Source: a phage. From it: a stretch of 42,822 bases of DNA. Positions within the stretch are counted from its first letter, which is position 1. Every line of letters begins with the position of its first letter. The stretch lies in NCBI GenBank assembly GCA_018167975.1, contig GCA_018167975.1_4333.1, one strand, 5' to 3'. Below, one piece after another: positions 1 through 42,822 of this stretch. The notes under the pieces are model-generated. The model saw only the letters and a list, made by a program, of their open reading frames with translations, had not been told where the DNA came from and ran no database searches. The translations under genes were made by a program, and so were the position numbers.

Positions 1-32
1 AAAAAAAAATCCCGGCTGGGTCAGGGCCGGGA
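1..32 (-). terminator. Rho-independent terminator (minus strand): 7-bp GC stem TCCCGGC/GCCGGGA followed on the minus strand by a T9 run
   Basis: Inverted repeat 10-16 / 26-32 with A9 at 1-9 on the plus strand (= U9 after the hairpin on the minus-strand transcript); downstream of the leftward lysis operon. Confidence 0.6.
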
Positions 33-103
33 TAAAACTGGAGAGCAGAGGGATGGAACAGGAGGTGATTTAAGTATCGTCGGATTGGTCTTATGTGTCA
101 ATT

Positions 104-135
104 GGTAAAATAAAACCCGGATTCGCGGTCCGGGT
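104..135 (-). terminator. Rho-independent terminator (minus strand), first of a tandem pair
   Basis: Stem ACCCGGA (115-121) / TCCGGGT (129-135), loop TTCGCGG; plus-strand AAAATAAA immediately upstream gives a U-rich tail on the minus transcript. Confidence 0.5.
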
Positions 136-264
136 TTCGGTCATAAGCCCCTGAACCCCACGCAGTCTCCACCGCTTGGGCTGCTGCTTCAGGTTTACCA
201 GGGCTTAGTATGTGGGCACAAACAGCGTGGAAGTAAGTTTACTAAACGCCTTCGTATTCGTCCA

Positions 265-750
265 TCATTTAACAGCCCTCCCGATAGCCTCCGCCTCCTG
301 CCACGGTTTACCGTCGAACAGCGCCAGACGGCCAGCTGTACGGCGGCGCAGGCCAAGTAACGGTTTGCCGTTCTGGTTGATGAACAGCGCCAGCTTAGCC
401 CGCAGCGTCGTGGTATCGCCAGAACGCAGCGCCTTACCCGTGCCTGTAGTAGCTGCAATCACACCAGCACCTGCGTTGTAGACCAGGTCGCAAATTGCGT
501 CAAACTGTGCCTGTGTTAATGAATGGTGGGCTGCTGCATCAACCGCAGCTACGGCCTTAGCCATATCACGATTCAGTAACAGGAGGCCCTGACCGGGTGT
601 GATGGTCTTGCCTGGCGTTACGTCAGGCCCGTAGTGCCCGTAACCGATAGTCAGGTACTTCTCATTCGGCGTAGCGCGGTACGCGGTTCCGCGGAACCCC
701 TCAAACGCAGCGGTGAAATGCAGTCCATTATCTGAAATGTTTCGAGACAC
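265..750 (-). CDS. Endolysin, GH24 (T4/lambda-type) lysozyme
   Basis: ORF 265..801; translation contains FEGFRGTAY...TIGYGH...LNRD, typical of phage lysozymes; probable GTG start at 750 preceded by GGAGG (rc of 759-763); alternative TTG at 801. Confidence 0.8.
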   Translation of the reverse strand: MSRNISDNGLHFTAAFEGFRGTAYRATPNEKYLTIGYGHYGPDVTPGKTITPGQGLLLLNRDMAKAVAAVDAAAHHSLTQAQFDAICDLVYNAGAGVIAATTGTGKALRSGDTTTLRAKLALFINQNGKPLLGLRRRTAGRLALFDGKPWQEAEAIGRAVK

Positions 751-1000
751 GCTTATGTCCTCCGTACGATAACCACGCCTGGCGAATCTGGCGTAGCGCA
801 ACTAATGTGATTAATGTCTCGGGCAGTGTTGGTGACATGCTGCCCTGTAACAGGTGGATGCATCCGGCAGCGCAGACGATAGCGGTCAGGATATAGAGCA
901 CCCGGCCAAATAATCCGTCGTCCACGCTGGGGTGGTATACATTAAAAAGCGATGTGCCCCCGATTGCCAGCATACCGCCGAACCAGAATAACTCATTCAT
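728..1000 (-). CDS. Holin/antiholin-like small membrane protein (2 predicted TM helices)
   Basis: Internal ATG at 998-1000 with GGAGG RBS 5 nt upstream; hydrophobic stretches FWFGGMLAIGGTSLF and VLYILTAIVCAAGCIHLL; located between the other holin-like gene and the endolysin, overlapping both. Confidence 0.55.
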   Translation of the reverse strand: MNELFWFGGMLAIGGTSLFNVYHPSVDDGLFGRVLYILTAIVCAAGCIHLLQGSMSPTLPETLITLVALRQIRQAWLSYGGHKRVSKHFR

Positions 1001-1301
1001 CTGTGCCTCCTCGACGTGCGATGTATTCTCCGGCGACGATACCAGAGAGACGGGAATAGATAGGCATCCAGAGAATAGCGATAATGAAGCCGAGGCCAGC
1101 GATTTCACGGTCGCCCGTGATTCCAAACCATTGAGCGGCAAGAGGTGCGCCAAATACAGCGCAAGTGAAGCCAGTTGCGATAAAGCAGAATCCGTCGATA
1201 GGGCCGGAAATAGCGGACTTATGTTGCCTTAGCCCGATTACCCCTCCGGCTAGCGCGGCAGCGAGAAGCCAGCCTGTCACTGTTTCAGTAAATTTATCCA
1301 A
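993..1301 (-). CDS. Holin-like membrane protein (3 predicted TM helices)
   Basis: TTG start at 1301 with GGAGG RBS 7 nt upstream; three hydrophobic segments (WLLAAALAGGVIGL, GFCFIATGFTCAVFGAPLAA, IAGLGFIIAILWMPIY); first gene of the lysis cassette. Confidence 0.55.
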   Translation of the reverse strand: MDKFTETVTGWLLAAALAGGVIGLRQHKSAISGPIDGFCFIATGFTCAVFGAPLAAQWFGITGDREIAGLGFIIAILWMPIYSRLSGIVAGEYIARRGGTDE

Positions 1302-1360
1302 GATGAATCCTCCAGGTGCGTATTAAGTATGCAGTAACTGGAGGATACCACGGCTAGGAA

Positions 1361-1801
1361 TTATCCTAATAGTTGTTTGGTAATAATCTTGCCACCGGTG
1401 TTAGTGTCGAACTTCGAGGCAACAGCTACGCCACCATGTGCCGAATACCCGCATTCCATAGCCGCTAATGCATAAGGAGAACCGGAACCAACGGCGGCAA
1501 AGCTATCGGCAACTGGAATAACCGAACTAAGTGCACAATCCCATGATTTATAAAATGCGACTTTATACACCTTTTCTGTGTCTTTCACGAACACCAGGGC
1601 TTCGAAATCGAAGTCGTAGTGCTGTGGCCAAAGAATATCGGGACGATCGATAAGCATAGTCCCTACCCCAGCATCACCAGCCACCCCGATAACGGCAAAA
1701 TTATTCTCATATATCTTTGTGTCTGTGTTGTAACAGTTGCTCCCGCACACAACACGGGTGTCACAAGCCATTGTCTTTCCGTCAAACGCGATAGTAGTCA
1801 T
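1361..1801 (-). CDS. HslV-like Ntn-hydrolase (proteasome-type threonine peptidase homolog)
   Basis: N-terminus MTTIAF (Thr directly after Met, as in HslV MTTIVSV) and AVGSGSPYALAA matching the HslV GSGGPYAQAA signature; GGAG RBS 8 nt upstream of the ATG at 1801. Confidence 0.55.
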   Translation of the reverse strand: MTTIAFDGKTMACDTRVVCGSNCYNTDTKIYENNFAVIGVAGDAGVGTMLIDRPDILWPQHYDFDFEALVFVKDTEKVYKVAFYKSWDCALSSVIPVADSFAAVGSGSPYALAAMECGYSAHGGVAVASKFDTNTGGKIITKQLLG

Positions 1802-2090
1802 TTATGTCTCCAGATGTATTGTCGTCTCTGCGGTTTCGTCGGAATATCTTCATACCCAGCGATTTCCAGTAATTAAATAACCGATTAGCAATAGCCGCCC
1901 GTTCCTTTGTCTTGAACTCGCCGAGGTTCACGGCCTTCCCGTTCTGGAATCCACAGGCGCGGACAGCCTTGCGTCTGGCCTGAATCTCGGTGTACAGCGC
2001 ATTACGGCGGCGCTTGTATATCTGTGTTTTAGCTCTCGGCGACAGCGGCGCAAGGCCGCTTCGTTTCAGGATGTCAGTTGCAAGAGTCAT
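1782..2090 (-). CDS. Hypothetical basic protein
   Basis: ATG at 2088-2090 with GGGGTGA RBS; Arg/Lys-rich 102-aa product; no recognisable motif. Confidence 0.5.
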   Translation of the reverse strand: MTLATDILKRSGLAPLSPRAKTQIYKRRRNALYTEIQARRKAVRACGFQNGKAVNLGEFKTKERAAIANRLFNYWKSLGMKIFRRNRRDDNTSGDINDYYRV

Positions 2091-2096
2091 TTTACA

Positions 2097-2552
2097 TCAC
2101 CCCACAACCCGGTACGCAATAATGTCATAATCTCGTTCGCCGTTACATAACCACCAGCGATAAATACACGAATCGTCCTTATATGCGATGGTACCGTCGC
2201 GGAATTTAACATCGACAAGCCTCCCCGGAACAGGGTTTTCACCTCCGGGCCATACTGTCCACGCAGACTCCTTCCCGTTATGTTCCACCCCTTCCACATG
2301 TGTAATTGACCCGCGGTTCGCGCACTCGACGTAATCCGGGAACTGGTCTTTGTATTTCTGTAACTCGGCTTTTACTTCTGCCAGTCTCGCCACGAGTCCC
2401 TCGATTTCCATGTCCGTAGTGGTTATGTAGTCCTGGAAATCGTCATCCAGTTCCTTGTAATCTCCATAACGCACCCAGTCACCGTCTGCGTCTTTCTCTA
2501 AGTCAATATGCCCCGTAACACAGTCTTCTTTTAAATCGTATCTCTGTACCAT
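2097..2552 (-). CDS. Hypothetical protein
   Basis: ORF 2097..2558; ATG at 2550-2552 preceded by AGGAGAA at 9-nt spacing; acidic N-terminal half. Confidence 0.5.
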   Translation of the reverse strand: MVQRYDLKEDCVTGHIDLEKDADGDWVRYGDYKELDDDFQDYITTTDMEIEGLVARLAEVKAELQKYKDQFPDYVECANRGSITHVEGVEHNGKESAWTVWPGGENPVPGRLVDVKFRDGTIAYKDDSCIYRWWLCNGERDYDIIAYRVVG

Positions 2553-2554
2553 AA

Positions 2555-2758
2555 TCACTTCTCCTGTTTACCAAGTCGCTTAGGTGAGCAGATAGCGCGT
2601 ACCTCTGAATCGTTGGGCTTGTCGCCCTGAAACAGGAAGTGCGCGTTCTCTGCGGCGCGTGCCGCTGACTGGCACGCCTCCATCGAGTAAAACGTTTCTG
2701 ATGCCGCGAGTTGCATCTGACCCGCGGACAGTACCCAGATAAATAAGATGCTGGTCAT
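2555..2758 (-). CDS. Small putative secreted protein (N-terminal signal-peptide-like segment, 3 Cys)
   Basis: ATG at 2756-2758 overlapping the upstream stop (ATGA); MTSILFIWVLSAGQMQLAASE resembles a signal peptide; stop overlaps the next start. Confidence 0.4.
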   Translation of the reverse strand: MTSILFIWVLSAGQMQLAASETFYSMEACQSAARAAENAHFLFQGDKPNDSEVRAICSPKRLGKQEK

Positions 2759-3219
2759 AAGTTTATTACCCCGCGTTTGGCGCAACGCCTGTACTCTTCT
2801 CCGTTAGGATAATAATAATCCCACTCGTGTTTGCATTTCTGCGTATCGTTTTTAGGTTTATATTCCTTGTCGTCCCACTCACGCGCACCCCATTCACAGC
2901 AAAACCGACTACCAGGCACGTTATCCTTGTGGCCTTCCGCAATAAACAATCCGGGAGCGATAATCCAATTGTGGTCGCATTCCTGAACGTCTTCTTTACG
3001 GCAACCGGATTGCTCCTGTTTGCGTAGAACTTTGTAAGCCTCAACGTCCCCGTTCATTAACGTTATAGTCCCCATCAACTCGTCAACCACCTCTGACACA
3101 TCACGTAACTGATTCTTAAGTGACTGCACCTCGTGCGCCAGGTCTTCGCACTGGTTGCTATTTACCTGCTGCCGTAACTGGTCAATCAGGTACTCGAATA
3201 CTTCGTTTTTAGTGTTCAT
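2755..3219 (-). CDS. Hypothetical protein with coiled-coil N-terminus and Cys/His-rich C-terminal domain (possible zinc binding)
   Basis: ATG at 3217-3219; C-terminal half has CRKEDVQECDH...FCCEW...CKHEW...RRC pattern. Confidence 0.5.
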   Translation of the reverse strand: MNTKNEVFEYLIDQLRQQVNSNQCEDLAHEVQSLKNQLRDVSEVVDELMGTITLMNGDVEAYKVLRKQEQSGCRKEDVQECDHNWIIAPGLFIAEGHKDNVPGSRFCCEWGAREWDDKEYKPKNDTQKCKHEWDYYYPNGEEYRRCAKRGVINL

Positions 3220-3337
3220 ATTCTTCGCTCACTCCGTTATAGACGCCGTTGTAATCCCCGTCGCAGATGAACGGGCAGAGCATATCTTCGTACTCGTCCT
3301 GCAACTCACCTAAAGTCACTTCGCTATAATCTTTCAT
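3209..3337 (-). CDS. Small hypothetical protein (42 aa, acidic)
   Basis: Below the ORF-track length cutoff; ATG at 3335-3337 preceded by GAGAGGAGAGA RBS; stop overlaps the start of the 2755..3219 gene; first gene downstream of the promoter at 3369-3397. Confidence 0.35.
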   Translation of the reverse strand: MKDYSEVTLGELQDEYEDMLCPFICDGDYNGVYNGVSEEYEH

Positions 3338-3368
3338 CTTTTGTCTCTCCTCTCGTTTGTGTAAATGA

Positions 3369-3397
3369 ATAGTAGCCTATTCTATCTTAGCGTGCAA
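3369..3397 (-). promoter_or_regulatory. Sigma70-like promoter (minus strand): -35 TTGCAC, 17-bp spacer, -10 TACTAT, with AATAG-N4-CTATT palindrome in the spacer
   Basis: rc of 3392-3397 = TTGCAC; rc of 3369-3374 = TACTAT; spacer 17 nt; same design as the promoters at 4831, 26106, 35159 and 37018. Confidence 0.5.
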
Positions 3398-3557
3398 GTA
3401 AATTTTATTGGTGTTTGTATTGTTGCATCTCCTGCAATAGTCGCTTCGATTGTTGCGTTTGGTGAAATAGAACAAAAATGAGAAAAATGATACGCTGCTG
3501 TGTAGCAGCGTAAGTCACAAAGCCAAATAGTAACCTATTGACCTGTTACACCACCTG

Positions 3558-3755
3558 CTACACCAGCGACGGCGGCTCAGGTAACGGCATCCAGTGAGTC
3601 ACTTCATCACGTGAAAACCACCCAACCCCTGTAACATACCAGGCGTCATTTCTATCGTTGAACCATGCCACTCTGCAAACCATATCCATGTCGGTTATTA
3701 TTACGTCACGGCATGCCGTAGGCATCCGCCCACTACACTTAACCCACTCGCTCAT
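3558..3755 (-). CDS. Hypothetical phage protein, DUF551-like (C-terminal HWMPLPEPP)
   Basis: C-terminal WYVTGVGWFSRDEVTHWMPLPEPP resembles the DUF551 pattern common in enterobacterial phages. Confidence 0.45.
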   Translation of the reverse strand: MSEWVKCSGRMPTACRDVIITDMDMVCRVAWFNDRNDAWYVTGVGWFSRDEVTHWMPLPEPPSLV

Positions 3756-3913
3756 AAATCACCTCTCTTCTCAAATGCACCAGCCATTACATTTGCACCA
3801 GCTTTCCACGCCCGCCACGCCAGACGCGTCTTAACGTTCAGGTACTCTTTCTTCGAACCCTTGTTAACCGGCAGGCCCTCGACGACGGCCCACCGTTCAA
3901 ATGCTTCTCTCAT
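3752..3913 (-). CDS. Small hypothetical protein (53 aa)
   Basis: Below track cutoff; ATG at 3911-3913; stop overlaps the ATG of the 3558..3755 gene (ATGA); fills the gap between flanking genes. Confidence 0.3.
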   Translation of the reverse strand: MREAFERWAVVEGLPVNKGSKKEYLNVKTRLAWRAWKAGANVMAGAFEKRGDL

Positions 3914-3916
3914 AAC

Positions 3917-4183
3917 TTAGCCCATCTTCTCTTTAACGTGTACCCAGAATTCACCGCAATACCAACACCACATAAGATTAGGTGTCTCGCGAACCCAACC
4001 GTAATCCCCGCGTGCGCGAATCGGGATAATGCCTTTAATGAAATAATAACCTGTTCGCAGAAACTCAGGGTCGCGCGTCGCGGTGCGCCACATGTTATAA
4101 AACTGCTCCAGCCCGGCACCCCGACGCATGACCCGTACCTTATGAAGGGTGTCAGAGACTTTTTCCAGTTCAGTATTATTCAT
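3917..4183 (-). CDS. Hypothetical protein
   Basis: ORF 3917..4231; ATG at 4181-4183 with GGAG RBS about 10 nt upstream. Confidence 0.4.
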   Translation of the reverse strand: MNNTELEKVSDTLHKVRVMRRGAGLEQFYNMWRTATRDPEFLRTGYYFIKGIIPIRARGDYGWVRETPNLMWCWYCGEFWVHVKEKMG

Positions 4184-4385
4184 AACTAATAACTCCGATA
4201 ACTTTAGATTTCTCGCGCCGGGTGCAACCATGTTCGATGTAGTAGCGCGCCTGCTTGACGCTTTCGCAACGGGTCAGAGTAACCCACCAGAAAAAGCCAA
4301 CGCGAACCTGCACGGCAGGTGTAATTCGTTTCTCACCGAAGGCGGTAACCCACTCTTCGCTAACTATGCGGTATTTACTTAACAC
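4176..4385 (-). CDS. Hypothetical protein
   Basis: ORF 4176..4421; GTG at 4383-4385 preceded by GGGAGG (rc of 4391-4396) at 5-nt spacing. Confidence 0.35.
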   Translation of the reverse strand: MLSKYRIVSEEWVTAFGEKRITPAVQVRVGFFWWVTLTRCESVKQARYYIEHGCTRREKSKVIGVISYE

Positions 4386-4617
4386 GGCAACCTCCCTCAG
4401 AGTCGTCGGCACTGGCATCATGATTCGATGCCGTTGTGAATAACGCTAACCATCTCCAGGTATAAACACCCATACGCCCTTCATACACATCCTCGTCAGT
4501 TACCCGATAATCATCGCCATCATCAGAGGTAACGTACCCATCGATACTTAACGTATAACGCTTTCCTTCTGTGAAGTAATCGCAGAGACTGGTAACGCAA
4601 ATTAATTCTTCCATCAC
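4375..4617 (-). CDS. Hypothetical acidic protein
   Basis: ORF with Asp/Glu-rich middle (TSDDGDDYRVTDEDVYEG); start overlaps the upstream stop. Confidence 0.4.
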   Translation of the reverse strand: MMEELICVTSLCDYFTEGKRYTLSIDGYVTSDDGDDYRVTDEDVYEGRMGVYTWRWLALFTTASNHDASADDSEGGCRVK

Positions 4618-4796
4618 TTCGCCCCTTTGAATTTAAAATTGTTGCCGATGAGTGTTAGCTCGTCTTCACGCACCCCCACGTCAAAGTCCCATTCTGGGTG
4701 CGTGAGATGGTACGACCCTGGAACTTTATTCGGAACTCGTTTAATAATTCCATATTGGCCCTGTACAGTTTTAACCAACTGACCACGTTTAAACAT
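4614..4796 (-). CDS. Hypothetical protein (first gene of leftward accessory operon)
   Basis: ORF 4614..4805; ATG at 4794-4796 preceded by GAGGAG; lies about 30 nt downstream of the leftward promoter at 4831-4859. Confidence 0.45.
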   Translation of the reverse strand: MFKRGQLVKTVQGQYGIIKRVPNKVPGSYHLTHPEWDFDVGVREDELTLIGNNFKFKGAK

Positions 4797-4830
4797 AACC
4801 CTCACTCCTCTGTCTCGTTTCGATAAGTGA

Positions 4831-4859
4831 ATAGTATCCTATTATGTTGGGGTGTGCAA
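4831..4859 (-). promoter_or_regulatory. Sigma70-like promoter (minus strand): -35 TTGCAC, 17-bp spacer, -10 TACTAT, with embedded AATAG-N4-CTATT palindrome
   Basis: rc of 4854-4859 = TTGCAC, rc of 4831-4836 = TACTAT; the 37 nt 4824-4860 are an exact reverse-complement copy of 26105-26141. Confidence 0.55.
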
Positions 4860-5195
4860 GAGAATAGTTACGTTGCCGTTGTGATTCTTTCGTGTAATAG
4901 GATAGCGAGCGAAACGAAACGAACGTGGTGCCGAAGGCACCAAGAGTGAGTGAGTGAGCTTGCGAATCAATAACTTATATCATGTGGTAAAATTTAAATA
5001 GACGGGGGCTTTCTTGCGACTTGCTGTTACTTTGAGGAAACTTAGATACTAACGTTGTCGAAGTGACTCTCAGCGCCCGTCCTTCATTGGCCGGGCTTTG
5101 GTCACCAGAGACTTAATAATAATGTTTCTAAGTAATTCTAAACTAAAGTCCTTCGATACGTTGATTTTACAGCTACATTTTATTTTGTCAACAGG

Positions 5196-5224
5196 TTGTG
5201 TTTAGCTATCGTGGGTGTTATAGT
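5196..5224 (+). promoter_or_regulatory. Candidate early rightward promoter: -35 TTGTGT, 17-bp spacer, -10 TATAGT
   Basis: TATAGT at 5219-5224 (the -10 hexamer shared by the plus-strand promoters at 8656, 10943 and 15053); weak -35; 30 nt upstream of the HTH gene start. Confidence 0.35.
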
Positions 5225-5253
5225 TGTTTCACTTGATAAAGAGGGCGCGTAAA

Positions 5254-5433
5254 ATGACACAGAAAGAAGTAGCAGACTTAATAGGGGTATCTCCTATGAC
5301 GCTTAATCGCTGGTTACGGTCTGGTAAGTTCCCGGAGTGTTGCCGGGTTATTAATGGCTACCGGCAGCCCGGTACTTTTGACCGCGCTACTGTGGAGGAG
5401 TGGATTAAGGAGAACGTGAAAGATGTTAACTAA
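5254..5433 (+). CDS. Small helix-turn-helix DNA-binding protein (AlpA/Xis/MerR-like HTH)
   Basis: MTQKEVADLIGVSPMTLNRWLRSGKFP is a classic HTH segment; ATG at 5254 with GAGGG RBS; first gene of the rightward early operon. Confidence 0.55.
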   Translation: MTQKEVADLIGVSPMTLNRWLRSGKFPECCRVINGYRQPGTFDRATVEEWIKENVKDVN

Positions 5434-5698
5434 ATTCCAGAAACACATATTAATGTGCGCACGCAGACTTACCGAGGCGAACGGTGCTTTTACAGTAGAC
5501 GGGCTTCGGAGATACCGGTTAGATAATTACGGTGTAAACCCGCTTAAACATGCTTTAGATGTTCTCGAGCGGCACGGGGAAATTCTTAATAAAGGAAAGT
5601 TTTATCGGGCTACAAGAGCAACGCCGATTACAGAGAAAGCGAGAAGTATTGGAAAAGTGTTGGTCCCCGAGGGTAATATCTCCCGCGACCTGGAATAA
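5423..5698 (+). CDS. Hypothetical protein
   Basis: ATG at 5423 with AAGGAG 10 nt upstream; overlaps the upstream stop by 11 nt. Confidence 0.5.
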   Translation: MLTKFQKHILMCARRLTEANGAFTVDGLRRYRLDNYGVNPLKHALDVLERHGEILNKGKFYRATRATPITEKARSIGKVLVPEGNISRDLE

Positions 5699-5756
5699 AA
5701 GAAAGCCCCGACGCGGTGAACGCCGAGGCCAAATTACTTGCTGAAGGAAATACAAC

Positions 5757-8027
5757 ATGTCCGATGTAATTTTATCCTACTCGTGGTCTCGTCGCAACGC
5801 GCGGGCAGAGAAAAAGGATATAAACGTCAGAACAACACACACGGCAACACTGGACAACCTGAAAGAGTTAATCCAGCCGCTCGATGCCGTTCGTGACGGA
5901 ATTAACCCGAAGACCGCGCCGGGCTATATCACTGCCGCGTGCGATTCTACGCACAGCACCGTAAAAGACCCGGAAACCGGTGACTTTAAGCAAGCGCGTA
6001 AAGGCTTCTTCTATCGCTGTGATGCGTCTGTAAGCAAATCGTCGCTGGCGTACCTGGACTTCGACAGTGCAACGCCGGAAGAGTATCAGGAAGCGGTGCG
6101 CCTGGTTAAGCGCAGCCGCCGGGCGATGTGCCTCTACACCACGGCATCTCATACCGATGAGTCTCCACGCTTTCGCGTCGTCATGCCACTGGGCCGTCCT
6201 GTTGAAGGTGGTGACATCATCCGCATTCGTCATGGATTGCTGGAGCACTTCTTCGAAGGCATGGGTGCTGACCGCAGCGGGTTCACTCTGTCCCAGCCGA
6301 TGTACCTGCCGCCGGTTGGCTCTCAGGTTATCTGGTCGCGTCGCAATGACCTGATTGACCCGGACGAGTTACTGGAAGGCATCCCGGATTACGAGGTGAG
6401 CAGCGCGTCTGACTACCAGATACCGGAAGAACTGCGCACCTCGTTCACGGATGCGTTCGAAGCACTGGCGTTCGAGTACGGTGGCATCATGACGCCGCGT
6501 GGCCTTAAGATACCAGCTACGCCAGAACACGCAGAGAACTACAGCGACCCGACCCCGCGCCCGGACGACTTCCTGCTGTGTTTCCCGCGCGAGGGGTATG
6601 AAGCGCCGAACGTAACCATGATTCACGACACCGACATTACGGCAACAGAAGGCATGTCACCGAAAGAGGTGTGGAAGTATGCGTGTGATGCGACCGGTCT
6701 GCCGTTCAGTGAGGTCGCTGAGGCTATTGGCTGGGGCGCACGTGAATCTATTTCATGCAGTCTCGATGACCTGGAGGACGACGAGGACTCAGAGGTGGAC
6801 GAGTTACCTGAACCGGTAAAGGCTGATTTCGTCGTCGAGGGGTACATGCCGTCAGATTGTATCTGGGATATCGTCGGGGAATCCGGCACGTACAAATCAT
6901 TCTATACGCTGGGGATGATGTACCTTAGCGCCGCCGGATACCGGTTCGCGGGGGCCGATACCCAGCGTTGCCACCATTTCTATGTCGACGGTGAGGGTGG
7001 CGCTGCTACACGTACCCGTATTGATGCGCTCGCGGCTAAATATGGCGAGGAAGGTAAAGATTATGTACATGTCATTGATATGGGCGAAGTCGGAAAACTG
7101 AAAAACCTGATTAAGCTAATGCGCGAAACTGCGGGCGATGAACCAATCGGCATGGTTGCGTTCGACACCCTTAACCAGACGCTGGCCCTGACGATTGATA
7201 AGTTCGACGAGAACAGTTCATCAACGGCAATCGGTATGGGTAAAGTTATCGCCATCCTGAAAGAAGTACGCGACGCGACTAAAGCCGCGGTAGGCGTTGT
7301 GCACCACACACCGAAAGGCGGAAAGAAAGCCCGAGGTAGCGGCGCTCTGTATGCAGGCGTAGACGTTGAACTGACAATTGAACGTGCCACCGAACGTCAG
7401 ATAAACGTATACCACTCTAAATTTAAGCACGGGCCTCAACAGAAAACGGTTGGCATGGTGTTGGAGTCAGTACAGTTCCGCGAAGCCCCGCCACCGAAAG
7501 AGTACCGCGCGGTTGAGTTCCTCGGTAGCACAGAGGAATACGGCACAATCGTAAACCTCGACCTGCCGGAACCGCACAAGGCGCTTGTGCTGATGCCGTG
7601 GGGCTTCGAACCGTTCAAAACTGACGAGGAGAAAGAGCGGGAAGAAGGGCTGACAAAGGAAGGTAAAGCGGCCATTAAAGAAAAGGTAGGTCAGTTCGAG
7701 AAACTTGATACCAAAGAAGCTACGGTTATTTACGCATTGGGTAAATTGCAGGAGCAGGGTGACGACAAGCGAGGGTTTTCTATGTCAGCTATCGTCAAAG
7801 CCGCGAAAGAAGATAGTTACGGCGTACCAATTAACGCTAATAACGACCTTCGAAAGAAACTGGAAGAGATGCACGAGGCTGGGGTTATCGTCTCGGGTCT
7901 GGATAACAACAACAGACCTATCCCTAAGCAGTACCGGTTGCCGTGGGGTATAAACGACAACAAAATACCGAAGACAATATACGAACCGAATGAGATGTTA
8001 ACAGTGACAGAGGAGGATTTGGAATGA
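5757..8027 (+). CDS. Replication primase-helicase (primase-like N-terminal domain fused to a RecA-like/AAA_25 ATPase domain)
   Basis: 756 aa; N-terminal region with LAYLDFD...CLYTTASHTDESPRFRVVMPLG (prim-pol-like); C-terminal region with GESGTYKS (P-loop-like), VAFDTLNQ and VVHHTPKGG segments typical of RepA/DnaB-type RecA folds; GAAGGAAA RBS. Confidence 0.6.
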   Translation: MSDVILSYSWSRRNARAEKKDINVRTTHTATLDNLKELIQPLDAVRDGINPKTAPGYITAACDSTHSTVKDPETGDFKQARKGFFYRCDASVSKSSLAYLDFDSATPEEYQEAVRLVKRSRRAMCLYTTASHTDESPRFRVVMPLGRPVEGGDIIRIRHGLLEHFFEGMGADRSGFTLSQPMYLPPVGSQVIWSRRNDLIDPDELLEGIPDYEVSSASDYQIPEELRTSFTDAFEALAFEYGGIMTPRGLKIPATPEHAENYSDPTPRPDDFLLCFPREGYEAPNVTMIHDTDITATEGMSPKEVWKYACDATGLPFSEVAEAIGWGARESISCSLDDLEDDEDSEVDELPEPVKADFVVEGYMPSDCIWDIVGESGTYKSFYTLGMMYLSAAGYRFAGADTQRCHHFYVDGEGGAATRTRIDALAAKYGEEGKDYVHVIDMGEVGKLKNLIKLMRETAGDEPIGMVAFDTLNQTLALTIDKFDENSSSTAIGMGKVIAILKEVRDATKAAVGVVHHTPKGGKKARGSGALYAGVDVELTIERATERQINVYHSKFKHGPQQKTVGMVLESVQFREAPPPKEYRAVEFLGSTEEYGTIVNLDLPEPHKALVLMPWGFEPFKTDEEKEREEGLTKEGKAAIKEKVGQFEKLDTKEATVIYALGKLQEQGDDKRGFSMSAIVKAAKEDSYGVPINANNDLRKKLEEMHEAGVIVSGLDNNNRPIPKQYRLPWGINDNKIPKTIYEPNEMLTVTEEDLE

Positions 8028-8338
8028 ATATCTACGATTTTATAGATAACCCGTTTAAGGCAGTGAAGGCAGGATACCGCCCGTCATACCTGACATGTGT
8101 TTCCGCGGTAAGCGGCCACTGGTGGACTTTTTGGGTTTACACGGCGGGGATTTTTGCGGAGTTTAAAGACATTTTAGATATGACGCTGGCGGAGATTATA
8201 AAGTGCCTTTTCAAGTTGATTATCGCGATAGCTATTGTAATAAGTTTTCCTGTAAGTGTGTGGTTTCTGGCCTGGATTCAGTACCTGAACGTGCAACACA
8301 CGGTTAAGAATTTGGAAGAACTCGATAAGTTGAAATAA
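8024..8338 (+). CDS. Hypothetical membrane protein
   Basis: ATGA overlap with the primase-helicase stop; hydrophobic segments HWWTFWVYTAGIFA and LIIAIAIVISFPVSVWFLAWI. Confidence 0.5.
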   Translation: MNIYDFIDNPFKAVKAGYRPSYLTCVSAVSGHWWTFWVYTAGIFAEFKDILDMTLAEIIKCLFKLIIAIAIVISFPVSVWFLAWIQYLNVQHTVKNLEELDKLK

Positions 8339-8362
8339 AAAGAAAGGGGCGTTAAGCCCCTT
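8333..8362. terminator. Bidirectional hairpin terminator between convergent genes
   Basis: Stem AGGGGC (8345-8350) / GCCCCT (8356-8361), loop GTTAA; A-rich tract upstream on the plus strand gives a U-tract for the minus-strand (Cro-like gene) transcript. Confidence 0.5.
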
Positions 8363-8567
8363 CACCGAACGCCAGCCACTTGGCGTCTACTTCCAGCACT
8401 TCCGCCAGTTTAAACAGCGTCGCCGGGCGGACGTCCTGAGTTACTCCAAGTGCCAGCTGGTTAATTACGCCCTGGGAAACGCCAGCCAGGACAGCAAGAC
8501 GGCGCTGGGAGATGCCGAGTTCTTTACGACGTTGTTCTACACGGATGCCTAGTTCAGATGGTTGCAT
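8352..8567 (-). CDS. Cro/CI-type (XRE-family) HTH transcriptional regulator
   Basis: 71 aa; ELGISQRRLAVLAGVSQGVINQL is a canonical XRE HTH; AAGGAG RBS; divergently transcribed from the rightward early promoter at 8632-8661. Confidence 0.7.
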   Translation of the reverse strand: MQPSELGIRVEQRRKELGISQRRLAVLAGVSQGVINQLALGVTQDVRPATLFKLAEVLEVDAKWLAFGEGA

Positions 8568-8598
8568 GTCAATTACTCCTTAGTCAGTTGATATGTGA

Positions 8599-8627
8599 AT
8601 AGTACCATATTAATTATTTTAGAAAAG
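8599..8627 (-). promoter_or_regulatory. Candidate promoter of the Cro-like regulator gene (extended -10 TGGTACTAT, weak -35)
   Basis: rc of 8599-8607 = TGGTACTAT (TGn extended -10); spacer region carries a degenerate copy of the AATAG palindrome; back-to-back with the plus-strand promoter. Confidence 0.4.
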
Positions 8628-8631
8628 CCCA

Positions 8632-8661
8632 TTGACAACATGAATAGTTCGCTATTATAGT
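8632..8661 (+). promoter_or_regulatory. Sigma70-like promoter: -35 TTGACA, 18-bp spacer, -10 TATAGT, palindrome AATAGTTCGCTATT in spacer
   Basis: TTGACA 8632-8637, TATAGT 8656-8661; AATAG-N4-CTATT at 8643-8656; followed by GAGGAG RBS and the ATG at 8693. Confidence 0.6.
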
Positions 8662-8692
8662 TAGCGCATACCAAACGAGAGGAGAGAAACAA

Positions 8693-9214
8693 ATGTTAGA
8701 CCAATTCTTAAAATTACTGGAACGTTTCGTAGTTGCACATGAACTGATTGCTGCGAATAGTGCGAAACCACAAAACAGTAAATCAGTAGGTGAATTGACG
8801 GTTGACGTCGCGGTAACGGGGGTAGAAACAGTTAAAAAAGAACTGGCTAAAGCACTTGAAGAAGTCGAGAAGGCGAAAGAAACCCCGGTGGAAGGCGAAG
8901 ACATCATCGACACTAAACCGGCAGAAGAAGAGAAGCCGAAACGCAAGCCGCGTAAAGCTAAAGTAGAGGAACCGATGCCAGAACCGGAAGAAGAGAAAGA
9001 AGAGGTCGATTATAAGTCTCTGCGTGACCAGATTCAGGCTATCGACGATGCGATTAACGAAGGGCCCAGCGATGCCGCGTGCGATGACTCTGATGAACTG
9101 CTGGAAGAGTTCACCGGCAAGAAGATGAAGATTGCCGCGATTAAAGACGAAGACCTGGCTGAATACTTGGAACGCCTGACAGCGATCAAGAACAAGTATT
9201 TCGAAGAAGAATAA
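8693..9214 (+). CDS. Hypothetical acidic protein (Glu/Lys-rich, coiled-coil-like)
   Basis: 173 aa, highly charged (EEEKPKRKPRKAKVEEPMPEPEEEKEE); GAGGAG RBS; no recognisable catalytic motif. Confidence 0.55.
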   Translation: MLDQFLKLLERFVVAHELIAANSAKPQNSKSVGELTVDVAVTGVETVKKELAKALEEVEKAKETPVEGEDIIDTKPAEEEKPKRKPRKAKVEEPMPEPEEEKEEVDYKSLRDQIQAIDDAINEGPSDAACDDSDELLEEFTGKKMKIAAIKDEDLAEYLERLTAIKNKYFEEE

Positions 9215-9218
9215 CTAT

Positions 9219-9243
9219 CCCGCGGCCTTCGGGCCGCTTTAAC
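9219..9243 (+). terminator. Weak hairpin terminator or attenuator
   Basis: Stem GCGGCC (9222-9227) / GGCCGC (9232-9237), loop TTCG, followed by only TTT. Confidence 0.35.
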
Positions 9244-9257
9244 TGAGGGTCGGAATT

Positions 9258-9530
9258 ATGATTTACCAACTCTACCGCGCTATCGACAGGCGAGATAACA
9301 CGGAGGCGTTGTGGCTGTTGCGCGCACCGTCCGGCGCGCACCAGATGGAAGAGATGGCGTACTTAGGCAGAGTACCGCGGCCTAAAGATATAGGCCGTCA
9401 CGTGTCGCAGATTAAGCGCACGACTTTCGCAAAACCTGACTTTTATGTCTTCGAGTCTATGTATAGCTGGGCTATGCACTGCGAACATAAGACTCGGCAT
9501 TTAATTGACCAGTGGGAGAACAGGGTATGA
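9258..9530 (+). CDS. Hypothetical protein
   Basis: ATG at 9258 with GAGGG RBS; 90 aa; no recognisable motif. Confidence 0.5.
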   Translation: MIYQLYRAIDRRDNTEALWLLRAPSGAHQMEEMAYLGRVPRPKDIGRHVSQIKRTTFAKPDFYVFESMYSWAMHCEHKTRHLIDQWENRV

Positions 9531-10768
9531 TTTTAAAGGAACGCGGCGGTAATAACGATGTACACGCCTTACTATCGCCATCTGGCGCTAAAAAATGGCT
9601 TAGCTGTGCTGCATCCCTGGCCTGTGAAAAAGATATTCCTAACACGTCCGGTAAATCAGCCGTTACCGGGACTGCGTGCCACACTATAGCTGAGGTCCAT
9701 CTGAACCAGTACATCAGAGGCACTGCGTTGCCGTTAGAGCGGGAAGTTGGCGCGTACGTACTGGATGAAGGTAAAGGCCAGATTAAGGCGCTAATTAGCC
9801 CGATGAAAGGCGCGGTACTGATTACGGCGGACATGATTGAGCAGGTGCGCAAGTACACAGACTATTGCAAAGAGATTATCGATGTAGCGACTTACGCCAA
9901 ACTGGAAATGCGTGTCAATCTTACTGAGGTATTGCATCCGGGGTATGAAGGCGTTGAGACGTTCGGAACCGCTGACCTTGTTGCCGTTCAGGAACTAGCC
10001 AACACCGACGAGCACATGCTAATCATCGGCGACCTGAAAACAGGACGACATCGTGTCGAAGCGAAAGAAAACAAGCAGCTTATGCTTTACGCTCTCGGTG
10101 TTTATCGCCGACTCAAGAGACGTTATAACATCACAGTTGTTCGCCTGGTCATCTTTCAGCCATACGCTGGCGGTGCATCGGAGTGGGACATCTCGGTTGA
10201 AGGTCTGGAACTGTTTGCTAAGTTCGCACAGAAACGTGCGCTGTTGGCTCTTGATGCGTATTTCCGTGGCAAGAAGAACCTGAAAGCGTCGGACTTCAGG
10301 CCATCTGTAGACGGTTGCCAGTGGTGCCGTTTCTCAGAACAATGCGCCGCGCGTACAAAAACAGTTAACTCTGTACTGGCGGAAGAACTTGAGGACGATT
10401 TTGCACTGGAACTGACGCCTGAGCAACTCGTATCTGAGTATGAGAAGTTGCCGCTGTTGCGCCAGCACATCGACAAGGTTGAAAAAGCTATGGCCGCCGC
10501 GTTGCATTCCGGTAAGAAAGTGCCGGGGTATAAGATGGTAGAAGGTCGCCCGGGTAATCGTGCGTGGAAAGACACGGAGAAAGTAGCAGAACTCTACGGC
10601 GACAAGCTGACTAAAGAAGTGCTCATGACGCCTACCGAAGCAGTTAAAGTAATACCGGAAGAAGAACTGAAAGACTTCATTACCCGTAAACCGGGAGCGC
10701 CATGCGTTACAACGACAGACGACAAACGTCCTGAGTGGAATCAGGTGACAGAGGAGGATTTAGAATGA
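9527..10768 (+). CDS. PD-(D/E)XK nuclease, Cas4/RecB-like exonuclease with 4-Cys Fe-S cluster motif
   Basis: ORF 9512..10768; ATG at 9527 (ATGA overlap, GGGAGAA RBS); catalytic-type motifs ADLVAV, IIGDLKTG, QLMLYAL; Cys in LSCAASLAC plus C-x2-C-x5-C (CQWCRFSEQC). Confidence 0.7.
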   Translation: MILKERGGNNDVHALLSPSGAKKWLSCAASLACEKDIPNTSGKSAVTGTACHTIAEVHLNQYIRGTALPLEREVGAYVLDEGKGQIKALISPMKGAVLITADMIEQVRKYTDYCKEIIDVATYAKLEMRVNLTEVLHPGYEGVETFGTADLVAVQELANTDEHMLIIGDLKTGRHRVEAKENKQLMLYALGVYRRLKRRYNITVVRLVIFQPYAGGASEWDISVEGLELFAKFAQKRALLALDAYFRGKKNLKASDFRPSVDGCQWCRFSEQCAARTKTVNSVLAEELEDDFALELTPEQLVSEYEKLPLLRQHIDKVEKAMAAALHSGKKVPGYKMVEGRPGNRAWKDTEKVAELYGDKLTKEVLMTPTEAVKVIPEEELKDFITRKPGAPCVTTTDDKRPEWNQVTEEDLE

Positions 10769-10923
10769 TTCGTAAAATTAAATATTGGGGGCTGGTTTCC
10801 CCTTTTATCGTAATAGGCGCGTTTACTTCGTCTATCGCGTGGGTAGACCGTAAACTTAGCGACAGTGAAACAATCGAGCGTTATTTTCTTTGGTGTGAGA
10901 AAGTTTCTAAAATTAAGCGTTGA
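10765..10923 (+). CDS. Small membrane protein (52 aa, 1 TM)
   Basis: ATGA overlap with the nuclease stop; GGAGG RBS embedded in the upstream coding sequence; hydrophobic WGLVSPFIVIGAFTSSIAW. Confidence 0.4.
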   Translation: MIRKIKYWGLVSPFIVIGAFTSSIAWVDRKLSDSETIERYFLWCEKVSKIKR

Positions 10924-10948
10924 CACCTGAATAGTTAGCTATTATAGT
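10920..10948 (+). promoter_or_regulatory. Sigma70-like promoter: -35 TTGACA, 17-bp spacer, -10 TATAGT, palindrome AATAGTTAGCTATT in spacer
   Basis: TTGACA 10920-10925, TATAGT 10943-10948; upstream of the SSB-like gene. Confidence 0.6.
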
Positions 10949-11006
10949 TCTAATCACTGGCCGGGCAGTTCCCGGAGTAAACGAAACTTAAAAGCGAGAA
11001 ATCAAG

Positions 11007-11633
11007 ATGGGTATTAAACTGAATCTGCGTAAAGTAAACACTGCATGGGTTAACGTATTCGAACGCGAAAAAGACCGTGAAAACGATGATGGCTCAATCA
11101 CTAAAGGTCAGTACAGCGCGACTATCATCCTGCCGTCTGACCACGCTCAAATAGACGCGCTTTACGACACTGTTTATGCTGTAGTTGAAGAAGCGTTGGG
11201 TGCAGCCGCTGCCGAGAAGTGGATGAAGTCCAACTACGGCGAAGGTAAGCACATGGATAAATGCGCGATTAAAGACATTGCCGAGCGCGACAATCCATTT
11301 GAAGACTTCCCGGAAGGCTTCTACTTCAAAGCGAAAGCGCAGAAACAGCCGCTGATTGTAACCTCTAAAAAAGGTGAGACTCAGGTGGAGCAGGACTTCA
11401 ATGTAGACGGAGAACAGATTGAAGGTGAACAGGTTTACAGCGGCTGCGTGGCCAACGTAAGCGTCGAAATCTGGTTTAGCCAGAAATACAAAGTCCTCGG
11501 CGTTAACCTGCTGGCCATTAAATACGTCGGCGAAGGTAAAGCGTTCGGTGGTTCTAAAGTCGCCGCAAGTGTCGATGACCTGGAAGACGACGAAGAAGAT
11601 GAAGCACCGCGCCGCGAACGTCGCCGTCGTTAA
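11007..11633 (+). CDS. Putative single-stranded DNA-binding protein (T7 gp2.5-like architecture, acidic C-terminal tail)
   Basis: 208 aa; C-terminal GVNLLAIKYVGEGKAFGGS followed by acidic DDLEDDEEDE tail, reminiscent of gp2.5-type SSBs; own promoter and terminator. Confidence 0.5.
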   Translation: MGIKLNLRKVNTAWVNVFEREKDRENDDGSITKGQYSATIILPSDHAQIDALYDTVYAVVEEALGAAAAEKWMKSNYGEGKHMDKCAIKDIAERDNPFEDFPEGFYFKAKAQKQPLIVTSKKGETQVEQDFNVDGEQIEGEQVYSGCVANVSVEIWFSQKYKVLGVNLLAIKYVGEGKAFGGSKVAASVDDLEDDEEDEAPRRERRRR

Positions 11634-11652
11634 TATCTGAATCAATTTAACT

Positions 11653-11677
11653 AAGGCCCTTCATTGGGCCTTTTTAC
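11653..11677 (+). terminator. Rho-independent terminator
   Basis: Stem AGGCCC (11654-11659) / GGGCCT (11666-11671), loop TTCATT, followed by TTTTT. Confidence 0.6.
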
Positions 11678-11687
11678 CGGAGTCAGA

Positions 11688-12161
11688 ATGGAACATATAA
11701 AAGATTTTCTTAGCTATAACCGAGAAACCGGAATATTCACATGGATACAACCTACGTACAGACGAGGGAAACCTGGAGACATTGCGGGATGCATTAATAG
11801 TAGCGGATACTGGCGCATACCTTATATGGGTAGATATTACATGGCCCACAGGCTTGCTTGGTTTTTCGAGTACGGTGAATGGCCTGAGGGGCCGCTTGAC
11901 CACATAAACCGTGACAGGTTAGACAATAGGATTTCTAACCTAAGGAAAGCAACCACCGCAGATAATGTGCGAAACGCTAAAAATAAGGGAGCTAGAACGG
12001 GAGTTAAGGGAGTAGTTAAAACCGGCAACCGATTTTATGGGCGGGTACATTTTAACTACAAAAGTTATAATGCGGGTAGCTACGGAACTCTTGAAGAAGC
12101 AGAAAGCGCTGTAAAGAAATTAAGAGAAAAACTGCATAAGGAATTTTATTGCCATGACTAG
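11688..12161 (+). CDS. HNH homing endonuclease (HNH_3 catalytic motif plus AP2-like DNA-binding domain)
   Basis: ORF 11664..12161; ATG at 11688 with GGAG RBS; AHRLAWFFEYGEWPEGPLDHINRDRLDNRISNLR (HNH) and GVKGVVKTGNRFYGRV...GTLEEAESA (AP2-like). Confidence 0.75.
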   Translation: MEHIKDFLSYNRETGIFTWIQPTYRRGKPGDIAGCINSSGYWRIPYMGRYYMAHRLAWFFEYGEWPEGPLDHINRDRLDNRISNLRKATTADNVRNAKNKGARTGVKGVVKTGNRFYGRVHFNYKSYNAGSYGTLEEAESAVKKLREKLHKEFYCHD

Positions 12162-14424
12162 TTTATTATACCTGGATACCGAGACATTCTCCGAAGCAGA
12201 CTTAAAGAAAGTCGGGTCGTATGCGTATGCGGAGCACCCAACGACAGAGGTTATAATTTGTACATATGCCGTTGATGACGGCCCTGTAGAAGTATGGGAT
12301 TGCACTTCCGAACCAGTAATGCCAATAAGCCTCCGCGTAGCGCTCCGTAATGTTATGCGTGGACGTATGAAAATCGTGGGCCATAACTTTTTAATGTTCG
12401 ATCGTCTAATCCTGAAACACTGCTGGGACTTTGATATCCCGGTAAGCAACACCATTGATACGATGATTTGGGCGTTTCGTCACGCGCTGCCAGGGTCACT
12501 TGATGCGCTGTGTGAAGTGCTTGGCGTGTCCGCTGATAATGCGAAAGACAAACGCGGCAAGGCGCTGATTCAGCGTTTCTCTAAACCGACACCGAAGAAC
12601 TATAAAATCCGCCGCTACACCGCCGAAACGCACCCGGACGAATGGGCGCTGTTCATCAAGTACGCCGTGAGCGACATCACAGCGATGCGTGAAGTCTTCC
12701 ATAAGCTGCCACGTTGGGGTAACTCCGATTTCGAGGACCGTGTACTTGAACTTGACCAGTTAATCAACGACCGAGGCTTTTTTGTTGATGCAGCTCTTGC
12801 TGAGGCAGCGGTAGCGGCAGTTGAACGCCACAAGCAAGAGCTAAAAAACGAGGCCCGCGCGAAATTCGGGGGGAAACTAACGGGCAAAGACTTCCTGCCA
12901 ATCCTTCGGGAGCTGGCACCGGCCTACAATATCTATAATGCGCAGAAAGCGACGCTCGAAGGTTTGTTAGAGGACGACGACTTGCCCGACGATGCGCGTA
13001 CAATCATTGAGATGCGCCTCGGCGCGGCCTCCACGGCGTCAACAAAATATAAGCCGCTCCTGTTAGGACGGTCCAAAGACGGACGACGCCGTGGTTGCAT
13101 CCAGTATGGCGGCGCGAAGCGCACTTTACGGTTTGCGGGTAAAGGGTTCCAGCCGCAGAACCTGTCGCGCGGGTACTACCACGACGACCCGACTAACGAG
13201 GAAAAGAAACTTGTACGCCAGCCGTGGGAGTCCGACGAAGACTGGAACCGCAGGCTTAACCCGCTATCATTTGGCATCAATTTGCTTTTAAAGGGTCGGG
13301 CGCATCGCCGTTTCGATGTATCTAAGCTGACAGCTTCAACTGTTCGCAGCTGCATCATCCCTGAAAAGGGTAATAAGTTGCTCGTTGCCGACTACTCAAA
13401 CGTGGAAGGGCGCGGGTTGGCCTGGGCCGCCGGGGAGACATCCGCGCTTGAGACCTTCCGAGCAGGGATTGATATCTATTGCGCCACCGCGGGCAAGATG
13501 TTTGGCATGGACCCCGTAGAGCTAAAAGCCACCCGTAAGGACCTACGTCAGGTCGGGAAATGTTGCGAACTCGGCCTCGGCTACGAGGGGGGCGTAGGGG
13601 CCTTTATGACTATGGCTAAAACTTACGGGCTGGACCTCTTTAAAATGACGGAGACAATGCGGGGCACGTTCCCTGATCACATTTGGGCGGCTACTGCCAG
13701 GGGCTATGAATGGGCGCGGATTCAGGAGGCTAAGAGACCCCCGAAACCCGGTAAAAAGGATGAACGGGCCTCTTATGTGCTGCCTAAAGAAGTCTGGCGC
13801 ACCTGCGATGCTATCAAGCGCATGTGGCGTGAGGCCCATCCAGAAACAGTGAAATTCTGGAACGACCTTAAGGATTCGGTAATTGCCGCAATCAGAAATC
13901 CGGGACGAGAGTTTTGGGCGGGGGCCAGAGTCCGCCTTAACGGCGACAGAGCTATTCGCATCTGGCGTACTAAAGAGAAAGATAGTCAGGGTAGATTTGT
14001 GCCGGGTTGGTGGTTGTGTGTAGAACTGCCGTCAGGGCGCGTCATGTCGTACCCCGGCATAGGTCTGAGCGTTACTAAAGAAACTGACGAGGATGGGCGC
14101 GTAACAACTAACGTTCGCATTAAGTACCAGGGCGAAAACCAGACCACCCGCCAGTGGACAACTTTGTACACACACGGCGGAAAATTGTGTGAAAACATCA
14201 TCCAGGCGTTGTGCCGTGATTTACTGGTTAACGGACTCCTGACGGTCGAGGCGGCGGGCTACCCAATTGTACTCCACGTACATGACGAATGTGTTGCCGA
14301 AACGCCAGACACGCCAGAGTACACGGTTAAAGAGATGGGTGACCTGCTATGCTCATTACCCGAATGGGCCGAAGGGTTCCCGTTAACATGGGCTGGGGAA
14401 GAGGTGTACCGTTATGCTAAGTAA
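12154..14424 (+). CDS. DNA polymerase, family A (Pol I-like) with 3'-5' exonuclease domain
   Basis: 756 aa; exo motifs YLDTETFS, HNFLMFD, YAVSDITAM; polymerase motifs DYSNVEGRGLAW (A), RKDLRQVGKCCELGLGYEGG (B), VLHVHDECV (C). Confidence 0.85.
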   Translation: MTSLLYLDTETFSEADLKKVGSYAYAEHPTTEVIICTYAVDDGPVEVWDCTSEPVMPISLRVALRNVMRGRMKIVGHNFLMFDRLILKHCWDFDIPVSNTIDTMIWAFRHALPGSLDALCEVLGVSADNAKDKRGKALIQRFSKPTPKNYKIRRYTAETHPDEWALFIKYAVSDITAMREVFHKLPRWGNSDFEDRVLELDQLINDRGFFVDAALAEAAVAAVERHKQELKNEARAKFGGKLTGKDFLPILRELAPAYNIYNAQKATLEGLLEDDDLPDDARTIIEMRLGAASTASTKYKPLLLGRSKDGRRRGCIQYGGAKRTLRFAGKGFQPQNLSRGYYHDDPTNEEKKLVRQPWESDEDWNRRLNPLSFGINLLLKGRAHRRFDVSKLTASTVRSCIIPEKGNKLLVADYSNVEGRGLAWAAGETSALETFRAGIDIYCATAGKMFGMDPVELKATRKDLRQVGKCCELGLGYEGGVGAFMTMAKTYGLDLFKMTETMRGTFPDHIWAATARGYEWARIQEAKRPPKPGKKDERASYVLPKEVWRTCDAIKRMWREAHPETVKFWNDLKDSVIAAIRNPGREFWAGARVRLNGDRAIRIWRTKEKDSQGRFVPGWWLCVELPSGRVMSYPGIGLSVTKETDEDGRVTTNVRIKYQGENQTTRQWTTLYTHGGKLCENIIQALCRDLLVNGLLTVEAAGYPIVLHVHDECVAETPDTPEYTVKEMGDLLCSLPEWAEGFPLTWAGEEVYRYAK

Positions 14425-14545
14425 ACTGATTATCGCAGTACTGGCGGGATTTGCCGCCGGTGTCTACTGTCACGAGGGCCAATACGGCATGATTGTAGCC
14501 GTATTAGGTATGTTCATCGCAATTTATCTGTGGGTGCTGGAATGA
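14414..14545 (+). CDS. Small hydrophobic peptide (43 aa, 2 TM-like segments)
   Basis: Below track cutoff; ATG at 14414 with GAAGAGGTG RBS; overlaps the polymerase stop; ends in an ATGA overlap with the next micro-ORF. Confidence 0.3.
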   Translation: MLSKLIIAVLAGFAAGVYCHEGQYGMIVAVLGMFIAIYLWVLE

Positions 14546-14631
14546 AAATCTACTGGTTCTATGAAGAAGATTGCCGAATCTGTCCGCGCTGCGGGATTGA
14601 GCATACGAAACGTGAGGGGTGCGTATTATGA
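14542..14631 (+). CDS. Micro-ORF (29 aa) with CxxC...C pattern
   Basis: ATGA-coupled at both ends (start 14542, stop 14629-14631); product MKIYWFYEEDCRICPRCGIEHTKREGCVL. Confidence 0.2.
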   Translation: MKIYWFYEEDCRICPRCGIEHTKREGCVL

Positions 14632-14780
14632 CAATGTTTGTATTTTGGACGATAGTAACCATGCTCGCACTGTTACTCGGCGCAGGAATAGCTGCGATGT
14701 TCTGTTATGGCCTGTTCTTTAAGTTTGTCGGCGTTGCCGTTTTGGGTGGGGTGTTTATAACTTGGGTTCTGCGCTCATGA
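14628..14780 (+). CDS. Small hydrophobic peptide (50 aa, 2 TM-like segments)
   Basis: Below track cutoff; ATGA overlaps at both ends link it to the flanking ORFs. Confidence 0.3.
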   Translation: MTMFVFWTIVTMLALLLGAGIAAMFCYGLFFKFVGVAVLGGVFITWVLRS

Positions 14781-15091
14781 CCCCGGAAGGCAAGATTCAG
14801 AAATACGCAAAAGAGCAATTCGAGGCCATTGGTGGCCTCGTTCGCAAGATGGCATTTGAAGGTCGGCGAGCCGCTATGGACCTCCTGGTAATTCTCCCCG
14901 GAGGCATCATCTGGTTCGTTGAGGTGAAGAAAGACGAAAATACGAAGCCGGAGCCACACCAGCTACGCGAGCATGAAAGATTCCGAAAACGTGGCGCGAA
15001 TGTTTTTGTCGTTGGTTCGTTTAAACAGGTTGACACCCTAATAGCAGACTATTATAGTAAACACATACCCCAACAATATAAGGAATTATAA
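14777..15091 (+). CDS. VRR-NUC domain nuclease (PD-(D/E)XK fold)
   Basis: ORF 14762..15091; ATG at 14777; DLLVILPGGIIWFVEVKK (D...E-V-K catalytic pattern) and the small size fit VRR-NUC. Confidence 0.55.
   Translation: MTPEGKIQKYAKEQFEAIGGLVRKMAFEGRRAAMDLLVILPGGIIWFVEVKKDENTKPEPHQLREHERFRKRGANVFVVGSFKQVDTLIADYYSKHIPQQYKEL
15030..15058 (+). promoter_or_regulatory. Sigma70-like promoter: -35 TTGACA, 17-bp spacer, -10 TATAGT, palindrome AATAGCAGACTATT in spacer
   Basis: TTGACA 15030-15035, TATAGT 15053-15058; lies inside the 3' end of the VRR-NUC gene, upstream of the 15093 gene. Confidence 0.55.
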
Positions 15092-15092
15092 A

Positions 15093-15347
15093 ATGGCTAT
15101 CGAACTTCAACTGTCGGTAAACACCATGATTATGGGCTCAATCGATTCATCTGTTCGCATCGGTAAATACACGGGTGCGTCGGTCAATTACTCATGGTCT
15201 ATGAAGGTTTCGGAAGTAAACCGTATTCTCGGTTTCGGGTCAGTTGGTCGCAAGGTGCTTGCGGAAGACGTCGCTAAAGGGCTGTCTGTAGATTTCACAA
15301 CGGCTGGAGAACTTATTAAGCAAGTTCAAGCCGAATTATCTAACTAA
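15093..15347 (+). CDS. Hypothetical protein
   Basis: ATG with AAGGAA RBS; 84 aa. Confidence 0.5.
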   Translation: MAIELQLSVNTMIMGSIDSSVRIGKYTGASVNYSWSMKVSEVNRILGFGSVGRKVLAEDVAKGLSVDFTTAGELIKQVQAELSN

Positions 15348-15349
15348 TA

Positions 15350-15372
15350 CAGGCCCTTCGGGGCCTTAACTA
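15350..15372 (+). terminator. Hairpin (weak terminator/attenuator or RNA-stability element)
   Basis: AGGCCC-TTCG-GGGCCT at 15351-15366 followed by TAACTAT (poor U-tract). Confidence 0.3.
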
Positions 15373-15386
15373 TAAGGAATTGAGAA

Positions 15387-15578
15387 ATGAAACACGAATA
15401 TGACCGCAAGCCAGCACGTGACATCGTACCGGGCGACATGATTTTCAACGTTAAGACACGCCAACCTGTCGCCGTTGATACGGTGTTCGTAGAGTCGAAC
15501 GGTAAACTGGTTATCGAAGACGTAACAGGTAACGTTACGGCGTTCGGGCGTAAAGAGCTGGTTCTGGTGGCAAAATGA
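15387..15578 (+). CDS. Hypothetical protein
   Basis: ATG at 15387 with AAGGAA RBS; 63 aa. Confidence 0.5.
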   Translation: MKHEYDRKPARDIVPGDMIFNVKTRQPVAVDTVFVESNGKLVIEDVTGNVTAFGRKELVLVAK

Positions 15579-16999
15579 GTAAGTTTCAAAGGCGCGAATA
15601 CCAGAAGCTTATGACTTCGTTCATGCTGCAACACCCTCGCTGTAATATCTGGTGCGGTATGGGCGGCGGCAAGACCTCGTCGACAATGTGGGTGCTTAAC
15701 CGACTGTTCCGCAACGGTCAACTTAATGATGACGACCGCGTGTTAATCCTCGCCCCGCTGCGCGTTGCGTCGGGTACGTGGCCCGCAGAACAAGAGAAAT
15801 GGCAATTCCCATGTCTGAGCGTCGTCGATGCAACTGGTTCAGAAAAGCGCCGCATCGCGGCGCTGGAGTCTGACGCTAACGTGGTGTGCACGAACTACGA
15901 AGTTATCGAGTGGCTGATTGACTACTACGGCAAAGACGACTGGCCTTTTACGGTTATCGTCGCGGATGAAAGCACGAAGCTTAAATCCTTCCGCAGCCGT
16001 TCTGGTGGAAGCAAGCGGGCGAAGGCGCTTAGTAAAGTGGCATTCGGTAAGGTTAAGCGTTTTATCAACCTTACTGGCACCCCGTCGCCAAATGGCCTCA
16101 AAGACTTGTGGGGTCAGAACTGGTTTATCGACGCGGGCGAGCGCCTGGGGTCGTCGTACACGGCATTCACCGACCGCTGGTTTAACTCGGTACAGAAAGG
16201 TAAATCCGCGATGGCGCGGGAGTATCACGCTCGCCCGGGAGCGGATACCGAGATTCACCAGAAGATGAAGGACATTAGTCTAACGATTGATGCTGCCGAG
16301 TGGTTTGGATGTGAAGCGCCGATTATCGTCCCTGTTGAAATTGACCTGCCGAAGAAAGCGCGTCAGGCGTACATCGATATGGAGGAGAAGCTATTCGCAG
16401 AACTGGAAAGCGGGGAAGTTGAGGCGGCTAACGCTGCGGCGAAGACGTCGAAGTGCTTGCAGATTGCATCTGGTGCCGTGTATGTGTCAGGGCCAGACGG
16501 CGAAGCGACCAAAGACTGGGAGAAAGTGCACGACACGAAACTGGACGCACTGGAGTCCATTGTTGAGGAATTGCAGGGTGCGCCGTTACTGGTGGCCTAC
16601 CAGTTCAAGCATGAGCTTGAGCGCATCCTGAAACGATTCCCGCAGGCACAGGCGTTCGCCAAAGGTGCTAAGGGTAATAAACAGATGGAAGCGTGGAACA
16701 GAGGTGAAATCGAAATATTATGCGTTCATCCTGCGTCAGCCGGGCATGGTTTGAATTTACAGGACGGCGGGCATCATCTGGCGTTTATTTCGCAAGGCTG
16801 GAACCTTGAGCATTATTTACAGGTTGTAGAACGCATAGGGCCCGTTCGTCAGAAACAGGCCGGTCACGAGCGCCCGGTGTTCCTCTATCACATCGTCGCT
16901 AAAGACACGCTGGATGAGGTTGTTTCCGCGCGTACAGACGAGAAGAAATCAGTACAGGAAGAGTTGCTTAATTACATGAAGAGACGAGGTAAGAAATGA
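15575..16999 (+). CDS. SNF2/Rad54-family helicase (DEAD-like helicase N and C domains)
   Basis: 474 aa; Walker A GMGGGKTS, DExx box VIVADESTK, motif III NLTGTPSPN, C-terminal helicase block HPASAGHGLNLQDGGHHLAF...QVVERIGPVRQ. Confidence 0.8.
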   Translation: MSKFQRREYQKLMTSFMLQHPRCNIWCGMGGGKTSSTMWVLNRLFRNGQLNDDDRVLILAPLRVASGTWPAEQEKWQFPCLSVVDATGSEKRRIAALESDANVVCTNYEVIEWLIDYYGKDDWPFTVIVADESTKLKSFRSRSGGSKRAKALSKVAFGKVKRFINLTGTPSPNGLKDLWGQNWFIDAGERLGSSYTAFTDRWFNSVQKGKSAMAREYHARPGADTEIHQKMKDISLTIDAAEWFGCEAPIIVPVEIDLPKKARQAYIDMEEKLFAELESGEVEAANAAAKTSKCLQIASGAVYVSGPDGEATKDWEKVHDTKLDALESIVEELQGAPLLVAYQFKHELERILKRFPQAQAFAKGAKGNKQMEAWNRGEIEILCVHPASAGHGLNLQDGGHHLAFISQGWNLEHYLQVVERIGPVRQKQAGHERPVFLYHIVAKDTLDEVVSARTDEKKSVQEELLNYMKRRGKK

Positions 17000-17181
17000 A
17001 ACTTAATGTTGGCGATGAAATATACAGCGTACATTCGTTCAATACTTTCACCATTGAGTACATATCAAACGACGGCAACAGCTTTGTTTTGGTAAGCTCT
17101 GACGGGAAATATGAGAAGTCGAGATGCTACACGCTGCCAGATATAAAACGTAGCTTCAAGAAAAGTGATGGTAAGAAATGA
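16996..17181 (+). CDS. Hypothetical protein
   Basis: ATGA overlap with helicase stop; 61 aa. Confidence 0.45.
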   Translation: MKLNVGDEIYSVHSFNTFTIEYISNDGNSFVLVSSDGKYEKSRCYTLPDIKRSFKKSDGKK

Positions 17182-17315
17182 ACATCGTAGCCCCAATCCC
17201 AGCTTTACAGAAACGTATCAAGGAACTCGAAGAGGAAGTCCTAAGACTACGGCAACAGAGAGACGCCGCCAATGCGCAACTGGCGTTTATTCTGGAGAAG
17301 TTATCCGAAGAGTAG
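17178..17315 (+). CDS. Small coiled-coil protein (45 aa)
   Basis: Below cutoff; ATGA overlap with upstream gene; product LQKRIKELEEEVLRLRQQRDAANAQLAFILEKL is heptad-like; last gene before the convergent terminator. Confidence 0.3.
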   Translation: MNIVAPIPALQKRIKELEEEVLRLRQQRDAANAQLAFILEKLSEE

Positions 17316-17348
17316 AGAAAAGGCCCCGTTTGGGGCCTTAGTTTTATG
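17316..17348. terminator. Bidirectional Rho-independent terminator at convergence of replication (plus) and structural (minus) modules
   Basis: AAGGCCCC-GTTT-GGGGCCTT (17320-17339) followed by TAGTTTTATG on the plus strand and by TTTCTCTACT on the minus strand. Confidence 0.65.
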
Positions 17349-17365
17349 TTAAATTAAGCACAGGG

Positions 17366-17506
17366 CTACTCGCTCTTAGGCTCGCTCTTAGAATCAATCT
17401 CATGTTGCAGCGCCGACATGACCTTATTGAAGGCCGGAACTTCTTGACCTTTTAGATCTACGCGCATCATAAACTGCATAATTATCTTGATAATTTCTTC
17501 GCTCAT
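17366..17506 (-). CDS. Small hypothetical protein (46 aa) downstream of the tail fiber gene
   Basis: Below cutoff; ATG at 17504-17506 with GGGAGGT RBS 4 nt upstream. Confidence 0.3.
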   Translation of the reverse strand: MSEEIIKIIMQFMMRVDLKGQEVPAFNKVMSALQHEIDSKSEPKSE

Positions 17507-17520
17507 AGCCACCTCCCAAG

Positions 17521-18990
17521 TTAAGAAGGACCCATTATACCATGAGCAATCAGGGCGTCTGTAACCTTTTTAACATAACGGGCCAGTTCTTGCAGGGTAA
17601 CAGTCTCGGTGTTTTTTGAAACCCCGTCGGCGGTTCCGGTTAACTGGTTTATCCCCGTAACACGTGGCCCTAAAATTTTTGTCCCATTCAAGCGTATATT
17701 TAAATTAGAAAAATCAACCCACCCCTCGGACCGGTTAAACGCGAGATATGTGGTGTTTGCCGGACCAGTACCTACGGTAATTCGTTGGTTATCACCTAAT
17801 AAAATTGCGCAGTTTGAGGAAAACGTACTTTCTGTCAACGAAATACCGGTTCTAAATGCGCCACCGCGGAATCTTATACCGTTGGACACCAAAAGCACTG
17901 AACTCCCCTCGAGTCTAATAGCCTCCCCGTTCCCGACCTCTGTTAATGGCTCAGTTGGGGCAACAAAAGAGTTAGCCCGAAAAAGTGCACCGGTCCATAT
18001 ATAACCATTAGGGGCCGCGGAACCTCTCCCTATCACAAGCATCTGTGTTACCGGGTTACTATTGTCTTGGGTTACGCATACAAGCCCCCTTGTGCTCCCA
18101 CCAACAGCATTCTGCATCCACCCCATGTCTGGGCCGCGGTTATTTAGGTTAAACTCATGTGCAATAGTGCTTTTGGCACCTGTATCGATTGCTTCGCCAA
18201 GAACCGCGCCATATGACCACCCACCCCACGTCTCTGCATTACTGTGACGGGACTCACCGCGCATATGTTTAGCAATAAGTTGCCCTGTACCAGACGAATG
18301 GGTGGCTACTGAGGTATCTGTGGCCCCGTATGCAGAACCGCTAACTTTAGTGAGGGAGTGGTAAGAACAACCTTGCTCCCATCTTTTCACCTCGTCCTCG
18401 CGGGTAGCGGATGTAACCTTCTCGAGCCACTCTATTGGGAGAGGATTAGCGGTATCAGGTATTGAAAATCGCTGACGGAGGGCATTGTTGTAGGTTATAG
18501 TGTCGTTATCGTATATATTAGCACCTGCAGCATTTTCTCCGGTCCATCCACCACCACCGAAGAAATAACTCAGTCCCGTCCCGTCCGGGCCATTAAGCAC
18601 CGAGCGTATGGTAGCGTCGCCTACGTCAATCCAGTCCCCGTTTGGGTATATTCCGCCGGTTGACTGTGGAGTACTTCCAGCCGGTACTACCTTCGGCAGG
18701 GAACCGCGCCAGGTGTACACCGACCCACCCTCCTCCAACATGCCCTGATTTCTTGCAGTTACCGTACCTCCGTTCGTGAAGTCGCCGATTCGCTCGATGC
18801 CGATGTCGGAAATAACCTTAGGCACGGTCTTCTGTGTCTGACCAGTAACCTGATTTGTTGCGTAATCAATATCCGCGCCACCAGCAACGCCGCCGGATTT
18901 ACCGGTGATAACCTCAGCTTCGAAAATCTGGTGTTTCTTGGCGGTCTGTAAATCCGCCAGGCTTAAAACGTCACCGCATCCGCTTGACAT
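17521..18990 (-). CDS. Tail fiber / receptor-binding protein
   Basis: 489 aa, last large gene of the tail operon; Gly/Ser/Thr/Asn-rich with G-rich tracts (FFGGGGWTGENAAGAN); AAAGAGGA RBS; assignment by position and composition. Confidence 0.55.
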   Translation of the reverse strand: MSSGCGDVLSLADLQTAKKHQIFEAEVITGKSGGVAGGADIDYATNQVTGQTQKTVPKVISDIGIERIGDFTNGGTVTARNQGMLEEGGSVYTWRGSLPKVVPAGSTPQSTGGIYPNGDWIDVGDATIRSVLNGPDGTGLSYFFGGGGWTGENAAGANIYDNDTITYNNALRQRFSIPDTANPLPIEWLEKVTSATREDEVKRWEQGCSYHSLTKVSGSAYGATDTSVATHSSGTGQLIAKHMRGESRHSNAETWGGWSYGAVLGEAIDTGAKSTIAHEFNLNNRGPDMGWMQNAVGGSTRGLVCVTQDNSNPVTQMLVIGRGSAAPNGYIWTGALFRANSFVAPTEPLTEVGNGEAIRLEGSSVLLVSNGIRFRGGAFRTGISLTESTFSSNCAILLGDNQRITVGTGPANTTYLAFNRSEGWVDFSNLNIRLNGTKILGPRVTGINQLTGTADGVSKNTETVTLQELARYVKKVTDALIAHGIMGPS

Positions 18991-19002
18991 ATAGAGTCCT
19001 CT

Positions 19003-21630
19003 TTAACTAAAACCGTTGCTGAATCCGCCGGAGAAACCGCTACCGAAAGGTGCGACGCCGTCGTATTTATAGAAATCTGCTTCGTAGTTAATCCCCGTAA
19101 TCTTAACCGTTCTGTCGTCTCCTGGGTCAACTGTAGAAACAAGAATCATCTGAGCATTATGCCTTGCTTCGTTGCCGAATGAAAACTCAGTTTTTAGTGC
19201 GCTATTCCCTGTGTATATCGCCTCCTGAGGCGCAGAGAGCATAACCACTTCCCGTTCGTGACTTCCGGGAACTACCGCGACGCTCTGAACACCGCCGTCG
19301 CGCTTCTTAAGGATTAAAGAGTGGTCGTCACCCGGAGTAAATGTGACAGGCTGTGATAACGTCAGAGTAAGACCATTAACGGCAACAACATAGCCGTCTT
19401 GAGGCGCTACGCGCGAACCTTTAACGACGCTTATTGCGCGACCCGGCAGCACAAAAACTCCTTCTTCTGTCGCCGTAAAGGACACCGTGACTTTCTTCAA
19501 CAAGTTTTTCTGGTAACGTCGATAAGCTGCCCAATACGCCTGTCGATAGTTACGGATACCCTTAGAGTCGTACGTTTCGGTATTAACACCTCCTTCGGCC
19601 GGGATGCTAATAGTCTCTTTGACGTTAGTATCTGGGTCGATGTATGAAAACTTGAGACTATCGTATACCTGTGCGTCGTTGAATGTGCGCGTCCACTTTT
19701 CAGAAGCTGTGGTTTTGCTGCGGTGGGTGAATACCATCTCCGGCCCCATACGAGGGCGCTCGAAATCCAGTAATATGTCCTGCCCTTTACGATATGGAGT
19801 GCAGAAAATAGCATCAGCTATTGTGCTGATGATATCCTGCATGGTCATTTTATAATCGTCAAAAGTGTAGCAGAATTGGCCGGCCTCTGCGTTACCGAAA
19901 TAGTTTTCTATCTCGGTCTGAGTCGCTAACAACTTGTCCATATTGGATGTTGTTAGGTTGAGATTACCTACTGCCGGGTCGCGGGCAAGACGGATTAAGG
20001 ACTGAATCGCCTGAGTATTCGGCGTCATAACAGTGTCGAATGCGCCGTTGCCGAGGTATTTGTACACCATCTCTGTGGCAATCATACGTAGTTGCGGCTG
20101 CTTAATCTCCGCGGCCCGCGGCGTCTGCTTACGCGCAGAGTGTACTGTGGTACGATTGCCATAATGCGGCGTAGTGTCGCGGATCTGCCCATAAAGGTTG
20201 ATGTAGGAAACCTCGTCTACCACGGTCCCCTCGAAACTAAGGTCAAGGTTAGTAACACGGCGGGCGCGCACTCTAACTTTAGACCGCACGGGCAAGTCGG
20301 CGTAAATAGTAACACCTGTGTAATCCGCAGAACGACCTGATATAACGGCCTGTTTTGAGTAAACACCCCCGTACGGCACGCCAGTTTCATCAAGGAGTTG
20401 ATACTGAAGCTCGACAGTTACCGACGTGCGCAATTTACTGCCGTTGTCTTTATACATACCATTCGCGGCCGCGATGTTGGCTACTACGCGTTCAATTTCC
20501 AGGCGGTTTAAAGTGGTCCAGTCCGTTAACGACTTATCGTAGGTGTTAGATGGTGAAATCCATGCTTCGGTACCTTGCGTTAAAGGAGTGAATCCTGATG
20601 GCAATTTTTGCCATTCTGACAACATCCCTCCGGCGGCTACTCTTACCTCAAAGTCATCTACGTATGTAACGGTATAGCTACCACTGACGTTAGCCACGTC
20701 TTTTACCAGAATAAGGTTAAAAACAGCTATGTCCCCAACTGATAAAATCTCAGAGAAAGCAGAGTCGCCAGTGTTATCGCGGACGACACCAGTCGCCCCC
20801 TGCAATGAAATCTCCCCGGTATCACTGGGATTAACCCTGATGTCATTCTGCGCTTTAAGAACGACCCCATCTACCTCGTTCGAGGCAATAGTTATGAATA
20901 GATTTTGATTAATAGGATCCCCTACCAGAAGCTGAGGCGTATTTGTGTTGTTAGGGGACGTAAATGGGGCGTATACCGCTACAGAAGTTCCTGTAATCTC
21001 CTGTACTTTAGTATCGCCGTCGGTGATGTCTTCGGCTTTAATATCAAGATACCCGCGACCGGCGTCATAGTAGCCGTATTCAACTACCACACCTGCGTCG
21101 TTGAAGACCTTATACGTAGTCATGAGGTCATTAGGGATAGTCTGGACCCTGCCGCAAATATCATACGACCGTTCATACGGACGCGGTTTATTGTTTCGGT
21201 CCGTCAAGCTGTTGTTGGGGGACTCCGCCTGCTGGTTCGCTAAACTCGTTTTAGGCGTTTTCTGCGACGGAGAAATCAACTTGGTAACAAATTTAAGCAC
21301 ACCCAAAGGGTCCAGGAGTTTACCCAGAAAACCACCGCCGCCGCCAGCGCCCTCGATGATATGGAAAACGTCATCTTCTTTCAGCGCTTCGAAGTTTTCC
21401 GTTACGTCTGTATCATCACCAATCTCGCCGCGGTAAATACGCACAGGTACCCCGTCTGGGATGTTAGCAACGACGTATTCCGTCGGGGGTACGTTATACC
21501 GTTTGCGGTCAAAAGTACCGTCTTCGTTACGGGTGTAATGTAATATCAGCGCCAAAATTCTATCTCCGCATAAGTTTCGCGCAAGTCTTCCAGTCGGTCT
21601 AACCGTACCTGGCGACTCGCCAGCTCGCAA
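19003..21630 (-). CDS. Central tail fiber / host-specificity protein (lambda J-like) with fused I-like N-terminal domain
   Basis: 875 aa immediately after the K-like gene; N-terminal region resembles lambda gpI; true start uncertain (track start is TTG at 21630 overlapping the K-like gene by 85 nt). Confidence 0.6.
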   Translation of the reverse strand: MRAGESPGTVRPTGRLARNLCGDRILALILHYTRNEDGTFDRKRYNVPPTEYVVANIPDGVPVRIYRGEIGDDTDVTENFEALKEDDVFHIIEGAGGGGGFLGKLLDPLGVLKFVTKLISPSQKTPKTSLANQQAESPNNSLTDRNNKPRPYERSYDICGRVQTIPNDLMTTYKVFNDAGVVVEYGYYDAGRGYLDIKAEDITDGDTKVQEITGTSVAVYAPFTSPNNTNTPQLLVGDPINQNLFITIASNEVDGVVLKAQNDIRVNPSDTGEISLQGATGVVRDNTGDSAFSEILSVGDIAVFNLILVKDVANVSGSYTVTYVDDFEVRVAAGGMLSEWQKLPSGFTPLTQGTEAWISPSNTYDKSLTDWTTLNRLEIERVVANIAAANGMYKDNGSKLRTSVTVELQYQLLDETGVPYGGVYSKQAVISGRSADYTGVTIYADLPVRSKVRVRARRVTNLDLSFEGTVVDEVSYINLYGQIRDTTPHYGNRTTVHSARKQTPRAAEIKQPQLRMIATEMVYKYLGNGAFDTVMTPNTQAIQSLIRLARDPAVGNLNLTTSNMDKLLATQTEIENYFGNAEAGQFCYTFDDYKMTMQDIISTIADAIFCTPYRKGQDILLDFERPRMGPEMVFTHRSKTTASEKWTRTFNDAQVYDSLKFSYIDPDTNVKETISIPAEGGVNTETYDSKGIRNYRQAYWAAYRRYQKNLLKKVTVSFTATEEGVFVLPGRAISVVKGSRVAPQDGYVVAVNGLTLTLSQPVTFTPGDDHSLILKKRDGGVQSVAVVPGSHEREVVMLSAPQEAIYTGNSALKTEFSFGNEARHNAQMILVSTVDPGDDRTVKITGINYEADFYKYDGVAPFGSGFSGGFSNGFS

Positions 21631-21911
21631 TGGCTTACCATACCGTCATAGTATACTCCAGCGTGCCAGATTACACGGTTTCTGTGCCGTGTTGCCATCA
21701 GAACGGCATCGAAGTTTTGCGGAGTTTCTACGCGTACGAGGCCTTTGGCGTTTTTATGGCCTTCTTCAAATGCATCATTAATCTGTGTTGGCGATGCGAC
21801 GTTAAACTCAGGCGTGGACAGGCCCGCGTCCGCACGGACGTTACGCACATGGTGCCAGCAATTACGGCGGCGAAAGTCGTACGGAAGTCCGGTGTATACA
21901 CTAATGTTCAT
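21546..21911 (-). CDS. Tail assembly protein (lambda K-like) with NlpC/P60 peptidase domain
   Basis: 121 aa; Cys in RRRNCWHHV and His in HAGVYYDGMVSHC match the NlpC/P60 Cys-His pattern; position after the L-like gene. Confidence 0.65.
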   Translation of the reverse strand: MNISVYTGLPYDFRRRNCWHHVRNVRADAGLSTPEFNVASPTQINDAFEEGHKNAKGLVRVETPQNFDAVLMATRHRNRVIWHAGVYYDGMVSHCELASRQVRLDRLEDLRETYAEIEFWR

Positions 21912-22423
21912 GTAGACAAAACACCCCGTAACAATGGGATTACTGAAGGGGTCATTAACTCGCCAGTGGCTCTTTGGTTCAACATAGGAACGCCGACGTC
22001 GGCGGTAAATAGCCCCTTTTCCTGGTTGATCGACTGCAACTCGTACACAACAGGACCATCAGCCGGATAGGTTAAGTCCGTGCTGACGAAACGGCGGAAT
22101 ATAAACTTAGGCAACACGGTGTTATCGGGCGGTATACGGTCCATCTCATCGTCTAACTGGTTGCCGATGTCGGGTAATGCGAAGGACGCCCGCTGGTCCA
22201 TATCATTATTGTTAGCCGCGCCTTTAGCCTCCATAGGTGTAGCCTCGAACGTAACTACTTCTCCGGTCTCTAACGTTGCCGTCAGGTCAGAAGTTCCGCG
22301 CACAAGTAAATACCGCTTCGAAAGAAGCGGGTGAACTATCTCTAATGTAGTGTAGTCAATTTCGCCGTCTGGGTTAGAGGCCAGCTTACGGCGATAAGCG
22401 GCTTCTACTGATTCCTGGCTCAT
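21908..22423 (-). CDS. Minor tail protein (lambda L-like position)
   Basis: ORF 21908..22438; ATG at 22421-22423 in ATGA overlap with the upstream gene; assignment by synteny (TMP-M-L-K-J). Confidence 0.45.
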   Translation of the reverse strand: MSQESVEAAYRRKLASNPDGEIDYTTLEIVHPLLSKRYLLVRGTSDLTATLETGEVVTFEATPMEAKGAANNNDMDQRASFALPDIGNQLDDEMDRIPPDNTVLPKFIFRRFVSTDLTYPADGPVVYELQSINQEKGLFTADVGVPMLNQRATGELMTPSVIPLLRGVLST

Positions 22424-22914
22424 TGCATCGGGTCCCAAATTCGCGGAAACGTTGATTGCGCGGTTCCGTATGCTTTAAGGAATCCACCTAAGCAATCCCC
22501 ATAACAACCGAACAAATCCGGTAGATTCTTCGTAAGGCAGGTATCTTCCTGAATCGCAGTCCGCTCCGCGGTTGCTGTGAAAGTAATTACCCAGTTTTTA
22601 CCATCGTCGGTGCTGTCACTAATGTCCGACGTAATAAGTACCTGGTGGTCTTCGATACCTAAACCCGTATCGTGCGGCATGATAAATGAAGACGCACCGC
22701 CATCTATGTTGTTCAGGAAGCTATAGAACGCCTGTCGCCCGAGAGAAGATACGACAAGCGTAACGCTAATCGGCACTGGTTCAAAGTACGTGTCCCGCCC
22801 TTGACGGGGAACGCCGCCCTGAACTTCTGTACGCCAGATATTACTCCCTCGCGTCTGGGAGTACCCCTTCGACACTATTGGTCGAAGGGACATTGGGAAC
22901 CTTAAAGAAGACAT
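22420..22914 (-). CDS. Minor/distal tail protein (lambda M-like position)
   Basis: 164 aa directly downstream of the tape measure gene; assignment by synteny. Confidence 0.45.
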   Translation of the reverse strand: MSSLRFPMSLRPIVSKGYSQTRGSNIWRTEVQGGVPRQGRDTYFEPVPISVTLVVSSLGRQAFYSFLNNIDGGASSFIMPHDTGLGIEDHQVLITSDISDSTDDGKNWVITFTATAERTAIQEDTCLTKNLPDLFGCYGDCLGGFLKAYGTAQSTFPRIWDPMQ

Positions 22915-22917
22915 AGT

Positions 22918-31749: not shown

Positions 31750-31785
31750 GACCTTTCCTTATTACGGCCCCGAAGGGCCGTTGTA

Positions 31786-32136
31786 TTAAGATACAGTTGC
31801 TACGGTGCTGCTGGAGATAATATTACCATATACATCGTGAACAACCACTTTATACGTACCAGAATCGGCGGTAGTGGTTGACGCTTTAGCGTAGGTAGCC
31901 GCGGTAGCCCCGGCGATGGCATTGTTGTTCTTGTACCACTGGTAGGAATAGGGCTCCATACCGCCAGTTACCACTACGGTAAGAGTCATAGTCTGCCCTG
32001 CCGTAACTGCCGTTGTGGCGTTCAGTGCGGTAGAAAAAGACGCTGGCGAGATATTCGCCATGTCGATTTCAACCTGACCATCGGCAGGAGAATCGTCAGA
32101 AACACCGGTAATACGACGTTTGATTACATCAACCAT
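31786..32136 (-). CDS. Ig-like domain protein (probable capsid decoration/accessory)
   Basis: QTMTLTVVVTGGMEPYSYQWYKNN...SGTYKVVVHDVYGN shows the Ig-like YxW...GxY pattern. Confidence 0.5.
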   Translation of the reverse strand: MVDVIKRRITGVSDDSPADGQVEIDMANISPASFSTALNATTAVTAGQTMTLTVVVTGGMEPYSYQWYKNNNAIAGATAATYAKASTTTADSGTYKVVVHDVYGNIISSSTVATVS

Positions 32137-32148
32137 TTTTAAGCTCCT

Positions 32149-32448
32149 TTAGCTTACAGTTCCTGCGTTTTTAAGCGCAGTCAACAGATTTGCTACGGTA
32201 GTGCGCAGCGCGGTTACATCAGTTCGAAGTTTGTTGTACTCCGCTACAAGAGCATCGAACTCGGTCTTAGTCGGGGCATCAGCAGACTGCGCTCCTTCAC
32301 CAGCAGTAATGGCCGCGGGGGCGGCTACAGTAGCTGACTTTTTAACCCCGCCAACTACGCTGGTAGTAGCCGGCGTTACTGGGATGTCAAAGTCGCCGAA
32401 GTCGACATTCTGGAGACTACGCGGTAAGCCTTTTCCGGTCTTAGCCAT
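32149..32448 (-). CDS. Hypothetical head-associated protein (coiled-coil C-terminus)
   Basis: 99 aa immediately downstream of the major capsid gene. Confidence 0.4.
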   Translation of the reverse strand: MAKTGKGLPRSLQNVDFGDFDIPVTPATTSVVGGVKKSATVAAPAAITAGEGAQSADAPTKTEFDALVAEYNKLRTDVTALRTTVANLLTALKNAGTVS

Positions 32449-32507
32449 AATTTACCTCTTAGTAAATGAAAAGAGGGACCGAAGTCCCTCCCGATTATAG
32501 CTTAACC

Positions 32508-33557
32508 TTAAGCACCGACACCAGTTACCAGGAAGGCAATAGGTACATGCTTACGGTCAACAACGCGGTTCCAGTTGGAGGCGTTTGCCAGGTCCTGCCA
32601 GGAAGCAGAGCGTGCTACGGTTTCAGTACCGTTACCGGTGATTACCGCACTGGTGAAGCTGTAGCCCAGTGGGTGCAGCAACCAGGTCTTACGGGTCCAC
32701 AGGGTTTCAACACCGCCGCCGTTACCGCGAGACGCTTCACGCTCGTATTCCAGAGGGTTGGACGGGTTGCCCTCGCCGTAACCGATAGCACCGTTGCCGA
32801 AGATGATGGAGATGAACTTACGGCTAGGGCCAGTGCCGACTACGGTCATGCTGTCGTCAACAATCACGCGGTAGCCCTGGTAGGTGGCAAACATGGTGTT
32901 GTTGTCGGCATCACGGATGAAGTCGATGAGCTGTTGCTTACGCGCCTGTGCATACACAAAGCTGTGCATCGCGATAGCGCCCAGCACTTCACCACCGTTG
33001 CCCATCAGCGCATCGCCCATAGTCTGGGTAGCGTCGATGAATGCGCCAGCGTCGAAGCCCAGAGTAGCGGACACATCAACAACCATGTCGTTCTGCGTAT
33101 GGTATTCATCGGTAGCGGCTACGTTGTCGTTGTACAGACCGAGCGCGGTAGCAATCAGACGGCGTTGCGCCTGGCGCTGCCAGAAGTTATCCAGACGGGC
33201 CGCTACGGAGCGCAGCGGCTGCTGGCTGGTCAGTTCAACGGTCAGGTCTGCCTGTCCGAAGCCTTCGTTCAGATAAGCAACGCGCGCCATCATCTCACCG
33301 GTTTGCACATTACGCGGGGTAGCGATGTCCTGATACACGTCGTTCGAGTAATTAGGCTCGATAGACGTATCAATCGCTTTCCAGAAAGGAATGTTGGCGA
33401 TGCTGGACGGGCCGCGAGCAATCTCGGCAGCGTACGGAGTCGGGGTCAGGATACCGGACTGGAAGAATGCGGTTTTTTCCACCGGGTCCTCGGTCATGTA
33501 AGACGCCAGGACCGGGATGTTGCCAGTTACGATATCGCCGATAGTGGTAATTGCCAT
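32508..33557 (-). CDS. Major capsid protein
   Basis: 349 aa following the scaffold gene; TGAGGAAAT RBS; assignment by synteny and size. Confidence 0.7.
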   Translation of the reverse strand: MAITTIGDIVTGNIPVLASYMTEDPVEKTAFFQSGILTPTPYAAEIARGPSSIANIPFWKAIDTSIEPNYSNDVYQDIATPRNVQTGEMMARVAYLNEGFGQADLTVELTSQQPLRSVAARLDNFWQRQAQRRLIATALGLYNDNVAATDEYHTQNDMVVDVSATLGFDAGAFIDATQTMGDALMGNGGEVLGAIAMHSFVYAQARKQQLIDFIRDADNNTMFATYQGYRVIVDDSMTVVGTGPSRKFISIIFGNGAIGYGEGNPSNPLEYEREASRGNGGGVETLWTRKTWLLHPLGYSFTSAVITGNGTETVARSASWQDLANASNWNRVVDRKHVPIAFLVTGVGA

Positions 33558-33559
33558 TA

Positions 33560-34261
33560 TTATTTCCTCAGGGCTTTAAGTTGCCGTTCAAATTCGGCAG
33601 GGTTCGATTTATACAGAGCTAAACGCTCCGCTTCGCTCATGTCTTTAAACGCTGGTGCGGCCCCGCCGCCTTTGCTGCCGGAAGCCCCGCCGCCGGAAGC
33701 TGCATTTGCTTTAATCAAATGCGAAAACGCTTTGTGTTCGCGCAGGTATTTGCGGAACTGTTCCGGGTCAGTCGTGATTACGTTGCCATCTGCGCCTACA
33801 AACTTAGTAACCACGTCATCGCCTTCGAACTCAGTCTTAACGAACGGTGCGAGAATGTCCACTGCTTCCGGGGTGATAAAGTCACCTGCGAAAGAGCCTA
33901 ACACCGCTTTGCGTTCGCTGCCGAGGATGCGCTCTGCCATTCTGGAGATGCGACCATCTTTCTCGGCTAACACCGGGTCATACTGGCTACGAATCGTTTT
34001 TTCAAACTCGTCCATCTTACCAGCGGCTTTTAATGCCTCCTGGTGTGCGCGCTGCCGTTCTTCTTCGGCCTCTTTTGCTTTGCGAGCGGCTTCTTTCTTC
34101 TCCGCCAGCAATGCTTCCTGGTTGGCCTTAAGCCCGGCAACTTCTTTCTCAATCAGCGCCTGAACTTCTTCAGCGGTGAACATTTTCGGCGCGTCACCGC
34201 CACCGGCTTTATCTTCTGCTCCAGCTTCTTCCTGGAACGGATAACGTAAAAAACGATTCAT
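33560..34261 (-). CDS. Capsid scaffolding protein
   Basis: ORF 33560..34315; ATG at 34259-34261; charged, Ala/Glu/Lys-rich coiled-coil protein immediately upstream of the major capsid gene. Confidence 0.6.
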   Translation of the reverse strand: MNRFLRYPFQEEAGAEDKAGGGDAPKMFTAEEVQALIEKEVAGLKANQEALLAEKKEAARKAKEAEEERQRAHQEALKAAGKMDEFEKTIRSQYDPVLAEKDGRISRMAERILGSERKAVLGSFAGDFITPEAVDILAPFVKTEFEGDDVVTKFVGADGNVITTDPEQFRKYLREHKAFSHLIKANAASGGGASGSKGGGAAPAFKDMSEAERLALYKSNPAEFERQLKALRK

Positions 34262-34343
34262 AGTCAGTATGTCCCCTGGACGTTGGAACCCGGGCCACCC
34301 GGATTTACATGTCAAGAATAAATTATTCCAACATGCAAGGCAA

Positions 34344-34607
34344 CTATTCCAGAATATTCCTCACGTAATCCTGCAACATGAACACCTTCAGCCTCAGTTG
34401 CCGTACGCATTCTGCATTCTGAACGTCGGTAGCCAAATCCTCGTCCGCGTCGCTACTTGGTAGTGCCAGTTTGCACGGCGGCTGCATCATCGTCGTATCC
34501 GGGGATGGAATTGGCGTTTGCGACGGCGCGGGACTTGAGCAGGACGCGAGCATCATCGAAAGTGCACACGCTGCGGCCAGGCGTTTTAACGTACTTAACG
34601 ACTTCAC
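34344..34607 (-). CDS. Outer-membrane spanin (Rz1-like lipoprotein), overlapping the i-spanin gene in another frame
   Basis: GTG start at 34605-34607 with GAGGTGA RBS; signal peptide ending in lipobox LASC; Pro-rich mature region SSPAPSQTPIPSPD. Confidence 0.6.
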   Translation of the reverse strand: MKSLSTLKRLAAACALSMMLASCSSPAPSQTPIPSPDTTMMQPPCKLALPSSDADEDLATDVQNAECVRQLRLKVFMLQDYVRNILE

Positions 34608-34839
34608 GGGTGATCACCTCTGATTTCGTCTTGCCTTCGTTGTCAGCGGCTGCGGCCTTCGATTCATCCTGCTGCTGCCGTTGTGTTTTCTTCGCTAACT
34701 CAGCCTGTGCTTTCTGCTGTTGCTGCGAAACGAGATTCGCCTGGCCTTCGTGCCACCCGCTGTGGTATTGAAAGTAGCCGTGTGCGTATAACAGGATGAT
34801 GAAACATGCTCCTGCTACGACAGTTGCTTTAAGATTCAT
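34453..34839 (-). CDS. Inner-membrane spanin (Rz-like)
   Basis: N-terminal TM (VVAGACFIILLYA) followed by Gln/Ala/Lys-rich coiled coil; AAGGAG RBS; contains the out-of-frame Rz1-like ORF. Confidence 0.65.
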   Translation of the reverse strand: MNLKATVVAGACFIILLYAHGYFQYHSGWHEGQANLVSQQQQKAQAELAKKTQRQQQDESKAAAADNEGKTKSEVITREVVKYVKTPGRSVCTFDDARVLLKSRAVANANSIPGYDDDAAAVQTGTTK

Positions 34840-35090
34840 GTTTCTCCTTTCTCGATAAGTAAAGCCCCGCCATAAAGCGGGGCGCTAGTCCTTATCATTT
34901 AAACATAGAAACGGCGTAATCTCAGTAAACCAGTTACTTTTTACACAAGCAATAGAGTATGGCCCTTCCGAACGCGTCAGCGTAACTACACTCAGGACTT
35001 ACGTCCCGCTTCGTTACCTGCCCGCGCCGCGGTCGCTTGTTCATACTTCACAAGCTCAGGTGAAGCTTAGCATATTTTTAGTGAAAAGTC

Positions 35091-35106
35091 AACTATTCGA
35101 ATAGTT
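35091..35106. promoter_or_regulatory. Perfect 16-bp palindrome AACTATTCGAATAGTT (candidate regulator binding site)
   Basis: Self-complementary; shares the GAATAG/CTATTC half-site with the promoter-embedded palindromes; lies in the 380-bp intergenic region upstream of Rz and the 35222 moron. Confidence 0.4.
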
Positions 35107-35158
35107 TATTCCGACATTTACAATTGAGGGTAATAACTGGAATACGTAAACAAATAGT

Positions 35159-35187
35159 TTGCACACCCCAACATAATAGGGTACTAT
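35159..35187 (+). promoter_or_regulatory. Sigma70-like promoter: -35 TTGCAC, 17-bp spacer, -10 TACTAT, palindrome AATAGGGTACTATT
   Basis: TTGCAC 35159-35164, TACTAT 35182-35187; near-identical to the promoters at 26106 and 4831 (rc). Confidence 0.6.
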
Positions 35188-35221
35188 TCATTACATCGAA
35201 ACGAGAGATAAGGAATTTAGA

Positions 35222-35441
35222 GATGAACAAAGCTACCGCAAACGTGGTCCGCGCTATCGAAGAACTTTACGGCATTGATATCGCGAGCCGTGTGCTTATC
35301 GGAAACAAACGTAACTTTTTTACCTTTTGCACGGATGGTATGGAAGAGAACGATTTTAACAACGTTCAACGTTTTGCTAACGAACACGGTCTACGCAACG
35401 AGCCAGCAGGTTACAAGAAATTCGCTATATTCTTTAAATAA
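35222..35441 (+). CDS. Hypothetical protein encoded by a rightward moron
   Basis: ORF 35124..35441; ATG at 35222 with AAGGAA RBS; own promoter and terminator; opposite in orientation to the flanking head genes. Confidence 0.5.
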
Positions 35442-35470
35442 AACTAAGGCCCCGAAAGGGGCCTTTTATC
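35442..35470. terminator. Bidirectional Rho-independent terminator between convergent genes
   Basis: AAGGCCCC-GAAA-GGGGCCTT (35446-35465), U-tracts on both strands. Confidence 0.65.
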
Positions 35471-35930
35471 ATTCCGGCTTAGTGACCTTCGCCGCTTTAC
35501 TCACAGCCTCTACACCATCGGCATCAGTAACTTTAACGAAGTATTCGCCCGCAGCGTTAACCGTCAGAGACAAAGCCTCTTCCGGGGCGTTTACCACTTC
35601 CTTACCGTCTTTGTACCAGGTCAGCGCATACGGTGCTTTGCCTGCCTTAACTTCGACAGTGATAGTTGCGCTGCCGTCTGCCAGTTCAGCGTCTTTCGGT
35701 TGCACAGAGAAATACACATCGCCTGCGTCCACCAGATACGGAATCTCGTAAAGCATACCCGCTGCGGGTAGTGCAATACCGGTTTTATCTGCAAAAGGCA
35801 TGTCGTCTACTGGTGTACCTAGTACACTTTCGTCCCCAATAGACACCACGTTCTCACCGGAGCCAGACACACGAGCAAACTGGACTACACGACGTGAAGG
35901 CACATCAGTTACTTTGAAAAAGCCCATCAT
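35469..35930 (-). CDS. Ig-like domain structural protein
   Basis: ATITVEVKAGKAPYALTWYKDGKEV...AGEYFVKVTDADG shows Ig-like pattern; ATGA-type coupling with the head morphogenesis gene. Confidence 0.5.
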   Translation of the reverse strand: MMGFFKVTDVPSRRVVQFARVSGSGENVVSIGDESVLGTPVDDMPFADKTGIALPAAGMLYEIPYLVDAGDVYFSVQPKDAELADGSATITVEVKAGKAPYALTWYKDGKEVVNAPEEALSLTVNAAGEYFVKVTDADGVEAVSKAAKVTKPE

Positions 35931-36973
35931 TAATCCCCTTTCAGATAATCAGCGACACGTTTATCGAGTTCCGCCATCTGCTTAAGCGTGAGCGGATTCC
36001 CGAAACCATCTACAGATATTACGCGAAACTCTTCCGGCGATATACCGCTGTTACGGAAAATCTTACCGCGAACAGGGCCGAGTGCCTCATCGATAAACCA
36101 CGCCGGTTGTTGTTTCAGGAACTCGTAATAGGTTGTGTCCGCGCTTACCTGGGTTCCACCTTCTGCACCCTTAGCTGCGCGTTTTGCGCCCTTATCGAGG
36201 AAGTCGAACTCTGAACTGATTACCGGTGCCGTGGTGCTTCTGCACCCAAAATGGGCCGGAGGCATCGGCCCTTTCCCAATTTCCCACGTCATTCCGTCTC
36301 TCGCCCTGCAAATCGTACTGGTACGGCTGTCCAGTGTTGACACCCACTCGTACCTCTCGATGATATCGTCGTTCTGGCGGTACGTCTCGTTACGTGCTTC
36401 GTTGGATACGTGAGACAGCGCGGTGCGGATTACTGTAGCAGCGTATTTCTCTGATACGTCAGCCAGCCCACCTTTACCGACTACTTCTGTAACAATCTGT
36501 CGTGTTGTCTTACCCTGAACAAAGCCCATCTTAACTCCGGTTACAAGACGTGCTACTTCGGTTTCACCCCATCCCGACATCAGTTTAGTGAAGTCAACAG
36601 GCTTGCCACTTAACGATAACGGCTGAAACTCGGCAGCAGCCCACACCTGTTCGGCGGTAGGAGTAACAAATTCCGTGTCTACGTTGGTGGCCAGCGTCTT
36701 TACGTTCCACTCAGCCTCATACGCCGCCAGCTCCTTAAGGTCTTCTGTCAGCTTTGTTTGCCAGTCACCTGTAAGCCCGGTCAGTGCTTCTTCCAGGTCG
36801 CGTAATAGTTTATTCAGTCGCGAGGTGCTTCGCCCGTCGTCACCGAATAGCAGCACCTGCCGTTTGATTTCATCTCGCATTTCCTGAATGAAGGGTGTGA
36901 GGTCTTTCACTTCCCCGGACGCGGTGCGTTGCATCCATATCTGGTGACTGATTAGAGATGTAAGTAAGCTCAT
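35930..36973 (-). CDS. Head morphogenesis protein (SPP1 gp7 / Mu F-like minor capsid protein)
   Basis: ORF 35930..37030; ATG at 36971-36973 with GGAGG RBS; C-terminal TSTICRARDGMTWEIGKGPMPPAHFGCRSTT is the family hallmark. Confidence 0.75.
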   Translation of the reverse strand: MSLLTSLISHQIWMQRTASGEVKDLTPFIQEMRDEIKRQVLLFGDDGRSTSRLNKLLRDLEEALTGLTGDWQTKLTEDLKELAAYEAEWNVKTLATNVDTEFVTPTAEQVWAAAEFQPLSLSGKPVDFTKLMSGWGETEVARLVTGVKMGFVQGKTTRQIVTEVVGKGGLADVSEKYAATVIRTALSHVSNEARNETYRQNDDIIERYEWVSTLDSRTSTICRARDGMTWEIGKGPMPPAHFGCRSTTAPVISSEFDFLDKGAKRAAKGAEGGTQVSADTTYYEFLKQQPAWFIDEALGPVRGKIFRNSGISPEEFRVISVDGFGNPLTLKQMAELDKRVADYLKGD

Positions 36974-37017
36974 ATGCCCTCCTATAGTACCGCCAGTGTA
37001 ACGCATAAAAATAGTAT

Positions 37018-37046
37018 TTGCAGGCACCAATATAATAGGGTACTAT
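37018..37046 (+). promoter_or_regulatory. Sigma70-like promoter: -35 TTGCAG, 17-bp spacer, -10 TACTAT, palindrome AATAGGGTACTATT
   Basis: TTGCAG 37018-37023, TACTAT 37041-37046; followed by CAGGAGGG RBS and the ATG at 37072. Confidence 0.55.
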
Positions 37047-37071
37047 TCAGTTAACTTAAACAGGAGGGTGT

Positions 37072-37317
37072 ATGCAGGAATTACCTAGTTGCGAACGTGA
37101 GTTCATTGGCGGGTTCATACCGGTTAATAATCTCAGTATATCGGACTTATTTGACCTAAGAGAAAATGGCAGACTTTGGGTGTGCAATGCGAAAGATGCT
37201 TCAAAAGCTAGAGTATGGAACTTTAGTTTAATGCGCCGTCCGAACAAATCTGGCGAAGGTGCTGTCGGTATGGATTTGTTGCAACGCAAAGGTAAGCTAT
37301 TTATGAGAGTGCGATAA
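37072..37317 (+). CDS. Hypothetical protein encoded by a rightward moron
   Basis: 81 aa; own promoter, RBS AGGAGGG and terminator; sits between portal and head morphogenesis genes on the opposite strand. Confidence 0.5.
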   Translation: MQELPSCEREFIGGFIPVNNLSISDLFDLRENGRLWVCNAKDASKARVWNFSLMRRPNKSGEGAVGMDLLQRKGKLFMRVR

Positions 37318-37318
37318 A

Positions 37319-37348
37319 ACTAAGGCCCCTTACGGGGCCTTTTCTCTA
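37319..37348. terminator. Bidirectional Rho-independent terminator
   Basis: AAGGCCCC-TTAC-GGGGCCTT (37322-37341) followed by TTCTCT on plus; overlaps the portal stop codon. Confidence 0.6.
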
Positions 37349-38815
37349 CTCCTGTTGCTGTGCTGACTGCGGAATCTCCCCCGCCACCTGAGTAACAGCG
37401 CCTAACGGCACAGGTGCGTCCTCAATCGCCGTTGTAATCTCCTCGTCGGTCCAGTCAGTTACCCCGGCCTTACGCAGCGCGGAGTAGTAGGCGGTTGCTG
37501 GCAGTAAACCAGCGTTAATGTCTGCCATCCACTGTGCGCGGTCTTGCGCCGTCATCGGTTGCAGGAAGAACTCCATGTTCAGCTTGAACTCAATTTCCGT
37601 GCCTTCGCGCAAGCCCAGCATAGCAGCCACCCAACGCAACGCCTCTGTGTATGCCATGCTTACGTTACGCGCAATGGTTGCCATTACGGATGTATCAGCG
37701 CCACGTTGCAGGCGGGCTGATTCAGCGGTAATCTGCTGCGTCGGCGTGATAAGCTGCGCACCAATCTGGATGGCCTGATTCTCTTTATCCAGCATGTTCT
37801 GTTTGGCGAGGTTGTTCTCTCCGGCCTGAACCAGAAACGCATTGCCGCCGTAACCGATGTTATGGCCTGAGCGCGACCCCATGCGCACGCCGTGAGGGTT
37901 GGCTTCCGCCCACTGTTCCATGCTCATGTTCTCGCCCGGGGCAATAAACAGAGTCGGCTGGCCTACGACAAAGCTGGATTCCTCATTATCTGCGCTGTTG
38001 CGGAAATGCCCAATATTAAGCTCCGCCAACGGCAGCAAAGGGGCGTCGTCGATAGTAGCGTCGTTGTTGCTTGCGCCAATGAACGTGAACGGGATTTTGC
38101 CGCGTAACTGTTCGCCGAGTTCCGGGAAGATTTCGATTACTTCGTCCTGAGCGCCACCCTCGGCATCGAAGCGGTAAATGCGCTGGCGGTAGCGACCATC
38201 AATCAGGTCGAGGACACGATATTGCTCACCGAACTTGGTTTCGAACTCTGCACCAGGTTCTGAGTATTCCCATACTTCGCGCAACACGACCATAGTCACA
38301 CGGTTAACTGAACCGACGCGTGTCAGCCGCCAGTTGATGATGTTCTCCGCGGTATAGAATGCGATGACCGGGTTTAATAATCCCGCGTTCTGCTCCGCCG
38401 CCGTTGCTGCGGCTGTCTCCGGGGCGTCCACCAGCAACCCACCGCGGCCTACCGAGTCAATCTCCATTAGCGTATCCTGCGCGTGCTGCCACAGCCCGAC
38501 GCCCGAACCGTCGGCATTACGTAACAGGTACCCCAGTTCAGGCGGAATAATCTGTTCAGGGTCTTTGCGCATCACCGACCCAACCATCCCCGCCAGGGTA
38601 CGTTTGGTGAAGTTGTAGCAGATAGCGCCGTTCTCGTATTCTTCCTGGCGCTGCGCCGCGTAGGTAGGGTCAGGCTCGTTCTTCCCGACATTGCGCAGAT
38701 AACGAATAAGGTCGCCTTCCAGCGCATGACGTACCTTCTGCCATTTATCGAAGTGATGCAGCCATTCCCGGTGTTTTGTCTTAACACCCTGATTCTGACC
38801 GTTCATAGTTAACAT
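37346..38815 (-). CDS. Portal protein
   Basis: 489 aa directly downstream of the large terminase gene; AGAGGA RBS; assignment by synteny and size. Confidence 0.75.
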   Translation of the reverse strand: MLTMNGQNQGVKTKHREWLHHFDKWQKVRHALEGDLIRYLRNVGKNEPDPTYAAQRQEEYENGAICYNFTKRTLAGMVGSVMRKDPEQIIPPELGYLLRNADGSGVGLWQHAQDTLMEIDSVGRGGLLVDAPETAAATAAEQNAGLLNPVIAFYTAENIINWRLTRVGSVNRVTMVVLREVWEYSEPGAEFETKFGEQYRVLDLIDGRYRQRIYRFDAEGGAQDEVIEIFPELGEQLRGKIPFTFIGASNNDATIDDAPLLPLAELNIGHFRNSADNEESSFVVGQPTLFIAPGENMSMEQWAEANPHGVRMGSRSGHNIGYGGNAFLVQAGENNLAKQNMLDKENQAIQIGAQLITPTQQITAESARLQRGADTSVMATIARNVSMAYTEALRWVAAMLGLREGTEIEFKLNMEFFLQPMTAQDRAQWMADINAGLLPATAYYSALRKAGVTDWTDEEITTAIEDAPVPLGAVTQVAGEIPQSAQQQE

Positions 38816-38827
38816 TGAATAATCCTC

Positions 38828-40078
38828 TTAAAGTGCGAAAGTCACCGGGATGTTGATTACTGGTTTAACCACCGGCATCTCGTAAACTACAGGATAGCCG
38901 AGAGCATCCGCCATATGGTCGATGATGCCGTCTTTGGACGGCTCCCCGTTATCGTCGTAAGCCTGCTGCTCCAGCGTCTTGGCTATCTCAGGGCATAAGT
39001 GGTCGTTAACCCACAGCTTACCTTTTTCCAGCGCTGTATTCACGGCCAAAACACGGTCTTTAACCGGGGGGTTGGCAGATTTAGCGCGAACATCGAACCC
39101 GGCCTGCTGGAGTAACGCAATATCAGAGATTGACGCCGAGTTGGTTTTGCGGTTCTTGCCGCTTGCGTCAGGGTAAACGACGATGCGGTGACCTTGCGAC
39201 TTCCACTTCTCGGTAATTACGCGCACGGTGTCCGGCGTATCGAACAGGCCTTTCAGTTCTGCCACCGCGTGCCAGCCGTCTTTACGCTGCACATACACGG
39301 CGCTGGCGTTCTTCGTAACGTTGAAGTCCTGCCCGATGTACAGCGTGTCGCCAGGTTGAATTGTCTCTTTGCTGCGGTGCTTACGGCGGTCGTACGCGTA
39401 ATACACGCTGCCGGATGTCAGGTTGACGAACTCACCGTTCAGATATGCGTTAATCAACTGCGCCGGGTAAGTCTCTGTCAGCGAGCTAATGTAATCCGGC
39501 GGCAGGAATCGCGCGTTCTCATGAGTTGATGCCTGCACCATCGAGTAGCTCGGCGTCGGATTCTCTTTGAACTTGGCGTAGACGAACTTGAACCCTTCCG
39601 GCGTCGTGGTTACAGAGATGTGGTTGGTTACGCCAGGAATAACAAGACGCATACGGGCTACGATTTTGTTCCACGCCAGCTCGGCTTTCTCGCGGCTCAG
39701 TACATCTAGCTCATCCACGACCGCAGCGGCGATTTTGAAACCCACAATCGAACCAGGGTTATCCATCGAACGGCAGATAACGGTCCCGAGCACAGTCTTA
39801 CCGCGAGTAACCACGACTTCTTTGTCGCCGGATTTAACCAGCACATCGAGGCCTAGCAGGTTAGCCGCTTCCTCAAATGTCGGGTAGAAGATGTCACGAA
39901 TAGCTGGGTATGTTGGGCCGAAGTAGCCCAGGCGCGTACCTGGATGCTTGAGCATAAACGTAAGCAGGTCAAGGCAGCCTACGAATGTCTTTCCGCTGCC
40001 GAAGCCCCCGACATAGGCTTTGTACTTGTTATCGCAATTCAGGAACAGTGCCTGTGGTGCGGATAGCTGAATACTCAT
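38828..40078 (-). CDS. Terminase large subunit
   Basis: Walker A VGGFGSGKT, Walker B AAVVDELD, C-terminal nuclease region; 416 aa. Confidence 0.9.
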   Translation of the reverse strand: MSIQLSAPQALFLNCDNKYKAYVGGFGSGKTFVGCLDLLTFMLKHPGTRLGYFGPTYPAIRDIFYPTFEEAANLLGLDVLVKSGDKEVVVTRGKTVLGTVICRSMDNPGSIVGFKIAAAVVDELDVLSREKAELAWNKIVARMRLVIPGVTNHISVTTTPEGFKFVYAKFKENPTPSYSMVQASTHENARFLPPDYISSLTETYPAQLINAYLNGEFVNLTSGSVYYAYDRRKHRSKETIQPGDTLYIGQDFNVTKNASAVYVQRKDGWHAVAELKGLFDTPDTVRVITEKWKSQGHRIVVYPDASGKNRKTNSASISDIALLQQAGFDVRAKSANPPVKDRVLAVNTALEKGKLWVNDHLCPEIAKTLEQQAYDDNGEPSKDGIIDHMADALGYPVVYEMPVVKPVINIPVTFAL

Positions 40079-40620
40079 TCCTCTACCTCGCCCATGTTCG
40101 TTGTTACAATTTTACCTACAGGCTCTGCGACACTGAAAACAATCTCGGTCGGTGCTGTTTCTTCGGCGGATTCGACCGGTTTCTCTTTGTTGAGGCCCAG
40201 CTTAGCGGCAGCAAACGTGGCCGAGATACCCGCAGCCCCTGTCTCAGTGAAGTATGCCTCTTCAAGCGCCTGTGCGGTCTCCCAGGCTTCCGCAAATGCG
40301 GGAATCTCACGCAGCCACAGCTTAATAATCGGGATAGTGACGCCGATGTGTAAGGCAAAGCGAGCCAGAGACGGGGGTTTATCCTGAATCAACGGGCGTT
40401 CGTCACCCTTAGACGTAGGCACAAGCTCCCATGACGTGCGGTCGAAGAACTCGATTAACGCGTCGCAATAGTCCGGGTCCCACAACGCGGCGGAATTACG
40501 GGATGATTGATAAAGGCTCTGTTTACCGCGCGGTCGTTTACGGCGACGGTTTGCGCTAACAGCTTCTTCATGCGCAGCTTGCACCACCTCTGGCGATGGC
40601 TGCTTGAGTTTCAGCTTCAT
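40075..40620 (-). CDS. Terminase small subunit
   Basis: ORF 40075..40659; ATG at 40618-40620 with AAGGGGA RBS; overlaps the TerL start; basic N-terminus. Confidence 0.55.
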   Translation of the reverse strand: MKLKLKQPSPEVVQAAHEEAVSANRRRKRPRGKQSLYQSSRNSAALWDPDYCDALIEFFDRTSWELVPTSKGDERPLIQDKPPSLARFALHIGVTIPIIKLWLREIPAFAEAWETAQALEEAYFTETGAAGISATFAAAKLGLNKEKPVESAEETAPTEIVFSVAEPVGKIVTTNMGEVEE

Positions 40621-40685
40621 AGAATCCCCTTGCATATGCGTCTGACCATCAGAGCGCACCAGACGCGCCCTACGCGCCTAAAGGG

Positions 40686-40715
40686 ATTATATAAGGGTAT
40701 TGGGCGGGATGTACA
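40686..40715 (-). promoter_or_regulatory. Candidate late-operon promoter upstream of TerS (-10 TATAAT, weak -35)
   Basis: rc of 40686-40691 = TATAAT; -35 region is poor (GTACAT), suggesting activator dependence or read-through. Confidence 0.3.
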
Positions 40716-40740
40716 GAAAAGCCCTCCGTAGAGGGCTTGT
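40711..40740 (-). terminator. Hairpin terminator separating the right-arm small-gene block from the packaging operon
   Basis: AAGCCCTC-CGTA-GAGGGCTT (40719-40738); on the minus strand followed by TTCTGTA. Confidence 0.4.
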
Positions 40741-40842
40741 ATTAGTTATATAGACCGTGGCGTGGTGCTCTTTTACCATCGCCGCCGTAGTGGTCGTTAG
40801 CTACAGCGATTACCCAGGCGTTCGGGATGATTAGTAGTCTCA

Positions 40843-41043
40843 TCAGCAGATATCTACCAATACATCGTAATTATCGCTTAAATACTGGAATGCATCCCCT
40901 CTTTCTACAAACTCGTCGCCAATAGCAAATGTTCCATCAGAGACATCAATTAGGAGGTCATCGCGCCCGATAAACTGGAAGACCACCTGCCCGTCGTCAT
41001 CAAGAAGCGTATGCAGCATAAGTAACAATAGTTTTTCGCTCAT
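40843..41043 (-). CDS. Hypothetical acidic protein
   Basis: ATG with GAGAGGAGAG RBS; 66 aa. Confidence 0.45.
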   Translation of the reverse strand: MSEKLLLLMLHTLLDDDGQVVFQFIGRDDLLIDVSDGTFAIGDEFVERGDAFQYLSDNYDVLVDIC

Positions 41044-41276
41044 CCCTCACTCTCCTCTCGTGCAATACGTTGCTCTGTTTTAGTGATACCACGGCGCGTG
41101 AATAACACCGGGCTTGTCTTAACGTGCGTCATCAGCCGGTTGTTATAAACTACATGGCGCTCACAGTTAACGTCTTTACTGTACTTCGCAATCGTCATTT
41201 CGTTGATGCCTGTTTGACGGCATGTCTCCGCCATCGTGCCGAATTCTTTAATCAGGTTCGGAATGCTGGTAATCAA
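41040..41276 (-). CDS. Hypothetical protein with HTH-like segment
   Basis: TTG start with AAGGGAG RBS; MAETCRQTGINEMTIAKY resembles an HTH. Confidence 0.4.
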   Translation of the reverse strand: MITSIPNLIKEFGTMAETCRQTGINEMTIAKYSKDVNCERHVVYNNRLMTHVKTSPVLFTRRGITKTEQRIAREESEG

Positions 41277-41554
41277 TTAGGCTCTCCCTTAATAACCGTT
41301 ATATCTTTCTTGTTAAGGTCTACAAATACAGTGTGTGCACCGTGAGTGAGAACCAGACACTGTGGCACAAGCCCTTCTGTTGACCATACAAACTCCTGTG
41401 GACGGCAGGCGCGAACCCTACGTGTTTCGAACATACCGTTAACTGAAATTACGCCGTAATTCTGTGTTTCGCTGGCGTTCGCGTATTTACGATAGACGGC
41501 CTCTTCTATAGCTGATTCAATGTCCGTAAACTTTGATGTAACGGTACGCGCCAT
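41273..41554 (-). CDS. Hypothetical protein
   Basis: 93-aa ORF, coupled to neighbours. Confidence 0.45.
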   Translation of the reverse strand: MARTVTSKFTDIESAIEEAVYRKYANASETQNYGVISVNGMFETRRVRACRPQEFVWSTEGLVPQCLVLTHGAHTVFVDLNKKDITVIKGEPN

Positions 41555-41557
41555 ACT

Positions 41558-41791
41558 CTACCCCACTATCTCATCACCAAGCCACGCCGTTTCTCGTATA
41601 TCGTCGACCACACAGGCGGCGTGTTCACGGCTAATTGCAAAAATGTAGAAGCTGAACTTCTTCCCGTCGGCGTCGATGTGGTTAACCGAGTAGGGTTTCC
41701 ACAGGACGCCATCAATGACTACGGGTTTAGGCGACTCCATATGCTTTACCACATTTAATGCACGTGGCTCGATGTAATCCACCAACCACAT
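41558..41791 (-). CDS. Hypothetical protein
   Basis: 77-aa ORF; start uncertain (ATG at 41791 or 41740), weak RBS. Confidence 0.35.
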   Translation of the reverse strand: MWLVDYIEPRALNVVKHMESPKPVVIDGVLWKPYSVNHIDADGKKFSFYIFAISREHAACVVDDIRETAWLGDEIVG

Positions 41792-41966
41792 GTAGGTAGT
41801 AATCGTGCTCGCAAGGCTTTTCGTCTGCCTTCAACTTATCAAGAAGCAACTTAAACGCCTCCAGTTGAAACTCACCGTTAATTGACAGTTGCCCGCCTAA
41901 CGTCTGTTTCTCTGACTCAAGCACCAGAATACGGCGCTCAAGTGATGTGATTGTGATTTTAGGCAT
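41727..41966 (-). CDS. Hypothetical protein (coiled-coil N-terminus, C-terminal CxxC)
   Basis: ORF 41727..41975; ATG at 41964-41966 with AAGGTGG RBS. Confidence 0.35.
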   Translation of the reverse strand: MPKITITSLERRILVLESEKQTLGGQLSINGEFQLEAFKLLLDKLKADEKPCEHDYYLHVVGGLHRATCIKCGKAYGVA

Positions 41967-42144
41967 CGCTGCCACCTTTGTTCAGATTGAAGCGGTTAAT
42001 CAGTTCACGGCGAGTCTCGTAAAGCGACTCAACCATCTGCTCTGCTACTGCGATTTTAGTATTCAGGACGTACATCACGTGTCCGATGTCTACGCCGTTG
42101 TTAACGGCCTCTACCATCATCTTTTCATATTCACGGTCAGTCAT
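41959..42144 (-). CDS. Hypothetical protein
   Basis: 61-aa ORF, ATGA-type coupling to the upstream micro-ORF. Confidence 0.4.
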   Translation of the reverse strand: MTDREYEKMMVEAVNNGVDIGHVMYVLNTKIAVAEQMVESLYETRRELINRFNLNKGGSDA

Positions 42145-42297
42145 TTTTACGCTCTCCCCACATGCGATTGAGATACTTGTTCTTGTCCGGCCCCGGGAAA
42201 CTGTTACGTTTCATAAGTTCCTCGCGTGTCGGGAACGGGGTGTGACTGACCTTACGGCCTACTCGTAACGGTTGGCTTACTTGACCTTGTTCGCTCA
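42139..42297 (-). CDS. Small hypothetical protein (52 aa)
   Basis: Below cutoff; ATG at 42295-42297 with GGGAGG RBS; stop overlaps the next start. Confidence 0.3.
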
Positions 42298-42492
42298 TTC
42301 TACAACCTCCCATTTAACGCCGTGGAAACCATCACCTTCATCGTTACCAAAGTCTATGAAAATATCGCAGTCGTCGTCGGCGACTATATAACCGAAACCA
42401 GTAGCTGTCGGGTTATATACATCATACACTTTACCCTCTGTCACATAGTCAAGGGCGGCTAACCAGAGAATTTTAGCGGCTTTAACTTTCAT
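42295..42492 (-). CDS. Hypothetical acidic protein
   Basis: 65-aa ORF with Asp-rich C-terminal half. Confidence 0.4.
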   Translation of the reverse strand: MKVKAAKILWLAALDYVTEGKVYDVYNPTATGFGYIVADDDCDIFIDFGNDEGDGFHGVKWEVVE

Positions 42493-42737
42493 TTCTTCTC
42501 TCCTGCATAAGCGGCCTTCAGGGTCTGCATCGCAGCGAACCAGAACGCGTCCGCAGGGATGCTATTGCTCAGGTTACTAACGGCGATGCGTGCCATCAAT
42601 TGTGCGTCTTTGAATGCTTCGGTATCTGTGATTTTCATTGGAAATTTACGCATAGCAACCGGGTCATTATTCATAGCCCATGCGATGCATTTAGCTTCGA
42701 GTTCTTCGGTTATTTCTATCGTCGATATGTTGCCCAT
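42489..42737 (-). CDS. Hypothetical protein (first gene of right-arm leftward operon)
   Basis: ATG at 42735-42737 with GGAG upstream; 82 aa. Confidence 0.45.
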   Translation of the reverse strand: MGNISTIEITEELEAKCIAWAMNNDPVAMRKFPMKITDTEAFKDAQLMARIAVSNLSNSIPADAFWFAAMQTLKAAYAGEKK

Positions 42738-42772
42738 TTCTCTCTACTCCGTTCTCGTTGTCGATGAAGTAA

Positions 42773-42801
42773 ATATAATAGGGTCGTAGGTAATAGTCAA
42801 C
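42773..42801 (-). promoter_or_regulatory. Candidate leftward promoter: -35 TTGACT, 17-bp spacer, -10 TATATT
   Basis: rc of 42796-42801 = TTGACT; rc of 42773-42778 = TATATT; region contains AATAGGG/TAATAG motif relatives. Confidence 0.35.
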
Positions 42802-42822
42802 TAGTCATTACAGAAAACATAT

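Follow-up and report, generated by a model that had tools for sequence, protein, structure and literature searches.

The left arms of Kagunavirus and Jerseyvirus phages (Snoke, UTEC10, K1G-like phages, GertrudWoker_Bas73, VT223) have a common layout: a divergent control region (HTH gene, primase-helicase), small leftward genes, an HslV-family peptidase gene, two holin genes and an endolysin gene. Seven Kagunavirus isolates have been phenotyped and are reported to be highly sensitive to restriction-modification systems and variably sensitive to Old (PMC11990801). The exo-xis genes of phage lambda are mosaic, lie in a non-essential region, are transcribed from an early promoter and act by an unknown mechanism (PMC10834534). 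Lambda Ea22 has a long coiled coil between a short, variable N-terminus and a small C-terminal domain that can be exchanged; one of its variants, V2, bears DUF551 (PMC10834534). No biochemical function has been established for the DUF551 family (PMC4776307, PMC10834534).

The DNA analysed here (the window, 42 822 nucleotides) constitutes a complete, circular Guernseyvirinae genome of 42.8 kb, Kagunavirus-like for the most part. Its small leftward genes (g1 to g12) have the layout of these left arms: g5, g8, g9, g11 and g12 are orthologous, and both promoter-like sites and the terminator (Table 1) are conserved. Unlike in those arms, g8, g10 and g11 carry lesions specific to the present genome. 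The block is the accessory region usual in a well-sampled E. coli/Salmonella phage group, where it is heavily reshuffled. We favour, with a probability of roughly 55%, the reading that it is the leftward accessory arm of a virulent siphophage, with two transcription units in which a conserved backbone is interspersed with cassettes, and that it encodes dispensable or conditional modulators.

Genes and predicted transcription units

Table 1. Features of the leftward block and of the adjoining lysis genes (positions in the window)
Feature	Position	Strand	Description	Match or remark
P1	4831..4859	-	Promoter-like TTGCAC-N17-TACTAT with overlapping palindrome AATAGTATCCTATT	Exact match; upstream of g1
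g1	4614..4796	-	60-aa basic protein, variable cassette	phrog_12538
g2	4375..4617	-	~79-aa acidic protein, variable cassette	Weak phrog_30617 match only
g3	4176..4385	-	69-aa protein, rare cassette	phrog_2010
g4	3917..4183	-	88-aa protein, cassette	
g5	3752..3913	-	53-aa basic protein, conserved within Kagunavirus	phrog_15836
g6	3558..3755	-	65-aa DUF551 protein	PF04448
Terminator	3491..3512	-	Hairpin with U-run, putative intrinsic terminator closing the P1 unit	dG -15.8 kcal/mol, z -4.1
Leader	3419..3490	-	Conserved untranslated leader ending GGAG...ATA	81-94% nt identity, 9/9 loci
P2	3369..3397	-	Second TTGCAC-N17-TACTAT copy with palindrome	Upstream of g7
g7	3209..3337	-	42-aa very acidic protein (charge ~-11), cassette	phrog_35344
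g8	2755..3219	-	154-aa protein: coiled coil, hypervariable linker, two CxHxW...CxxCG zinc-ribbon-like modules	phrog_6094
g9	2555..2758	-	67-aa protein, hydrophobic N-terminus, two conserved Cys	phrog_3766
g10	2097..2552	-	151-aa protein: variable N-terminus, coiled coil, ECANCGSxTHVEG knuckle, C-terminal domain	
g11	1782..2090	-	102-aa very basic protein	phrog_9632
g12	1361..1801	-	146-aa HslV/proteasome-beta-type N-terminal-Thr peptidase	phrog_1040, E=4e-34
Lysis cassette	265..1301	-	Two holins and endolysin	phrog_2359, phrog_2508, PF00959

Twelve co-oriented minus-strand ORFs are tightly packed between 1361 and 4805, and most junctions are overlaps of 4-20 nt or gaps of 2-6 nt. The original prediction was right about this anatomy (about twelve small, tightly coupled leftward genes) and about the two promoters, the DUF551-like protein, the HslV-like peptidase and the Cys/His-rich protein. 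Shine-Dalgarno-like motifs precede most of the genes but are weak at g5 and g9. Starts were refined for g1 (ATG 4796), g4 (ATG 4183), g10 (ATG 2552) and g3, where the GTG at 4385, behind an AGGGAGG ribosome-binding site, is the likely start codon. When genes were called independently on a second assembly of run ERR4013410, all but g5 and g11 were recovered (10/12). Homologues elsewhere were found for every ORF. Ten of them belong to PHROG families; the match of g2 is partial, and g4 has none, nor a Pfam match. Values of dN/dS against relatives were 0.02-0.38 for g5 (0.04-0.38), g9 (0.02-0.16), the N-terminal part of g11 and g12, which indicates purifying selection on these genes. The twelve small leftward genes are confirmed as real. 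The block adjoins a divergent control region with an HTH gene and a helicase gene.

P1 and P2 are two of five near-identical TTGCAC-N17-TACTAT sites that have ~35-40 nt of common sequence, each overlapped by a palindrome, AATAG-N4-CTATT. Four exact copies were observed, against ~0.005 expected arithmetically in 85.6 kb. For the promoter family with its palindrome, 13 copies were counted against 1.0 expected, a number reached in none of 100 shuffles. The region 4811-4889 around P1 is 93-100% identical in 7-8 of nine relatives whose flanking genes differ. At P2 the relatives retain the -35, the -10 and the palindrome, with a variable spacer. A generic sigma-70 scanner flagged neither site because the -35 matches at only 3/6 positions. 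The predicted promoters are genuine repeated elements and are conserved in relatives. The palindrome is common to P1, P2 and the promoters of the replication genes, and a PF14373 superinfection-immunity gene elsewhere in the genome appears to sit behind a promoter of the same family.

The hairpin at 3512-3491 was overlooked in the earlier reading. Its stem is kept in 9/9 relatives and its loop differs in Jerseyvirus. It would split the block into two units. The leader that follows ends, in some relatives, in an ATG which opens an extra gene; here a start-codon remnant (ATG-to-ATA) is left upstream of P2. Judged from sequence, the first unit would run from P1 through g1-g6 to the terminator, and the second from P2 through g7-g12 into the holin and endolysin genes, which are apparently on the same transcript as the P2 half. 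No terminator-like site was found on the minus strand from P2 (3369) to the end of the endolysin gene (265).

Cassettes and modular proteins

A presence/absence matrix and a junction map were drawn up for nine relative loci, and synteny was found with Snoke, UTEC10, K-01, Bas73, VT223 and SGPC. Gene content was mosaic within the shared layout. The genes g9 and g12 and the N-terminus of g8 are common to Jerseyvirus; g5, g11 and the N-terminal part of g10 are Kagunavirus-wide; g1-g4, g6, g7 and the C-terminal domain of g10 are swappable cassettes. The identity of g1 is 98% with LM02P1 and 33-50% with other relatives, g3 is present only in E2010 among the nine loci, and alleles of g6 are 33-98% identical. 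The C-terminal junction of g2 is conserved. The gene g4, whose C-terminal CWYCG knuckle is intact, occurs in 15 phage records (all Kagunavirus), g7 in 26 (all Kagunavirus-type) and g12 in 340. Affinities differ along the block: g1 and g2 are LM02P1-like, g3 and g4 are E2010-like, and g12 resembles that of vB_kpnM_D1. No GenBank phage record covered 80% or more of the block, and its combination of cassettes is new among the sequences compared.

Only g6 and g12 received family names. The g6 protein matches the full-length PF04448 model (E=2.9e-13, 50.9 bits, gathering cut-off 22), and differs from YfdS of E. coli CPS-53 and from Ea22 V2 in being a bare domain. The g12 protein resembles HslV (ClpQ), the bacterial proteasome homologue BPH and the proteasome beta subunit: its initiator Met is immediately followed by the N-terminal Thr, an Asp and a Lys lie at positions equivalent to D17 and K33, and the motifs MTT..., D14, K29 and GSGxPYA are invariant in seven homologues. 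Its assignment holds at the PHROG level. Profile matches in the PDB (HslV, BPH, proteasome beta5) were weak, and the protein fell below the Pfam Proteasome cut-off and the NCBIfam HslV cut-off (14.7 vs 157.75 bits). For the homologue in Snoke, the annotation gives an HHpred match to H. influenzae HslV at a probability of 99.66. At 146 aa, g12 is shorter than the HslV chains among the PDB matches (171-184 aa). By its motifs, g12 is a predicted HslV-type threonine peptidase with an intact catalytic set.

The g8 protein (7 Cys, 4 His) matches phrog_6094 (E=5e-52), and its family counts 1341 proteins. The C-terminal domain of g10 is the portable W-x-V-W-x-GGENPVPG...DIIAYRVV domain. It was not found at the DNA level in the nine relatives; tblastn matches in GenBank phages were all below 60% identity (33-48% for those listed) and came from other phage groups (Wifce-, Vequinta- and others). 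Fusion of g10 to this domain was met only in metagenomic contigs. Modules are also recombined in chimeras: in P0120 a g10-type N-terminus is linked to zinc modules of the g8 type, in ST20 P0182 a g10 core to a zinc module, and in FEC19 gp04 a g10-like N-terminus and a coiled coil are combined with the C-terminal domain seen in g10. AlphaFold models of g8 and g10, both low-confidence overall, contained long helices at moderate confidence (pLDDT mostly 60-90); in g8 only helix 3-69 came near usable confidence (block-mean pLDDT 60-77). The C-terminal domains scored from below 50 to ~65, and their fold and zinc binding are putative. Both are modular proteins of Ea22-like build, with a variable N-terminus, a coiled coil, CxxCG knuckles and portable C-terminal domains. 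The likeness is one of layout, whereas neither protein matched the Pfam Ead/Ea22 model (other models at E<=0.1 were chance-level only), and the CxxCG knuckles are undescribed for lambda Ea22 in PMC10834534.

Substitutions C110W and C149R in g8 are unique to the present genome, and the conserved knuckle of g10 carries C82R. The last Cys is lost in all three CxxCG knuckles of the two proteins, in this genome only, with two invariant Cys missing from g8 and one from g10. A basic protein had been predicted at g11, and its pI is indeed 11, but loss of one nucleotide from a G-run (1-nt deletion) shifts the frame after residue 79, so that the last 23 residues are a frameshift product relative to four relatives. 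The lesions of g8, g10 and g11 also appear in an independently built assembly of the run. They probably impair these proteins, which would fit a non-essential role.

Possible roles of the block

Searches of Pfam, PHROGs, NCBIfam, PADLOC and PDB sequences gave ten of the twelve genes no function, so the genes do not all match housekeeping functions. No gene matched a PADLOC family or resembled solved anti-defence proteins, and the PDB held no sequence relatives beyond the weak g12 matches. As far as sequence goes, none of the products is recognisable as anti-defence, defence or housekeeping. This bears on the original prediction of an early-expressed host-takeover and anti-defence arsenal, each protein inhibiting a host defence or process soon after injection, which we regard as doubtful. 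Patchy, mosaic gene content is typical of counter-defence islands, the proteins are small and very acidic (g2, g7, g10) or very basic, the control region is adjacent, and the palindrome shared with the replication promoters suggests common, possibly early regulation. However, the apparent read-through from P2 into the lysis genes fits a purely early unit poorly, the low dN/dS of the most conserved genes, g9 and g12 (0.02-0.16), is unlike that of arms-race genes, and the reported sensitivity of Kagunaviruses (PMC11990801) speaks against the conserved part of the region encoding a strong, broad anti-restriction factor.

The same read-through would suit a lysis module comprising g7-g12, in which g9 would be an exported envelope factor (for example a spanin substitute, an antiholin or a superinfection-exclusion protein) and g12 would adjust the timing of lysis or process lysis proteins. 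Kagunavirus and Jerseyvirus have the order g9...g11-g12-holin-holin-endolysin in common, and a spanin is annotated in none of the relatives inspected. The most conserved gene of the block is g9 (91-100% aa identity at 9/9 loci, Jerseyvirus included), with only 17 representative clusters in 1.8 billion proteins and both Cys present in all homologues. Its hydrophobic N-terminus is short, and a lipobox, a C-terminal transmembrane segment and a basic n-region were all lacking in g9, which makes export uncertain; the signal peptide predicted earlier is plausible only. There is, moreover, no similarity to lysis PHROGs, and Jerseyviruses carry an extra gene and ~200 nt between the peptidase and lysis genes. 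We consider this role improbable. It is very improbable that several ORFs are non-functional here and that the block is partly decaying filler kept by linkage alone: the lost Cys residues, the g11 frameshift, the skipped g5 and g11 and the ATA remnant would agree with it, but the homologues and PHROG families, the purifying selection on g5, g9, g11 and g12, and the ribosome-binding sites and translational coupling throughout the block do not.

Under the favoured reading of an accessory arm, host RNA polymerase would transcribe two units from one common promoter-plus-operator design. A backbone, subfamily-wide for g8, g9 and g12 and genus-wide for g5, g11 and the g10 N-terminal part, would be retained while cassettes are exchanged by recombination at short conserved junctions. 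The products would be modulators that bind host or phage proteins and are dispensable or of use only under some conditions: g8 and g10 as coiled-coil oligomers presenting small portable domains (zinc-ribbon modules, W-x-x-W-GGExPVPG), g6 as a free-standing DUF551 domain, g12 as a self-compartmentalising Thr peptidase whose catalytic residues are intact, and g9 as a probably exported, disulfide-bonded protein. The strong conservation of g9 and g12 could signal importance rather than dispensability. Since the phage is virulent, a pro-lysogenic role as for lambda Ea22 cannot apply. Heavy mosaicism, the promoter family shared with the superinfection-immunity gene and the Ea22-like build of g8 and g10 are consistent with an accessory, host-interaction role for the block.

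Identity of the genome and layout of the accessory arm

The twelve minus-strand genes at 1361-4805 (g1-g12) make up what is best seen as an ordinary accessory arm, that of a Kagunavirus-like phage. The arm would consist of two operator-bearing units read by the host polymerase, with a conserved backbone and exchangeable cargo; the second unit adjoins the lysis cassette physically and, to judge from its sequence, is probably joined to it in transcription as well. By nucleotide similarity, the 3.5-kb block matched 331 phage records, nearly all of them Escherichia or Salmonella Guernseyvirinae (Kagunavirus, Jerseyvirus). The best records covered 66-67% of the block at 88-97% identity; coverage of at least 80% was reached in none of the 331. 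Genome-wide, the nearest phage was Kagunavirus LM02P1 (87% coverage, 91% identity). Both nucleotide similarity and synteny were those of a Kagunavirus-type arm of the Guernseyvirinae: HTH and helicase genes diverge from the small genes, which are followed by the HslV-type peptidase, two holins and the endolysin. A synteny comparison had been proposed in the original prediction, and this gene order was found to be kept in Kagunavirus and Jerseyvirus relatives.

The phage was sequenced along with an E. coli isolate, and the window is its whole circular assembly. The Logan assembly of run ERR4013410 was 100% identical to positions 1-4853 and ran on into 42822-42577. This contig links positions 1 and 42822, which makes the window an entire phage genome closed as a circle. 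The Logan contig breaks at a 30-nt promoter repeat common to 4824-4853 and 26112-26141.

About 12 small leftward genes had been predicted, and twelve minus-strand ORFs do occupy 1361-4805. Most junctions between them are overlaps of 4-20 nt or gaps of only 2-6 nt, and Shine-Dalgarno-like motifs precede most of the genes (weak for g5 and g9). Starts were refined from ribosome-binding sites, PHROG profile coordinates and homologues (see table). An independent gene call returned the same four refined starts and missed only g5 and g11. Purifying selection was detected on g5, g9, codons 1-79 of g11, and g12 (dN/dS 0.02-0.38). The compositional extremes are g7, with a charge of about -11, and g11, with a pI of 11.

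The twelve proteins and the DNA were compared with nine related Kagunavirus and Jerseyvirus loci. Proteins g9 and g12 and the N-terminus of g8 are common to both genera; g5, residues 1-79 of g11 and residues 1-92 of g10 are Kagunavirus-wide; g1, g2, g3, g4, the g6 alleles and g7 behave as cassettes. The number of phage records was 15 for g4, 26 for g7 and 340 for g12. Cassettes are exchanged at short conserved stretches, e.g. 4384-4433, 3796-3914, 3419-3536, 3135-3210, 2550-2758 and 2285-2371. The C-terminal domain of g10 (2097-2283) had a DNA match in none of the nine loci. Compared by tblastn with GenBank phages, all its matches were below 60% identity (33-48% for those listed) and came from Wifcevirus, Vequintavirinae, Klebsiella siphophages, and Sinorhizobium and Caulobacter phages. 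Full-length fusions of the g10 type were found on metagenomic contigs only, at up to 79% identity.

Coordinates of refined starts, repeated elements and altered codons
Feature	Position	Strand	Detail
g1 refined start	4796	minus	ATG, 60 aa
g3 refined start	4385	minus	GTG, 69 aa
g4 refined start	4183	minus	ATG, 88 aa
g10 refined start	2552	minus	ATG, 151 aa
P1 (upstream of g1)	4831-4859	minus	
P2 (upstream of g7)	3369-3397	minus	
P1/P2-type element	26106	plus	
P1/P2-type element	35159	plus	
P1/P2-type element	37018	plus	
AATAG-N4-CTATT	3368-3381		
AATAG-N4-CTATT	3526-3539		
AATAG-N4-CTATT	4830-4843		
AATAG-N4-CTATT	8643-8656		
AATAG-N4-CTATT	10930-10943		
AATAG-N4-CTATT	15040-15053		
AATAG-N4-CTATT	26122-26135		
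AATAG-N4-CTATT	35175-35188		
AATAG-N4-CTATT	37034-37047		
AATAG-N4-CTATT, four further copies			one mismatch each
g8 codon 110	2890-2892		TGG, Trp
g8 codon 149	2773-2775		CGC, Arg
g10 codon 82	2313-2315		CGC, Arg; numbered from GTG 2558

Putative promoters, candidate operator and terminator

Two promoters had been predicted, one (P1) that lies upstream of g1 and one (P2) upstream of g7. Both sites read exactly TTGCAC-N17-TACTAT and are repeated and conserved, but a generic promoter scanner scored neither. The -35 (TTGCAC) fits at 3/6 and the -10 (TACTAT) at 4/6, with a 17-nt spacer; the sites fall below the scanner threshold because the -35 fits at 3/6 only. They belong to a set of five near-identical elements of 35-40 nt, and in every case a ribosome-binding site and start codon follow 25-45 nt downstream. 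Exact copies numbered four, against about 0.005 expected by our own arithmetic (12 fixed bases, 85.6 kb). P1 and P2 are kept in relatives despite differing neighbour genes, and in the alignment of relatives at P2 the -35, the -10 and an overlapping palindrome are kept and the spacer drifts.

The plus-strand copies open three rightward moron-like units within the leftward structural module (26106-27965, 35159-35470 and 37018-37346), each closed by a GGCCCC...GGGGCC terminator. In the first unit, the genes are those of a PF14373 superinfection-immunity protein (63 aa) and of a 376-aa protein whose matches to calcineurin-like phosphoesterases are weak and sub-threshold, plus two small ORFs. The other two are single ORFs of 72 and 81 aa without family.

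The palindrome, AATAG-N4-CTATT, overlaps the -10 in all five element copies and lies also in the spacer of three TTGACA-type promoters before the rightward replication genes. With at most one mismatch, 13 copies were counted against 1.0 expected, and none of 100 shuffles reached 13. Most exact copies are inside promoter-like elements of the form TTGCAC-N17-TACTAT or TTGACA-N18-TATAGT. We infer that the palindrome is a good candidate for the common operator of one phage-encoded regulator.

A hairpin at 3512-3491 lies directly after the DUF551 gene (g6), with a 9-bp stem, a 4-nt loop and then UCAUUUUUCU. Its folding energy is -15.8 kcal/mol (z -4.1; 0/200 shuffles fold as well), and the stem is kept in 9/9 relatives, the loop varying in Jerseyvirus. 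This is the GC-rich hairpin with a U-run past the stop codon that defines an intrinsic terminator. From P2 to the end of the endolysin gene, the minus strand holds no terminator-like site. This hairpin and the lack of a later site split the block into two units. Unit 1 would run from P1 through g1-g6 to the terminator, and unit 2 from P2 through g7-g12 and the two holin genes to the endolysin gene. The apparent continuation of the P2 unit into the lysis genes weakens the label 'early', which the original prediction had given to the whole cluster, for the P2 half. In the searchable literature, no transcript data, transcriptomics or promoter mapping were found for Guernseyvirinae.

The non-coding stretch 3419-3536 is 81-94% identical in 9/9 relatives, Jerseyvirus included, and holds the terminator hairpin and a leader of about 70 nt that carries a ribosome-binding site. 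From this leader some relatives start an additional gene, which in K-01 bears the annotation 'NrdC-like thioredoxin'. The ATG is ATA here and in E2010, Snoke and vB_kpnM_D1, where the leader abuts P2. A conserved 37-codon ORF at 3405-3518 was rejected as a gene: its frame is broken in Jerseyvirus and UTEC10, and the hairpin and leader are still conserved there. Further upstream, within 4926-5191 (minus strand), a near-consensus sigma-70 promoter, TTGACA-16-TAAAAT (11/12), lies about 300 nt upstream of P1. The next 230 nt or so have no convincing ORF, contain hairpins at 5093-5072 and 4942-4926, and vary among relatives. This stretch may act as a leader or small RNA, or belong to a control or origin region. 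A scan of the entire window with Rfam at gathering thresholds returned no RNA family.

Gene products and the anti-defence reading

Among the block proteins, Pfam, NCBIfam and PADLOC returned only DUF551 and a sub-threshold Proteasome match. Ten of the twelve genes belong to PHROG families, all without an assigned function save that of the peptidase. PADLOC on ten proteins (all but g1 and g7) gave one coiled-coil match at chance level (E=0.023). Searches of PDB chain sequences with all 12 proteins gave E >0.1 throughout, except for a spurious g12 match (E=0.006), and g1-g7, singly and concatenated, had no match to PDB sequences at E<=1. Among solved chains, nothing meaningful thus pointed to a characterised anti-defence inhibitor such as Ocr, ArdA, Acr, Tad, Gad or Acb, though a remote relative or a member of an unsolved family may have escaped the search. 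The predicted DUF551-like protein was confirmed: g6 matches PF04448 with E=2.9e-13 (50.9 bits against a gathering score of 22), over model positions 1-67 of 68.

The HslV-like peptidase named in the original prediction, g12, holds at the level of profile and motifs (phrog_1040, E=4e-34) but misses the curated cut-offs (Pfam Proteasome, 20.9 against 22.4 bits; NCBIfam HslV, 14.7 against 157.75 bits), the PHROG match alone being strong. Seven homologues share without change M1-T2-T3, in which loss of Met would expose the catalytic N-terminal Thr, as well as D14, K29 and G105-S106-G107, the last within the motif GSGxPYA. These residues align to the catalytic T1, D17 and K33 and the GSG motif of proteasome beta5 and HslV. 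Weak profile matches to HslV and proteasome chains were also obtained in the PDB. The protein is about 30 residues shorter than HslV. Given the missed cut-offs and the lone PHROG match, g12 is, by sequence, a divergent member of the HslV/proteasome-beta superfamily and not an orthologue of HslV. A literature search for functional work on the phage HslV-like peptidase family returned nothing relevant.

Protein g9 is 91-100% identical across the nine Kagunavirus and Jerseyvirus loci, above the peptidase (61-99%) and the holins (25-99%), and has only 17 representative clusters among 1.8 billion proteins. The hydrophobic N-terminus and two Cys are kept in all same-length homologues. The hydrophobic stretch covers residues 4-20, with a possible A-A-S cleavage site and no basic residue ahead of it. 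Export is plausible from these features, and the two invariant Cys suggest a disulfide. Downstream, the first holin gene (993-1301) starts at a TTG with a GGAGG ribosome-binding site 6 nt before it. The relatives inspected have no annotated spanin gene.

The g8 family counts 1341 proteins, and its listed members on long contigs lie on contigs of 41-48 kb. Behind a conserved N-terminal coiled coil and a hypervariable linker come two CxHxW...CxxCG modules, or three in some members. In g10, a variable N-terminus and a coiled coil lead into the invariant core ELQKYKDQFPDYVECANCGSxTHVEG, after which there is nothing, a putative zinc module (phage ST20) or a W-x-V-W-x-GGENPVPG...DIIAYRVV domain. In the family consensus, the candidate zinc-ribbon ligands are CxH...CxxCG twice in g8 and a single CxxCG in g10. 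The two are tied together by chimeras: P0120 combines the N-terminus typical of g10 with modules of the g8 type, and in Wifcevirus FEC19 gp04 a g10-like N-terminus and a coiled coil precede the C-terminal domain also found in g10. Related knuckles occur in g4 and in ORF 41727-41975. The latter (minus strand, 82 aa, downstream of the lysis cassette) has the g8 design, a coiled coil and CEHDY...CIKCG, with its knuckle intact.

AlphaFold models gave a mean pLDDT of 54 for g8 (43 sequences) and 63 for g10 (21 sequences). The helices of both are moderately supported (mostly 60-90); the C-terminal half of g8 (<50) and the C-terminal domain of g10 (about 40-65) are too low to judge the fold. The structure-based search proposed in the original prediction could be run in BFVD with the g10 model but returned only uncharacterised sequence relatives, e.g. 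in WFC, FEC19 and FV3. The C-terminal domain of g10 was rejected as a divergent DUF551 (hhalign probability 0.4%), and Pfam assigned no family to five distant proteins that carry it. Among described architectures, that of lambda Ea22 comes closest: its coiled coil follows a short variable N-terminus and precedes a C-terminal domain that can be swapped, which in one variant is DUF551 (PMC10834534). The likeness is architectural only, and neither g8 nor g10 had a Pfam match to the Ead_Ea22 coiled-coil signature at E<=0.1. In architecture, both fit a modular, Ea22-like class of coiled-coil proteins with portable end domains that is found in unrelated virulent phages too.

The original prediction read the block as an early host-takeover and anti-defence cluster. 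The mosaicism counts for this reading, as does the P1/P2-type promoter that would also drive the PF14373 superinfection-immunity gene (26176-26367). Against it, g9 and g12 are strongly conserved, the P2 unit is linked to lysis, and the genus Kagunavirus is reported to be highly sensitive to restriction (PMC11990801). On balance the evidence speaks neither for nor against an anti-defence or host-takeover role, and we rate that reading as less likely than the accessory-arm description. That g9 and g12 serve in lysis is a further, less favoured alternative.

Altered g8, g10 and g11 and significance of the block

The only unexpected item of the block is the coordinated loss of knuckle Cys together with a frameshift in g11. 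In the alignments, 60 columns of g8 and 36 of g10 are conserved at 90% or more, and the window departs at only 3 of these 96. The three departures, C110W and C149R in g8 and C82R in g10, each hit the last Cys of a CxxCG knuckle and occur in none of the other 42, 42 and 20 aligned sequences, respectively. In g11, a 1-nt deletion in a G-run at about 1853 (GGG here, GGGG in four Kagunavirus relatives) swaps the last 18 residues for 23 unrelated ones and makes g11 reach 20 nt into the peptidase gene. The independent assembly of the same reads was 100% identical over these lesions, and the knuckles of g4 and ORF 41727-41975 are intact.

Chance hits on precisely these three columns are improbable. 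The simplest reading is relaxed or negative selection on a function of g8, g10 and g11. It is very doubtful that the lesions are coordinated in the stronger sense, with g8, g10 and g11 acting in a single zinc-dependent pathway selectively disabled in this lineage. If so, a host abortive-infection or defence sensor might recognise the three proteins, or they might be toxic in a carrier state with the sequenced E. coli isolate, and the modular coiled-coil/zinc-knuckle proteins of Guernseyvirinae would act in phage-host conflict as triggers or effectors. A genome-wide loss of Cys, by artefact or mutational bias, found no support: real genes show scattered Cys changes only, other CxxCG motifs are intact, and the second assembly of the run is 100% identical.

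The original observation of a cluster of small genes was correct but generic. Hundreds of deposited genomes already contain this region, labelled 'hypothetical proteins', and the block reveals no new system and no new mechanism. Few phages are isolated as often for therapy and biocontrol of E. coli and Salmonella as Guernseyvirinae, about a quarter of whose genes are located in regions of this kind, to which no function has been assigned. The value of the map is that the subfamily-wide genes g9, g12 and g8, which merit functional study, are told from swappable cargo. The likely promoters, operator and terminator placed here would aid the engineering of small Kagunavirus chassis such as CM001.

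Follow-up and report, generated by a model that had tools for sequence, protein, structure and literature searches.

The gene described here occupies positions 1361..1801 (minus strand) and encodes a 146-residue N-terminal-threonine peptidase of the PPH (proteasome/HslV-like) family, as identified from the ORF, PHROG 1040, hhalign, an AF2 model and Foldseek. The 42,822-nucleotide stretch of DNA that was analysed, here called the window, is a near-complete Kagunavirus-like (Guernseyvirinae) siphophage genome. Among its 20 larger ORFs, Pfam detects an AAA_25 helicase-primase, a PD-(D/E)XK nuclease, a family A polymerase, an SNF2 helicase and terminase, together with tailspike, tape measure, tail tube, MuF and portal proteins. 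The 6-kb region is matched by 374 phage records, mainly of Escherichia and Salmonella phages. The genome is of the lytic type and sits inside the assembly of an E. coli isolate, while the nearest phage record is named for another genus: the closest phage protein (99.3% aa identity) comes from a record named Klebsiella phage vB_kpnM_D1. An identical protein is on record as HBC7939229.1, ‘TPA: hypothetical protein [Escherichia coli]’.

The product reads MTTIAFDGKTMACDT...AVGSGSPYALAA...KQLLG (in a longer listing, MTTIAFDGKTMACDTRVV...AVGSGSPYALAAMECGYS...KQLLG), and the length of only 146 aa given in the preliminary description is that of the minus-strand ORF. A Shine-Dalgarno sequence, GGAG (1808..1811, minus strand), is located 6 nt upstream of the ATG (1799-1801), as read from the sequence. 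Upstream, a 102-aa ORF with no assigned function (phrog_9632; 1782..2090, minus strand) overlaps the start of the peptidase gene with its 3' end by 20 nt; this ORF is kept in phage K1G. Four public gene calls of the family (P0409, P0413, P0415 and P0417, 98 aa) begin at the internal Met49 and thereby drop the catalytic Thr, Asp and Lys, which would make the peptidase look inactive. The probable cause of these miscalls is the overlap of the true start with the upstream ORF. The 98-aa cluster members were considered as pseudogenes and rejected as such, the full 146-codon ORF being intact in locus L006 (8001-8441).

Downstream, the first gene of the lysis cassette, a holin (phrog_2359; 993..1301, minus strand), follows the peptidase gene after about 59-60 nt, and no terminator-like site is found between the peptidase gene and this holin. 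A second holin (phrog_2508; 728..1000) and the endolysin (phrog_33703 / phrog_7; 265..750) lie on the same minus strand; the start of the former is an internal Met, and both starts are set as in annotated relatives. The lysis cassette thus adjoins the peptidase gene, as first described. A promoter-like sequence on the minus strand (TTGACA-16-TAAAAT, 11/12; 5164..5191) heads the block of small leftward genes whose last members are the peptidase and lysis genes; it is a consensus match alone, and such sites are no more numerous than in shuffled sequence. Judging from this arrangement, the peptidase gene probably shares a transcript with the leftward small genes and the lysis cassette. Weaker promoter-like matches on the plus strand (5185-5212 and 5228-5255) make 5164-5255 a divergent promoter-like region between the leftward small genes and the rightward HTH and helicase-primase genes. 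Elsewhere on the plus strand, an HNH endonuclease ORF (PF13392; 11664-12161) overlaps the start of the family A DNA polymerase gene (12154-14424) by 8 nt, a placement typical of a free-standing homing endonuclease next to a replication gene.

Fold and active site

The protein has the proteasome-beta/HslV-type Ntn fold, and its first description as an HslV-like threonine peptidase is upheld by PHROG, profile, hhalign and structural comparisons. The single sequence matches PHROG 1040, ‘peptidase HslV family’, with E=4.1e-34. With Pfam PF00227 (Proteasome) it scores 20.9 bits against a gathering cut-off of 22.4; several family members carry a precomputed PF00227 match. Searched exhaustively with HMMER (E<=1e-3), 1.84 billion representatives yield at least 150, and up to 1,453, homologous clusters at 50% identity, and the best 150 of the 1,453 are nearly all 135-160 aa long and align from residue 1. 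Against the PDB, the family profile (105 sequences) gives similar E-values for HslV (2e-11), archaeal 20S beta (1e-10) and BPH (2e-10). Profile A2 (124 sequences) aligns with E. coli HslV over 133 columns in hhalign (prob 97.3%, E=2e-11). The AF2 model, built on 124 diverse homologues, is of high confidence (pLDDT 92.1, pTM 0.87). Foldseek matches it to BPH (5OVT/5OVS), HslV (6KUI, 1M4Y) and 20S beta with TM 0.70-0.75, prob 1.00, E~2e-7 and about 20-22% identity; BPH is the best match, and Foldseek returns no solved structure closer than these three. Given the E-values of the PHROG 1040, PDB-profile, hhalign and Foldseek comparisons, the match to HslV is far beyond chance.

The two HslV-like motifs named in the preliminary description are both present and lie in register with those of HslV in HMMER and hhalign. 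The product begins MTTIAF, where E. coli HslV begins (V/M)TTIVSV, and AVGSGSPYALAA resembles the GSGGPYAQAA signature, which is IGSGGPYAQAA in E. coli HslV. Conservation was counted over some 100-150 representatives, which are only 30-40% identical to the query. M1 (97%) and T2 (98%) are nearly invariant, and the MTT start is kept in 120 of 146 family representatives. T2 (codon 1796..1798, minus strand, as for all codons below) aligns with Thr1 of E. coli HslV and is the predicted nucleophile; it would become Thr1 once the initiator Met is removed. Asp14 (1760..1762; 98-100%) aligns with Asp17 in the A-G-D17 of HslV, and Lys29 (1715..1717; 100%, invariant in A1 and A2) aligns with Lys33. The oxyanion-hole glycine region, G39-V-A-G42 (1676..1687; G42 99%), is in hhalign register with HslV G45-F-A-G48. 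The GSG signature, G105-S106-G107 (1481..1489; 100/93/100%), aligns with HslV GSGG, contains the equivalent of Ser129 and is followed by PYALAA. Asp132 and Thr135 in the segment FDTNTGG (1397..1408) are conserved at 95% and, as T/S, at 88%. From their position in the fold we infer that they are the equivalents of proteasome Asp166 and Ser169; the profile alignment with 20S beta5 extends to profile position 142.

The active-site Thr1, Lys and Ser/Gly residues for which an HslV alignment had been proposed as a check are therefore all kept, and so is the Asp; similarity to Ntn hydrolases is present in the profile searches, and no loss of the catalytic Lys or Asp is seen. The peptidase core is under purifying selection (pairwise dN/dS 0.09 among 12 Kagunavirus alleles; 0.09-0.17 across the gene). 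With a near-invariant catalytic set and this dN/dS, the protein looks like an active peptidase rather than a relic. An intact site is no guarantee of general peptidase activity, since BPH is inert on standard peptides and casein despite its intact active site (PMC5777263).

Elements lost from HslV and relation to known families

In the hhalign alignment, about 30 residues of HslV are gapped: the last part of H1, H2 as a whole and the pore loop, which carries R86, R89 and K90. The connection between H3 and H4 is also shorter than in HslV; both helices themselves are kept in the AF2 model. Between S4 and S5, DSSP assigns the model a single helix of 6 residues (46-51). Residues 48-61 (1619..1660, minus strand) form the stub of H1 and the loop that replaces the H1 end, H2 and the pore loop, and they are the most variable block among Kagunavirus alleles. 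Among close alleles their entropy reaches 1.4-2.2 bits, while core positions have about 0.3; the hairpin of residues 16-26 is also one of the most variable parts. Two blocks are mosaic among the Kagunavirus alleles, residues 48-61 (1619-1660) and residues 116-131 (1409-1456), with, for example, the alleles MLIDRPDILWPQHY / LLVKDDSILVPKHY / MLIRDNGVLNPKSY and AAMECGYSAHGGVAVASKFD / AAMYLGHTATRAITVASQFD. In these blocks dS is 1.9-2.3, compared with 0.57 in the remainder of the gene, and dN is raised too, a pattern indicative of recombination among old alleles. As dS rises to the same extent as dN (dN/dS 0.17 versus 0.09), positive selection was rejected for the hypervariable loop.

By its descriptive features, the gene product is a member of the already known PPH family, described in 2021 with WP_042125023.1 as its representative (Fuchs et al., PMC8665760), and is no new kind of protein. 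As published, PPH proteins are phage-borne, have about 140 residues, lack a propeptide and H2, and carry Thr1, Asp17, Lys33 and Gly47 (PMC8665760). The protein described here has the same Ntn beta-sandwich core (S1-S11; AF2, Foldseek) and the equivalent residues T2, D14, K29 and G42; it has no propeptide, Thr follows directly after Met, H2 is absent, and the length is 146 aa. Both have a compact group-I fold nearest to BPH and HslV and belong to tailed phages or prophages of Proteobacteria, here a Kagunavirus-like genome. The assignment rests on these descriptive features and the PHROG 1040 name. No difference from PPH is essential: in the Guernseyvirinae alleles, H1 is cut to 6 residues, and the W-x3-G...P motif that is common elsewhere in the family is absent. 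In the literature searched, there is no experimental work on phage HslV-like or PPH proteins, which appear only in the 2021 bioinformatic paper and in passing annotation mentions.

The protein shares with HslV the fold, the MTTI N-terminus exposed by removal of Met and the GSG-x-PYA-x-AA motif. It is, however, 30 residues shorter, lacks the H1 end, H2 and the basic pore loop (R86/R89/K90), and has no HslU adjacent to it or encoded in the phage genome. A true HslV orthologue was rejected on the scores of the equivalog models (14.7 versus 157.75 bits for TIGR03692 and 13.9 versus 137 bits for NF003964) and on the deletion of H2 and the pore loop. BPH (5OVS/5OVT) is likewise a stand-alone descendant of HslV with an intact active site and without unfoldase or propeptide. 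In contrast to the phage protein, BPH is a tetradecamer of subunits of about 185-200 residues, in which H1 and H2 are kept and the pore loop is long and acidic (PMC5777263); its gene is chromosomal and linked to stress, not phage-borne. With 146 aa and neither H2 nor a pore loop, the phage protein falls outside BPH. Connectase is likewise a proteasome homologue in which parts of the first helix pair are missing (PMC8665760). It differs in being a larger, monomeric protein of archaea that works as a sequence-specific ligase, and it is absent from the top 50 Foldseek matches of the AF2 model.

Distribution and gene context

The preliminary description considered a stand-alone peptidase beside the lysis cassette unusual. 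This does not hold: 302 phage records contain the gene, 258 of them from Salmonella and 30 from Escherichia phages. Many already carry one of the labels ‘peptidase HslV family’, ‘HslV family peptidase’, ‘protease’ and ‘ATP-dependent protease’, the last of which is misleading. In BFVD, the same fold is found in 42 phage proteins (E<=1e-3), and IMG/VR gives 335 confirmed homologue matches. Some BFVD matches are proteins of about double length with a PPH-like domain: A0A1W6DWU9 has 263 aa and 53% identity over 131 columns, and A0A5B9NBU4, A0A2I7R6C7 and A0A6G5YGZ5 have 275-279 aa.

In the Kagunavirus K1G, the segment corresponding to 1372-1799 of the window is replaced by about 7 bp, with the flanking holin and phrog_9632 genes conserved. 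About 30 Escherichia-phage records contain the gene, compared with 104 that match the surrounding region. This clean deletion and these counts show that the peptidase is a dispensable accessory gene in Kagunavirus and not a core function.

The neighbourhood of the gene was compared across 79 IMG/VR loci in 24 lineages (<55% identity) by BLAST clustering and a PHROG scan of the two neighbours on either side. No gene family occurs within ±2 genes in more than 2 of the 24 lineages, and there is no ATPase neighbour beside the homologues in any of the 79 loci. Within 6 kb, only generic modules recur (portal, MuF, terminase, endolysin). The homologues are located beside endolysins, among early genes, near integrases or in head/connector modules; the homologue travels alone, as a single gene. 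The PADLOC defence-system models give no match at E<=1.

The homologue of some uncultured phages is placed within the virion module. In L076 (862-1275) it has a MuF-like head-morphogenesis gene on one side and the genes for the scaffold and the major head protein on the other, the classical slot of a prohead protease. In L050 and L054 (both 8001-8414), which have scaffold, major-head and adaptor gene families in common with L076, its neighbours are the head-tail adaptor Ad1 and the head closure protein Hc1. That the positions differ suggests that a mobile gene was inserted; in these three phages the homologue may have a head-related role. One 42,035-bp viral contig (IMGVR_UViG_3300047469_000099) carries two differing PPH copies near its ends (L025:3560-3958 and L029:8001-8405), distinguished most visibly by an indel in the loop after H1. 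They could be paralogues of one phage, possibly forming a hetero-oligomer, or an assembly or concatemer artefact. A homologue of about 134-139 aa with 33-39% identity is also present on large chromosomal contigs of about 20 Acetobacteraceae genomes (Roseomonas, Falsiroseomonas, Muricoccus, Pseudoroseomonas; genome-contig loci L087-L110, match at 6001-~6402). Naive ORF calling in this high-GC DNA gives no interpretable conserved context for these homologues. PPH may be a resident bacterial gene in Acetobacteraceae; resident PPH genes are described for Pseudoalteromonas and Mesorhizobium (Fuchs et al. 2021, PMC8665760).

Proposed mechanism and alternatives

We propose that the protein is a catalytically competent, minimal (~140-residue) Ntn hydrolase of the PPH family that stands alone and acts by the classical proteasome mechanism, a reading to which we give a probability of roughly two in three. 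Activity of Gram-negative HslV needs removal of fMet (PMC7468587); by analogy, the host methionine aminopeptidase would remove Met1 and leave Thr2 as the N-terminal nucleophile. Lys29 and Asp14 would complete the triad, the backbone of G39xAG42 would form the oxyanion hole, and Ser106 of the GSG signature, Asp132 and Thr135 would brace the active site. Such a full catalytic set would allow peptide-bond hydrolysis by the classical proteasome mechanism. The enzyme would probably assemble into a homo-oligomeric ring like HslV or BPH, and during infection it would act on peptides, on unfolded proteins or on one specific protein of the host or the phage. As to its presumed co-transcription and timing, it would be expressed during infection as part of the leftward transcription unit that has the lysis genes at its end, and it would give a conditional fitness benefit.

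The ATPase question was examined in the window itself. No Clp/HslU-type AAA+ protein is found among the 20 larger ORFs, in which the only ATPase domains are those of the RecA-type AAA_25 helicase-primase, the SNF2 helicase and terminase, and tblastn with E. coli HslU against the window gives no match (best E=1.7). The preliminary description was thus right that the window encodes no HslU-like ATPase, and because the window is a nearly complete genome, the same is true for essentially the whole phage. The lack of a propeptide and of a phage unfoldase, together with the loss of H2, most of H1 and the basic pore loop, makes action without an ATPase most likely.

The peptidase could instead dock on the HslU hexamer of the host, either as a hybrid ATP-dependent protease with new specificity or as a decoy that titrates HslU. 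In the latter case, HslU would be drawn away from host HslV, and particular proteins would be stabilised or destabilised in infection. The homology with HslV, with the same MTTI N-terminus and the GSG..PYA..AA motif, the absence of an ATPase encoded by the phage and the known hosts, mostly Proteobacteria and including E. coli, which carries hslVU, all agree with such docking. The genome scan for homologues, which finds almost only Proteobacteria and a few MAG contigs, says nothing on HslU dependence. Against such docking, the H1 end, H2 and the pore loop of HslV are deleted, and it is the R86/R89/K90 loop that changes on HslU binding (PMC5777263). The segment that replaces them and the hairpin of residues 16-26 are the most variable parts of the protein, whereas HslU of E. 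coli would be a near-constant partner. The HslV equivalog score (14.7 bits against a cut-off of 157.75) also speaks against it, and in the stand-alone BPH the residues of the HslU interface are not conserved and HslU is not pulled down (PMC5777263). The missing or variable apical and pore regions and the example of BPH argue against canonical HslU docking, and we regard use of the host HslU, as partner or as titrated target, as unlikely.

The loss of H1 and H2 could also reflect loss of ring assembly, leaving a monomeric, sequence-specific protease or transpeptidase that, in the manner of connectase, would cut or ligate a single defined protein of the host or the phage. Connectase, the other proteasome homologue without the first helix pair, is monomeric and highly specific (PMC8665760, PMC7980362); PPH lacks H2, H1 is a 6-residue stub in this phage, and some of the new homologues look incompatible with stacked rings according to the authors who described them (PMC8665760). 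However, H3 and H4 are retained in the AF2 model, Foldseek places BPH and HslV first and connectase outside its top 50, and no conserved neighbouring gene offers itself as the substrate. A connectase-like monomer is accordingly improbable in our judgement.

The protein might instead be an Ntn amidohydrolase whose substrate is not a protein, or it might be inactive and serve as a structural component or decoy; this would be in line with the non-peptidase amidases of the Ntn superfamily and with the inertness of BPH in standard assays. The proteasome-specific catalytic residues are nearly invariant at 30-40% identity, the gene is under purifying selection, and the nearest structural relatives in Foldseek are all peptidases; this reading is very improbable. 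A head-maturation (prohead) or other virion-assembly protease, to which the L076 slot, the L050/L054 positions between adaptor and head-closure genes and the lack of a recognisable prohead protease among the large ORFs of the window might point, is scarcely credible, because the gene lies outside the structural module in this phage and its position within one type of head module varies between L076 and L050/L054, as for an inserted accessory gene. For this phage and genus, a role in prohead or capsid maturation was rejected, since K1G has the same virion genes and no peptidase gene.

The stand-alone PPH peptidase can be taken one step further, to a speculative and rather doubtful model. In this model, it would be an ATPase-independent phage effector protease, moving as a mobile single-gene cassette and cleaving a specific host protein, with the mosaic segment setting substrate entry or specificity; in a variant, it would plug into host HslU.

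The window adds no new kind of element; it leads back to a named family that annotation pipelines already label. PPH is the only branch of the proteasome family that is mainly viral. This phage group is a tractable system: its hosts are E. coli and Salmonella, the gene is naturally present in some members and cleanly deleted in K1G, and the 146-aa protein could be modelled with confidence. If the effector model is true, the target would be, for example, a proteostasis, stress-response or defence factor, and the HslU variant would redirect ATP-dependent proteolysis.

Follow-up and report, generated by a model that had tools for sequence, protein, structure and literature searches.

The palindrome AATAG-N4-CTATT, repeated throughout the genome of a Kagunavirus (Guernseyvirinae) infecting E. 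coli, probably serves as an operator in sigma70-type promoters of this phage, and its most likely ligand is a dimer of the 434-Cro-like HTH_3 protein encoded at 8352-8567. Judging from sequence comparisons, we give this reading a probability of roughly 0.55. The window, meaning here the whole stretch of 42,822 nucleotides that was analyzed, corresponds to the complete, circularly permuted genome of this phage.

Distribution of the dyad and promoter architecture

A motif scan of the window, proposed in the initial annotation of this DNA, confirmed that AATAG-N4-CTATT (AATAGNNNNCTATT) is enriched, with nine exact matches against 0.04 +/- 0.20 expected (100 dinucleotide shuffles); when one mismatch is permitted, 13 matches are found against 1.0 expected. 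Unbiased enumeration also places it first among 5-Nx-5 palindromes with its nine copies, the null maximum for any palindrome being 2-3. Seven of the nine exact dyads are located outside open reading frames in a genome that is 93% coding (P = 2.7e-7). A start codon with a Shine-Dalgarno sequence occurs on the same strand 25-60 nt downstream of each promoter copy, and several of the dyad promoters are preceded by terminators. All nine promoters listed in the initial annotation were recovered where it had placed them (Table 1). That list lacked one perfect dyad, at 3526-3539, the addition of which gives ten in all; neither L001 nor L003, both close relatives, has this orphan dyad, and it is doubtful whether it serves any function. 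Two more promoters on the minus strand carry an imperfect dyad that encloses the -35 TTGACT (42792-42805 and 35084-35097), the one-mismatch dyad of the former being conserved in Kagunavirus and Jerseyvirus relatives.

Table 1. Promoters, dyads and candidate regulator genes of the window
Coordinates	Strand	Feature	Initially listed as	Sequence elements	Transcription unit driven, or position
3368-3397	-	class B promoter	3369-3397	-35 TTGCAC 3397-3392; dyad 3381-3368; -10 TACTAT 3374-3369	leftward operon from ATG 3337 (small genes, lysis genes)
3526-3539		orphan perfect dyad, without -35		AATAGTAACCTATT	between stop of ORF 3558-3755 (minus strand) and terminator 3512-3491
4830-4859	-	class B promoter	4831-4859	-35 TTGCAC 4859-4854; dyad 4843-4830	leftward early small genes from ATG 4796
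5254-5433	+	gene of HTH_17 protein		Pfam HTH_17, E = 3e-9	
8352-8567	-	gene of 71-aa HTH_3 (Xre/Cro family) protein			proposed dyad-binding regulator
8598-8627	-	promoter of cro-like gene	8599-8627	weak -35; imperfect dyad AATATGGTACTATT, left arm 4/5; -10 TACTAT 8604-8599	cro-like gene
8632-8661	+	class A promoter	8632-8661	-35 TTGACA 8632-8637; dyad AATAGTTCGCTATT 8643-8656; -10 TATAGT 8656-8661	8693-9214 ('13.88 kDa protein') and nuclease operon; divergent from cro-like gene
10920-10948	+	class A promoter	10920-10948	-35 TTGACA; dyad AATAGTTAGCTATT 10930-10943; -10 TATAGT	SSB-like gene 11007-11633 and DNA polymerase
15030-15058	+	class A promoter	15030-15058	-35 TTGACA; dyad AATAGCAGACTATT 15040-15053; -10 TATAGT	15093-15347 and helicase 15575-16999; within last 50 nt of VRR-NUC gene
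26106-26135	+	class B promoter	26106-26134	-35 TTGCAC; dyad AATAGGATACTATT 26122-26135; -10 TACTAT 26129-26134 inside right arm	moron operon: superinfection-immunity protein 26176-26367, phosphatase-like 26406-27536
35064-35097	-	tentative class C promoter		imperfect dyad AATAGTTGACTTTT (35097-35084) containing -35 TTGACT; -10 TAAGCT 35069-35064	upstream of spanin, scaffold and capsid genes; 'Host promoter1' in fBC-Eco01
35159-35188	+	class B promoter	35159-35187	TTGCAC-N10-AATAGGGTACTATT	small moron gene 35226-35441, closed by conserved bidirectional terminator 35446-35465
37018-37047	+	class B promoter	37018-37046	TTGCAG-N10-AATAGGGTACTATT	moron gene 37072-37317
42772-42805	-	tentative class C promoter		imperfect dyad ACTAGTTGACTATT (42805-42792) containing -35 TTGACT; -10 TATATT 42777-42772	nin-like/terminase operon; 'Host promoter6' in fBC-Eco01

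The sites form two promoter classes. Class A has the form TTGACA-N4/5-dyad with TATAGT as -10, matches the consensus at 11 of 12 positions, and has its spacer of 17-18 bp filled by the dyad. Class B reads TTGCAC or TTGCAG-N10-dyad with a spacer of 17 bp and matches at 7 of 12 positions; its -35 TTGCAC is poor (3/6), and its right arm is the -10 itself, TACTAT occupying dyad positions 8-13. At 3368 and 4830 the automatic promoter scorer returned tied alternative readings, and class B rests on the reading common to its members. Only in the three TTGACA promoters is the dyad placed strictly between -35 and -10; for two thirds of the sites this description fails. Both classes possess -35/-10-like hexamers of sigma70 type, with A at -11 and T at -7, spaced 17 +/- 1 bp apart, and stand upstream of transcription units in the correct orientation.

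The dyad centre varies relative to the promoter (about -18.5, -15.5, -12.5 and possibly -33.5), its register shifting by 3-6 bp between promoters, and the flanks of classes A and B are unrelated while the dyad is kept in both. Class B copies have 30-37 bp in common, including positions without obvious function, and the 37 bp at 4824-4860 are an inverted identical copy of 26105-26141. Since class B identity reaches 37 bp, some of the dyad copies stem from duplication of a promoter cassette. The moron gene at 37072-37317 has no homolog in five relatives, and its promoter and terminator are conserved. Note also that dyad flanks in Kagunavirus are consistently asymmetric, with one GAATAG and one TAATAG half, for which a symmetric homodimer gives no explanation.

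Conservation in relatives and candidate regulators

The dyads exist, sit in promoter-like contexts, are selectively conserved and co-vary symmetrically between lineages. Orthologs of the promoter of the SSB-like gene, located via the downstream leader and parsed on -35 and -10 only, gave 17 unique Kagunavirus/Jerseyvirus cores. The left arm AATAG is found in 15 of these and the right arm CTATT in 16, compared with 10 variants of the linker and nine of the central N4, so that the arms are as constrained as the -35/-10 hexamers while linker and centre are free. Sigma70 has no base-specific requirement where both class A arms sit, and it is there that the arms are under selection. The 5-N4-5 dyad of this ortholog set, with its conserved arms and variable centre, has the form expected of a dyad operator of ~14-18 bp.

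In other lineages, symmetric variants occupy equivalent promoter slots. Pantoea phage AH01 has five exact copies of AATAC-N4-GTATT and no AATAG dyad, both arms being altered symmetrically (G to C, C to G) in at least five promoters, and its class B -10 is TAGTAT; metagenomic contigs L059 and L062 each carry three copies of TTAGC-N2-GCTAA directly after a TTGAC -35. In most lineages examined, the cro-like gene is flanked by dyads of the type proper to that lineage; as a rule, the one at about -90 to -110 is perfect and the one at about -45 is imperfect. In the window, the corresponding dyads are found at positions -89 and -44 relative to the cro ATG, beside the regulator gene and overlapping the divergent promoters (45 bp centre-to-centre between the imperfect dyad of 8598-8627 and the perfect one at 8643), with counterparts in SETP3, AH01, VLCpiS11a and L059. 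Tsm2 has dyads, none of which adjoins its cro-like gene, and St162/Cornellvirus-like phages keep the cro-like gene (39% identity) and have no over-represented dyad.

Two proteins had been put forward initially as regulators. The product of 8352-8567 (Pfam HTH_3, E = 5.1e-12) fits the role: in a profile search of the PDB, 434 Cro ranks first (E = 3.5e-13, residues 5-69), ahead of 434 repressor, C.AhdI and P22 c2, and a Cro-like HTH_3 protein is present in every lineage compared. A single-sequence AF2 model of the protein was of low confidence (pLDDT 67.8) and was left out of the evidence. The HTH_17 protein of 5254-5433, on the other hand, is disfavoured, since AH01, Tsm2 and L059 lack it and yet retain dyads; it is also missing from VLCpiS11a and St162. 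Of the candidates, the 71-aa HTH_3 protein is most likely the one that binds the dyad. RNA-seq of the Kagunavirus K1B4 places an HTH gene among only four early genes (PMC12645636), and gene order suggests that this is the cro-like gene.

A possible repression circuit and competing explanations

We infer both the identity of the binding protein and the sign of regulation, negative or positive, in the following scheme. After injection, host RNA polymerase would fire the near-consensus class A promoters of the replication genes, as well as the class B promoters of the leftward early genes and three moron cassettes. The Cro-like protein, made from its own weak promoter with an imperfect operator, would then accumulate and fill the perfect operators, which, with their centres near -18.5 in class A and near -12.5 in class B, would overlap the spacer and the -10. 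Their occupancy would exclude RNA polymerase and turn down class A and B units, and at higher concentration the protein would also limit its own synthesis. If true, such a circuit would be neat, though nothing much out of the ordinary for a phage. The K1B4 time course, which is coarse and gene-level, has replication genes as 'middle' or 'late' and the HTH gene peaking early (PMC12645636), and gives no clean fit to simple late shut-off.

Comparative evidence favours an operator over a mere promoter consensus, because the arms are conserved, the register is variable, the lineage variants are symmetric and dyads flank cro-like genes in most lineages; on these grounds, the core of the earlier proposal, an operator for one dimeric phage regulator, is supported, and the proposal as a whole partly so. 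All of this evidence for a dimeric site applies equally to a different protein, either another phage early protein (the 173-aa '13.88 kDa' product of 8693-9214, HTH_17 or some small protein missed by annotation) or a transcription factor of the host through which the phage would sense host state, an explanation that we consider rather unlikely. Lineages that differ in dyad type (AATAG, AATAC or TTAGC) also have differing recognition helices, but phylogeny confounds this pattern, which would look the same for any protein or host factor specific to a lineage. Moreover, Kagunavirus, Jerseyvirus and Tsm2 have one dyad in common despite differing recognition helices of their Cro-like proteins (VSQGAINQL, VSQSLITHL and VSQGMLNHL), and the isolation of the Tsm2 dyads from the cro-like gene points the same way. 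The 13.88-kDa gene adjoins operators and is conserved in all lineages, but its product has no recognisable DNA-binding domain in Pfam, and HTH_17 suffers from the absences described above. Against a host factor stands the presence of the dyad in Jerseyvirus and its absence from Cornellvirus-like phages, Salmonella being the host of both, and we know of no E. coli regulator with the consensus AATAG-N4-CTATT.

The initial annotation had also considered that the motif might simply be the phage's own promoter consensus. According to this explanation, a preferred promoter sequence would have been copied as a cassette with morons, no regulator being involved, and the symmetry would be a by-product of -10-like sequence (CTATT resembling TACTAT and TATTAT). 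It draws on the detection of the motif by PHIRE as a repeated 'promoter', on the long identity of class B copies, and on the right arm, which in every class either serves as the -10 or borders on it. It is disfavoured, however, and we regard it as distinctly improbable: the left arm lies in the spacer and is conserved like the hexamers while its neighbours vary, the dyad persists between unrelated class A and B flanks and in a moving register, and the symmetric two-arm change in AH01 is predicted neither by duplication nor by polymerase preference.

Very improbable, finally, is that the dyad binds a MotA-like or MerR-like phage protein switching on middle genes by activating or re-targeting the RNA polymerase of the host. 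The poor class B -35 would suit it, as would the K1B4 data, in which the HTH gene is scored early and the majority of the other genes middle. However, class A promoters are already near consensus, dyad centres of -12.5 to -18.5 overlap polymerase contacts, activation that depends on the helix face is incompatible with the variable register, and the over-long spacers of MerR-type promoters (19-20 bp) contrast with the optimal 17-18 bp found here, which does not fit a spacer-binding activator of this type.

Relation to known systems

The repeat recognized here as a putative Cro-like operator has already appeared in print among 'phage promoters' detected by PHIRE (Golestan 2020; fBC-Eco01 2023). 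The PHIRE consensus for fBC-Eco01 is tgAATAGTa-ccTATTat-T (PMC9825357), TAATAGGGTACTATTCATTA is among the 20-mers of Golestan Table S4, and dyad sites are annotated in GenBank OM272052.1 (fBC-Eco01). In both papers the same sequence family was taken for promoters served by an RNA polymerase of the phage itself, a label that does not fit, as annotated relatives have no RNA polymerase gene; the largest ORFs of the window encode tail, tape-measure, helicase and DNA polymerase proteins. The palindrome, the two promoter classes and the tie to the Cro-like gene are mentioned in neither paper.

Phage 434 Cro binds 14-bp operators. Similarly, the proposed regulator is a single-domain HTH_3 protein of 71 aa with 434 Cro as its closest relative in the PDB, and the 14-bp dyad, with conserved outer arms and a free central 4 bp, resembles 434 operators. 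As in lambdoid Cro systems, the putative operators overlap promoters, two of them, one perfect and one weaker, being located in the divergent region beside the regulator gene. Differently from 434, the phage is strictly lytic according to published reports, lacking both an integrase and a cI partner, and the genomes published there are reported to have no lysogeny genes (PMC7203180, PMC9825357). We found no cI-like or integrase gene annotated in close relatives or among the window ORFs compared with them; a lambdoid immunity region with a cI-Cro bistable switch does not fit, as no cI-like maintenance repressor or lysogeny functions were found there. Also unlike in 434, the sites extend beyond one immunity region to at least nine promoters genome-wide, including those of morons in the structural gene block, and the half-site is unrelated to the ACAA of 434.

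Dispersed multi-operator regulons are known from phages P1 (C1 operators), mycobacteriophage L5 (gp71 'stoperators') and phiC31 (conserved inverted repeats), where the regulators are maintenance repressors of temperate phages. The system described here would resemble them in having one phage regulator, putative in this case, with many scattered sites and many transcription units. However, the sites of P1 and L5 lack symmetry, and the stoperators of L5 exert their effect inside transcribed regions, whereas the present sites are symmetric and lie inside promoters, with the orphan dyad as the sole exception.

Dyad-bearing promoters and the layout of the genome

By megablast and blastn, the window belongs to the genus Kagunavirus (subfamily Guernseyvirinae), E. 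coli siphoviruses of roughly 43 kb; its nearest relatives are ~90% identical, and matching records of Kagunavirus and Jerseyvirus number in the hundreds. The genome is complete and circularly permuted, since both ends of the window join into a terminator found intact in relatives. Its layout was read by comparison with the annotated phages SZH-1 (L001), fBC-Eco01 (L003) and SETP3 (L002).

Features of the window; class A and B promoters are located by the lower coordinate of their dyad
Feature	Position	Strand	Remarks
Class A promoters	8643, 10930, 15040	plus	TTGACA-N4/5-AATAGnnnnCTATT-ATAGT; head the replication operons
Class B promoters	26122, 35175, 37034	plus	TTGCAC-N10-AATAGGnTACTATT-CA
Class B promoters	3368, 4830	minus	same design
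Degenerate class B copy	8598		precedes the cro-like gene
Tentative third class	42805-42792, 35097-35084	minus	one-mismatch dyad containing -35 TTGACT, centre about -33.5
Small early and lysis genes	1-4805	minus	leftward block
Replication block	5224-17341	plus	HTH_17 gene, primase-helicase, minus-strand cro-like gene, nuclease, SSB-like, DNA polymerase, VRR-NUC, helicase
Structural genes		minus	broken up by three small plus-strand moron cassettes
Moron cassettes	26176-27932, 35226-35441, 37072-37317	plus	
Terminator family	17320-17339, 27937-27956, 35446-35465, 37322-37341		all at convergent gene junctions
AACGAGA in leaders	3351-3357, 4813-4819, 42753-42759	minus	
AACGAGA in leaders	8674-8680, 35200-35206	plus	

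The 14-bp dyad AATAG-N4-CTATT is a real, statistically solid and conserved feature. Nine exact copies occur in the window against 0.04 expected, and 13 matches with at most one mismatch against 1.0 expected; when all 5-Nx-5 palindromes are counted without bias, these 9 copies put it at the top, no palindrome reaching more than 2-3 copies in Markov shuffles. Although 93% of the genome is coding, seven of the exact copies avoid ORFs altogether (P = 2.7e-7); an eighth falls within the final 50 nt of the VRR-NUC gene, and the remaining one shares sequence only with a 45-aa ORF of doubtful status. Every promoter dyad is followed 25-60 nt downstream, on the right strand, by a start codon with a Shine-Dalgarno sequence. 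All nine promoters listed in the initial annotation were recovered in place; a tenth dyad, at 3526-3539, had been omitted from it and has no -35 element. A one-mismatch dyad (AATAGTTTTCTATC) also lies at 19899-19912, inside the large tail-protein gene and outside any promoter context, which fits chance, since roughly one such hit is expected at that stringency.

The dyad sites fall into two oriented classes, A and B. In class A the dyad fills a spacer of 17-18 bp, its centre near -18.5, and the -10 TATAGT begins at the final T of the dyad, 11/12 consensus positions being matched. In class B the right arm itself forms the -10 TACTAT and the centre lies near -12.5. Thus, the earlier description of a dyad between the -35 and -10 elements holds for class A and not for class B. 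A third class, in which one-mismatch dyads overlap the -35, is proposed tentatively: its two sites, upstream of the nin-like/terminase operon (42805-42792) and of the spanin/capsid operon (35097-35084), are both conserved in relatives, where they are annotated as 'host promoters'. No dyad is present in the HTH_17/helicase operon promoter (about 5196-5224). Close by, a strong, leftward, near-consensus and dyad-free sigma70 promoter, TTGACA-16-TAAAAT at 5191-5164 (minus strand), faces ~230 nt devoid of a convincing ORF (within 4915-5191) and ending at a terminator at 4942-4926. The product of this stretch may be a small RNA or else a very short protein; the minus-strand region 4915-5191 gave no Rfam hit, as did a search of the whole window, and its fold z-score is -0.1.

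The flanks of Kagunavirus dyads are consistently asymmetric: every site pairs a GAATAG half with a TAATAG half, which extends the motif to TGAATAGTnnnCTATTAT (e.g. 8641-8658, 26120-26137); this asymmetry runs along transcription in class A and is opposed to it in class B. In Jerseyvirus the sites are symmetric (TAATAG-N4-CTATTA). Class B copies are identical over up to 37 bp, and part of the dyad copy number is therefore attributable to duplication of promoter cassettes. The longest such match, CTTGCACACCCCAACATAATAGGATACTATTCACTTA, is a perfect identity of 37 bp in inverted orientation between two class B promoters 21 kb apart (4824-4860 and 26105-26141); it is evidence of promoter cassettes spreading by duplication, and inversion or module exchange could potentially act on it.

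Several elements accompany these promoters. A terminator family, AAGGCCCC-N4-GGGGCCTT, is present in four copies against 0 expected, most with T-runs on both sides, and its occurrence at the convergent junction of each moron cassette defines the cassette as a class B promoter, variable cargo and a conserved bidirectional terminator. The cargo behind conserved promoters is highly variable (37072-37317 and 8024-8338 on the plus strand, 3917-4421 on the minus strand): tblastn against five relatives found no match for the 81-aa ORF (37072-37317) or for several of the small early ORFs, and the orthologous promoter in fBC-Eco01 and SETP3 is followed by different genes. The largest moron operon opens with 26176-26367 (plus strand, class B dyad promoter), a gene for a superinfection-immunity protein (Pfam Imm_superinfect, E = 6e-14), the homolog of which is scored as a late gene by RNA-seq of the Kagunavirus K1B4 (PMC12645636). 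Five dyad-promoter leaders contain AACGAGA ~12-20 nt past the -10 and just 5' of the Shine-Dalgarno sequence, and similar motifs occur in leaders of SETP3, Tsm2 and AH01. The motif could be a translational or RNA-processing signal; genome-wide it is not enriched (10 copies vs 5.4 expected), half of the copies being those in dyad-promoter leaders. The 5' leader of the SSB-like gene (10955-10982, plus strand; CACTGGCCGGGCAGTTCCCGGAGTAAAC) has a 5-bp CCGGG/CCCGG hairpin and is nearly unchanged in Kagunavirus, Jerseyvirus, St162-like and phiEap-2-like phages, while the promoter upstream diverges. The leader may serve SSB autoregulation as a translational operator; its fold is not unusually stable (z = +1.0).

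Operator or promoter consensus

The initial annotation offered two readings of the dyad, as an operator or simply as the promoter consensus of the phage, and four comparative lines now favour a separate protein-binding function. Orthologs of the SSB promoter were found via the conserved downstream leader and parsed on their -35 and -10 alone, independently of the dyad; fixed-offset alignment from the leader was blurred by a 1-nt indel. Among the 17 unique cores so obtained from Kagunavirus and Jerseyvirus, there are 10 variants of the linker from -35 to dyad and 9 of the central N4, whereas the left arm is AATAG in 15/17 and the right arm CTATT in 16/17, a constraint equal to that on both hexamers. 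The class A arms occupy spacer positions at which sigma70 polymerase has no base-specific requirement. A logo of all dyad-bearing sites was dropped as circular, the sites having been picked by their dyad. Across the window, SETP3 and the Pantoea phage AH01, the dyad centre lies at about -18.5, -15.5 or -12.5, and the -10 reads TATAGT, TATTAT/TATTGT or TACTAT, respectively; a fixed polymerase-recognition element would not shift in this way.

The motif scan of related phages proposed in the initial annotation found the dyad present and conserved in Kagunavirus and Jerseyvirus: AATAG with a gap of 4 is the top palindrome in all 47 loci recovered from these genera via the Cro-like protein, whereas 0-1 copies are found in loci with a Cro-like protein of <50% identity. 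Three dyad types, AATAG, AATAC and TTAGC, occur within the subfamily. AH01, a complete Guernseyvirinae genome with zero AATAG dyads, carries five exact AATAC-N4-GTATT copies and several with one mismatch, and these occupy the same slots, on both sides of the cro-like gene, in the moron promoter and before early operons; its moron promoter keeps the TTGCAC-N10 geometry, the -10 accordingly being TAGTAT. The related metagenomic contigs L059 and L062 each have three TTAGC-N2-GCTAA dyads, 4-8 nt past a TTGAC -35. St162/Cornellvirus-like phages keep the cro-like gene and have no enriched dyad; an alternative in St162, TATATTA-N6-TAATATA, was rejected, its 2 copies being within the null range. A scan of viral_contigs for TGAATAG-N4-CTATTAT returned at least two copies only in Kagunavirus contigs, and single, chance-level hits in unrelated ones, so that the motif is not seen moving with cro into other backbones.

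Other roles for the symmetry were considered and rejected. Reverse-strand -10-like hexamers lack a properly spaced -35, the one possible exception being 26156-26128, and the geometry differs from that of the bidirectional promoters of Warman et al., in which symmetry reportedly arises from opposed -10 elements. An RNA hairpin was discarded, as the arms are placed upstream of the predicted starts and its stem would be 5 AT-rich pairs. The half-site ACTAG is reminiscent of the TrpR operator, a likeness judged coincidental.

The candidate regulator and its proposed circuit

Two regulators had been suggested, and comparison retains one of them. The minus-strand ORF 8352-8567 encodes a 71-aa HTH_3 protein (Pfam E = 5e-12). 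Among solved structures it is closest to 434 Cro (E = 3.5e-13, residues 5-69), with 434 repressor, C.AhdI and P22 c2 next; its single-sequence AF2 model is of low confidence (pLDDT 67.8). Homologs of this Cro-like protein occur in all lineages examined, whereas the other candidate, the HTH_17 protein (5254-5433), has none in AH01, Tsm2, L059, the Klebsiella phage VLCpiS11a or St162, the first three of which bear dyads. In most lineages examined, the cro-like gene is flanked by the lineage's own dyad type. A perfect dyad typically lies at about -90 to -110 relative to the start codon and an imperfect dyad nearer to it, at about -45. The window, SETP3, AH01 and L059 all conform to this pattern, and in VLCpiS11a the flanking dyad is essentially the only site. 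On comparative grounds, there is good support for a putative operator and for its link to the Cro-like protein. Just four genes are scored as early by RNA-seq of K1B4 (PMC12645636); they include an HTH gene, which we infer from its position after the helicase gene to be the cro-like gene. Beside the cro-like gene, a conserved block AAAGTGCTTGCA (L002, L054, L056, L059, L084, L085, L005) comprises a -35 TTGCA and the 7 bases upstream of it, and is part of the promoter that diverges from cro. The block is common to Jerseyvirus, AH01, phiEap-2-like phages, St162-like phages, L059 and Tsm2, more loosely to VLCpiS11a, and is replaced by GCCCATTGACA in Kagunavirus; it could be a UP-like element or the site of a second factor.

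We propose, with a probability of roughly 0.55, that the Cro-like protein acts as a repressor on the dyad promoters. After injection, host polymerase would fire these promoters, and the Cro-like protein would build up from its own weak promoter with an imperfect operator. Its dimer would then occupy the perfect operators and, as these overlap the spacer and the -10, exclude polymerase, turning down the replication, early-left and moron units; at a higher level the protein would also restrict its own synthesis. Weighing against this circuit are the St162/Cornellvirus-like phages, with their cro-like gene and no enriched dyad, and the asymmetric flanks of Kagunavirus sites, for which a symmetric homodimer does not account.

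Binding of the dyad by another phage protein or a host factor is an unlikely but serious alternative. Tsm2 has no dyad adjoining its cro-like gene, the recognition helices of Kagunavirus, Jerseyvirus and Tsm2 differ while the dyad is common to all three, and the apparent co-variation of dyad and Cro-like protein is confounded with phylogeny. Rather less likely is a motif without any binder, which would be a duplicated promoter cassette: the long identities among class B copies speak for it, whereas the change of both arms in step between dyad types is predicted by a dimeric binder with altered specificity, and not by polymerase preference or cassette duplication. Positive rather than negative control by the dyad is improbable.

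A wider form of the repressor circuit is speculative and doubtful. In it, a single Cro-like protein would be wired to essentially every host-type promoter of a virulent siphovirus subfamily (early, replication and moron, with terminase and capsid reached via the imperfect -35-overlapping sites) as the sole infection timer, its operator specificity having switched at least twice (AATAG, AATAC, TTAGC). If true, 'heteroimmune' groups would exist among lytic phages, co-infecting relatives could cross-repress or escape, and a natural set of orthogonal repressor/operator/promoter parts would be at hand.

Earlier descriptions, significance and known systems

The repeat is not new as a sequence: papers and GenBank already contain this family, with a functional label that is mistaken. 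Seven PHIRE 'phage promoters' of fBC-Eco01, with the consensus tgAATAGTa-ccTATTat-T, were attributed to a phage-encoded RNA polymerase (PMC9825357) and are annotated in OM272052.1; the same 20-mers are 'predicted conserved promoter sequences' in the Golestan paper (PMC7203180, Table S4). The annotated relatives SZH-1, SETP3 and fBC-Eco01 have no RNA polymerase gene, so that the label does not fit them. The searched literature does not discuss the palindrome, the two classes or the regulator link, and yielded nothing usable on MB78 promoters or a Jerseyvirinae promoter consensus.

Kagunavirus and Jerseyvirus phages are widely isolated and proposed for therapy or biocontrol against E. coli and Salmonella, though their transcription programme has received almost no study. 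If the motif is indeed a Cro-type operator within sigma70 promoters, as seems probable, the published annotation can be corrected, and the tie of the moron cassettes, including the superinfection-immunity gene, to the phage programme would be accounted for. The system would reduce to one 71-aa protein and one 14-bp site, the natural specificity variants of which are usable for studies of repressor-operator co-evolution or as orthogonal parts. No general principle is changed by the dyad.

Differently from a lambdoid immunity region, the system of the window has no cI or integrase in the annotated close relatives or among the ORFs compared with them, and its relatives are described as strictly lytic (PMC7203180, PMC9825357), so that it is not such a region. 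The wide dispersal of its operators recalls the P1 C1, L5 gp71 and phiC31 regulons. The latter belong to temperate maintenance repressors, with sites that are mostly asymmetric. Functionally, the system looks to be of the 434 Cro/operator type: 434 Cro, also of 71 aa, recognises operators of 14 bp whose outer bases are conserved and whose centre is not contacted, the same geometry as the 5-N4-5 of the dyad.

Follow-up and report, generated by a model that had tools for sequence, protein, structure and literature searches.

The exact 37-nt inverted pair in the phage DNA analysed here (the window, 42,822 nt in length) belongs to a sequence family that occupies conserved loci in the Guernseyvirinae, shares the inverted repeat AATAG-N4-CTATT with other putative promoters of the same genome, and precedes genes that vary strongly among related phages. 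We think it rather probable that this is a conserved family of combined promoters and operators, that a Cro-like protein is its repressor, and that its members act as sockets for cargo genes.

The letters at 4824-4860 (minus strand) read TAAGTGAATAGTATCCTATTATGTTGGGGTGTGCAAG, and their reverse complement, CTTGCACACCCCAACATAATAGGATACTATTCACTTA, matches 26105-26141 (plus strand) at 37/37 positions, as the initial annotation had stated. A repeat finder returned the same pair (I2) as 37 nt, 100% complementary and 21,244 nt apart, and a pattern search showed these to be the only two 0-mismatch sites in the window. A chance origin of the 37-mer or of its inverted repeat was rejected, the 37-mer giving 0 matches in 100 dinucleotide-preserving shuffles and the repeat copies being far above expectation; an origin from the host was also rejected, no match being found among 5,426 E. 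coli genomes. The third near-copy reported at 35158-35190 is real as well (2 mismatches in 33 nt, or 1 in 32 for 35159-35190, pair I5), with the 22-nt core TTGCACACCCCAACATAATAGG exact at 35159-35180. Further relatives, overlooked at first, lie at 3355-3401 (79% across 47 nt), 37017-37050 and 8598-8611 and in three promoters of a second class (8632, 10920 and 15030).

AATAG-N4-CTATT is the commonest 5-mer palindrome both in the window and in phage SETP3. The window holds 9 exact and 4 one-mismatch sites where 1.0 +/- 0.95 are expected at one mismatch or fewer, and about 12 promoter-associated sites, the 37-mer among them, share it. Depending on the promoter class, the repeat is centred at about -12.5, -18.5 or -33.5. 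The putative promoters, the further repeat sites and the two candidate regulators are as follows.

4824-4860, minus: class A promoter P4830; -35 TTGCAC 4859-4854, -10 TACTAT 4836-4831, repeat AATAG-GATA-CTATT 4830-4843; predicted target a leftward small-gene operon, start 4805
26105-26141, plus: class A promoter P26122, identical to P4830; -35 26106-26111, -10 26129-26134, repeat 26122-26135; predicted target a rightward island within the leftward tail genes
35158-35190, plus: class A promoter P35175; -35 35159-35164, -10 35182-35187, repeat 35175-35188
37017-37050, plus: class A promoter P37034; TTGCAG 37018-37023, TACTAT 37041-37046, repeat 37034-37047
3362-3397, minus: class A promoter P3368; TTGCAC 3397-3392, TACTAT 3374-3369, repeat 3368-3381; first gene behind it highly variable
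8598-8611, minus: one-mismatch repeat, AATAT-GGTA-CTATT in the sense direction, covering TACTAT, the -10 in the promoter of the Cro-like gene itself
8632-8661, plus: class B promoter TTGACA-18-TATAGT (11/12), repeat 8643-8656 in the spacer; divergent from the Cro-like gene
10920-10948, plus: class B promoter TTGACA-17-TATAGT, repeat 10930-10943; upstream of the DUF2815 and DNA polymerase genes
15030-15058, plus: class B promoter TTGACA-17-TATAGT, repeat 15040-15053; upstream of the helicase block
42772-42805, minus: tentative class C promoter TTGACT-17-TATATT (10/12), one-mismatch repeat 42792-42805 overlapping the -35; points toward small nin-like genes and terminase
35084-35097, minus: tentative class C, one-mismatch repeat around a leftward TTGACT with a weak -10; kept in all relatives
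3526-3539, no strand assigned: exact inverted repeat with no recognisable -35, adjoining the terminator 3491-3512
8352-8567, minus: Cro-like protein of 71 aa, Pfam HTH_3 helix-turn-helix domain; proposed to bind the repeat
5224-5433, plus: 69-aa protein with a Pfam HTH_17 helix-turn-helix (excisionase/MerR-like), the rival candidate regulator

The repeat is conserved in the manner of an operator. In 24 unique orthologues of the class B promoter with its repeat at 8643-8656 (P8643), the arms TGAATAG and CTATTAT are invariant, while the central N4 varies, as does the 2-4 nt linker to the -35 in both sequence and length; invariant AATAG/CTATT arms around a variable N4 were likewise found across orthologues and paralogues. 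The sites at 8598-8611, in the Cro-like gene's own promoter, and at 8643-8656, in the divergent one, flank the start region of that gene, and AATAG-N4-CTATT is most likely the operator of the 71-aa protein. Because the right arm CTATT(AT) resembles a -10, part of that arm's invariance may come from promoter constraint, and a reading without any dedicated binder, where the host polymerase uses overlapping -10-like hexamers (TACTAT, TATTAT, TATAGT) in several registers and these persist for their value as promoter sequence, has to be weighed. CTATTAT and ATAATAG each contain such hexamers, and the -10 indeed overlaps the right arm in three registers, namely those of class A, class B and the SETP3 superinfection-immunity promoter. 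This reading is nevertheless unlikely: the left arm AATAG is part of the class B spacer, a region without base-specific sigma-70 contacts, and yet it is invariant in 24/24, 16/16 and 8/8 unique orthologues while adjoining a hypervariable linker. The exact repeat at 3526-3539 moreover has no promoter, and at one homologous locus (L120) both arms have changed symmetrically together with the recognition helix of the Cro-like protein.

The Cro-like protein matches Pfam HTH_3 with E = 5e-12 (46.1 bits against a cutoff of 23), and its best solved relative is 434 Cro (E = 1.4e-6, residues 6-68), which has the same length. It was detected in 557 phage records, which cover essentially every Kagunavirus and Jerseyvirus, and a homologue sits in the cro position of one lambdoid phage. 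In the window, the one-mismatch site in the gene's own promoter is 45 bp from the perfect site in the divergent promoter. Across 80 homologous loci, which represent few independent lineages, the half-site covaries with the recognition helix, five helix types going with five dyads. The helix SQG(A/V)INQ pairs with AATAG-N4-CTATT in 25/25 cases, KQQTIQQ pairs with ACAAAC-N2-GTTTGT (the 434-type ACAA-N6-TTGT) in 11/11, and TQGGIGH, the helix at L120, pairs with AATAC-N4-GTATT, present there in two copies in the same divergent layout. A search for a repeated operator near the XRE-type regulator gene of Serratia phage Smarc4 gave no clear result.

The HTH_17 protein might instead bind the repeat, or activate class A promoters through TTGCAC and the ACC-rich spacer. 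It is 58-70% identical between Kagunavirus and Jerseyvirus, class A promoters combine a poor -35 with a conserved spacer, and phage STP-1 lacks both the HTH_17 gene and the TTGCA..ACC motif. RNA-seq of the Kagunavirus phage K1B4, which provides only coarse per-gene peak-time classes with an ambiguous gene numbering, places a helix-turn-helix gene, probably the HTH_17 one by gene order, among only four early genes. We regard this alternative as improbable, however, since STP-1 without its HTH_17 gene still has the Cro-like gene and palindromic promoter motifs, and since the recognition helix of the window protein, SPMTLNRW, is replaced by TRRTLNNW in SZH-1, AV104 and SETP3 with the repeat unchanged. 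Direct repeats, and not dyads, are the usual targets of excisionase-type HTH_17 proteins. The two proteins could also act side by side, the HTH_17 protein at the -35 and spacer and the Cro-like protein at the dyad.

The 37-nt identity had been taken initially as a sign of recent copying, and the comparison with relatives does not bear this out. The window genome is a Kagunavirus (a K1G-like siphophage), and both 37-mer copies are found at syntenic orthologous loci in every Kagunavirus examined; promoter loci are orthologous in SZH-1, LM02P1, K1G, AV104, RP180 and SETP3, and the core motif is also found in Jerseyvirus. Exact or near copies of the 37-mer are present in 208 phage records (exact in 77), each of which is assigned to the Guernseyvirinae by its name or its annotated taxonomy. 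The copies of one genome are not more alike than orthologues, and both exact copies are ubiquitous without variation in locus, a pattern that the initial annotation itself had named as speaking against its view. Among 29 genomes, the two 37-mers of one genome differ at 0-7 positions (median 3) in a continuous spread, with no mismatch in 2/29, and the sequence orthologous to 4824-4860 is identical in K1G and AV104 and one base different in LM02P1. A C/T polymorphism shared by the two loci is distributed over the same 29 genomes as C/C in 3, C/T in 18, T/C in 3 and T/T in 5, showing no within-genome association, and concerted evolution was rejected on these states. Since the copies differ at 0-7 positions and the alleles assort independently, the exact identity in the window is, on this comparison of sequences, a matter of chance: alleles kept by purifying selection happen to be paired in this genome, and no recent copying is involved.

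A recent duplication or gene conversion that copied one promoter onto the other locus in this phage lineage would fit one detail: most 26105 orthologues have T and G, but the window has C (AACAT) and A (GGA) there, as is usual at the 4830 locus. Some replacement has also occurred at genus depth, as the orthologous SETP3 superinfection-immunity promoter is built differently: its spacer holds the repeat, and its -10 is TATTAT. But in the set of P26122 orthologues re-collected by flank anchor, which is free of search-pattern bias, the C..A variant is the allele in 7 of the 40 full-length orthologues among 42 recovered sites, in each case together with the same downstream leader allele, and it therefore predates the window phage. 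The sequences on either side of the two copies are unrelated even directly next to the promoter, and this, together with the continuous mismatch spread and the unassociated C/T states, makes such a recent event improbable; the two positions that render 26105 identical to 4824 could reflect an old short-patch gene conversion, and the present sample already leans toward copies grouping by locus and not by genome. The proposal that the pair serves as a substrate for inversion found no support either, with 0 hybrid junctions in 73 instances, made up of 40 26122-type sites and 33 4830-type sites from an IMG/VR set that was partly selected by the search pattern (retrieval via the neighbouring HTH_17 protein gave 3 loci).

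Calling the 37-mer a promoter was reasonable. It reads TTGCAC-N17-TACTAT, the same 37-mer is annotated "promoter" in the GenBank record of fBC-Eco01, and all class A and B copies point toward a gene that starts downstream of them, a ribosome-binding site and ATG following within 40-110 nt both in the window and in some 130 related cases. TTGC and TACTATTC are invariant among full-length orthologues. Class B promoters match the sigma-70 consensus at 11/12 positions; the class A hexamers keep TTG and TAnnnT and match at 7/12, under the 9/12 threshold of the promoter scan, so that class A promoters might need an activator. Their spacer, ACCCCAAYAT (TTGCA..ACC in Jerseyvirus), is conserved more than the operator accounts for. 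Other sigma factors were rejected, a comparison by eye with sigma-32 (CCCCAT-like) and sigma-S -10 elements revealing no conserved, correctly spaced partner element in the copies. A promoter on the opposite strand was rejected too: TATTAT/TAGTAT -10-like sequences are present within the 37-mer, but no -35 region to go with them is conserved from one copy or allele to the next. Folding of the non-coding sequence upstream of 4860 gave a z-score of -0.12, which lends no support to a structured RNA, and no known RNA family was detected in the whole window at Rfam gathering thresholds.

The motif itself has appeared in published PHIRE lists. In fBC-Eco01 (PMC9825357) it is given as tgAATAGTa-ccTATTat-T and ascribed to a phage RNA polymerase, in SGP-C (PMC8790156) it is given as TAATAGTACCCTATTATGTT, and for VB_EcoS-Golestan (PMC7203180) seven PHIRE promoters are reported, with no sequence in the text. 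The dyad, its three positional classes, the Cro-like gene and the cargo shuffling are absent from the available text of those papers. The attribution to a phage-encoded polymerase, which follows the usual convention for PHIRE-detected repeats such as the fBC-Eco01 consensus, is almost certainly wrong, since no RNA polymerase domain was found in ten large ORFs of the window (366-875 aa), the sole ORF of at least 800 aa is a syntenic tail protein, SZH-1, K1G, AV104, SETP3 and RP180 have no polymerase annotation, and the sites carry sigma-70-type hexamers spaced 17-18 nt; the published attribution is thus to be corrected.

We infer that the 37-mer is a complete promoter unit, from about -36 to +1, of a Guernseyvirinae-wide family read by the host RNA polymerase. 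The identity would be so long because several constraints are stacked in it and not because of recent copying: the TTGC -35 element, the conserved spacer, the 14-bp inverted repeat, the TACTAT -10, which overlaps the right arm of AATAG-N4-CTATT, and the start site. Even when a repeat in a phage genome is long and exact, then, it does not have to mark a recent event and can be a genus-old stack of regulatory constraints. A Cro-like dimer on the repeat would block RNA polymerase at class A promoters, where the repeat lies over the -10, and at the class B replication promoters, where it lies in the spacer; it would probably also block the two leftward promoters with the repeat over the -35 and the regulator's own promoter, although the one-mismatch sites at these three are presumably weaker. 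Build-up of the protein could thereby turn transcription down in a graded manner across the genome.

The cargo and the terminators behind three of the class A promoters are listed below.

26176-27932, plus: cargo of P26122; superinfection-immunity protein 26176-26367, SbcD-like exonuclease 26406-27536 and two small ORFs
27935-27965, no strand assigned: conserved bidirectional terminator closing the P26122 island (3' end); 30 nt identical to 35438-35467, inverted
35223-35441, plus: cargo of P35175; 72-aa protein of phrog_7673
35438-35470, no strand assigned: conserved terminator closing the P35175 cassette (3' end)
37072-37317, plus: cargo of P37034; 81-aa protein
37314-37346, no strand assigned: conserved terminator closing the P37034 cassette (3' end)

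The cargo behind the promoters is highly variable, and the promoter locus of three families (4, 9 and 10) differs from phage to phage. In four other phage contigs the phrog_7673 family follows P4830, and T4-like phages have homologues annotated ip7/ip9; members of the 81-aa protein's family follow P35175 in RP180 and belong to the P4830 operon in phage 590B. The whole P35175 cassette is absent from K1G, and three other phages hold unrelated ORFs between the same promoter and terminator. Autonomous promoter-gene-terminator units that are variably present are thus seen at 35158-35470 and 37017-37346, while the unit at 26105-27965 is always present and varies in content. The suggestion that the repeats mark the acquisition or mobilisation of morons is partly supported, by the variable cargo and by the three families at different loci; promoters and similarly conserved terminators enclose slots of strongly variable gene content, in which related phages probably swap small accessory genes. 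The 5' promoter and the 3' terminator would be fixed sockets, between which a leader plus ORF is exchanged by homologous recombination between loci and between phages.

With somewhat less than even confidence, we suggest more broadly that this virulent siphovirus keeps nearly all its transcription units under the operator of one Cro-like repressor, with site quality and position setting the order of shut-off, and that the same punctuation serves as sockets by which small genes pass from locus to locus and from phage to phage and, in the case of the ip7/ip9-like gene, even across the divide between siphoviruses and T4-like myoviruses. For Kagunavirus and Jerseyvirus, which are widely proposed for therapy and biocontrol, this provides a putative regulatory map of about 12 promoters, one candidate repressor and defined accessory slots, and the slots suggest natural insertion sites for engineered cargo genes.

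These features resemble three known systems in part. As in 434 Cro/cI, a 71-aa HTH_3 regulator, with 434 Cro as its best solved relative, goes with a 14-bp dyad of conserved outer bases and variable centre, with sites in the regulator's own and the divergent promoter, and homologues with a QQ-type helix have ACAAAC-N2-GTTTGT at the same place. On the other hand, the phage studied here is virulent and has no cI partner, integrase or immunity region; its putative operators number about 12 genome-wide, against two tripartite operator regions in lambdoid phages, and its half-site is AATAG where 434 has ACAA, the operator role here being predicted from sequence.

PeSL (promoter-early stem-loop) cassettes of T4-type phages consist of repeated conserved promoter/terminator motifs among small non-essential genes (Arbiol et al. 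2010, PMC2839356; Comeau et al. 2014, PMC4122927), and motif-flanked mini-circles formed during infection are a further mark of them. The likeness lies in the insertions, deletions and replacements between relatives that are bounded by motifs, in the same genes at different motif copies, and in the cargo gene here whose family is otherwise found in T4-like phages (ip7/ip9); PeSL motifs are points of homologous exchange, to which the promoter and terminator motifs here may be likened. However, a PeSL is a single composite unit in which a strong early promoter directly follows a terminator stem-loop, whereas promoter and terminator stand at opposite ends of the cassette here, and no conserved stem-loop abuts the 37-mer. 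The promoters here also carry an operator-like dyad, those of class A are weak and not strong sigma-70 matches, and the phages are 43-kb siphoviruses. The PeSL idea of regulatory motifs as recombination sockets would thus be extended from T4-like myoviruses to small siphoviruses.

The morons of lambdoid phages, reportedly described by Juhala and Hendrix in 2000, are promoter-gene-terminator units inserted between late genes, and classical morons are expressed from a repressed prophage, each from its own promoter. Like these, the units at 26105-27965, 35158-35470 and 37017-37346 run against the orientation of the structural operon that contains them, and close relatives have them, lack them or carry different ones. 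They differ from morons in sharing one phage-specific promoter type and in occupying slots that are conserved even into Jerseyvirus.

The inverted identity between 4824-4860 (promoter P4830, leftward) and 26105-26141 (P26122, rightward) holds over all 37 bases (CTTGCACACCCCAACATAATAGGATACTATTCACTTA) by direct reading and pattern search, and a self-comparison with a repeat finder returned the same 37-nt inverted pair at 100%; pattern search found no equal pair in 100 shuffled sequences. The third copy, in promoter P35175, was also recovered, with an exact 22-nt core at 35159-35180 and, by the repeat finder, one mismatch to the 37-mer over the 32 nt of 35159-35190. The identical stretch runs from about -36 to +1, exactly one promoter unit.

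The first 20 kb of the window match Kagunavirus genomes (K1G-like siphoviruses, subfamily Guernseyvirinae), the closest being LM02P1 with 92% identity; matches were found in 489 phage records, nearly all from Escherichia or Salmonella phages. Gene order is collinear with the annotated SZH-1, K1G and AV104: a leftward block with small genes as well as lysis genes, then a rightward replication block (5.2-17.3 kb), and a long leftward structural block into which three small rightward islands are set, at 26.1, 35.2 and 37.0 kb. The inverted repeat AATAG-N4-CTATT occurs nine times exactly and four times with one mismatch (expected at up to one mismatch, 1.0 ± 0.95), making it the commonest 5-mer palindrome of the window, ahead of the terminator stems. 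Its occurrences sort by promoter geometry as follows.

Promoters and sites carrying the repeat
3368, 4830, 8598, leftward: class A, TTGCAC-N17-TACTAT, repeat over the -10
26122, 35175, 37034, rightward: class A, TTGCAC-N17-TACTAT, repeat over the -10
8632, 10920, 15030: class B, TTGACA-17/18-TATAGT, repeat in the spacer, 11/12 against the sigma-70 consensus
42792-42805, leftward: tentative class C, one-mismatch repeat over the -35 of a TTGACT promoter, 10/12
35084-35097, leftward: tentative class C, one-mismatch repeat over the -35 of a TTGACT promoter, weaker
3526-3539: exact repeat without a recognisable promoter or -35

All three class B promoters head replication genes. The class A hexamers match the consensus at just 7/12 positions and are missing from the promoter-scan listing. 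The repeat at 3526-3539 lies directly upstream of a leftward terminator (3491-3512), is conserved in RP180 and LM02P1, and is a possible orphan operator or decayed promoter.

The initial annotation took the 37-nt identity as a sign of recent copying, a view that the comparative data do not support. The promoters are syntenic, at the same positions in SZH-1, LM02P1, K1G, AV104 and RP180, and the corresponding promoters of the Jerseyvirus SETP3 also carry the repeat. A blastn search with the 37-mer matched 208 phage records, each assigned to Guernseyvirinae by its name or annotated taxonomy; 77 of these have the exact sequence, which was found in none of 5,426 E. coli genomes. Orthologues were gathered from IMG/VR by promoter pattern and, for the 26105 locus, through the invariant upstream flank, without bias on the promoter. 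Among 40 full-length 26105 orthologues the commonest allele has AATAT and GGG where the window has AACAT and GGA (two positions); the window's allele occurs in 4 of the 40, and in three more with one further change, and is tied to a single downstream leader allele, caatgTTAACTCAAACAGGA, in 7/7. Both loci were recovered from 29 genomes, and the mismatches between their 37-mers number 0 (two genomes), 1 (three), 2 (six), 3 (eight), 4 (five), 5 (four) or 7 (one). Given this spread and the allele counts, the exact identity in the window is one end of a continuous range, and it would have arisen, on these sequence comparisons, by the pairing of two alleles that are each common. The C..A allele at 26105 could still go back to an old short-patch conversion. 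Ongoing homogenisation of the two loci is argued against because the C/T polymorphism they share shows no association within genomes (C/C 3, C/T 18, T/C 3, T/T 5). At the 26105-type locus the promoter of SETP3 has a different geometry; since this difference lies at genus depth, module replacement happened long ago. The suggestion that the inverted copies serve as substrates for inversion also found no support: recombination within them would exchange their upstream flanks, and no hybrid flank combination was seen at 33 sites of the 4830 type or 40 of the 26122 type.

Class B promoters have the repeat in the spacer, where sigma-70 is not known to contact specific bases, yet its arms TGAATAG and CTATTAT are invariant among 24 unique P8643 orthologues. 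Variation there falls on the four central bases and on the linker to the -35, which is 2-4 nt long and differs in both sequence and length; the same pattern was seen for P10930 (16 unique) and P15040 (8 unique). The repeat is centred at about -12.5, -18.5 or -33.5 by promoter class, and this class-dependent position together with the invariant arms marks it as a separate element that always overlaps the core promoter. Such placement is that of a repressor operator. A candidate repressor gene adjoins P8632 and is divergently transcribed. It encodes a Cro-like HTH_3 protein of 71 aa (8352-8567, leftward; Pfam E = 5e-12) that falls in PHROGs families annotated as transcriptional repressors, and among solved structures it is closest to phage 434 Cro (E = 1.4e-6), a protein of the same size that recognises 14-bp operators in which the outer bases are conserved. 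The promoter of the candidate gene itself has a one-mismatch repeat, at a distance of 45 bp from the perfect repeat in P8632. The gene was found in 557 phage records (94-99% identity within Kagunavirus, about 50% for Jerseyvirus), and in a lambdoid Klebsiella phage a 44%-identical homologue holds the cro position.

We surveyed 80 homologous loci for covariation between the recognition helix of the regulator and the dyad upstream of its gene. The helix SQG(A/V)INQ goes with AATAG-N4-CTATT in 25/25 cases, the Jerseyvirus helix SQSLITH with ATAATcG-N4-CTATTAT, KQQTIQQ with ACAAAC-N2-GTTTGT in 11/11 (the 434-type ACAA-N6-TTGT), and (K/R)QQS(I/L)QA with ACAGTT-N2-AACTGT in the four loci where a consistent dyad was found; none was found at the 17 surveyed loci with GMKQQSLQAIEA. 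At one locus (L120) the helix TQGGIGH accompanies AATAC-N4-GTATT, in which both arms have changed symmetrically; this dyad occurs there twice, one copy perfect and the other imperfect, and the divergent layout is the same. A rival binder is the HTH_17 protein (69 aa, 5224-5433, rightward), which is conserved between genera, yet phage STP-1 lacks it and keeps the Cro-like gene and palindromic promoters. From placement, arm conservation, the Cro-like gene, covariation and the absence of HTH_17 in STP-1, we infer that the repeat is fairly likely to be the operator of the Cro-like protein, which would bind it and repress. This leaves room for an additional activator at class A promoters, because their spacer is extra-conserved and their -35 weak.

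On this reading the element is a conserved module, a promoter with a probable operator, of a generally known kind, descriptively listed before for this phage group. The fBC-Eco01 paper gives seven 'phage promoters' found with the repeat-finding program PHIRE (consensus tgAATAGTa-ccTATTat-T) and credits them to a phage RNA polymerase (PMC9825357); the Golestan paper lists seven PHIRE promoters (PMC7203180), the SGP-C paper gives the motif TAATAGTACCCTATTATGTT (PMC8790156), and GenBank record OM272052.1 (fBC-Eco01) annotates the 37-mer as 'promoter'. No RNA polymerase was found among the window's ten large ORFs (366-875 aa), whose domains are of replication, tail, head or terminase proteins, the 875-aa ORF having no Pfam hit, and none is annotated in SZH-1, K1G, AV104, SETP3 or RP180. 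With no such gene in these genomes, a phage-encoded polymerase is a very unlikely reader of the motif; the published attribution looks like a default PHIRE label.

The initial annotation had also linked the copies to moron acquisition. The comparative evidence supports a tie between these promoters and accessory-gene mobility, as conserved sockets and not as mobile promoters. Conservation stops abruptly at the promoter 3' edge in the three rightward islands, and after a short shared leader at 4830 and 3368. The islands and variable cassettes end at their 3' side in terminators of a second repeat family.

Bidirectional terminators, AAAAGGCCCC-N4-GGGGCCTTAGTTTTAT
11645-11677
17318-17348
27935-27965
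35438-35470
37314-37346

The repeat finder matched 27935-27964 to 35438-35467 as an inverted pair, identical at all 30 nt. Clustering of the ORFs that come first after about 110 class A sites gave many unrelated families per locus (at least nine at P35175, at least 12 at P3368), and three cargo families changed locus from phage to phage. In the window the 72-aa protein (35223-35441) stands behind P35175, but four IMG/VR contigs have it behind P4830; the 81-aa protein (37072-37317) stands behind P37034 in the window and P35175 in RP180, and in phage 590B the P4830 operon has it as its second gene; a 173-aa protein was found in two contigs, behind P37034 in the one and P35175 in the other. Contig L025 has the 72-aa gene exactly between the P4830 promoter and the usual first gene's leader, with the leader motif ATCGAAACGAGA repeated at its flanks. 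The entire P35175 cassette is missing from K1G, starting 13 nt ahead of the -35 and running to the terminator, and three unrelated ORFs occupy the space between the same P35175 promoter and terminator in the window, AV104 and SZH-1. Homologues of the 72-aa cargo (phrog_7673; 47-56% identical, about 158 records) come mostly from large (120-172 kb) T4-like myoviruses, some annotated as ip7/ip9 internal head protein, with only about 13 records in Kagunavirus; it appears to be a small gene common to unrelated virulent phage families. PeSL (promoter-early stem-loop) cassettes of T4-type phages behave in the same way (PMC2839356; PMC4122927), although PeSL fuses promoter and terminator in one motif, and in the window the two are not fused.

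Different promoters have leader motifs in common: CAAACGAGAGGAGAGA (3339-3359, 8672-8692), ATCGAAACGAGA (4806-4823) and ACACCAACAAT (35191-35222). At least one cassette insertion has its joint inside a shared leader motif; these motifs may be translation signals, recombination joints, or both. In the first gene behind P4830 (4614-4805), the nine initial codons MFK[K/R/N]GQLVK are constant in about 30 phages and the remainder is strongly variable, which suggests a recombination boundary or a regulatory constraint within its 5' end.

Between the divergent operons lies a 360-bp non-coding stretch (4861-5223) with a leftward promoter close to consensus (TTGACA-16-TAAAAT, 5191-5164) and a terminator of the same direction (4942-4926), which together would yield a non-coding RNA of about 230 nt immediately upstream of the 37-mer. 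The stretch folds no better than shuffled sequence (z = -0.12), and its conservation is partial, with matches in 45 phage records of which none covers 80%; the replication origin could also lie in it. Just upstream of the 26105 promoter, a 46-nt block (26042-26087, GCCAGACGGGAACCACCCGCTTTTCGTGTGCGACACTAGGCGCAAA), whose 30-nt core was the exact anchor of the orthologue search, is almost invariant in all 27 unique orthologues. The invariant flank is retained in some Guernseyvirinae lineages, namely IMG/VR 3300004634 contigs (L077, L080) and Salmonella phage STP-1 (L069), which have a different promoter dyad (TATTAG-N4-CTAATA-like) and no HTH_17 gene. The block precedes the leftward tail-assembly-chaperone gene and may be the promoter or leader of that operon.

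What the first reader, a model, noticed from the sequence alone, without database searches (positions are those of the whole stretch)
8004..8027. Duplicated 24-nt coupling junction GTGACAGAGGAGGATTTRGAATGA at two gene boundaries
The primase-helicase gene (ending 8027) and the Cas4-like nuclease gene (ending 10768) both end with the same sequence (8004-8027 and 10745-10768, 23/24 identical). Both proteins therefore terminate in VTEEDLE, and each junction provides an embedded GGAGG RBS plus an ATGA overlap that starts a small membrane-protein gene (8024 and 10765). The repeat looks like a portable translational-coupling cassette and implies the two downstream membrane peptides are co-regulated with DNA-metabolism enzymes.
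Basis: seen in the sequence. Interest (0 to 1): 0.45.

Follow-up and report, generated by a model that had tools for sequence, protein, structure and literature searches.

The report
Shared acidic tail on two replication enzymes
The duplicated 24-base junction is real, but it is not a mobile cassette: two phage DNA-replication enzymes end in the same conserved acidic seven-residue peptide, and its Glu codons also serve as the ribosome-binding site for a small overlapping gene.

Summary
The 24-mers at 8004-8027 and 10745-10768 are 23/24 identical, with none expected by chance, and both encode ...VTEEDLE*.

The window is a Kagunavirus-like (K1G group) phage. The tail is a conserved protein feature:
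- Both the helicase-primase and the Cas4-like DUF2800 nuclease keep [VA][TS][DE][DE]DL at the C-terminus down to about 30-45% identity, with different codons.
- 71% of 123 diverse DUF2800 nucleases end in an acidic tail.
- In divergent phages (Scapp, Chi-like, SAP11, Bacteroides and others) the nuclease tail mimics the tail of the same phage's primase and/or gp2.5-type SSB (permutation tests: 0/20,000 and p=0.003).

The RBS and ATGA reading does hold. At the nuclease junction GGAGG is present in 22/22 genomes with an overlapping downstream gene and 0/25 without.

The downstream genes are interchangeable, site-specific accessory inserts, or absent. No family is shared between the two sites. All 30 matches in the viral collection lie at these same two gene ends.

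Best explanation: a T7 gp4/gp2.5-like docking tail (inferred) whose codons are also used for translational coupling.

This is a new member of a known kind, of modest interest.

The parts
5757..8027 (+). Replicative helicase-primase gene (756 aa), ending ...EPNEMLTVTEEDLE*
   Evidence: ORF list; Pfam AAA_25 at 8e-18; PHROG 3228 at 5e-301
6759..6787 (+). Internal acidic motif SLDDLEDDE in the primase-helicase interdomain linker. It is 26/29 nt identical to the SSB tail segment at 11568-11596.
   Evidence: Repeat family D8; motif scan; the linker motif C[ST][DE]xDL is conserved in Jerseyvirus, L067 and L081
8004..8027 (+). Tail copy 1: codons for VTEEDLE plus the stop. GGAGG at 8012-8016, 7-nt spacer, ATG at 8024-8026 overlapping TGA at 8025-8027.
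   Evidence: the peptide is conserved in relatives with different codons
8024..8338 (+). ORF104, a small hydrophobic accessory protein (PHROG 2638, unknown function) and the last gene of the helicase operon. It is present in only some relatives, and other phages carry unrelated genes or nothing here.
   Evidence: annotated with a 4-nt overlap in EC3-1
8343..8363 (.). GC-rich hairpin terminator. This is the fixed right-hand boundary of the variable slot after the helicase-primase gene.
   Evidence: Terminator scan; the AAAGGGGC..GCCCC anchor is conserved in relatives with and without an insert
8632..8661 (+). Sigma-70-like promoter (11/12 match) of the operon ORF173-ORF90-nuclease-ORF52
   Evidence: repeat family D2
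9527..10768 (+). Cas4/AddB-like PD-(D/E)XK nuclease (DUF2800), 413 aa from ATG 9527 (the open frame starts at GTG 9512), ending ...KRPEWNQVTEEDLE*
   Evidence: Pfam DUF2800 at 1.9e-68; relatives are 413 aa; AF2 pLDDT 93 with Foldseek hits to AdnA, MGME1 and Cas4
10745..10768 (+). Tail copy 2: codons for VTEEDLE plus the stop. GGAGG at 10753-10757, 7-nt spacer, ATG at 10765-10767 overlapping TGA at 10766-10768.
10765..10923 (+). ORF52, a small protein with one marginally hydrophobic segment. Its stop codon lies inside the -35 box of the next promoter. Longer, strongly hydrophobic relatives (68-83 aa) occupy the same slot in other clades.
10920..10948 (+). Sigma-70-like promoter (11/12 match) of the SSB-HNH-PolA operon. 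This is the fixed right-hand boundary of the variable slot after the nuclease gene.
11007..11633 (+). T7 gp2.5-type SSB/annealing protein (DUF2815/Enc34 family). Its tail ...SVDDLEDDEEDEAPRRERRRR* carries the same DDLE core at 11568-11596.
   Evidence: Pfam PF10991 at 8e-16; PHROG 112; tail conservation
12154..14424 (+). Family A DNA polymerase with no acidic tail (ends RYAK*). By analogy with T7 it is a candidate receptor for the tails; this is an inference.
   Evidence: Pfam DNA_pol_A; C-termini

Best explanation
The 24-nt repeat is the DNA footprint of one short acidic peptide motif at the extreme C-terminus of two enzymes of the phage replication/recombination module: the helicase-primase and the Cas4-like DUF2800 nuclease. 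The motif is [VA][TS][DE][DE]DL, here VTEEDLE.

Shown:
- The peptide is conserved at both gene ends in relatives as distant as 30-45% identity, with different codons.
- The motif flavour changes from lineage to lineage, but it stays matched between the nuclease and the same phage's primase/helicase and/or gp2.5-type SSB.
- In this phage the motif occurs four times: in the helicase linker, at the helicase C-terminus, at the nuclease C-terminus and in the SSB tail.
- Where an accessory gene has been slotted in directly behind the stop codon, the two Glu codons are GAG-GAG and the last codon plus stop reads GAATGA.
- The slots are bounded by the stop codon on the left and by a terminator (helicase site) or a promoter (nuclease site) on the right. 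They hold different unrelated small genes, or none, in different phages.

Inferred:
- The tail is a docking peptide for a common partner. The most likely partner is the module's family A polymerase or the DNA-binding groove of the gp2.5-type SSB. This would work like the acidic C-terminal tails of T7 gp4 and gp2.5.
- GAGGAGG acts as a Shine-Dalgarno sequence 7 nt before an ATG that overlaps the stop, which couples translation of the small gene to that of the enzyme.

Identical peptide plus identical SD and overlap constraints account for most of the 23/24 identity.

The confidence of 0.78 is for the overall reading: a coding constraint plus ordinary translational coupling, and not a cassette. 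For the trans-docking step alone I would give about 0.5.
For: Peptide-level conservation:
- Across 74 related loci, the helicase ends read VTEEDLE, TTEGDLE, ASDEDLNS, ATDDDLKD or ATDDDLAD. The nuclease ends read VTEEDLE, VSEEDLE, VTEDDLEA, ASDEDLS, ATDEDLSNE or ATDEDLE.
- Among 123 diverse DUF2800 representatives, 71% have net charge of -3 or lower in the last 12 aa, against 12% of internal windows. 64% carry an acidic-plus-hydrophobic motif, against 10.6%.

Tails match within genomes in divergent phages:
- Scapp: primase EEFEELE*, nuclease SDFENLE*.
- Chi-like SeZq-1: primase FDDEDEV*, nuclease WDDEDDDEV*, SSB WEDEV*, SNF2 helicase WDDEE*.
- SAP11: nuclease AEDDFDKL*, SSB AEDDFDEL...
- Bacuni_F1: VirE primase NDEDDL*, SSB DDDDL*.

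Permutation tests:
- Nuclease against primase tails across 11 lineages: same-genome sum 210, permuted mean 135 +/- 18, 0 of 20,000 permutations as high.
- Nuclease against SSB tails across 13 lineages: 251 against 202 +/- 16.5, p=0.003.

Selection on the peptide, not DNA copying: in six divergent lineages, identical tail residues share codons at chance level (13/32 observed, 14.4 expected).

SD function: GGAGG is present in 22/22 nuclease junctions with an overlapping gene and 0/25 without (Fisher 7e-14). At the helicase junction the counts are 13/16 and 14/31 (p=0.03).

Variable slots.

Only two contexts: 30 of 30 viral-collection matches are helicase-primase or nuclease ends.

Precedent:
- Acidic tails of T7 gp4 bind basic patches on gp5 (PMC12593628).
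- The gp2.5/Enc34-type SSB tail mediates protein contacts and lies in a neighbour's groove (PMC5686142).
- duf2800-gp2.5-polA is a recognised conserved module (PMC8093625).
Against: - No binding partner was tested. The docking role rests on analogy and on co-variation.
- The AF2 model of the nuclease does not predict a disordered tail (pLDDT 88-92, short helix at 409-412). The tail may therefore pack in cis.
- The primase tail is absent or unmatched in some lineages (KcrB, Dante). Primase against SSB tails is not significant (p=0.81).
- In distant clades the SSB tail lacks the DL core.
- Lineages are few and partly related, and the Fisher tests are not phylogenetically corrected.
- In this window codon sharing is higher than expected (7/8 against 3.3; 4/5 after removing the SD- and overlap-constrained codons, p about 0.05). 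The D8 pair shows the same excess (6/8 against 3.5). Some DNA-level copying therefore cannot be excluded.
- At the helicase site GGAGG persists in 14 genomes that lack a downstream gene.
Confidence: 0.78

Rival explanations
1. Portable translational-coupling cassette. The 24-mer would be a mobile regulatory module that travels with, or captures, small membrane-protein genes and plugs them behind DNA-metabolism genes.
For: - Both copies have SD plus ATGA in front of small genes.
- The last 7 codons are linked to the presence or absence of the insert at the nuclease site: allele GTNACAGAGGAGGATTTRGAATGA with a gene, allele GTTAGTGAAGAAGATTTRGAATAA without.
- In L023 an inserted gene is flanked by both alleles of the tail (14/15 nt, p<0.0005).
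Against: - The peptide is conserved without any downstream gene and in distant homologues with different codons.
- No downstream gene family occurs at both sites.
- All 30 viral-collection matches are at the same two gene ends.
- A tail remnant at the right end of the insert is significant in only 1 of 12 insert families.
- Tight linkage between the tail allele and the insert is expected anyway, because the two are 0 bp apart.
- ATGA overlaps are common in the genome.
Confidence: 0.05
2. Intragenomic DNA copying. The two tails (and the D8 pair) would be kept alike by gene conversion or short-homology recombination between sites 2.7 kb apart, catalysed by the phage's own nuclease and annealing protein. 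Independent selection on each copy would not be needed.
For: - Codon identity at shared residues in the window is 7/8 against 3.3 expected.
- The D8 pair shows 6/8 against 3.5, and the Jerseyvirus tails 4/5 against 2.0.
- L020 has GTA at the Val codon in both tails, whereas most helicase tails have GTG.
Against: - Three of the 7 matching codons are fixed by the SD and ATGA constraints. The remainder (4/5) is only borderline (p about 0.05).
- Six divergent lineages share tail peptides with chance-level codon identity (13/32 against 14.4; for example Ser AGT against TCC in the 53% clade).
- Among 9 genomes with both ATGA-type tails, the Val third positions do not co-vary significantly.
- In many genomes the two tails differ at 7-8 of 24 nt.
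Confidence: 0.15
3. Cis-acting structural or autoinhibitory tail. The acidic C-terminus would fold back on its own enzyme, for example as a DNA mimic in a basic DNA-binding groove. It would not be a trans docking peptide. Similarity between proteins would only reflect a common requirement for acidic residues.
For: - The AF2 model gives the nuclease tail pLDDT 88-92 and a short helix at 409-412, only about 5 residues after the nearly invariant D-K-R-P motif.
- gp2.5-type SSB tails are known to occupy the DNA-binding groove (PMC5686142).
Against: - A generic acidity requirement does not explain lineage-specific sequence matching between nuclease, primase and SSB tails (EEFEELE/SDFENLE; AEDDFDKL/AEDDFDEL; VTEEDLE/VTEEDLE), which beat cross-genome pairings.
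- The retron IX preprint describes the C-terminal region of a DUF2800 homologue as predicted disordered (bioRxiv 10.64898/2026.07.14.737667).
- Cis docking and trans docking are not mutually exclusive; T7 gp2.5 does both.
Confidence: 0.2
4. Chance coincidence of two unrelated gene ends.
For: None beyond the short length of the repeat.
Against: - 0.00 matches are expected in shuffles, even with 3 mismatches allowed.
- The peptide is conserved at both sites across clades.
Confidence: 0.01

Closest known systems
Acidic C-terminal tails of bacteriophage T7 gp4 (helicase-primase) and gp2.5 (SSB), which dock on basic patches of the gp5 polymerase
   Same: - Extreme C-terminal, acidic, short motif with a hydrophobic residue.
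- Shared by the helicase-primase and the SSB of one phage.
- The SSB here belongs to the same structural family as gp2.5 (DUF2815/Enc34).
- The module polymerase is family A, like gp5.
(PMC12593628, PMC5686142)
   Different: - The motif is also carried by a Cas4-like DUF2800 nuclease, which T7 lacks.
- The hydrophobic residue is Leu followed by Glu in this lineage, not a terminal Phe. Other lineages use Phe or Trp.
- The SSB continues with a basic PRRERRRR end.
- A further copy sits in the helicase-primase linker.
- No binding data exist.
- AF2 does not predict the nuclease tail to be disordered.
Bacterial SSB C-terminal tip (E. coli ...DDDIPF) as an interaction hub for many genome-maintenance proteins (own knowledge)
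   Same: An acidic-plus-hydrophobic C-terminal peptide used as a common address in DNA metabolism.
   Different: In E. coli one protein carries the peptide and many clients carry pockets for it. Here several proteins carry the same peptide, which implies one shared receptor or competition for it.
Translational coupling through overlapping stop/start codons (ATGA) with the Shine-Dalgarno sequence inside the upstream gene (own knowledge; widespread in bacterial and phage operons)
   Same: 4-nt ATGA overlap. GGAGG lies 7 nt upstream within the coding sequence. The downstream genes are small and are the last genes of their operons.
   Different: Mechanistically nothing unusual. The only particular point is that the SD is built from the Glu-Glu codons of a conserved peptide motif, and that synonymous choice (GAGGAG against GAAGAA) tracks the presence of the downstream gene.
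Phage morons and mosaic accessory-gene slots at operon ends (own knowledge)
   Same: A variable slot bounded by conserved sequence holds unrelated small genes or nothing (at least 5 families after the helicase and at least 6 after the nuclease).
   Different: Classical morons bring their own promoter and terminator. These inserts have neither. They rely on the upstream gene's transcript and on an SD encoded in its tail.

Membership tests
T7-type acidic C-terminal docking tails of replisome proteins | Short acidic motif at the extreme C-terminus of a replication protein | tested here: met
   VTEEDLE* ends both the helicase-primase and the nuclease. 71% of 123 DUF2800 representatives have net charge of -3 or lower in the last 12 aa, against 12% of internal windows.
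T7-type acidic C-terminal docking tails of replisome proteins | The same motif is shared by different replisome proteins of one phage (in T7: gp4 and gp2.5) | tested here: met
   Same-genome tail matching: nuclease against primase, 0 of 20,000 permutations as high; nuclease against SSB, p=0.003. Primase against SSB is not significant.
T7-type acidic C-terminal docking tails of replisome proteins | C-terminal aromatic residue (Phe in T7) that is critical for binding | tested here: inconclusive
   This lineage has Leu-Glu at the end. Other lineages have Phe or Trp within the motif (DDFDKL, WDDEDDDEV, SDFENLE). No functional test was possible.
T7-type acidic C-terminal docking tails of replisome proteins | Tail is flexible or disordered in the free protein | tested here: not met
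   The AF2 model of the nuclease gives pLDDT 88-92 and a helix at 409-412 for the tail. This is a prediction only, and the helicase tail was not modelled.
T7-type acidic C-terminal docking tails of replisome proteins | Tail binds a basic patch on the DNA polymerase (or the SSB groove) in trans | not testable with these tools
   No multimer prediction or binding assay was available.
Translationally coupled overlapping gene pair | Stop and start codons overlap (ATGA) | tested here: met
   8024-8027 and 10765-10768. The same overlaps are annotated in EC3-1.
Translationally coupled overlapping gene pair | Shine-Dalgarno sequence at functional spacing inside the upstream gene, under selection | tested here: met
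   GGAGG lies 7 nt upstream of the ATG. At the nuclease site it is present in 22/22 genomes with a downstream gene and 0/25 without.
Translationally coupled overlapping gene pair | Downstream ORF is a real gene | tested here: met
   The ORF104 family occurs in 7 loci with its 104-aa length kept and matches PHROG 2638 (1e-31). The ORF52 family occurs in 6 loci.
Translationally coupled overlapping gene pair | Downstream translation depends on upstream translation | not testable with these tools
   Needs reporter fusions or ribosome profiling.
Mobile or portable sequence cassette | The same boundary sequence occurs at different, unrelated genomic contexts | tested here: not met
   All 30 matches to GTNACNGAGGAGGATTTRGAATGA in the viral collection are helicase-primase ends (12) or nuclease ends (18).
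Mobile or portable sequence cassette | Related cargo is carried at the different sites | tested here: not met
   No blastp hit at E<=1e-3 between genes downstream of the helicase and genes downstream of the nuclease. The best permissive hit has E=0.23.
DUF2800 / Cas4-AddB-like PD-(D/E)XK nuclease | Family profile match, four-Cys motif and nuclease fold | tested here: met
   Pfam PF10926 at 1.9e-68 and PDDEXK_1 at 9e-9. Invariant C27, C264, C267 and C273. Foldseek hits to AdnA, MGME1, Dna2 and Cas4.
gp2.5/Enc34-type SSB (DUF2815) | Family profile match and an acidic C-terminal segment | tested here: met
   PF10991 at 8e-16. PHROG 112, 'Gp2.5-like ssDNA binding and annealing protein', at 2e-42. 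Tail SVDDLEDDEEDE....

The most novel reading that the evidence does not exclude
In the widespread duf2800-gp2.5-polA phage replication module, the Cas4-like nuclease, the primase/helicase and the SSB carry a lineage-specific, co-evolving acidic 'address' peptide. This peptide would recruit them all to one receptor, either the polymerase or the SSB groove. The recombination nuclease would then be a client of the replisome in the same way that gp4 and gp2.5 are in T7. Because the motif is built from Glu and Asp codons, it also supplies a ready-made ribosome-binding site, so the 3' ends of these genes would become preferred landing pads for small accessory (often membrane) genes.
Probability: 0.4. 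Interest if true: 0.5.

Novelty: new member of a known kind. Interest (0 to 1): 0.33.

Why it matters
The duplicated junction itself is an ordinary by-product and should not be catalogued as a mobile regulatory element.

What it points to is more useful. A short tail motif is shared, in lineage-specific versions, by the nuclease, the primase/helicase and the SSB of a replication module found in phages of Proteobacteria, Firmicutes, Bacteroidetes and Actinobacteria. This gives a concrete, cheap hypothesis about how the poorly understood DUF2800 nuclease is tied to the replisome or the SSB, testable by tail deletions, tail swaps and peptide pull-downs. That nuclease was recently reported as the trigger of retron type IX.

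The case also illustrates that conserved acidic tails can double as ribosome-binding sites, with synonymous codons tuned to whether a downstream gene is present. That is relevant to gene calling and to interpreting synonymous conservation at gene ends.

Tried and rejected
- The search for homologous proteins with the nuclease returned only relatives of 95-97% identity, which were useless for deep conservation. I replaced it with the 50%-clustered representative search.
- The search for related loci with two divergent representatives (P0126, P0129) found nothing in the viral collection. I replaced it with tblastn against the annotated phage collection.
The best cross-site E-value is 0.23.
- The idea that inserts are generally flanked by a duplicated tail: only L023 is significant (14/15 nt). 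The other 11 insert families are not.
- The idea that shared tails are generally DNA copies: rejected for six divergent lineages (13/32 codons against 14.4 expected). It is left open as a minor contributor in the Kagunavirus and Jerseyvirus clade.
- Co-variation of the Val third position between the two tails in 9 genomes is not significant.
- The strict motif [DE][DE]DL[DE] matched only the two tails. The relaxed [DE]DL[DE] added only the helicase linker and the SSB tail, and nothing else in 19,092 residues of long open frames.
- A PDB sequence search with the nuclease gave no hit.
- The coordinates of the AF2 model are not exposed, so I could not examine what the tail contacts in cis.
- I did not use the second structure job, the metagenome or genome scans, or PADLOC. 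None would have changed the verdict.
Full report
**Observation.** They are 23/24 identical, and the single difference is a synonymous Leu codon. With up to three mismatches allowed, they are the only matches in the window, against none expected in shuffles. The similarity does not extend beyond the 24 nt (family D9). Each 24-mer is the last seven codons plus the stop of a long ORF, so both proteins end in VTEEDLE*. In each copy, GGAGG lies 7 nt before an ATG that overlaps the TGA stop.

**Context.**
- The window is a Kagunavirus-like siphophage, about 90% identical to K1G, K1H and EC3-1. A total of 447 phage records match it, mostly Escherichia and Salmonella Guernseyvirinae.
- ORF 5757-8027 is the replicative helicase-primase (AAA_25; PHROG 3228).
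- ORF 9527-10768 is a DUF2800 PD-(D/E)XK nuclease (Pfam 1.9e-68). It has four invariant cysteines, and a confident AF2 model (pLDDT 93) resembles AdnA, AddB, MGME1, Dna2 and Cas4.
- Downstream lie a T7 gp2.5/Enc34-type SSB (11007-11633), an HNH endonuclease and a family A polymerase. This is the duf2800-gp2.5-polA module described in PMC8093625.
- Strong sigma-70-like promoters sit at 8632-8661 and 10920-10948, and a hairpin terminator at 8343-8363. ORF104 (8024-8338) and ORF52 (10765-10923) are therefore each the last gene of a transcription unit.

**The tail is a protein feature.** I fetched 74 related loci spanning 44-96% nuclease identity and read both gene ends in each.
- Both ends keep the same kind of C-terminus in every clade, with freely varying codons.
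  - Helicase-primase: VTEEDLE, TTEGDLE, ASDEDLNS, ATDDDLKD, ATDDDLAD.
  - Nuclease: VTEEDLE, VSEEDLE, VTEDDLEA, ASDEDLS, ATDEDLSNE, ATDEDLE.
- Many close relatives keep the peptide but have no overlapping gene.
  - The helicase gene then ends GAATAG and runs straight into the terminator.
  - The nuclease gene then ends GTTAGTGAAGAAGATTTGGAATAA and runs straight into the promoter.
- In 150 representatives of the wider DUF2800 family (29-59% identity), the region after the near-invariant D-K-R-P motif is a short linker followed by an acidic-plus-hydrophobic motif (...DDFEDL, ...DEDL, ...DDDLxD).
  - 71% of 123 full-length representatives have net charge of -3 or lower in the last 12 residues, against 12% of internal windows.
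  - 64% carry the motif, against 10.6% of internal windows.

**Tails match within genomes.** I read the replication proteins of divergent phages from the annotated phage collection.
- The motif flavour differs between lineages but is shared within each genome:
  - Scapp: primase EEFEELE*, nuclease SDFENLE*.
  - Chi-like SeZq-1: primase FDDEDEV*, nuclease WDDEDDDEV*, SSB WEDEV*, SNF2 helicase WDDEE*.
  - SAP11: nuclease AEDDFDKL*, SSB AEDDFDEL...
  - Dante: nuclease LEQEFAN..., SSB LEDEFAD...
  - Bacuni_F1: nuclease DDFKNIE*, SSB SDFGDID...DDDDL*, primase NDEDDL*.
  - LuckyBarnes: nuclease AAADFSQAG*, SSB AEADFADF...
- Permutation tests confirm that same-genome pairs score higher than cross-genome pairs.
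  - Nuclease against primase/helicase, 11 lineages: 210 against 135 +/- 18, with 0 of 20,000 permutations as high.
  - Nuclease against SSB, 13 lineages: 251 against 202 +/- 16.5, p=0.003.
  - Primase against SSB is not significant.
- In the window the core [DE]DL[DE] occurs only four times in all long open frames, and all four are in this module:
  - the helicase-primase linker (6765-6776);
  - the helicase-primase C-terminus;
  - the nuclease C-terminus;
  - the SSB tail (11574-11585).
- The linker copy is conserved across clades: CSLDDLEDDE, CDEEDLADEE, CTDADLDN, CTDFDLENE.

**Peptide selection or DNA copying?**
- At identical tail residues, six divergent lineages share codons at chance level: 13/32 observed against 14.4 expected. 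One example is Ser AGT against TCC. The sharing is therefore generally maintained at the peptide level.
- In the window 7 of 8 codons agree, against 3.3 expected. Three of them are dictated by the SD (GAG GAG) and by the overlap (GAA-TGA). The remaining 4/5 is borderline.
- The D8 pair (26/29 nt; 6/8 codons against 3.5 expected) shows a similar mild excess at a place with no gene junction.
- Occasional gene conversion in this clade cannot be excluded, but it is not required.

**The RBS and coupling part holds.**
- At the nuclease junction in the Kagunavirus and Jerseyvirus clade, GGAGG is present in 22/22 genomes with an overlapping downstream gene and 0/25 without (Fisher 7e-14).
- The same contrast appears independently in Jerseyvirus: GAGGAGGAT with a gene, GAAGACGAT without.
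- At the helicase junction the counts are 13/16 and 14/31 (p=0.03).
- These counts are not phylogenetically corrected.
- The small genes are real:
  - ORF104 has seven 104-aa homologues, including a divergent one, and matches PHROG 2638.
  - ORF52 has six homologues.
  - EC3-1 annotates both slots with 4-nt overlaps.
- ORF104 is clearly hydrophobic (Kyte-Doolittle 2.61 at residues 65-83). ORF52 is marginal (1.72).
- In other clades the nuclease slot holds strongly hydrophobic proteins of 68-83 aa (MIRK...ITGWKG; MIIKLF...ITGVKV; MNKVFAILL...). An overlapping small membrane gene behind the nuclease is therefore old.

**Not a cassette.**
- The slots hold at least five unrelated families behind the helicase and at least six behind the nuclease, or nothing at all. 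No family occurs at both sites.
- The inserts are bounded precisely by the stop codon and by the terminator or the promoter.
- A relaxed 24-mer pattern finds 30 matches in 2.9 million viral contigs. Twelve are helicase-primase ends and 18 are nuclease ends. No match lies anywhere else.
- ATGA overlaps are common in this genome; a mechanical scan finds 18.
- One locus, L023, has an inserted gene flanked by both tail alleles, which is a recombination scar. This is not general.

**Mechanism.**
- Shown:
  - the conserved shared peptide;
  - its co-variation within genomes;
  - SD codon tuning;
  - the variable slots.
- Inferred: the tail is a docking peptide for a common partner.
  - The basis is the analogy with T7. 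There the acidic C-terminal tails of gp4 bind basic patches on the family A polymerase gp5 (PMC12593628).
  - The gp2.5 tail contacts both the polymerase and the helicase. In the Enc34 homologue it lies in a neighbour's groove (PMC5686142).
- Against a simple floppy-tail picture:
  - AF2 predicts the nuclease tail with pLDDT 88-92 and a short helix.
  - I could not inspect the contacts.
  - A preprint on a DUF2800 homologue that triggers retron IX describes a predicted disordered C-terminal region. It also shows that the nuclease is dispensable in phage Bas14 (bioRxiv 10.64898/2026.07.14.737667).

**Verdict.**
- The 24-nt identity is the joint result of two constraints. One is a conserved acidic C-terminal peptide shared by two replication enzymes. 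The other is the pair of identical SD and ATGA constraints imposed by the small genes that follow them.
- It is a new member of a known kind (T7-like acidic docking tails and ordinary translational coupling), and of modest interest.
- The main value is the testable hypothesis that the DUF2800 nuclease, the primase/helicase and the SSB of this widespread module share one receptor.

Noticed in passing
window 6759-6787 and 11568-11596: A second near-identical DNA pair (26/29 nt) encodes SLDDLEDDE in the helicase-primase interdomain linker and SVDDLEDDE in the SSB tail. Codon agreement is 6/8 against 3.5 expected. The linker motif C[ST][DE]xDL is conserved in clades as distant as 30% identity.
   Followed up: partly
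window 11568-11633 (SSB C-terminus): The gp2.5-type SSB tail is acidic and then strongly basic (...DDLEDDEEDEAPRRERRRR*). In more distant clades it becomes alternating acidic and basic blocks (for example RDEDDEDEEEEERPRRRRR*). This is unusual for SSB tails, which normally end acidic or aromatic.
   Followed up: partly
L023 7219-7421: A 60-aa gene inserted behind the nuclease is flanked on the left by the GAGGAGGATTTAGAATGA tail and on the right by a remnant of the 'no-insert' tail, GAAGAAGATTTAGAATAA (14/15 nt, p<0.0005). The small protein itself therefore ends ...KEDLE*. This is a recombination scar, and it was seen in only 1 of 12 insert families.
   Followed up: yes
window 11664-12161: An HNH endonuclease gene sits between the SSB and polymerase genes and overlaps the polymerase start by 8 nt. 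Many close relatives' DNA matches stop at about 11678, which suggests a mobile homing-endonuclease insertion that is present in only some relatives.
   Followed up: no
window 8632-8661 and 10920-10948; also 26085-26154, 35138-35207, 36997-37066: Repeated promoter-like elements. Two are near-identical TTGACAcCTGAATAGTTaGCTATTATAGT promoters in the replication region. A separate 70-nt family shares the core TTGCACACCCCAACATAATAGGGTACTATTCA. There are also families of GGCCCC...GGGGCC terminator hairpins (17318, 27935, 35438, 37314).
   Followed up: no
window 9512-9530: The longest nuclease ORF starts at GTG 9512, but relatives are annotated from ATG 9527 (413 aa). That start forms another ATGA overlap with the stop of ORF90 (9258-9530). 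A mechanical scan finds 18 ATGA overlaps in the window.
   Followed up: partly
window 8693-9214: ORF173 (PHROG 3127, unknown function), the first gene of the nuclease operon, is very acidic and ends ...KNKYFEEE*. In Chi-like SeZq-1, the gene upstream of the nuclease (gp21) ends ...EEDDV*, matching that phage's tail flavour. It may be a further carrier of the tail motif.
   Followed up: no
L101 (Salmonella phage SeZq-1), genes at 6068-8653(-), 9974-11311, 11366-11962, 14404-15879: In this Chi-like phage four replication proteins (primase, DUF2800 nuclease, SSB and SNF2 helicase) all end in [FW]D[DE]E...E[VE]*. This is the clearest example of tail sharing across a whole module.
   Followed up: partly

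Follow-up and report, generated by a model that had tools for sequence, protein, structure and literature searches.

The 42.8-kb stretch of DNA analyzed here, referred to as the window, is a near-complete genome of a virulent Escherichia coli Kagunavirus (Guernseyvirinae), in which a 434-Cro-type dimer most likely binds 14-bp AATAG-N4-CTATT operators and governs a divergent promoter pair. Judging from the sequence and a structural model, we place at about 0.6 the probability that this single dimer represses most of the phage promoters, its own among them, and in this way controls lytic transcription.

The 1.3 kb around the promoter pair matched 446 phage records at 80-95% identity, comprising E. 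coli Kagunavirus phages (K1G, ST20, Schulenburg, and others) and Salmonella Jerseyvirus phages, both belonging to the Guernseyvirinae. Set against the complete 44.7-kb genome of phage Schulenburg, the window is almost a full genome and runs in the reverse orientation. The transcription units and the regulatory features are listed in Table 1. An Rfam scan of the window gave zero matches, and a literature search found no transcriptome for any Guernseyvirinae phage.

Table 1 Transcription units, promoter elements, candidate operators and terminator of the window
Feature	Position	Strand or direction	Remarks
Small-gene/lysis operon	~4800 down to ~260	leftward	
Operon with HTH_17 gene and primase-helicase	HTH_17 gene at 5254; primase-helicase 5757-8027	rightward	
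Lone HTH regulator gene	8352-8567	leftward	
Three replication operons		rightward	nuclease; SSB and DNA polymerase; VRR-NUC and helicase
Packaging/structural block	~42800 to 17500	leftward	long
Small cassettes (n = 3)		rightward	interrupt the packaging/structural block
Intrinsic terminator, regulator gene	8343-8363	-	8-bp GC-rich hairpin, then CUUUUUAUUU, minus strand only
Ribosome-binding site AAGGAG, regulator gene	8576-8581	-	8 nt before ATG; invariant among relatives
O_L, AATAGTACCATATT	8598-8611		candidate operator, one mismatch from palindrome; covers -19 to -6 of leftward promoter
Extended -10 TGGTACTAT, putative regulator promoter	8599-8607	-	from sequence; invariant in 35 unique relatives
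Rightward -35 TTGACA	8632-8637	+	consensus scan; invariant among relatives
O_R, AATAGTTCGCTATT	8643-8656		candidate operator, perfect palindrome; covers -25 to -12 of rightward promoter
Rightward -10 TATAGT	8656-8661	+	consensus scan; 1 of 6 columns variable among relatives
First gene of rightward operon	8693-9214	+	acidic 173-aa protein, phrog_3127
Candidate operator, type A	10930-10943		spacer of TTGACA-N17-TATAGT, upstream of SSB/DNA polymerase operon
Candidate operator, type A	15040-15053		spacer of TTGACA-N17-TATAGT, upstream of VRR-NUC/helicase operon
Candidate operator, type B	4830-4843		over -10 of leftward TTGCAC-N17-TACTAT promoter heading small-gene/lysis operon
Candidate operator, type B	3368-3381		over -10 of second leftward type B promoter
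Candidate operator, type B	26122-26135		over -10 of rightward promoter of Imm-like superinfection-immunity cassette
Candidate operator, type B	35175-35188		over -10 of rightward promoter, small cassette in structural region
Candidate operator, type B	37034-37047		over -10 of rightward promoter, small cassette in structural region
Candidate operator, type C, imperfect	42792-42805		overlaps -35 (TTGACT) of leftward TTGACT-N17-TATATT promoter
Candidate operator, weaker type C, imperfect	35084-35097		overlaps TTGACT -35-like hexamer, minus strand
Perfect operator copy	3526-3539		no gene downstream; just before terminator hairpin

Positions 8568-8692 correspond exactly to the 125 bp that separate two divergent ATG codons, those of the ORFs 8352-8567 (minus strand) and 8693-9214 (plus strand). 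The sequence features that an earlier note on this DNA had named here, both promoter elements and a palindrome, are all present, and the two promoters are indeed divergent and back to back. The rightward TTGACA-N18-TATAGT promoter matches 11 of 12 consensus positions, with a predicted transcription start near 8668. Only four sigma-70 matches of this quality occur in the whole window, whereas simulated sequences having the same first-order (dinucleotide) statistics as the window averaged 0.49 and never had more than 2. Downstream, 3' of the phrog_3127 gene, lies a gene for a DUF2800/PD-(D/E)XK nuclease. The leftward extended -10, TGGTACTAT, is the reverse complement of 8599-8607 and has a correct TGn and TACTAT. 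It is placed 24 nt upstream of the AAGGAG-ATG start, and five other promoters use the same -10, TACTATTCA. The putative promoter, with a predicted start near 8592, has no convincing -35 (CTTTTC at 17 nt), and is absent from the consensus-scan list for that reason. The separation of 5 bp that had been given for the two promoters holds only approximately, there being about 4 nt between the nominal leftward -35 and TTGACA.

The palindrome AATAGTTCGCTATT lies in the spacer of the rightward promoter and is far from a chance occurrence. A second, imperfect copy, AATAGTACCATATT, which the earlier note had missed, lies on the leftward -10, and a repeat finder returned TGAATAGT..C.ATTA twice in the region, 45 bp apart. 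The region is more structured than was previously described. At the other end of the regulator gene, the terminator hairpin has a folding energy of -13.3 kcal/mol (z = -2.2), and the same hairpin on the plus strand is without a U-tract. Because the U-tract is on the minus strand only, transcripts of the helicase operon may run antisense into the regulator gene, and such read-through would be a possible extra layer of control.

The palindrome is by no means confined to this region, since about a dozen operator-like copies, this one included, are found on promoters genome-wide. In the window, AATAG-N4-CTATT occurs nine times exactly and 13 times with at most one mismatch, versus 1.0 expected from shuffled sequences (maximum 4). 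An unbiased count of all 5+N+5 palindromes ranked this motif first in the window, with nine exact copies versus 0.04 expected, and it is also the top 5+5 palindrome in Schulenburg (seven copies) and Jersey (four copies). The half-sites alone are not enriched (93 versus 78 expected); only the paired arrangement is. Ten of the 11 strong copies are upstream of a gene start. Nine of these lie 24-54 nt before a start preceded by a ribosome-binding site, on the appropriate strand, and the tenth, at 10930, is 63 nt before the SSB start. Of the four sites in the genome that best match sigma-70, three carry the motif in their spacer. The distribution is that of dispersed operators, with many copies of one site over the genome, on promoters. 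The motif has asymmetric flanks, and its halves can also be read as -10-like hexamers (TACTAT, TATTAT), so that its conservation may in part reflect promoter function instead of operator function. Sites for host factors (ARG box, CRP, LexA, or Fur) were considered and rejected by comparison with their consensus sequences.

The candidate operators are placed in three registers (spacer, -10, and -35) and in both orientations. In type A promoters, TTGACA-N4/5-AATAGnnnnCTATT-ATAGT, the operator is in the spacer, and these promoters (8643, 10930, and 15040) head the three replication operons. In type B promoters, TTGCAC-N10-AATAGGnTACTATTCA, it is over the -10 (26122, 35175, and 37034 on the plus strand, 4830 and 3368 on the minus strand), and the match to sigma-70 is poor (3/6 and 4/6). 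The promoter of the regulator itself has a type B -10 (AATATGGTACTATTCA), with TG replacing the -35. Type C promoters have the operator over the -35, as A(A/C)TAG-TTGA-CTATT containing TTGACT, at 42792 and perhaps at 35084, both copies being imperfect. The 42792 promoter leads into small genes, the terminase, and structural genes, and the arrangement is the same in Schulenburg and Jersey. At least two promoters are without an operator: a strong TTGACA-N16-TAAAAT promoter at 5191 on the minus strand, and the neighboring rightward promoter of the HTH_17/primase-helicase operon.

Several features of the window accompany these promoters. A terminator hairpin, AAGGCCC(C)-loop-(G)GGGCCTT, occurs in five copies (11655, 17322, 27939, 35448, and 37324) that are mostly flanked by A- and T-rich runs and might therefore terminate transcription on either strand. 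The three rightward type B cassettes (26122, 35175, and 37034) end at bidirectional copies of the terminator and, starting as they do with a type B promoter, look like self-contained promoter-gene-terminator "moron" units in the structural block. The first encodes, at 26176-26367, a 63-aa membrane protein with a match to Pfam Imm_superinfect (T4 Imm-like); its gene lies amid the tail genes and has an operator-bearing promoter. The copy at 3526-3539 has a TACTAT -10-like half on the minus strand, with a terminator hairpin (3493-3509) about 17 nt further on, and a degenerate copy is found beside the equivalent terminator in Jersey; the window copy could be the source of a tiny RNA, a roadblock, or an orphan site. 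Between the leftward and rightward early operons there is a noncoding gap of about 450 bp (4806-5254), of which the segment 4967-5234 matches neither Schulenburg nor Jersey. The gap holds the strongest operator-less promoter (5191, minus strand), back to back with TTGTGT-N17-TGTTATAGT before the HTH_17 gene, and a GGTGCC/GGCACC hairpin at 4927-4941, and may be a leader or encode a small RNA. The HTH_17 gene (5254-5433) encodes a second small DNA-binding protein, of 59 aa, which has excisionase/AlpA-like profile matches and consists of a DNA-binding domain only. It heads the operator-less early operon and is the main alternative candidate for a binder of phage regulatory sites; its counterpart in the Jerseyvirus-like phage SGP-C was called a "cI" (PMC8790156). 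A 146-aa ORF at 1364-1801 (minus strand) is absent from Schulenburg and Jersey and has a PHROG match annotated as an HslV-family peptidase.

The regulator was described in the earlier note as an XRE-family, Cro-like HTH protein, and both assignments are borne out. It matches Pfam HTH_3 with E = 5e-12 (46.1 bits versus a cut-off of 23, with profile positions 2-55 of 55 covered), and phage 434 Cro is its top match by sequence and by fold. In the PDB, 434 Cro, which is also 71 aa long, was the best sequence match (E = 1.4e-6, residues 6-68). A single-sequence AlphaFold model was poor (pLDDT 68) and was replaced by an AF2 model based on a 30-sequence alignment, which predicts five helices with a pLDDT of 92. 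The top PDB fold matches of this model were 2cro and 3cro (434 Cro alone and on OR1), with TM scores of 0.78-0.84 and about 40% identity, and the C-proteins of restriction-modification systems were also among its fold neighbors. The protein has a single domain of about 70 aa, without a C-terminal oligomerization, cleavage, or peptidase domain. Sequence and model together place it in the 434-Cro lineage of small dimeric operator binders. In the lambdoid Klebsiella phage GZ7, a homolog with 44% identity holds the genuine Cro position in the order CI, then Cro-CII-O, and the control region there has three 434-type 14-bp sites of the ACAA-N6-TTGT type, two of them exact. A protein-database search found close relatives only, and a profile search found phage contigs with the same divergent layout instead of independent contexts. 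In other bacterial-genome contexts, the only homologs found were on a contaminating Jerseyvirus contig and among distant Firmicutes proteins.

Thirty-five unique Kagunavirus versions of the intergenic region were aligned. Across the four half-sites and the two rightward hexamers only one of 31 columns varies, versus 39 of 94 columns elsewhere in the region (Fisher p = 3e-5). Neither the half-sites of O_L (0/10 columns) nor those of O_R (0/10) are variable, and three of the four columns in the center of O_R are. The stretch between the -35 and O_R varies in both sequence and length, the spacer being 17 or 18 nt. Conserved half-sites with a free center are the pattern that would be predicted for a dyad-binding dimer. 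The first gene after the rightward promoter differs among the 35 relatives, with at least four different N-termini, and the promoter and leader are kept, which suggests that the boundary of the rightward cassette is a recombination junction. The leader, AAACGAGAGGAG, is common to several operator-bearing promoters (8662-8692, after 35175, and after 4830 and 3368 on the minus strand). The Jerseyvirus regulator shares 51% identity with this one, and Jerseyvirus also has the same divergent layout and carries the motif at the equivalent promoters.

The distant relatives examined were AH01, STM-ZS, Smarc3, and three metagenomic contigs. In these, the HTH gene comes first in the helicase-primase operon and is divergent from the nuclease/SSB/polymerase operon. 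Relative to the distant relatives (loci L040, L042, L043, and L055-L057), the helicase module of Kagunavirus and Jerseyvirus (5757-8567 of the window) is inverted, so that the regulator gene forms a transcription unit by itself and faces the helicase operon in convergent orientation. The end of the helicase operon is without a U-tract terminator in its own direction. An AATAN-N4-NTATT-like dyad is found in the spacer of the nuclease/SSB/polymerase promoter in most of the distant relatives; Smarc3 is without it. The AATA-N6-TATT core is enriched in AH01 (5 versus 0.15 expected), L056 (8 versus 0.12), and L057 (3 versus 0.2), and is not enriched in STM-ZS, Smarc3, and L055, which bear homologs of the regulator, or in the lambdoid GZ7.

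The link between the regulator and the motif is circumstantial. The regulator gene adjoins two copies of the motif, one of them on its own promoter, and the motif is a 14-bp dyad with A at positions 1 and 4, as in the 434 operators. The association of gene and motif across the family also speaks for the link. In the 434 complexes, two glutamines make contacts to ACAA, Gln28 to adenine 1 and Gln33 to base pair 4, and both are kept in the regulator as Q32 and Q37. Operator positions 2-3 are read by 434 residues 27 and 29; the corresponding residues here are different (S31 and G33), and the bases are C-A in 434 versus A-T here. Among AH01, STM-ZS, Smarc3, L055-L057, and GZ7, changes in the recognition helix do not covary cleanly with changes in the motif. 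The sole clear contrast is between the 434-type KQQ... helix with ACAA and the S/T-Q-small... helix with AATA.

If the regulator binds the motif, a dimer at O_R would fill the spacer and the edge of the -10 of the strong sigma-70 promoter of the nuclease/recombination operon and would block RNA polymerase, while a dimer at the imperfect O_L, on the extended -10 of the regulator gene, would exert a weaker negative autoregulation. The same operator is found on about eight further promoters, where a dimer would occupy the spacers of two replication promoters, the -10 of five type B promoters, and the -35 of the structural-block promoter; the type B targets would be lysis, small-gene, and moron-like cassettes. 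In all three registers the bound dimer is expected to exclude RNA polymerase. The regulator would then control lytic transcription across the whole genome and, like Cro, turn down the early and middle genes.

The layout of the region had been likened to a lambda-type genetic switch, and the likeness proved to be superficial, with a single regulator, two operators, and no partner repressor. There is no divergent CI-type repressor gene sharing the operators; the divergent gene encodes the acidic phrog_3127 protein and is followed by replication genes. The region has no tripartite operator, only the two copies. The earlier observation that the phage has no CI-like repressor or integrase was upheld, since none is encoded in the window or in complete relatives, and the search for a lysogeny module in complete relatives that the earlier note had called for found none in their annotations, in which no integrase is listed. 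Lysogeny genes are also reported to be absent in PMC7203180 and PMC9825357. The segments specific to the window encode only the peptidase-like ORF, a tailspike C-terminus, and small ORFs. Partition, plasmid-maintenance, integrase, and antirepressor genes were searched for in the window and in relatives, and none was found. A lone regulator, with CI, integrase, and antirepressor all lacking, does not make a bistable lysis-lysogeny switch.

Among known systems, 434 Cro is the most similar. It too is a 71-aa single-domain, five-helix HTH_3 protein, about 40% identical to the regulator, with 14-bp dyads that have conserved outer bases and a variable center and overlap promoter elements, with a gene that is divergent from an adjacent promoter, and with the expected turn-down of early lytic transcription and of its own synthesis. 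Unlike the phage described here, the 434 system has a CI partner, a tripartite OR, competition between PRM and PR, and lysogeny genes. Here the half-site reads AATAG where 434 has ACAA, and the operators lie over about ten promoters rather than in two control regions. In addition, the Kagunavirus gene is transcribed alone and toward the upstream helicase operon, whereas 434 cro is the first gene of the early right operon. P1 C1, the L5 gp71 "stoperators," and the CIR sites of the phiC31 repressor are also systems in which a small regulator acts at many short sites, many of them on promoters. Those proteins are immunity repressors of temperate phages that keep the prophage silent, and their sites are mostly asymmetric (P1 and L5), whereas this phage group is without a lysogeny module. 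The restriction-modification C-proteins C.AhdI and C.BclI resemble the regulator in being small HTH_3 dimers with paired dyads at their own promoter that serve as timing devices. They activate and then repress a single operon, whereas here many promoters are targeted and there is no sign of an activating site.

Three other explanations of the motif can be weighed against repression by the Cro-type dimer. The motif might be a phage-specific promoter signature read by RNA polymerase together with some further factor of phage or host origin, such as the HTH_17 protein (5254-5433), with the Cro-like protein regulating something else or only itself. The same element has been printed for the Kagunavirus phage fBC-Eco01 as seven PHIRE "phage promoters" with the consensus tgAATAGTa-ccTATTat-T, which were ascribed to a phage-encoded RNA polymerase (PMC9825357); the dyad symmetry, the overlap with sigma-70 hexamers, and the link to an HTH gene were not discussed there. 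Seven PHIRE promoters are also reported for the Kagunavirus phage Golestan (PMC7203180). The coincidence of the motif halves with -10-like hexamers, the lack of clean helix covariation, and the three homolog-bearing relatives without enrichment also speak for a promoter signature. However, neither a phage RNA polymerase nor a sigma factor is found in the annotations of complete relatives or among the window-specific ORFs, and three registers and both orientations point to a distinct binding site more than to contact with polymerase. Conservation of the half-sites around a variable center is the signature of a dyad-binding dimer, and HTH_17/excisionase-type proteins are not typical binders of 14-bp dyads. 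We regard the promoter-signature explanation as unlikely. A second possibility is that the regulator is also an activator, one that switches on the weak TTGCAC-N17-TACTAT or the late promoter and represses the strong replication promoters, which would make a true early-to-late switch in the manner of the C-proteins or of lambda CI at PRM. The poor sigma-70 matches of the type B promoters, the presence of C-proteins among the fold neighbors, and the position of the site in late-type promoters over the -35 rather than the -10 are compatible with this. It is nevertheless improbable in our judgment, as a type B site at -19 to -6 should exclude polymerase, no known activator works from that position, and no separate site at an activator position was found upstream of the type B promoters.

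The lone repressor could instead silence an episomal genome in an integrase-free dormant or carrier state that gives superinfection immunity, so that phages called virulent would be weakly temperate. Dispersed operators do recall the regulons of P1 C1 and mycobacteriophage L5. The Jerseyvirus-like phage SGP-C is reported in one paper to form turbid plaques and immune "lysogens" with possibly episomal DNA, and its counterpart of the regulator gene was named repressor or Cro (PMC8790156), but these data also fit a carrier state or resistant mutants. A dormant state is hard to reconcile with the hundreds of relatives described as strictly lytic (PMC7203180, PMC9825357), and with the lack of partition, plasmid-maintenance, integrase, and antirepressor genes. 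Moreover, the protein is Cro-sized and has no C-terminal oligomerization or cleavage domain, and the strong 5191 promoter and that of the helicase-primase operon carry no operator. We give this explanation a low probability, similar to that of the activator.

Repression by the Cro-type dimer would also bear on timing, for which the earlier note had proposed an early/late switch. Perfect operators are found on the replication, lysis, and cassette promoters, and imperfect ones on the regulator's own and the late-type promoter. Given this split, a rising level of regulator would reduce transcription of the early and middle units before that of the late unit and of its own gene, and the order of shut-off may be set by operator quality. 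A repressor on nearly all promoters, including that of the late genes, does not alone give an early-to-late switch. The proposed early/late timing switch is still a reasonable inference; if it exists, it would act through the dispersed regulon and not through the 125-bp region alone.

Cro-type regulators, divergent promoters, and autoregulation are already known, as are orphan Cro-like genes in virulent phages, and the motif itself has been printed. What appears to be new in the literature searched is the recognition of a dyad operator within sigma-70 promoters, its pairing with a 434-Cro-like gene, and a dispersed regulon across the Guernseyvirinae. Kagunavirus and Jerseyvirus phages are among those most often isolated for therapy and food safety, and their safety is declared largely on the absence of lysogeny genes. 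If about ten promoters are indeed controlled through one 14-bp site, this would explain a motif that has been mislabeled in the literature, the repressible promoter set would be a simple handle for engineering these small genomes, and the finding would bear on occasional claims of immune carrier clones. More broadly, and as a tentative and rather doubtful generalization, the Guernseyvirinae, a subfamily of "virulent" siphoviruses, and their relatives might run their lytic program with a single Cro-type protein and operators in nearly every promoter, achieving a graded shut-off without a sigma factor, an antiterminator, or a second repressor, an arrangement that might permit a reversible, integrase-free silent or carrier state.

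Follow-up and report, generated by a model that had tools for sequence, protein, structure and literature searches.

A putative homing endonuclease gene of the HNH-AP2 class occupies the slot between the SSB and DNA polymerase genes of a Kagunavirus genome, beside a distinct polymerase 5′ tract

A small open reading frame (ORF) precedes the DNA polymerase gene in a Kagunavirus-type coliphage. Is it a mobile homing endonuclease gene, or a resident accessory of the replication module? The window, meaning the whole stretch of 42,822 nt analyzed here, is a Kagunavirus (Guernseyvirinae) genome, and the HNH gene under study derives from such a coliphage. The region shares 83–93% identity with siphophages of E. 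coli and Salmonella from the Guernseyvirinae genera Kagunavirus and Jerseyvirus. Its replication module is collinear with those of the relatives, in the order helicase-primase, exonuclease, single-stranded DNA-binding protein (SSB), DNA polymerase (pol), VRR-NUC, and helicase. The ORF lies on the plus strand at 11688–12161 and encodes 157 amino acids plus a stop codon (ATG at 11688, TAG at 12159–12161). An earlier note, made from the DNA letters alone, had described it as wedged between an SSB-like gene and the polymerase gene, and both neighbors were identified as such. The left flank is a gene for a Gp2.5/Enc34-type ssDNA-binding and annealing protein (208 aa; 11007–11633, plus strand; Pfam Enc34_ssDNA-bd, E=8e-16; phrog_112, E=2.1e-42), and the right flank is a family-A DNA polymerase gene (756 aa; 12154–14424, plus strand; Pfam DNA_pol_A; phrog_17). 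A strong, near-consensus sigma-70-like promoter (TTGACA-17-TATAGT, 11 of 12 matches) is located upstream of the SSB gene at 10920–10948, the same position as the annotated promoter of phage Jersey.

The HNH ORF is preceded by the leader CGGAGTCAGA (11678–11687, plus strand), which is insert-specific and present in all HNH-positive loci. The leader contains the ribosome-binding site (RBS) GGAG at 11679–11682, ending 5 nt 5′ of the ATG, and an alternative TTG start at 11664 falls inside the upstream terminator-like hairpin. The stop codon was also said to overlap the polymerase start; this overlap is real and comprises 8 nt (ATGACTAG, 12154–12161, plus strand), with the pol ATG at 12154 and the end of the HNH TAG at 12161. 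The start codon and the first two codons of pol are accordingly supplied by the insert. This stop/start architecture is common to all HNH-positive relatives, and the version in Cornellvirus W5 reads ATGGCTAA. The GC content of the gene is 42.6%, versus 50.6% for the window, which places it in the lowest 2% of equal-sized windows; its composition is foreign. Searches of the window with tblastn and a family HMM detected no HNH-family paralog elsewhere, and the gene is the sole family member there.

The protein contains an HNH_3 catalytic core at residues 51–95 (11838–11972, plus strand). The Pfam HNH_3 model matches over its full length (positions 1–46 of 46) with E=2.3e-15 and 56.4 bits, against a cut-off of 24.8, and the PHROG profile phrog_99, "HNH endonuclease", matches the ORF with E=1.7e-58. 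The motifs by which the core had been called a textbook example are both present, HRLAW at residues 54–58 and DHINRDRLDNRISNL at residues 71–85, and the description holds. The core residues are His54, Asp71, His72, Asn80, and Asn84, with Asn93 and Asn96 in or just past the following helix. Across 66 homologs, His54, Asp71, His72, Asn80, Arg81, Asn84, Leu85, Arg86, and Asn96 are invariant, and Asn93 is nearly so; the HNH core is identical in all seven close copies. The catalytic His and Asn residues, the loss of which would have counted against an active nuclease, are thus intact and invariant. With regard to the beta-beta-alpha-metal fold, the AlphaFold model places strands at residues 70–72 and 85–87, followed by a helix at residues 90–95, with pLDDT values above 90. 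A Foldseek search with the whole model yielded only a weak best match (E=6e-3), with no HNH structure ranked and 1u3e not within the top 50, and from this search only the AP2 superposition is informative.

The C-terminal region is predicted to form an AP2/ERF-like DNA-binding domain of three strands and a helix at residues ~106–153 (12003–12146, plus strand), on the combined basis of profile, fold, and homologs. The Pfam AP2 model itself gave no direct match to the HNH protein, even at E≤10 with the C-terminal fragment. Collinear full-length homologs with 35–48% identity carry PF00847 and PF13392, the Pfam AP2 and HNH_3 domains. Furthermore, a family profile built from 66 family members matches the AP2 domains of WRI1 (E=5.9e-9) and TEM1 (E=3.6e-5), as well as the HNH part of I-HmuI (1u3e; E=1e-7). 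In the AlphaFold model (pLDDT 92.3), the three strands and the helix span residues 109–153, and Foldseek superposes this domain on the AP2 domains of TEM1 and AtERF1 with 0.9 Å rmsd and a probability of 1.00. The AP2-like domain proposed in the earlier note is therefore upheld by the Pfam domains of the homologs, the family profile, and the predicted fold, with Pfam AP2 silent on the protein itself. Among the seven close copies, dN/dS ranges from 0.01 to 0.07, with dS of up to 0.49. Together with the invariant catalytic residues, these values indicate that the protein is functional and under strong purifying selection.

A comparison of the SSB–pol region across relatives, which had been suggested as a check on the mobility of the gene, revealed its presence in six of about 160 related GenBank phage records, always in this slot. 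These records are EM1, vB_VIPECOTPH05A, vB_VIPECOMC04, vB-Eco-KMB36, fBC-Eco01, and P AB-2017, and their copies are 92–97.5% identical to the window copy in nucleotides and 97.5–100% in protein. A tblastn search returned only these six near-identical copies, each upstream of pol. Among 35 IMG/VR contigs with the conserved terminator, three carry the gene, again in the same slot. It is missing from more than 90% of the close relatives, in which the slot is empty or occupied by another ORF; about 129 HNH-less phage records match 11634–11677 at ~100% and then diverge. K1G, GZMU_E2010, and phiSD1 have an empty slot, with the pol start 59 nt past the SSB stop. In 36 records, including SZH-1 and Bas75, the slot is filled by a Cys/His-rich ORF of 52 aa, MMFFCKHVYRYMKPLPWYADEYRAGYRHVWICRDCMKIRLSETKALDLRKKK, whose stop overlaps the pol ATG (6260–6415 in both L011, from SZH-1, and L013, from Bas75; the same slot as 11678–12153 of the window). 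This ORF is broken by a TAG in phage Jersey and has no significant Pfam match (best zf-MYST, E=0.26). An unrelated 92-aa ORF occupies the slot in ~14 records (L015, from Golestan, 6260–6538) and has 67–75% nucleotide matches in Klebsiella and Serratia phages. Since the HNH gene and the 52-aa and 92-aa ORFs share one slot, the slot is a multi-cargo hotspot.

The SSB gene is followed by a terminator-like hairpin and U-run at 11653–11677 (plus strand), with a 7-bp stem (AAGGCCC/GGGCCUU). The fBC-Eco01 record annotates a terminator at this position. The hairpin was missed by a consensus scan for terminators, and folding of the 61-nt stretch 11640–11700 gave a minimum free energy of −13.4 kcal/mol with a z-score of −1.33, which is not better than shuffled sequence. 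Position 11677, the last base of the hairpin, is also the left edge of the homology with HNH-less relatives. The junctions were read base by base directly and not from automatic alignment; the left junction is exact between 11677 and 11678, directly past ...GGGCCTTTTTAC. Every empty allele has TAAGGGTC(A/G)AAAATAAT at the position of the leader, in place of CGGAGTCAGA. Two kinds of empty site are distinguished by what follows the TTTTTAC at the junction: the type-A site, as in K1G, continues with TAAGGGTCAAAAATAATG, and the type-B site continues with TAAGGGTCGAAAATAATATGCCTAAT, giving the junction sequence ...TTTTTACTAAGGGTCGAAAATAATATGCCTAATTTATTATACCTGGATAC... for the latter. The type-B empty alleles come from four IMG/VR contigs (L021, L023, L029/L024, and L056), which read ...TTTTTAC and then TAAGGGTCGAAAATAATATGCCTAATTTATTATACCTGG across the junction, with pol beginning MPNLLYLDTETFS. 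Against the type-B empty site, the insert proper is 11678–12161 (484 nt) and replaces 26 nt. It brings a new RBS, the HNH ORF, and the pol start with two codons, and the polymerase begins with MTS..., versus MPN... in the empty allele.

The difference between HNH-positive and HNH-less genomes extends beyond the insert into a "type B" 5′ tract of pol at 12162–12392 (plus strand), which runs through codon 80, includes the ExoI DxE motif LDTETF, and is marked by HNH-exclusive alignment columns. Diagnostic sites were determined by comparing seven HNH-positive sequences with six HNH-less isolates. All 65 alignment columns exclusive to the HNH-positive group fall within 12158–12392, the first 239 nt of pol, and none is found in pol nucleotides 240–1500 or in the 2200 nt upstream of the insert. 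In 100-nt windows, the identity between the two groups is 0.49–0.76 inside the tract and ~0.92 past it. At the protein level, residues 1–85 of the window polymerase are 99–100% identical to those of HNH-positive phages and 67–70% identical to those of HNH-less phages. Among 50,697 phage records, the tract occurs at ≥94% identity only in the six HNH-positive records, and the next-best match covers 60% of it at 80% identity. The two N-termini are also distinguished by their signatures, LDTETFS without a Pro-Asn insertion in type B and LDFETFS in type A.

The association between gene and tract is one-sided. The HNH gene accompanies type B in the window, in 6/6 GenBank records, and in 3/3 IMG/VR contigs, and it accompanies type A in none of 26 IMG/VR contigs and none of the seven type-A GenBank loci examined; it resides only beside a type-B pol 5′ tract. 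Conversely, type B exists without the HNH gene in four IMG/VR contigs, and the tract is therefore not exclusively a hitch-hiker of the gene. The idea that the type-B tract is a pure HNH hitch-hiker was rejected on these four alleles. A separate Kagunavirus-like IMG/VR contig (L051, pol at 1196–3448, minus strand) carries a third, HNH-less pol N-terminus (MQDLLFKDTETFSEADLKKVGAYRYSEDPST...), so that at least three discrete classes of allele are known for the first ~85 pol codons.

Residues 86–400 of the window polymerase are 99% identical to those of the HNH-less phage SZH-1 and 87–88% identical to those of the HNH-positive phages. Similarly, the region 12800–14400 shows values of 0.87–1.00 against SZH-1, GZMU_E2010, and L023, and 0.45–0.8 against all other relatives, whether HNH-positive or not; a segment of ~100 nt at 13180–13300 occurs only in the SZH-1 type. 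The window polymerase is thus composed of a type-B N-terminus and an SZH-1/GZMU-type body, whereas the other HNH-positive phages have a K1G-type body. Therefore, the HNH gene and the type-B tract form a module found on at least two bodies, and the pol body is dimorphic independently of the HNH gene. Just past the tract, at 12400–12459, all HNH-positive alleles are type-A-like (0.82–0.87), while the type-B empty alleles are divergent (0.65–0.73). The tract ends at the same point, 12392, in all HNH-positive genomes and gives way to A-like sequence; the HNH-positive alleles are therefore B(1–239)/A(240–) recombinants. As read from these alignments, the mosaic structure demonstrates that the module has recombined between backgrounds, a statement that covers the recombination itself, whichever way it ran and whether or not the nuclease took part. 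The single shared right boundary could reflect one ancestral recombination followed by descent instead of repeated homing.

Considering these results together, we assign a probability of roughly 75% to the reading that this ORF encodes a functional homing endonuclease of the HNH_3 + AP2 class, carried as a free-standing gene between the SSB terminator and the pol start. The mobile, free-standing homing endonuclease claimed in the earlier note is supported by the single-slot polymorphism, the exact left junction, the linked flanking haplotype, and the mosaic backgrounds. The gene is present or absent at one defined slot, with identifiable empty sites of types A and B, and its distribution is discordant with the relationships of the flanking pol, as the window body is that of the HNH-less SZH-1. 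Universal presence at this position with no trace of mobility, which would argue against homing, is not what the relatives show, given the polymorphism of the slot, the exact junction on the left, and the mosaicism around it.

We envisage the following mechanism. In a mixed infection, the AP2 domain and the N-terminal region would bind a specific sequence of the HNH-less genome, at or near the SSB–pol junction or in the pol 5′ region, and the HNH domain would nick or cut the HNH-less allele there. Recombinational repair from the HNH-positive genome would then copy the HNH gene, and with it the neighboring 5′ tract of pol when the recipient is type A, in the manner of intronless homing with co-conversion. 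The HNH-positive allele would be spared from cutting because its site is interrupted or diverged. Cutting may fall either on the empty junction of type-B alleles or on the pol tract of type-A alleles. In the latter case, the candidate region is 12306–12392, where the diagnostic differences are densest and include a 6-nt indel. More tentatively, and with the odds against it, the endonuclease might cut the type-A pol of co-infecting Kagunaviruses within codons 1–80 near the ExoI motif and install the type-B tract, rather than simply homing into the type-B empty site. If this were true, the enzyme would be a weapon in inter-phage competition, one that keeps discrete A/B/C classes of the pol 5′ region across the genus. 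A role in marker exclusion is plausible.

The age of this association differs from what had been supposed. Homologs with 64–72% identity on ~40-kb metagenomic phage contigs lie in the same slot between SSB and pol and overlap the pol start, and a homolog in Cornellvirus W5 with 43% identity is located likewise. All these homologs, at 43–72% identity, show the terminator–RBS–ORF–overlap architecture observed in the window. The occurrence of such distant homologs in the same slot therefore points to a long association of this HNH lineage with the pol 5′ end. A recent insertion, as the earlier note had it, is not supported by dS values of up to 0.49, a closest copy at 97.5% nucleotide identity, and slot homologs of 43–72% identity in distant phages. 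The similarity of dS to that of the backbone and the same-slot homologs in other genera would also fit long vertical residence.

These observations lend some weight to an explanation in which the gene encodes a lineage-specific accessory nuclease that is not, or never was, homing, that descends vertically with the type-B pol, and whose patchy distribution results from ordinary recombination or cassette replacement. Beyond the backbone-like dS among copies (up to 0.49) and the homologs at 43–72% identity in the same slot of other genera, this explanation would account for the one right boundary at 12392 in all HNH-positive alleles. It also agrees with a polymerase that is mosaic independently of HNH, with two bodies and the third N-terminal type in L051, and with the unrelated small ORFs that also occupy the slot. 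However, strong purifying selection on a complete nuclease and DNA-binding architecture needs a selected activity, and more than 90% of the relatives do without the gene. Moreover, the gene never lies beside a type-A pol despite free recombination elsewhere, and the module is joined to two distinct polymerase bodies. We consider this explanation unlikely, though it is the strongest competitor of the homing reading in probability. The expression of pol raises another alternative. No promoter-like site was found between the terminator-like hairpin (11653–11677) and pol, and therefore the HNH gene and pol probably depend on read-through. The placement of pol would allow its translation to be coupled to that of the HNH gene, as it is to the small ORFs in other alleles. 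The HNH-AP2 protein could thus conceivably be domesticated and not selfish, binding the pol 5′ region through AP2 or coupling pol translation. The pol start codon inside the HNH ORF, the lack of a promoter-like site between the SSB terminator and pol, the conservation of the overlap across genera, and the strength of purifying selection are all compatible with such a role. In the empty alleles, however, this terminator is followed immediately by a pol gene that has an RBS of its own, and in other alleles pol is coupled to unrelated small ORFs; pol expression therefore does not require HNH. A pure binder would also have no need for the conserved catalytic residues Asp71, His72, Asn80, Asn84, and Asn96, and we regard domestication as very improbable.

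The least probable of the explanations, to the point of being negligible, is that the protein is a packaging-associated HNH endonuclease that, like HK97 gp74, helps the terminase to cut concatemers; the earlier note had raised a possible packaging role. HNH proteins of this general superfamily assist packaging in some cos phages, and tblastn finds HNH genes with ~43% identity beside the terminase genes of some Salmonella phages. In the window, however, the genes for the small and large terminase subunits (38828–40659) lie on the opposite strand ~27 kb from the HNH gene, which sits in the replication module, and more than 90% of close relatives package their DNA without it. The adjacency to terminase or portal genes and the group-wide conservation by which HK97 gp74-like packaging proteins are recognized are absent from the window gene. 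A packaging HNH of this kind was ruled out by position and dispensability.

The homing reading places the gene among known systems. An HNH-AP2 class of homing endonucleases in phages, cyanobacteria, and protists was described by Magnani et al. 2004, as cited in PMC10448857, and such genes often adjoin DNA polymerase genes and lie at the boundaries of exchanged segments (Barth et al., PMC10448857), which is the pattern found in the window. The predicted protein resembles this class in its N-terminal HNH and C-terminal AP2 domains, its free-standing gene, and its location beside a DNA polymerase gene, a frequent site for the class. It differs in that its AP2 domain falls below Pfam detection, and it is a predicted member known from sequence. 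Within the same class, IPA-HNH of ICP1 belongs to a divergent group that is too divergent for the Pfam model, whereas the window protein has a canonical HNH_3 core. I-HmuI of Bacillus phage SPO1 (PDB 1U3E) has the same HNH_3-type His-Me finger core by sequence profile, with a match of the family profile to its residues 33–110 (E=1e-7); the D-H...N...N catalytic pattern is conserved in the window family. I-HmuI is encoded in a group I intron of a DNA polymerase gene and is a strand-specific nickase with C-terminal DNA-binding modules other than AP2. In contrast, the window gene is free-standing, located upstream of pol, and encodes a predicted AP2-like domain.

In its genomic arrangement, the locus is comparable to those of SegF, SegG, and MobE of phage T4, which are likewise free-standing genes between essential replication genes with a linked, diverged stretch of the neighboring gene; the flank is asymmetric and sharply bounded in the same way. 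SegF and SegG are GIY-YIG enzymes, and MobE is an HNH enzyme without AP2. For the T4 enzymes, cleavage sites and biased inheritance have been measured, whereas the properties of the window enzyme are deduced from its sequence. Free-standing homing endonucleases of T4 reportedly act in intronless homing and marker exclusion, as Belle is said to have set out in 2002. Intronless homing or marker exclusion with co-conversion in T4 was described by Liu et al. 2003, as cited in PMC10448857.

The six GenBank orthologs (EM1 gp66, fBC-Eco01_045, P AB-2017 P_57, the KMB36 copy, VIPECOMC04_00035, and VIPECOTPH05A_00035) are already annotated as "HNH endonuclease" or "HNH homing endonuclease". These Kagunavirus proteins share 97.5–100% identity with the window protein, the same slot, and the same pol overlap, and the window copy differs from them in being placed on another pol body, of the SZH-1/GZMU type. 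No publication on this enzyme in Kagunavirus came up in the literature searches. The gene is an ordinary example of a described class and not a new kind of system. Its significance is accordingly modest, as a clean natural example of an HNH-AP2 gene with a base-exact insert and two kinds of empty site. With a linked tract that lies in an essential gene and has a sharp edge, assays of cleavage and co-conversion could be planned with little effort in Kagunavirus, a small and tractable genus of coliphages that is now represented in the BASEL collection (PMC11990801). The locus also carries a warning for annotation, as the first 80 pol codons travel with the endonuclease gene.

Three other segments of the window, 8000–8300, 10800–10900, and 15100–15400, are absent from, or rarely matched in, the 12 relatives used for comparison. 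An ORF at 8024–8338 (104 aa; phrog_2638, function not assigned) matches none of the 12, the stretch 10800–10900 has no counterpart in them, and an ORF at 15093–15347 (84 aa) is common only to SZH-1 and phiSD1 among them. Further phrog_99 HNH genes, with no counterpart in the window, are scattered over the replication modules of the relatives L005, L007, L008, L009, and L014, in slots that precede the exonuclease, VRR-NUC, and helicase genes or follow pol. Finally, the pol gene of KMB36 measures 3096 nt, compared with ~2200 nt, and the helicase gene of vB_VIPECOTPH05A is longer than 2.4 kb, which suggests that both contain inteins or other insertions.
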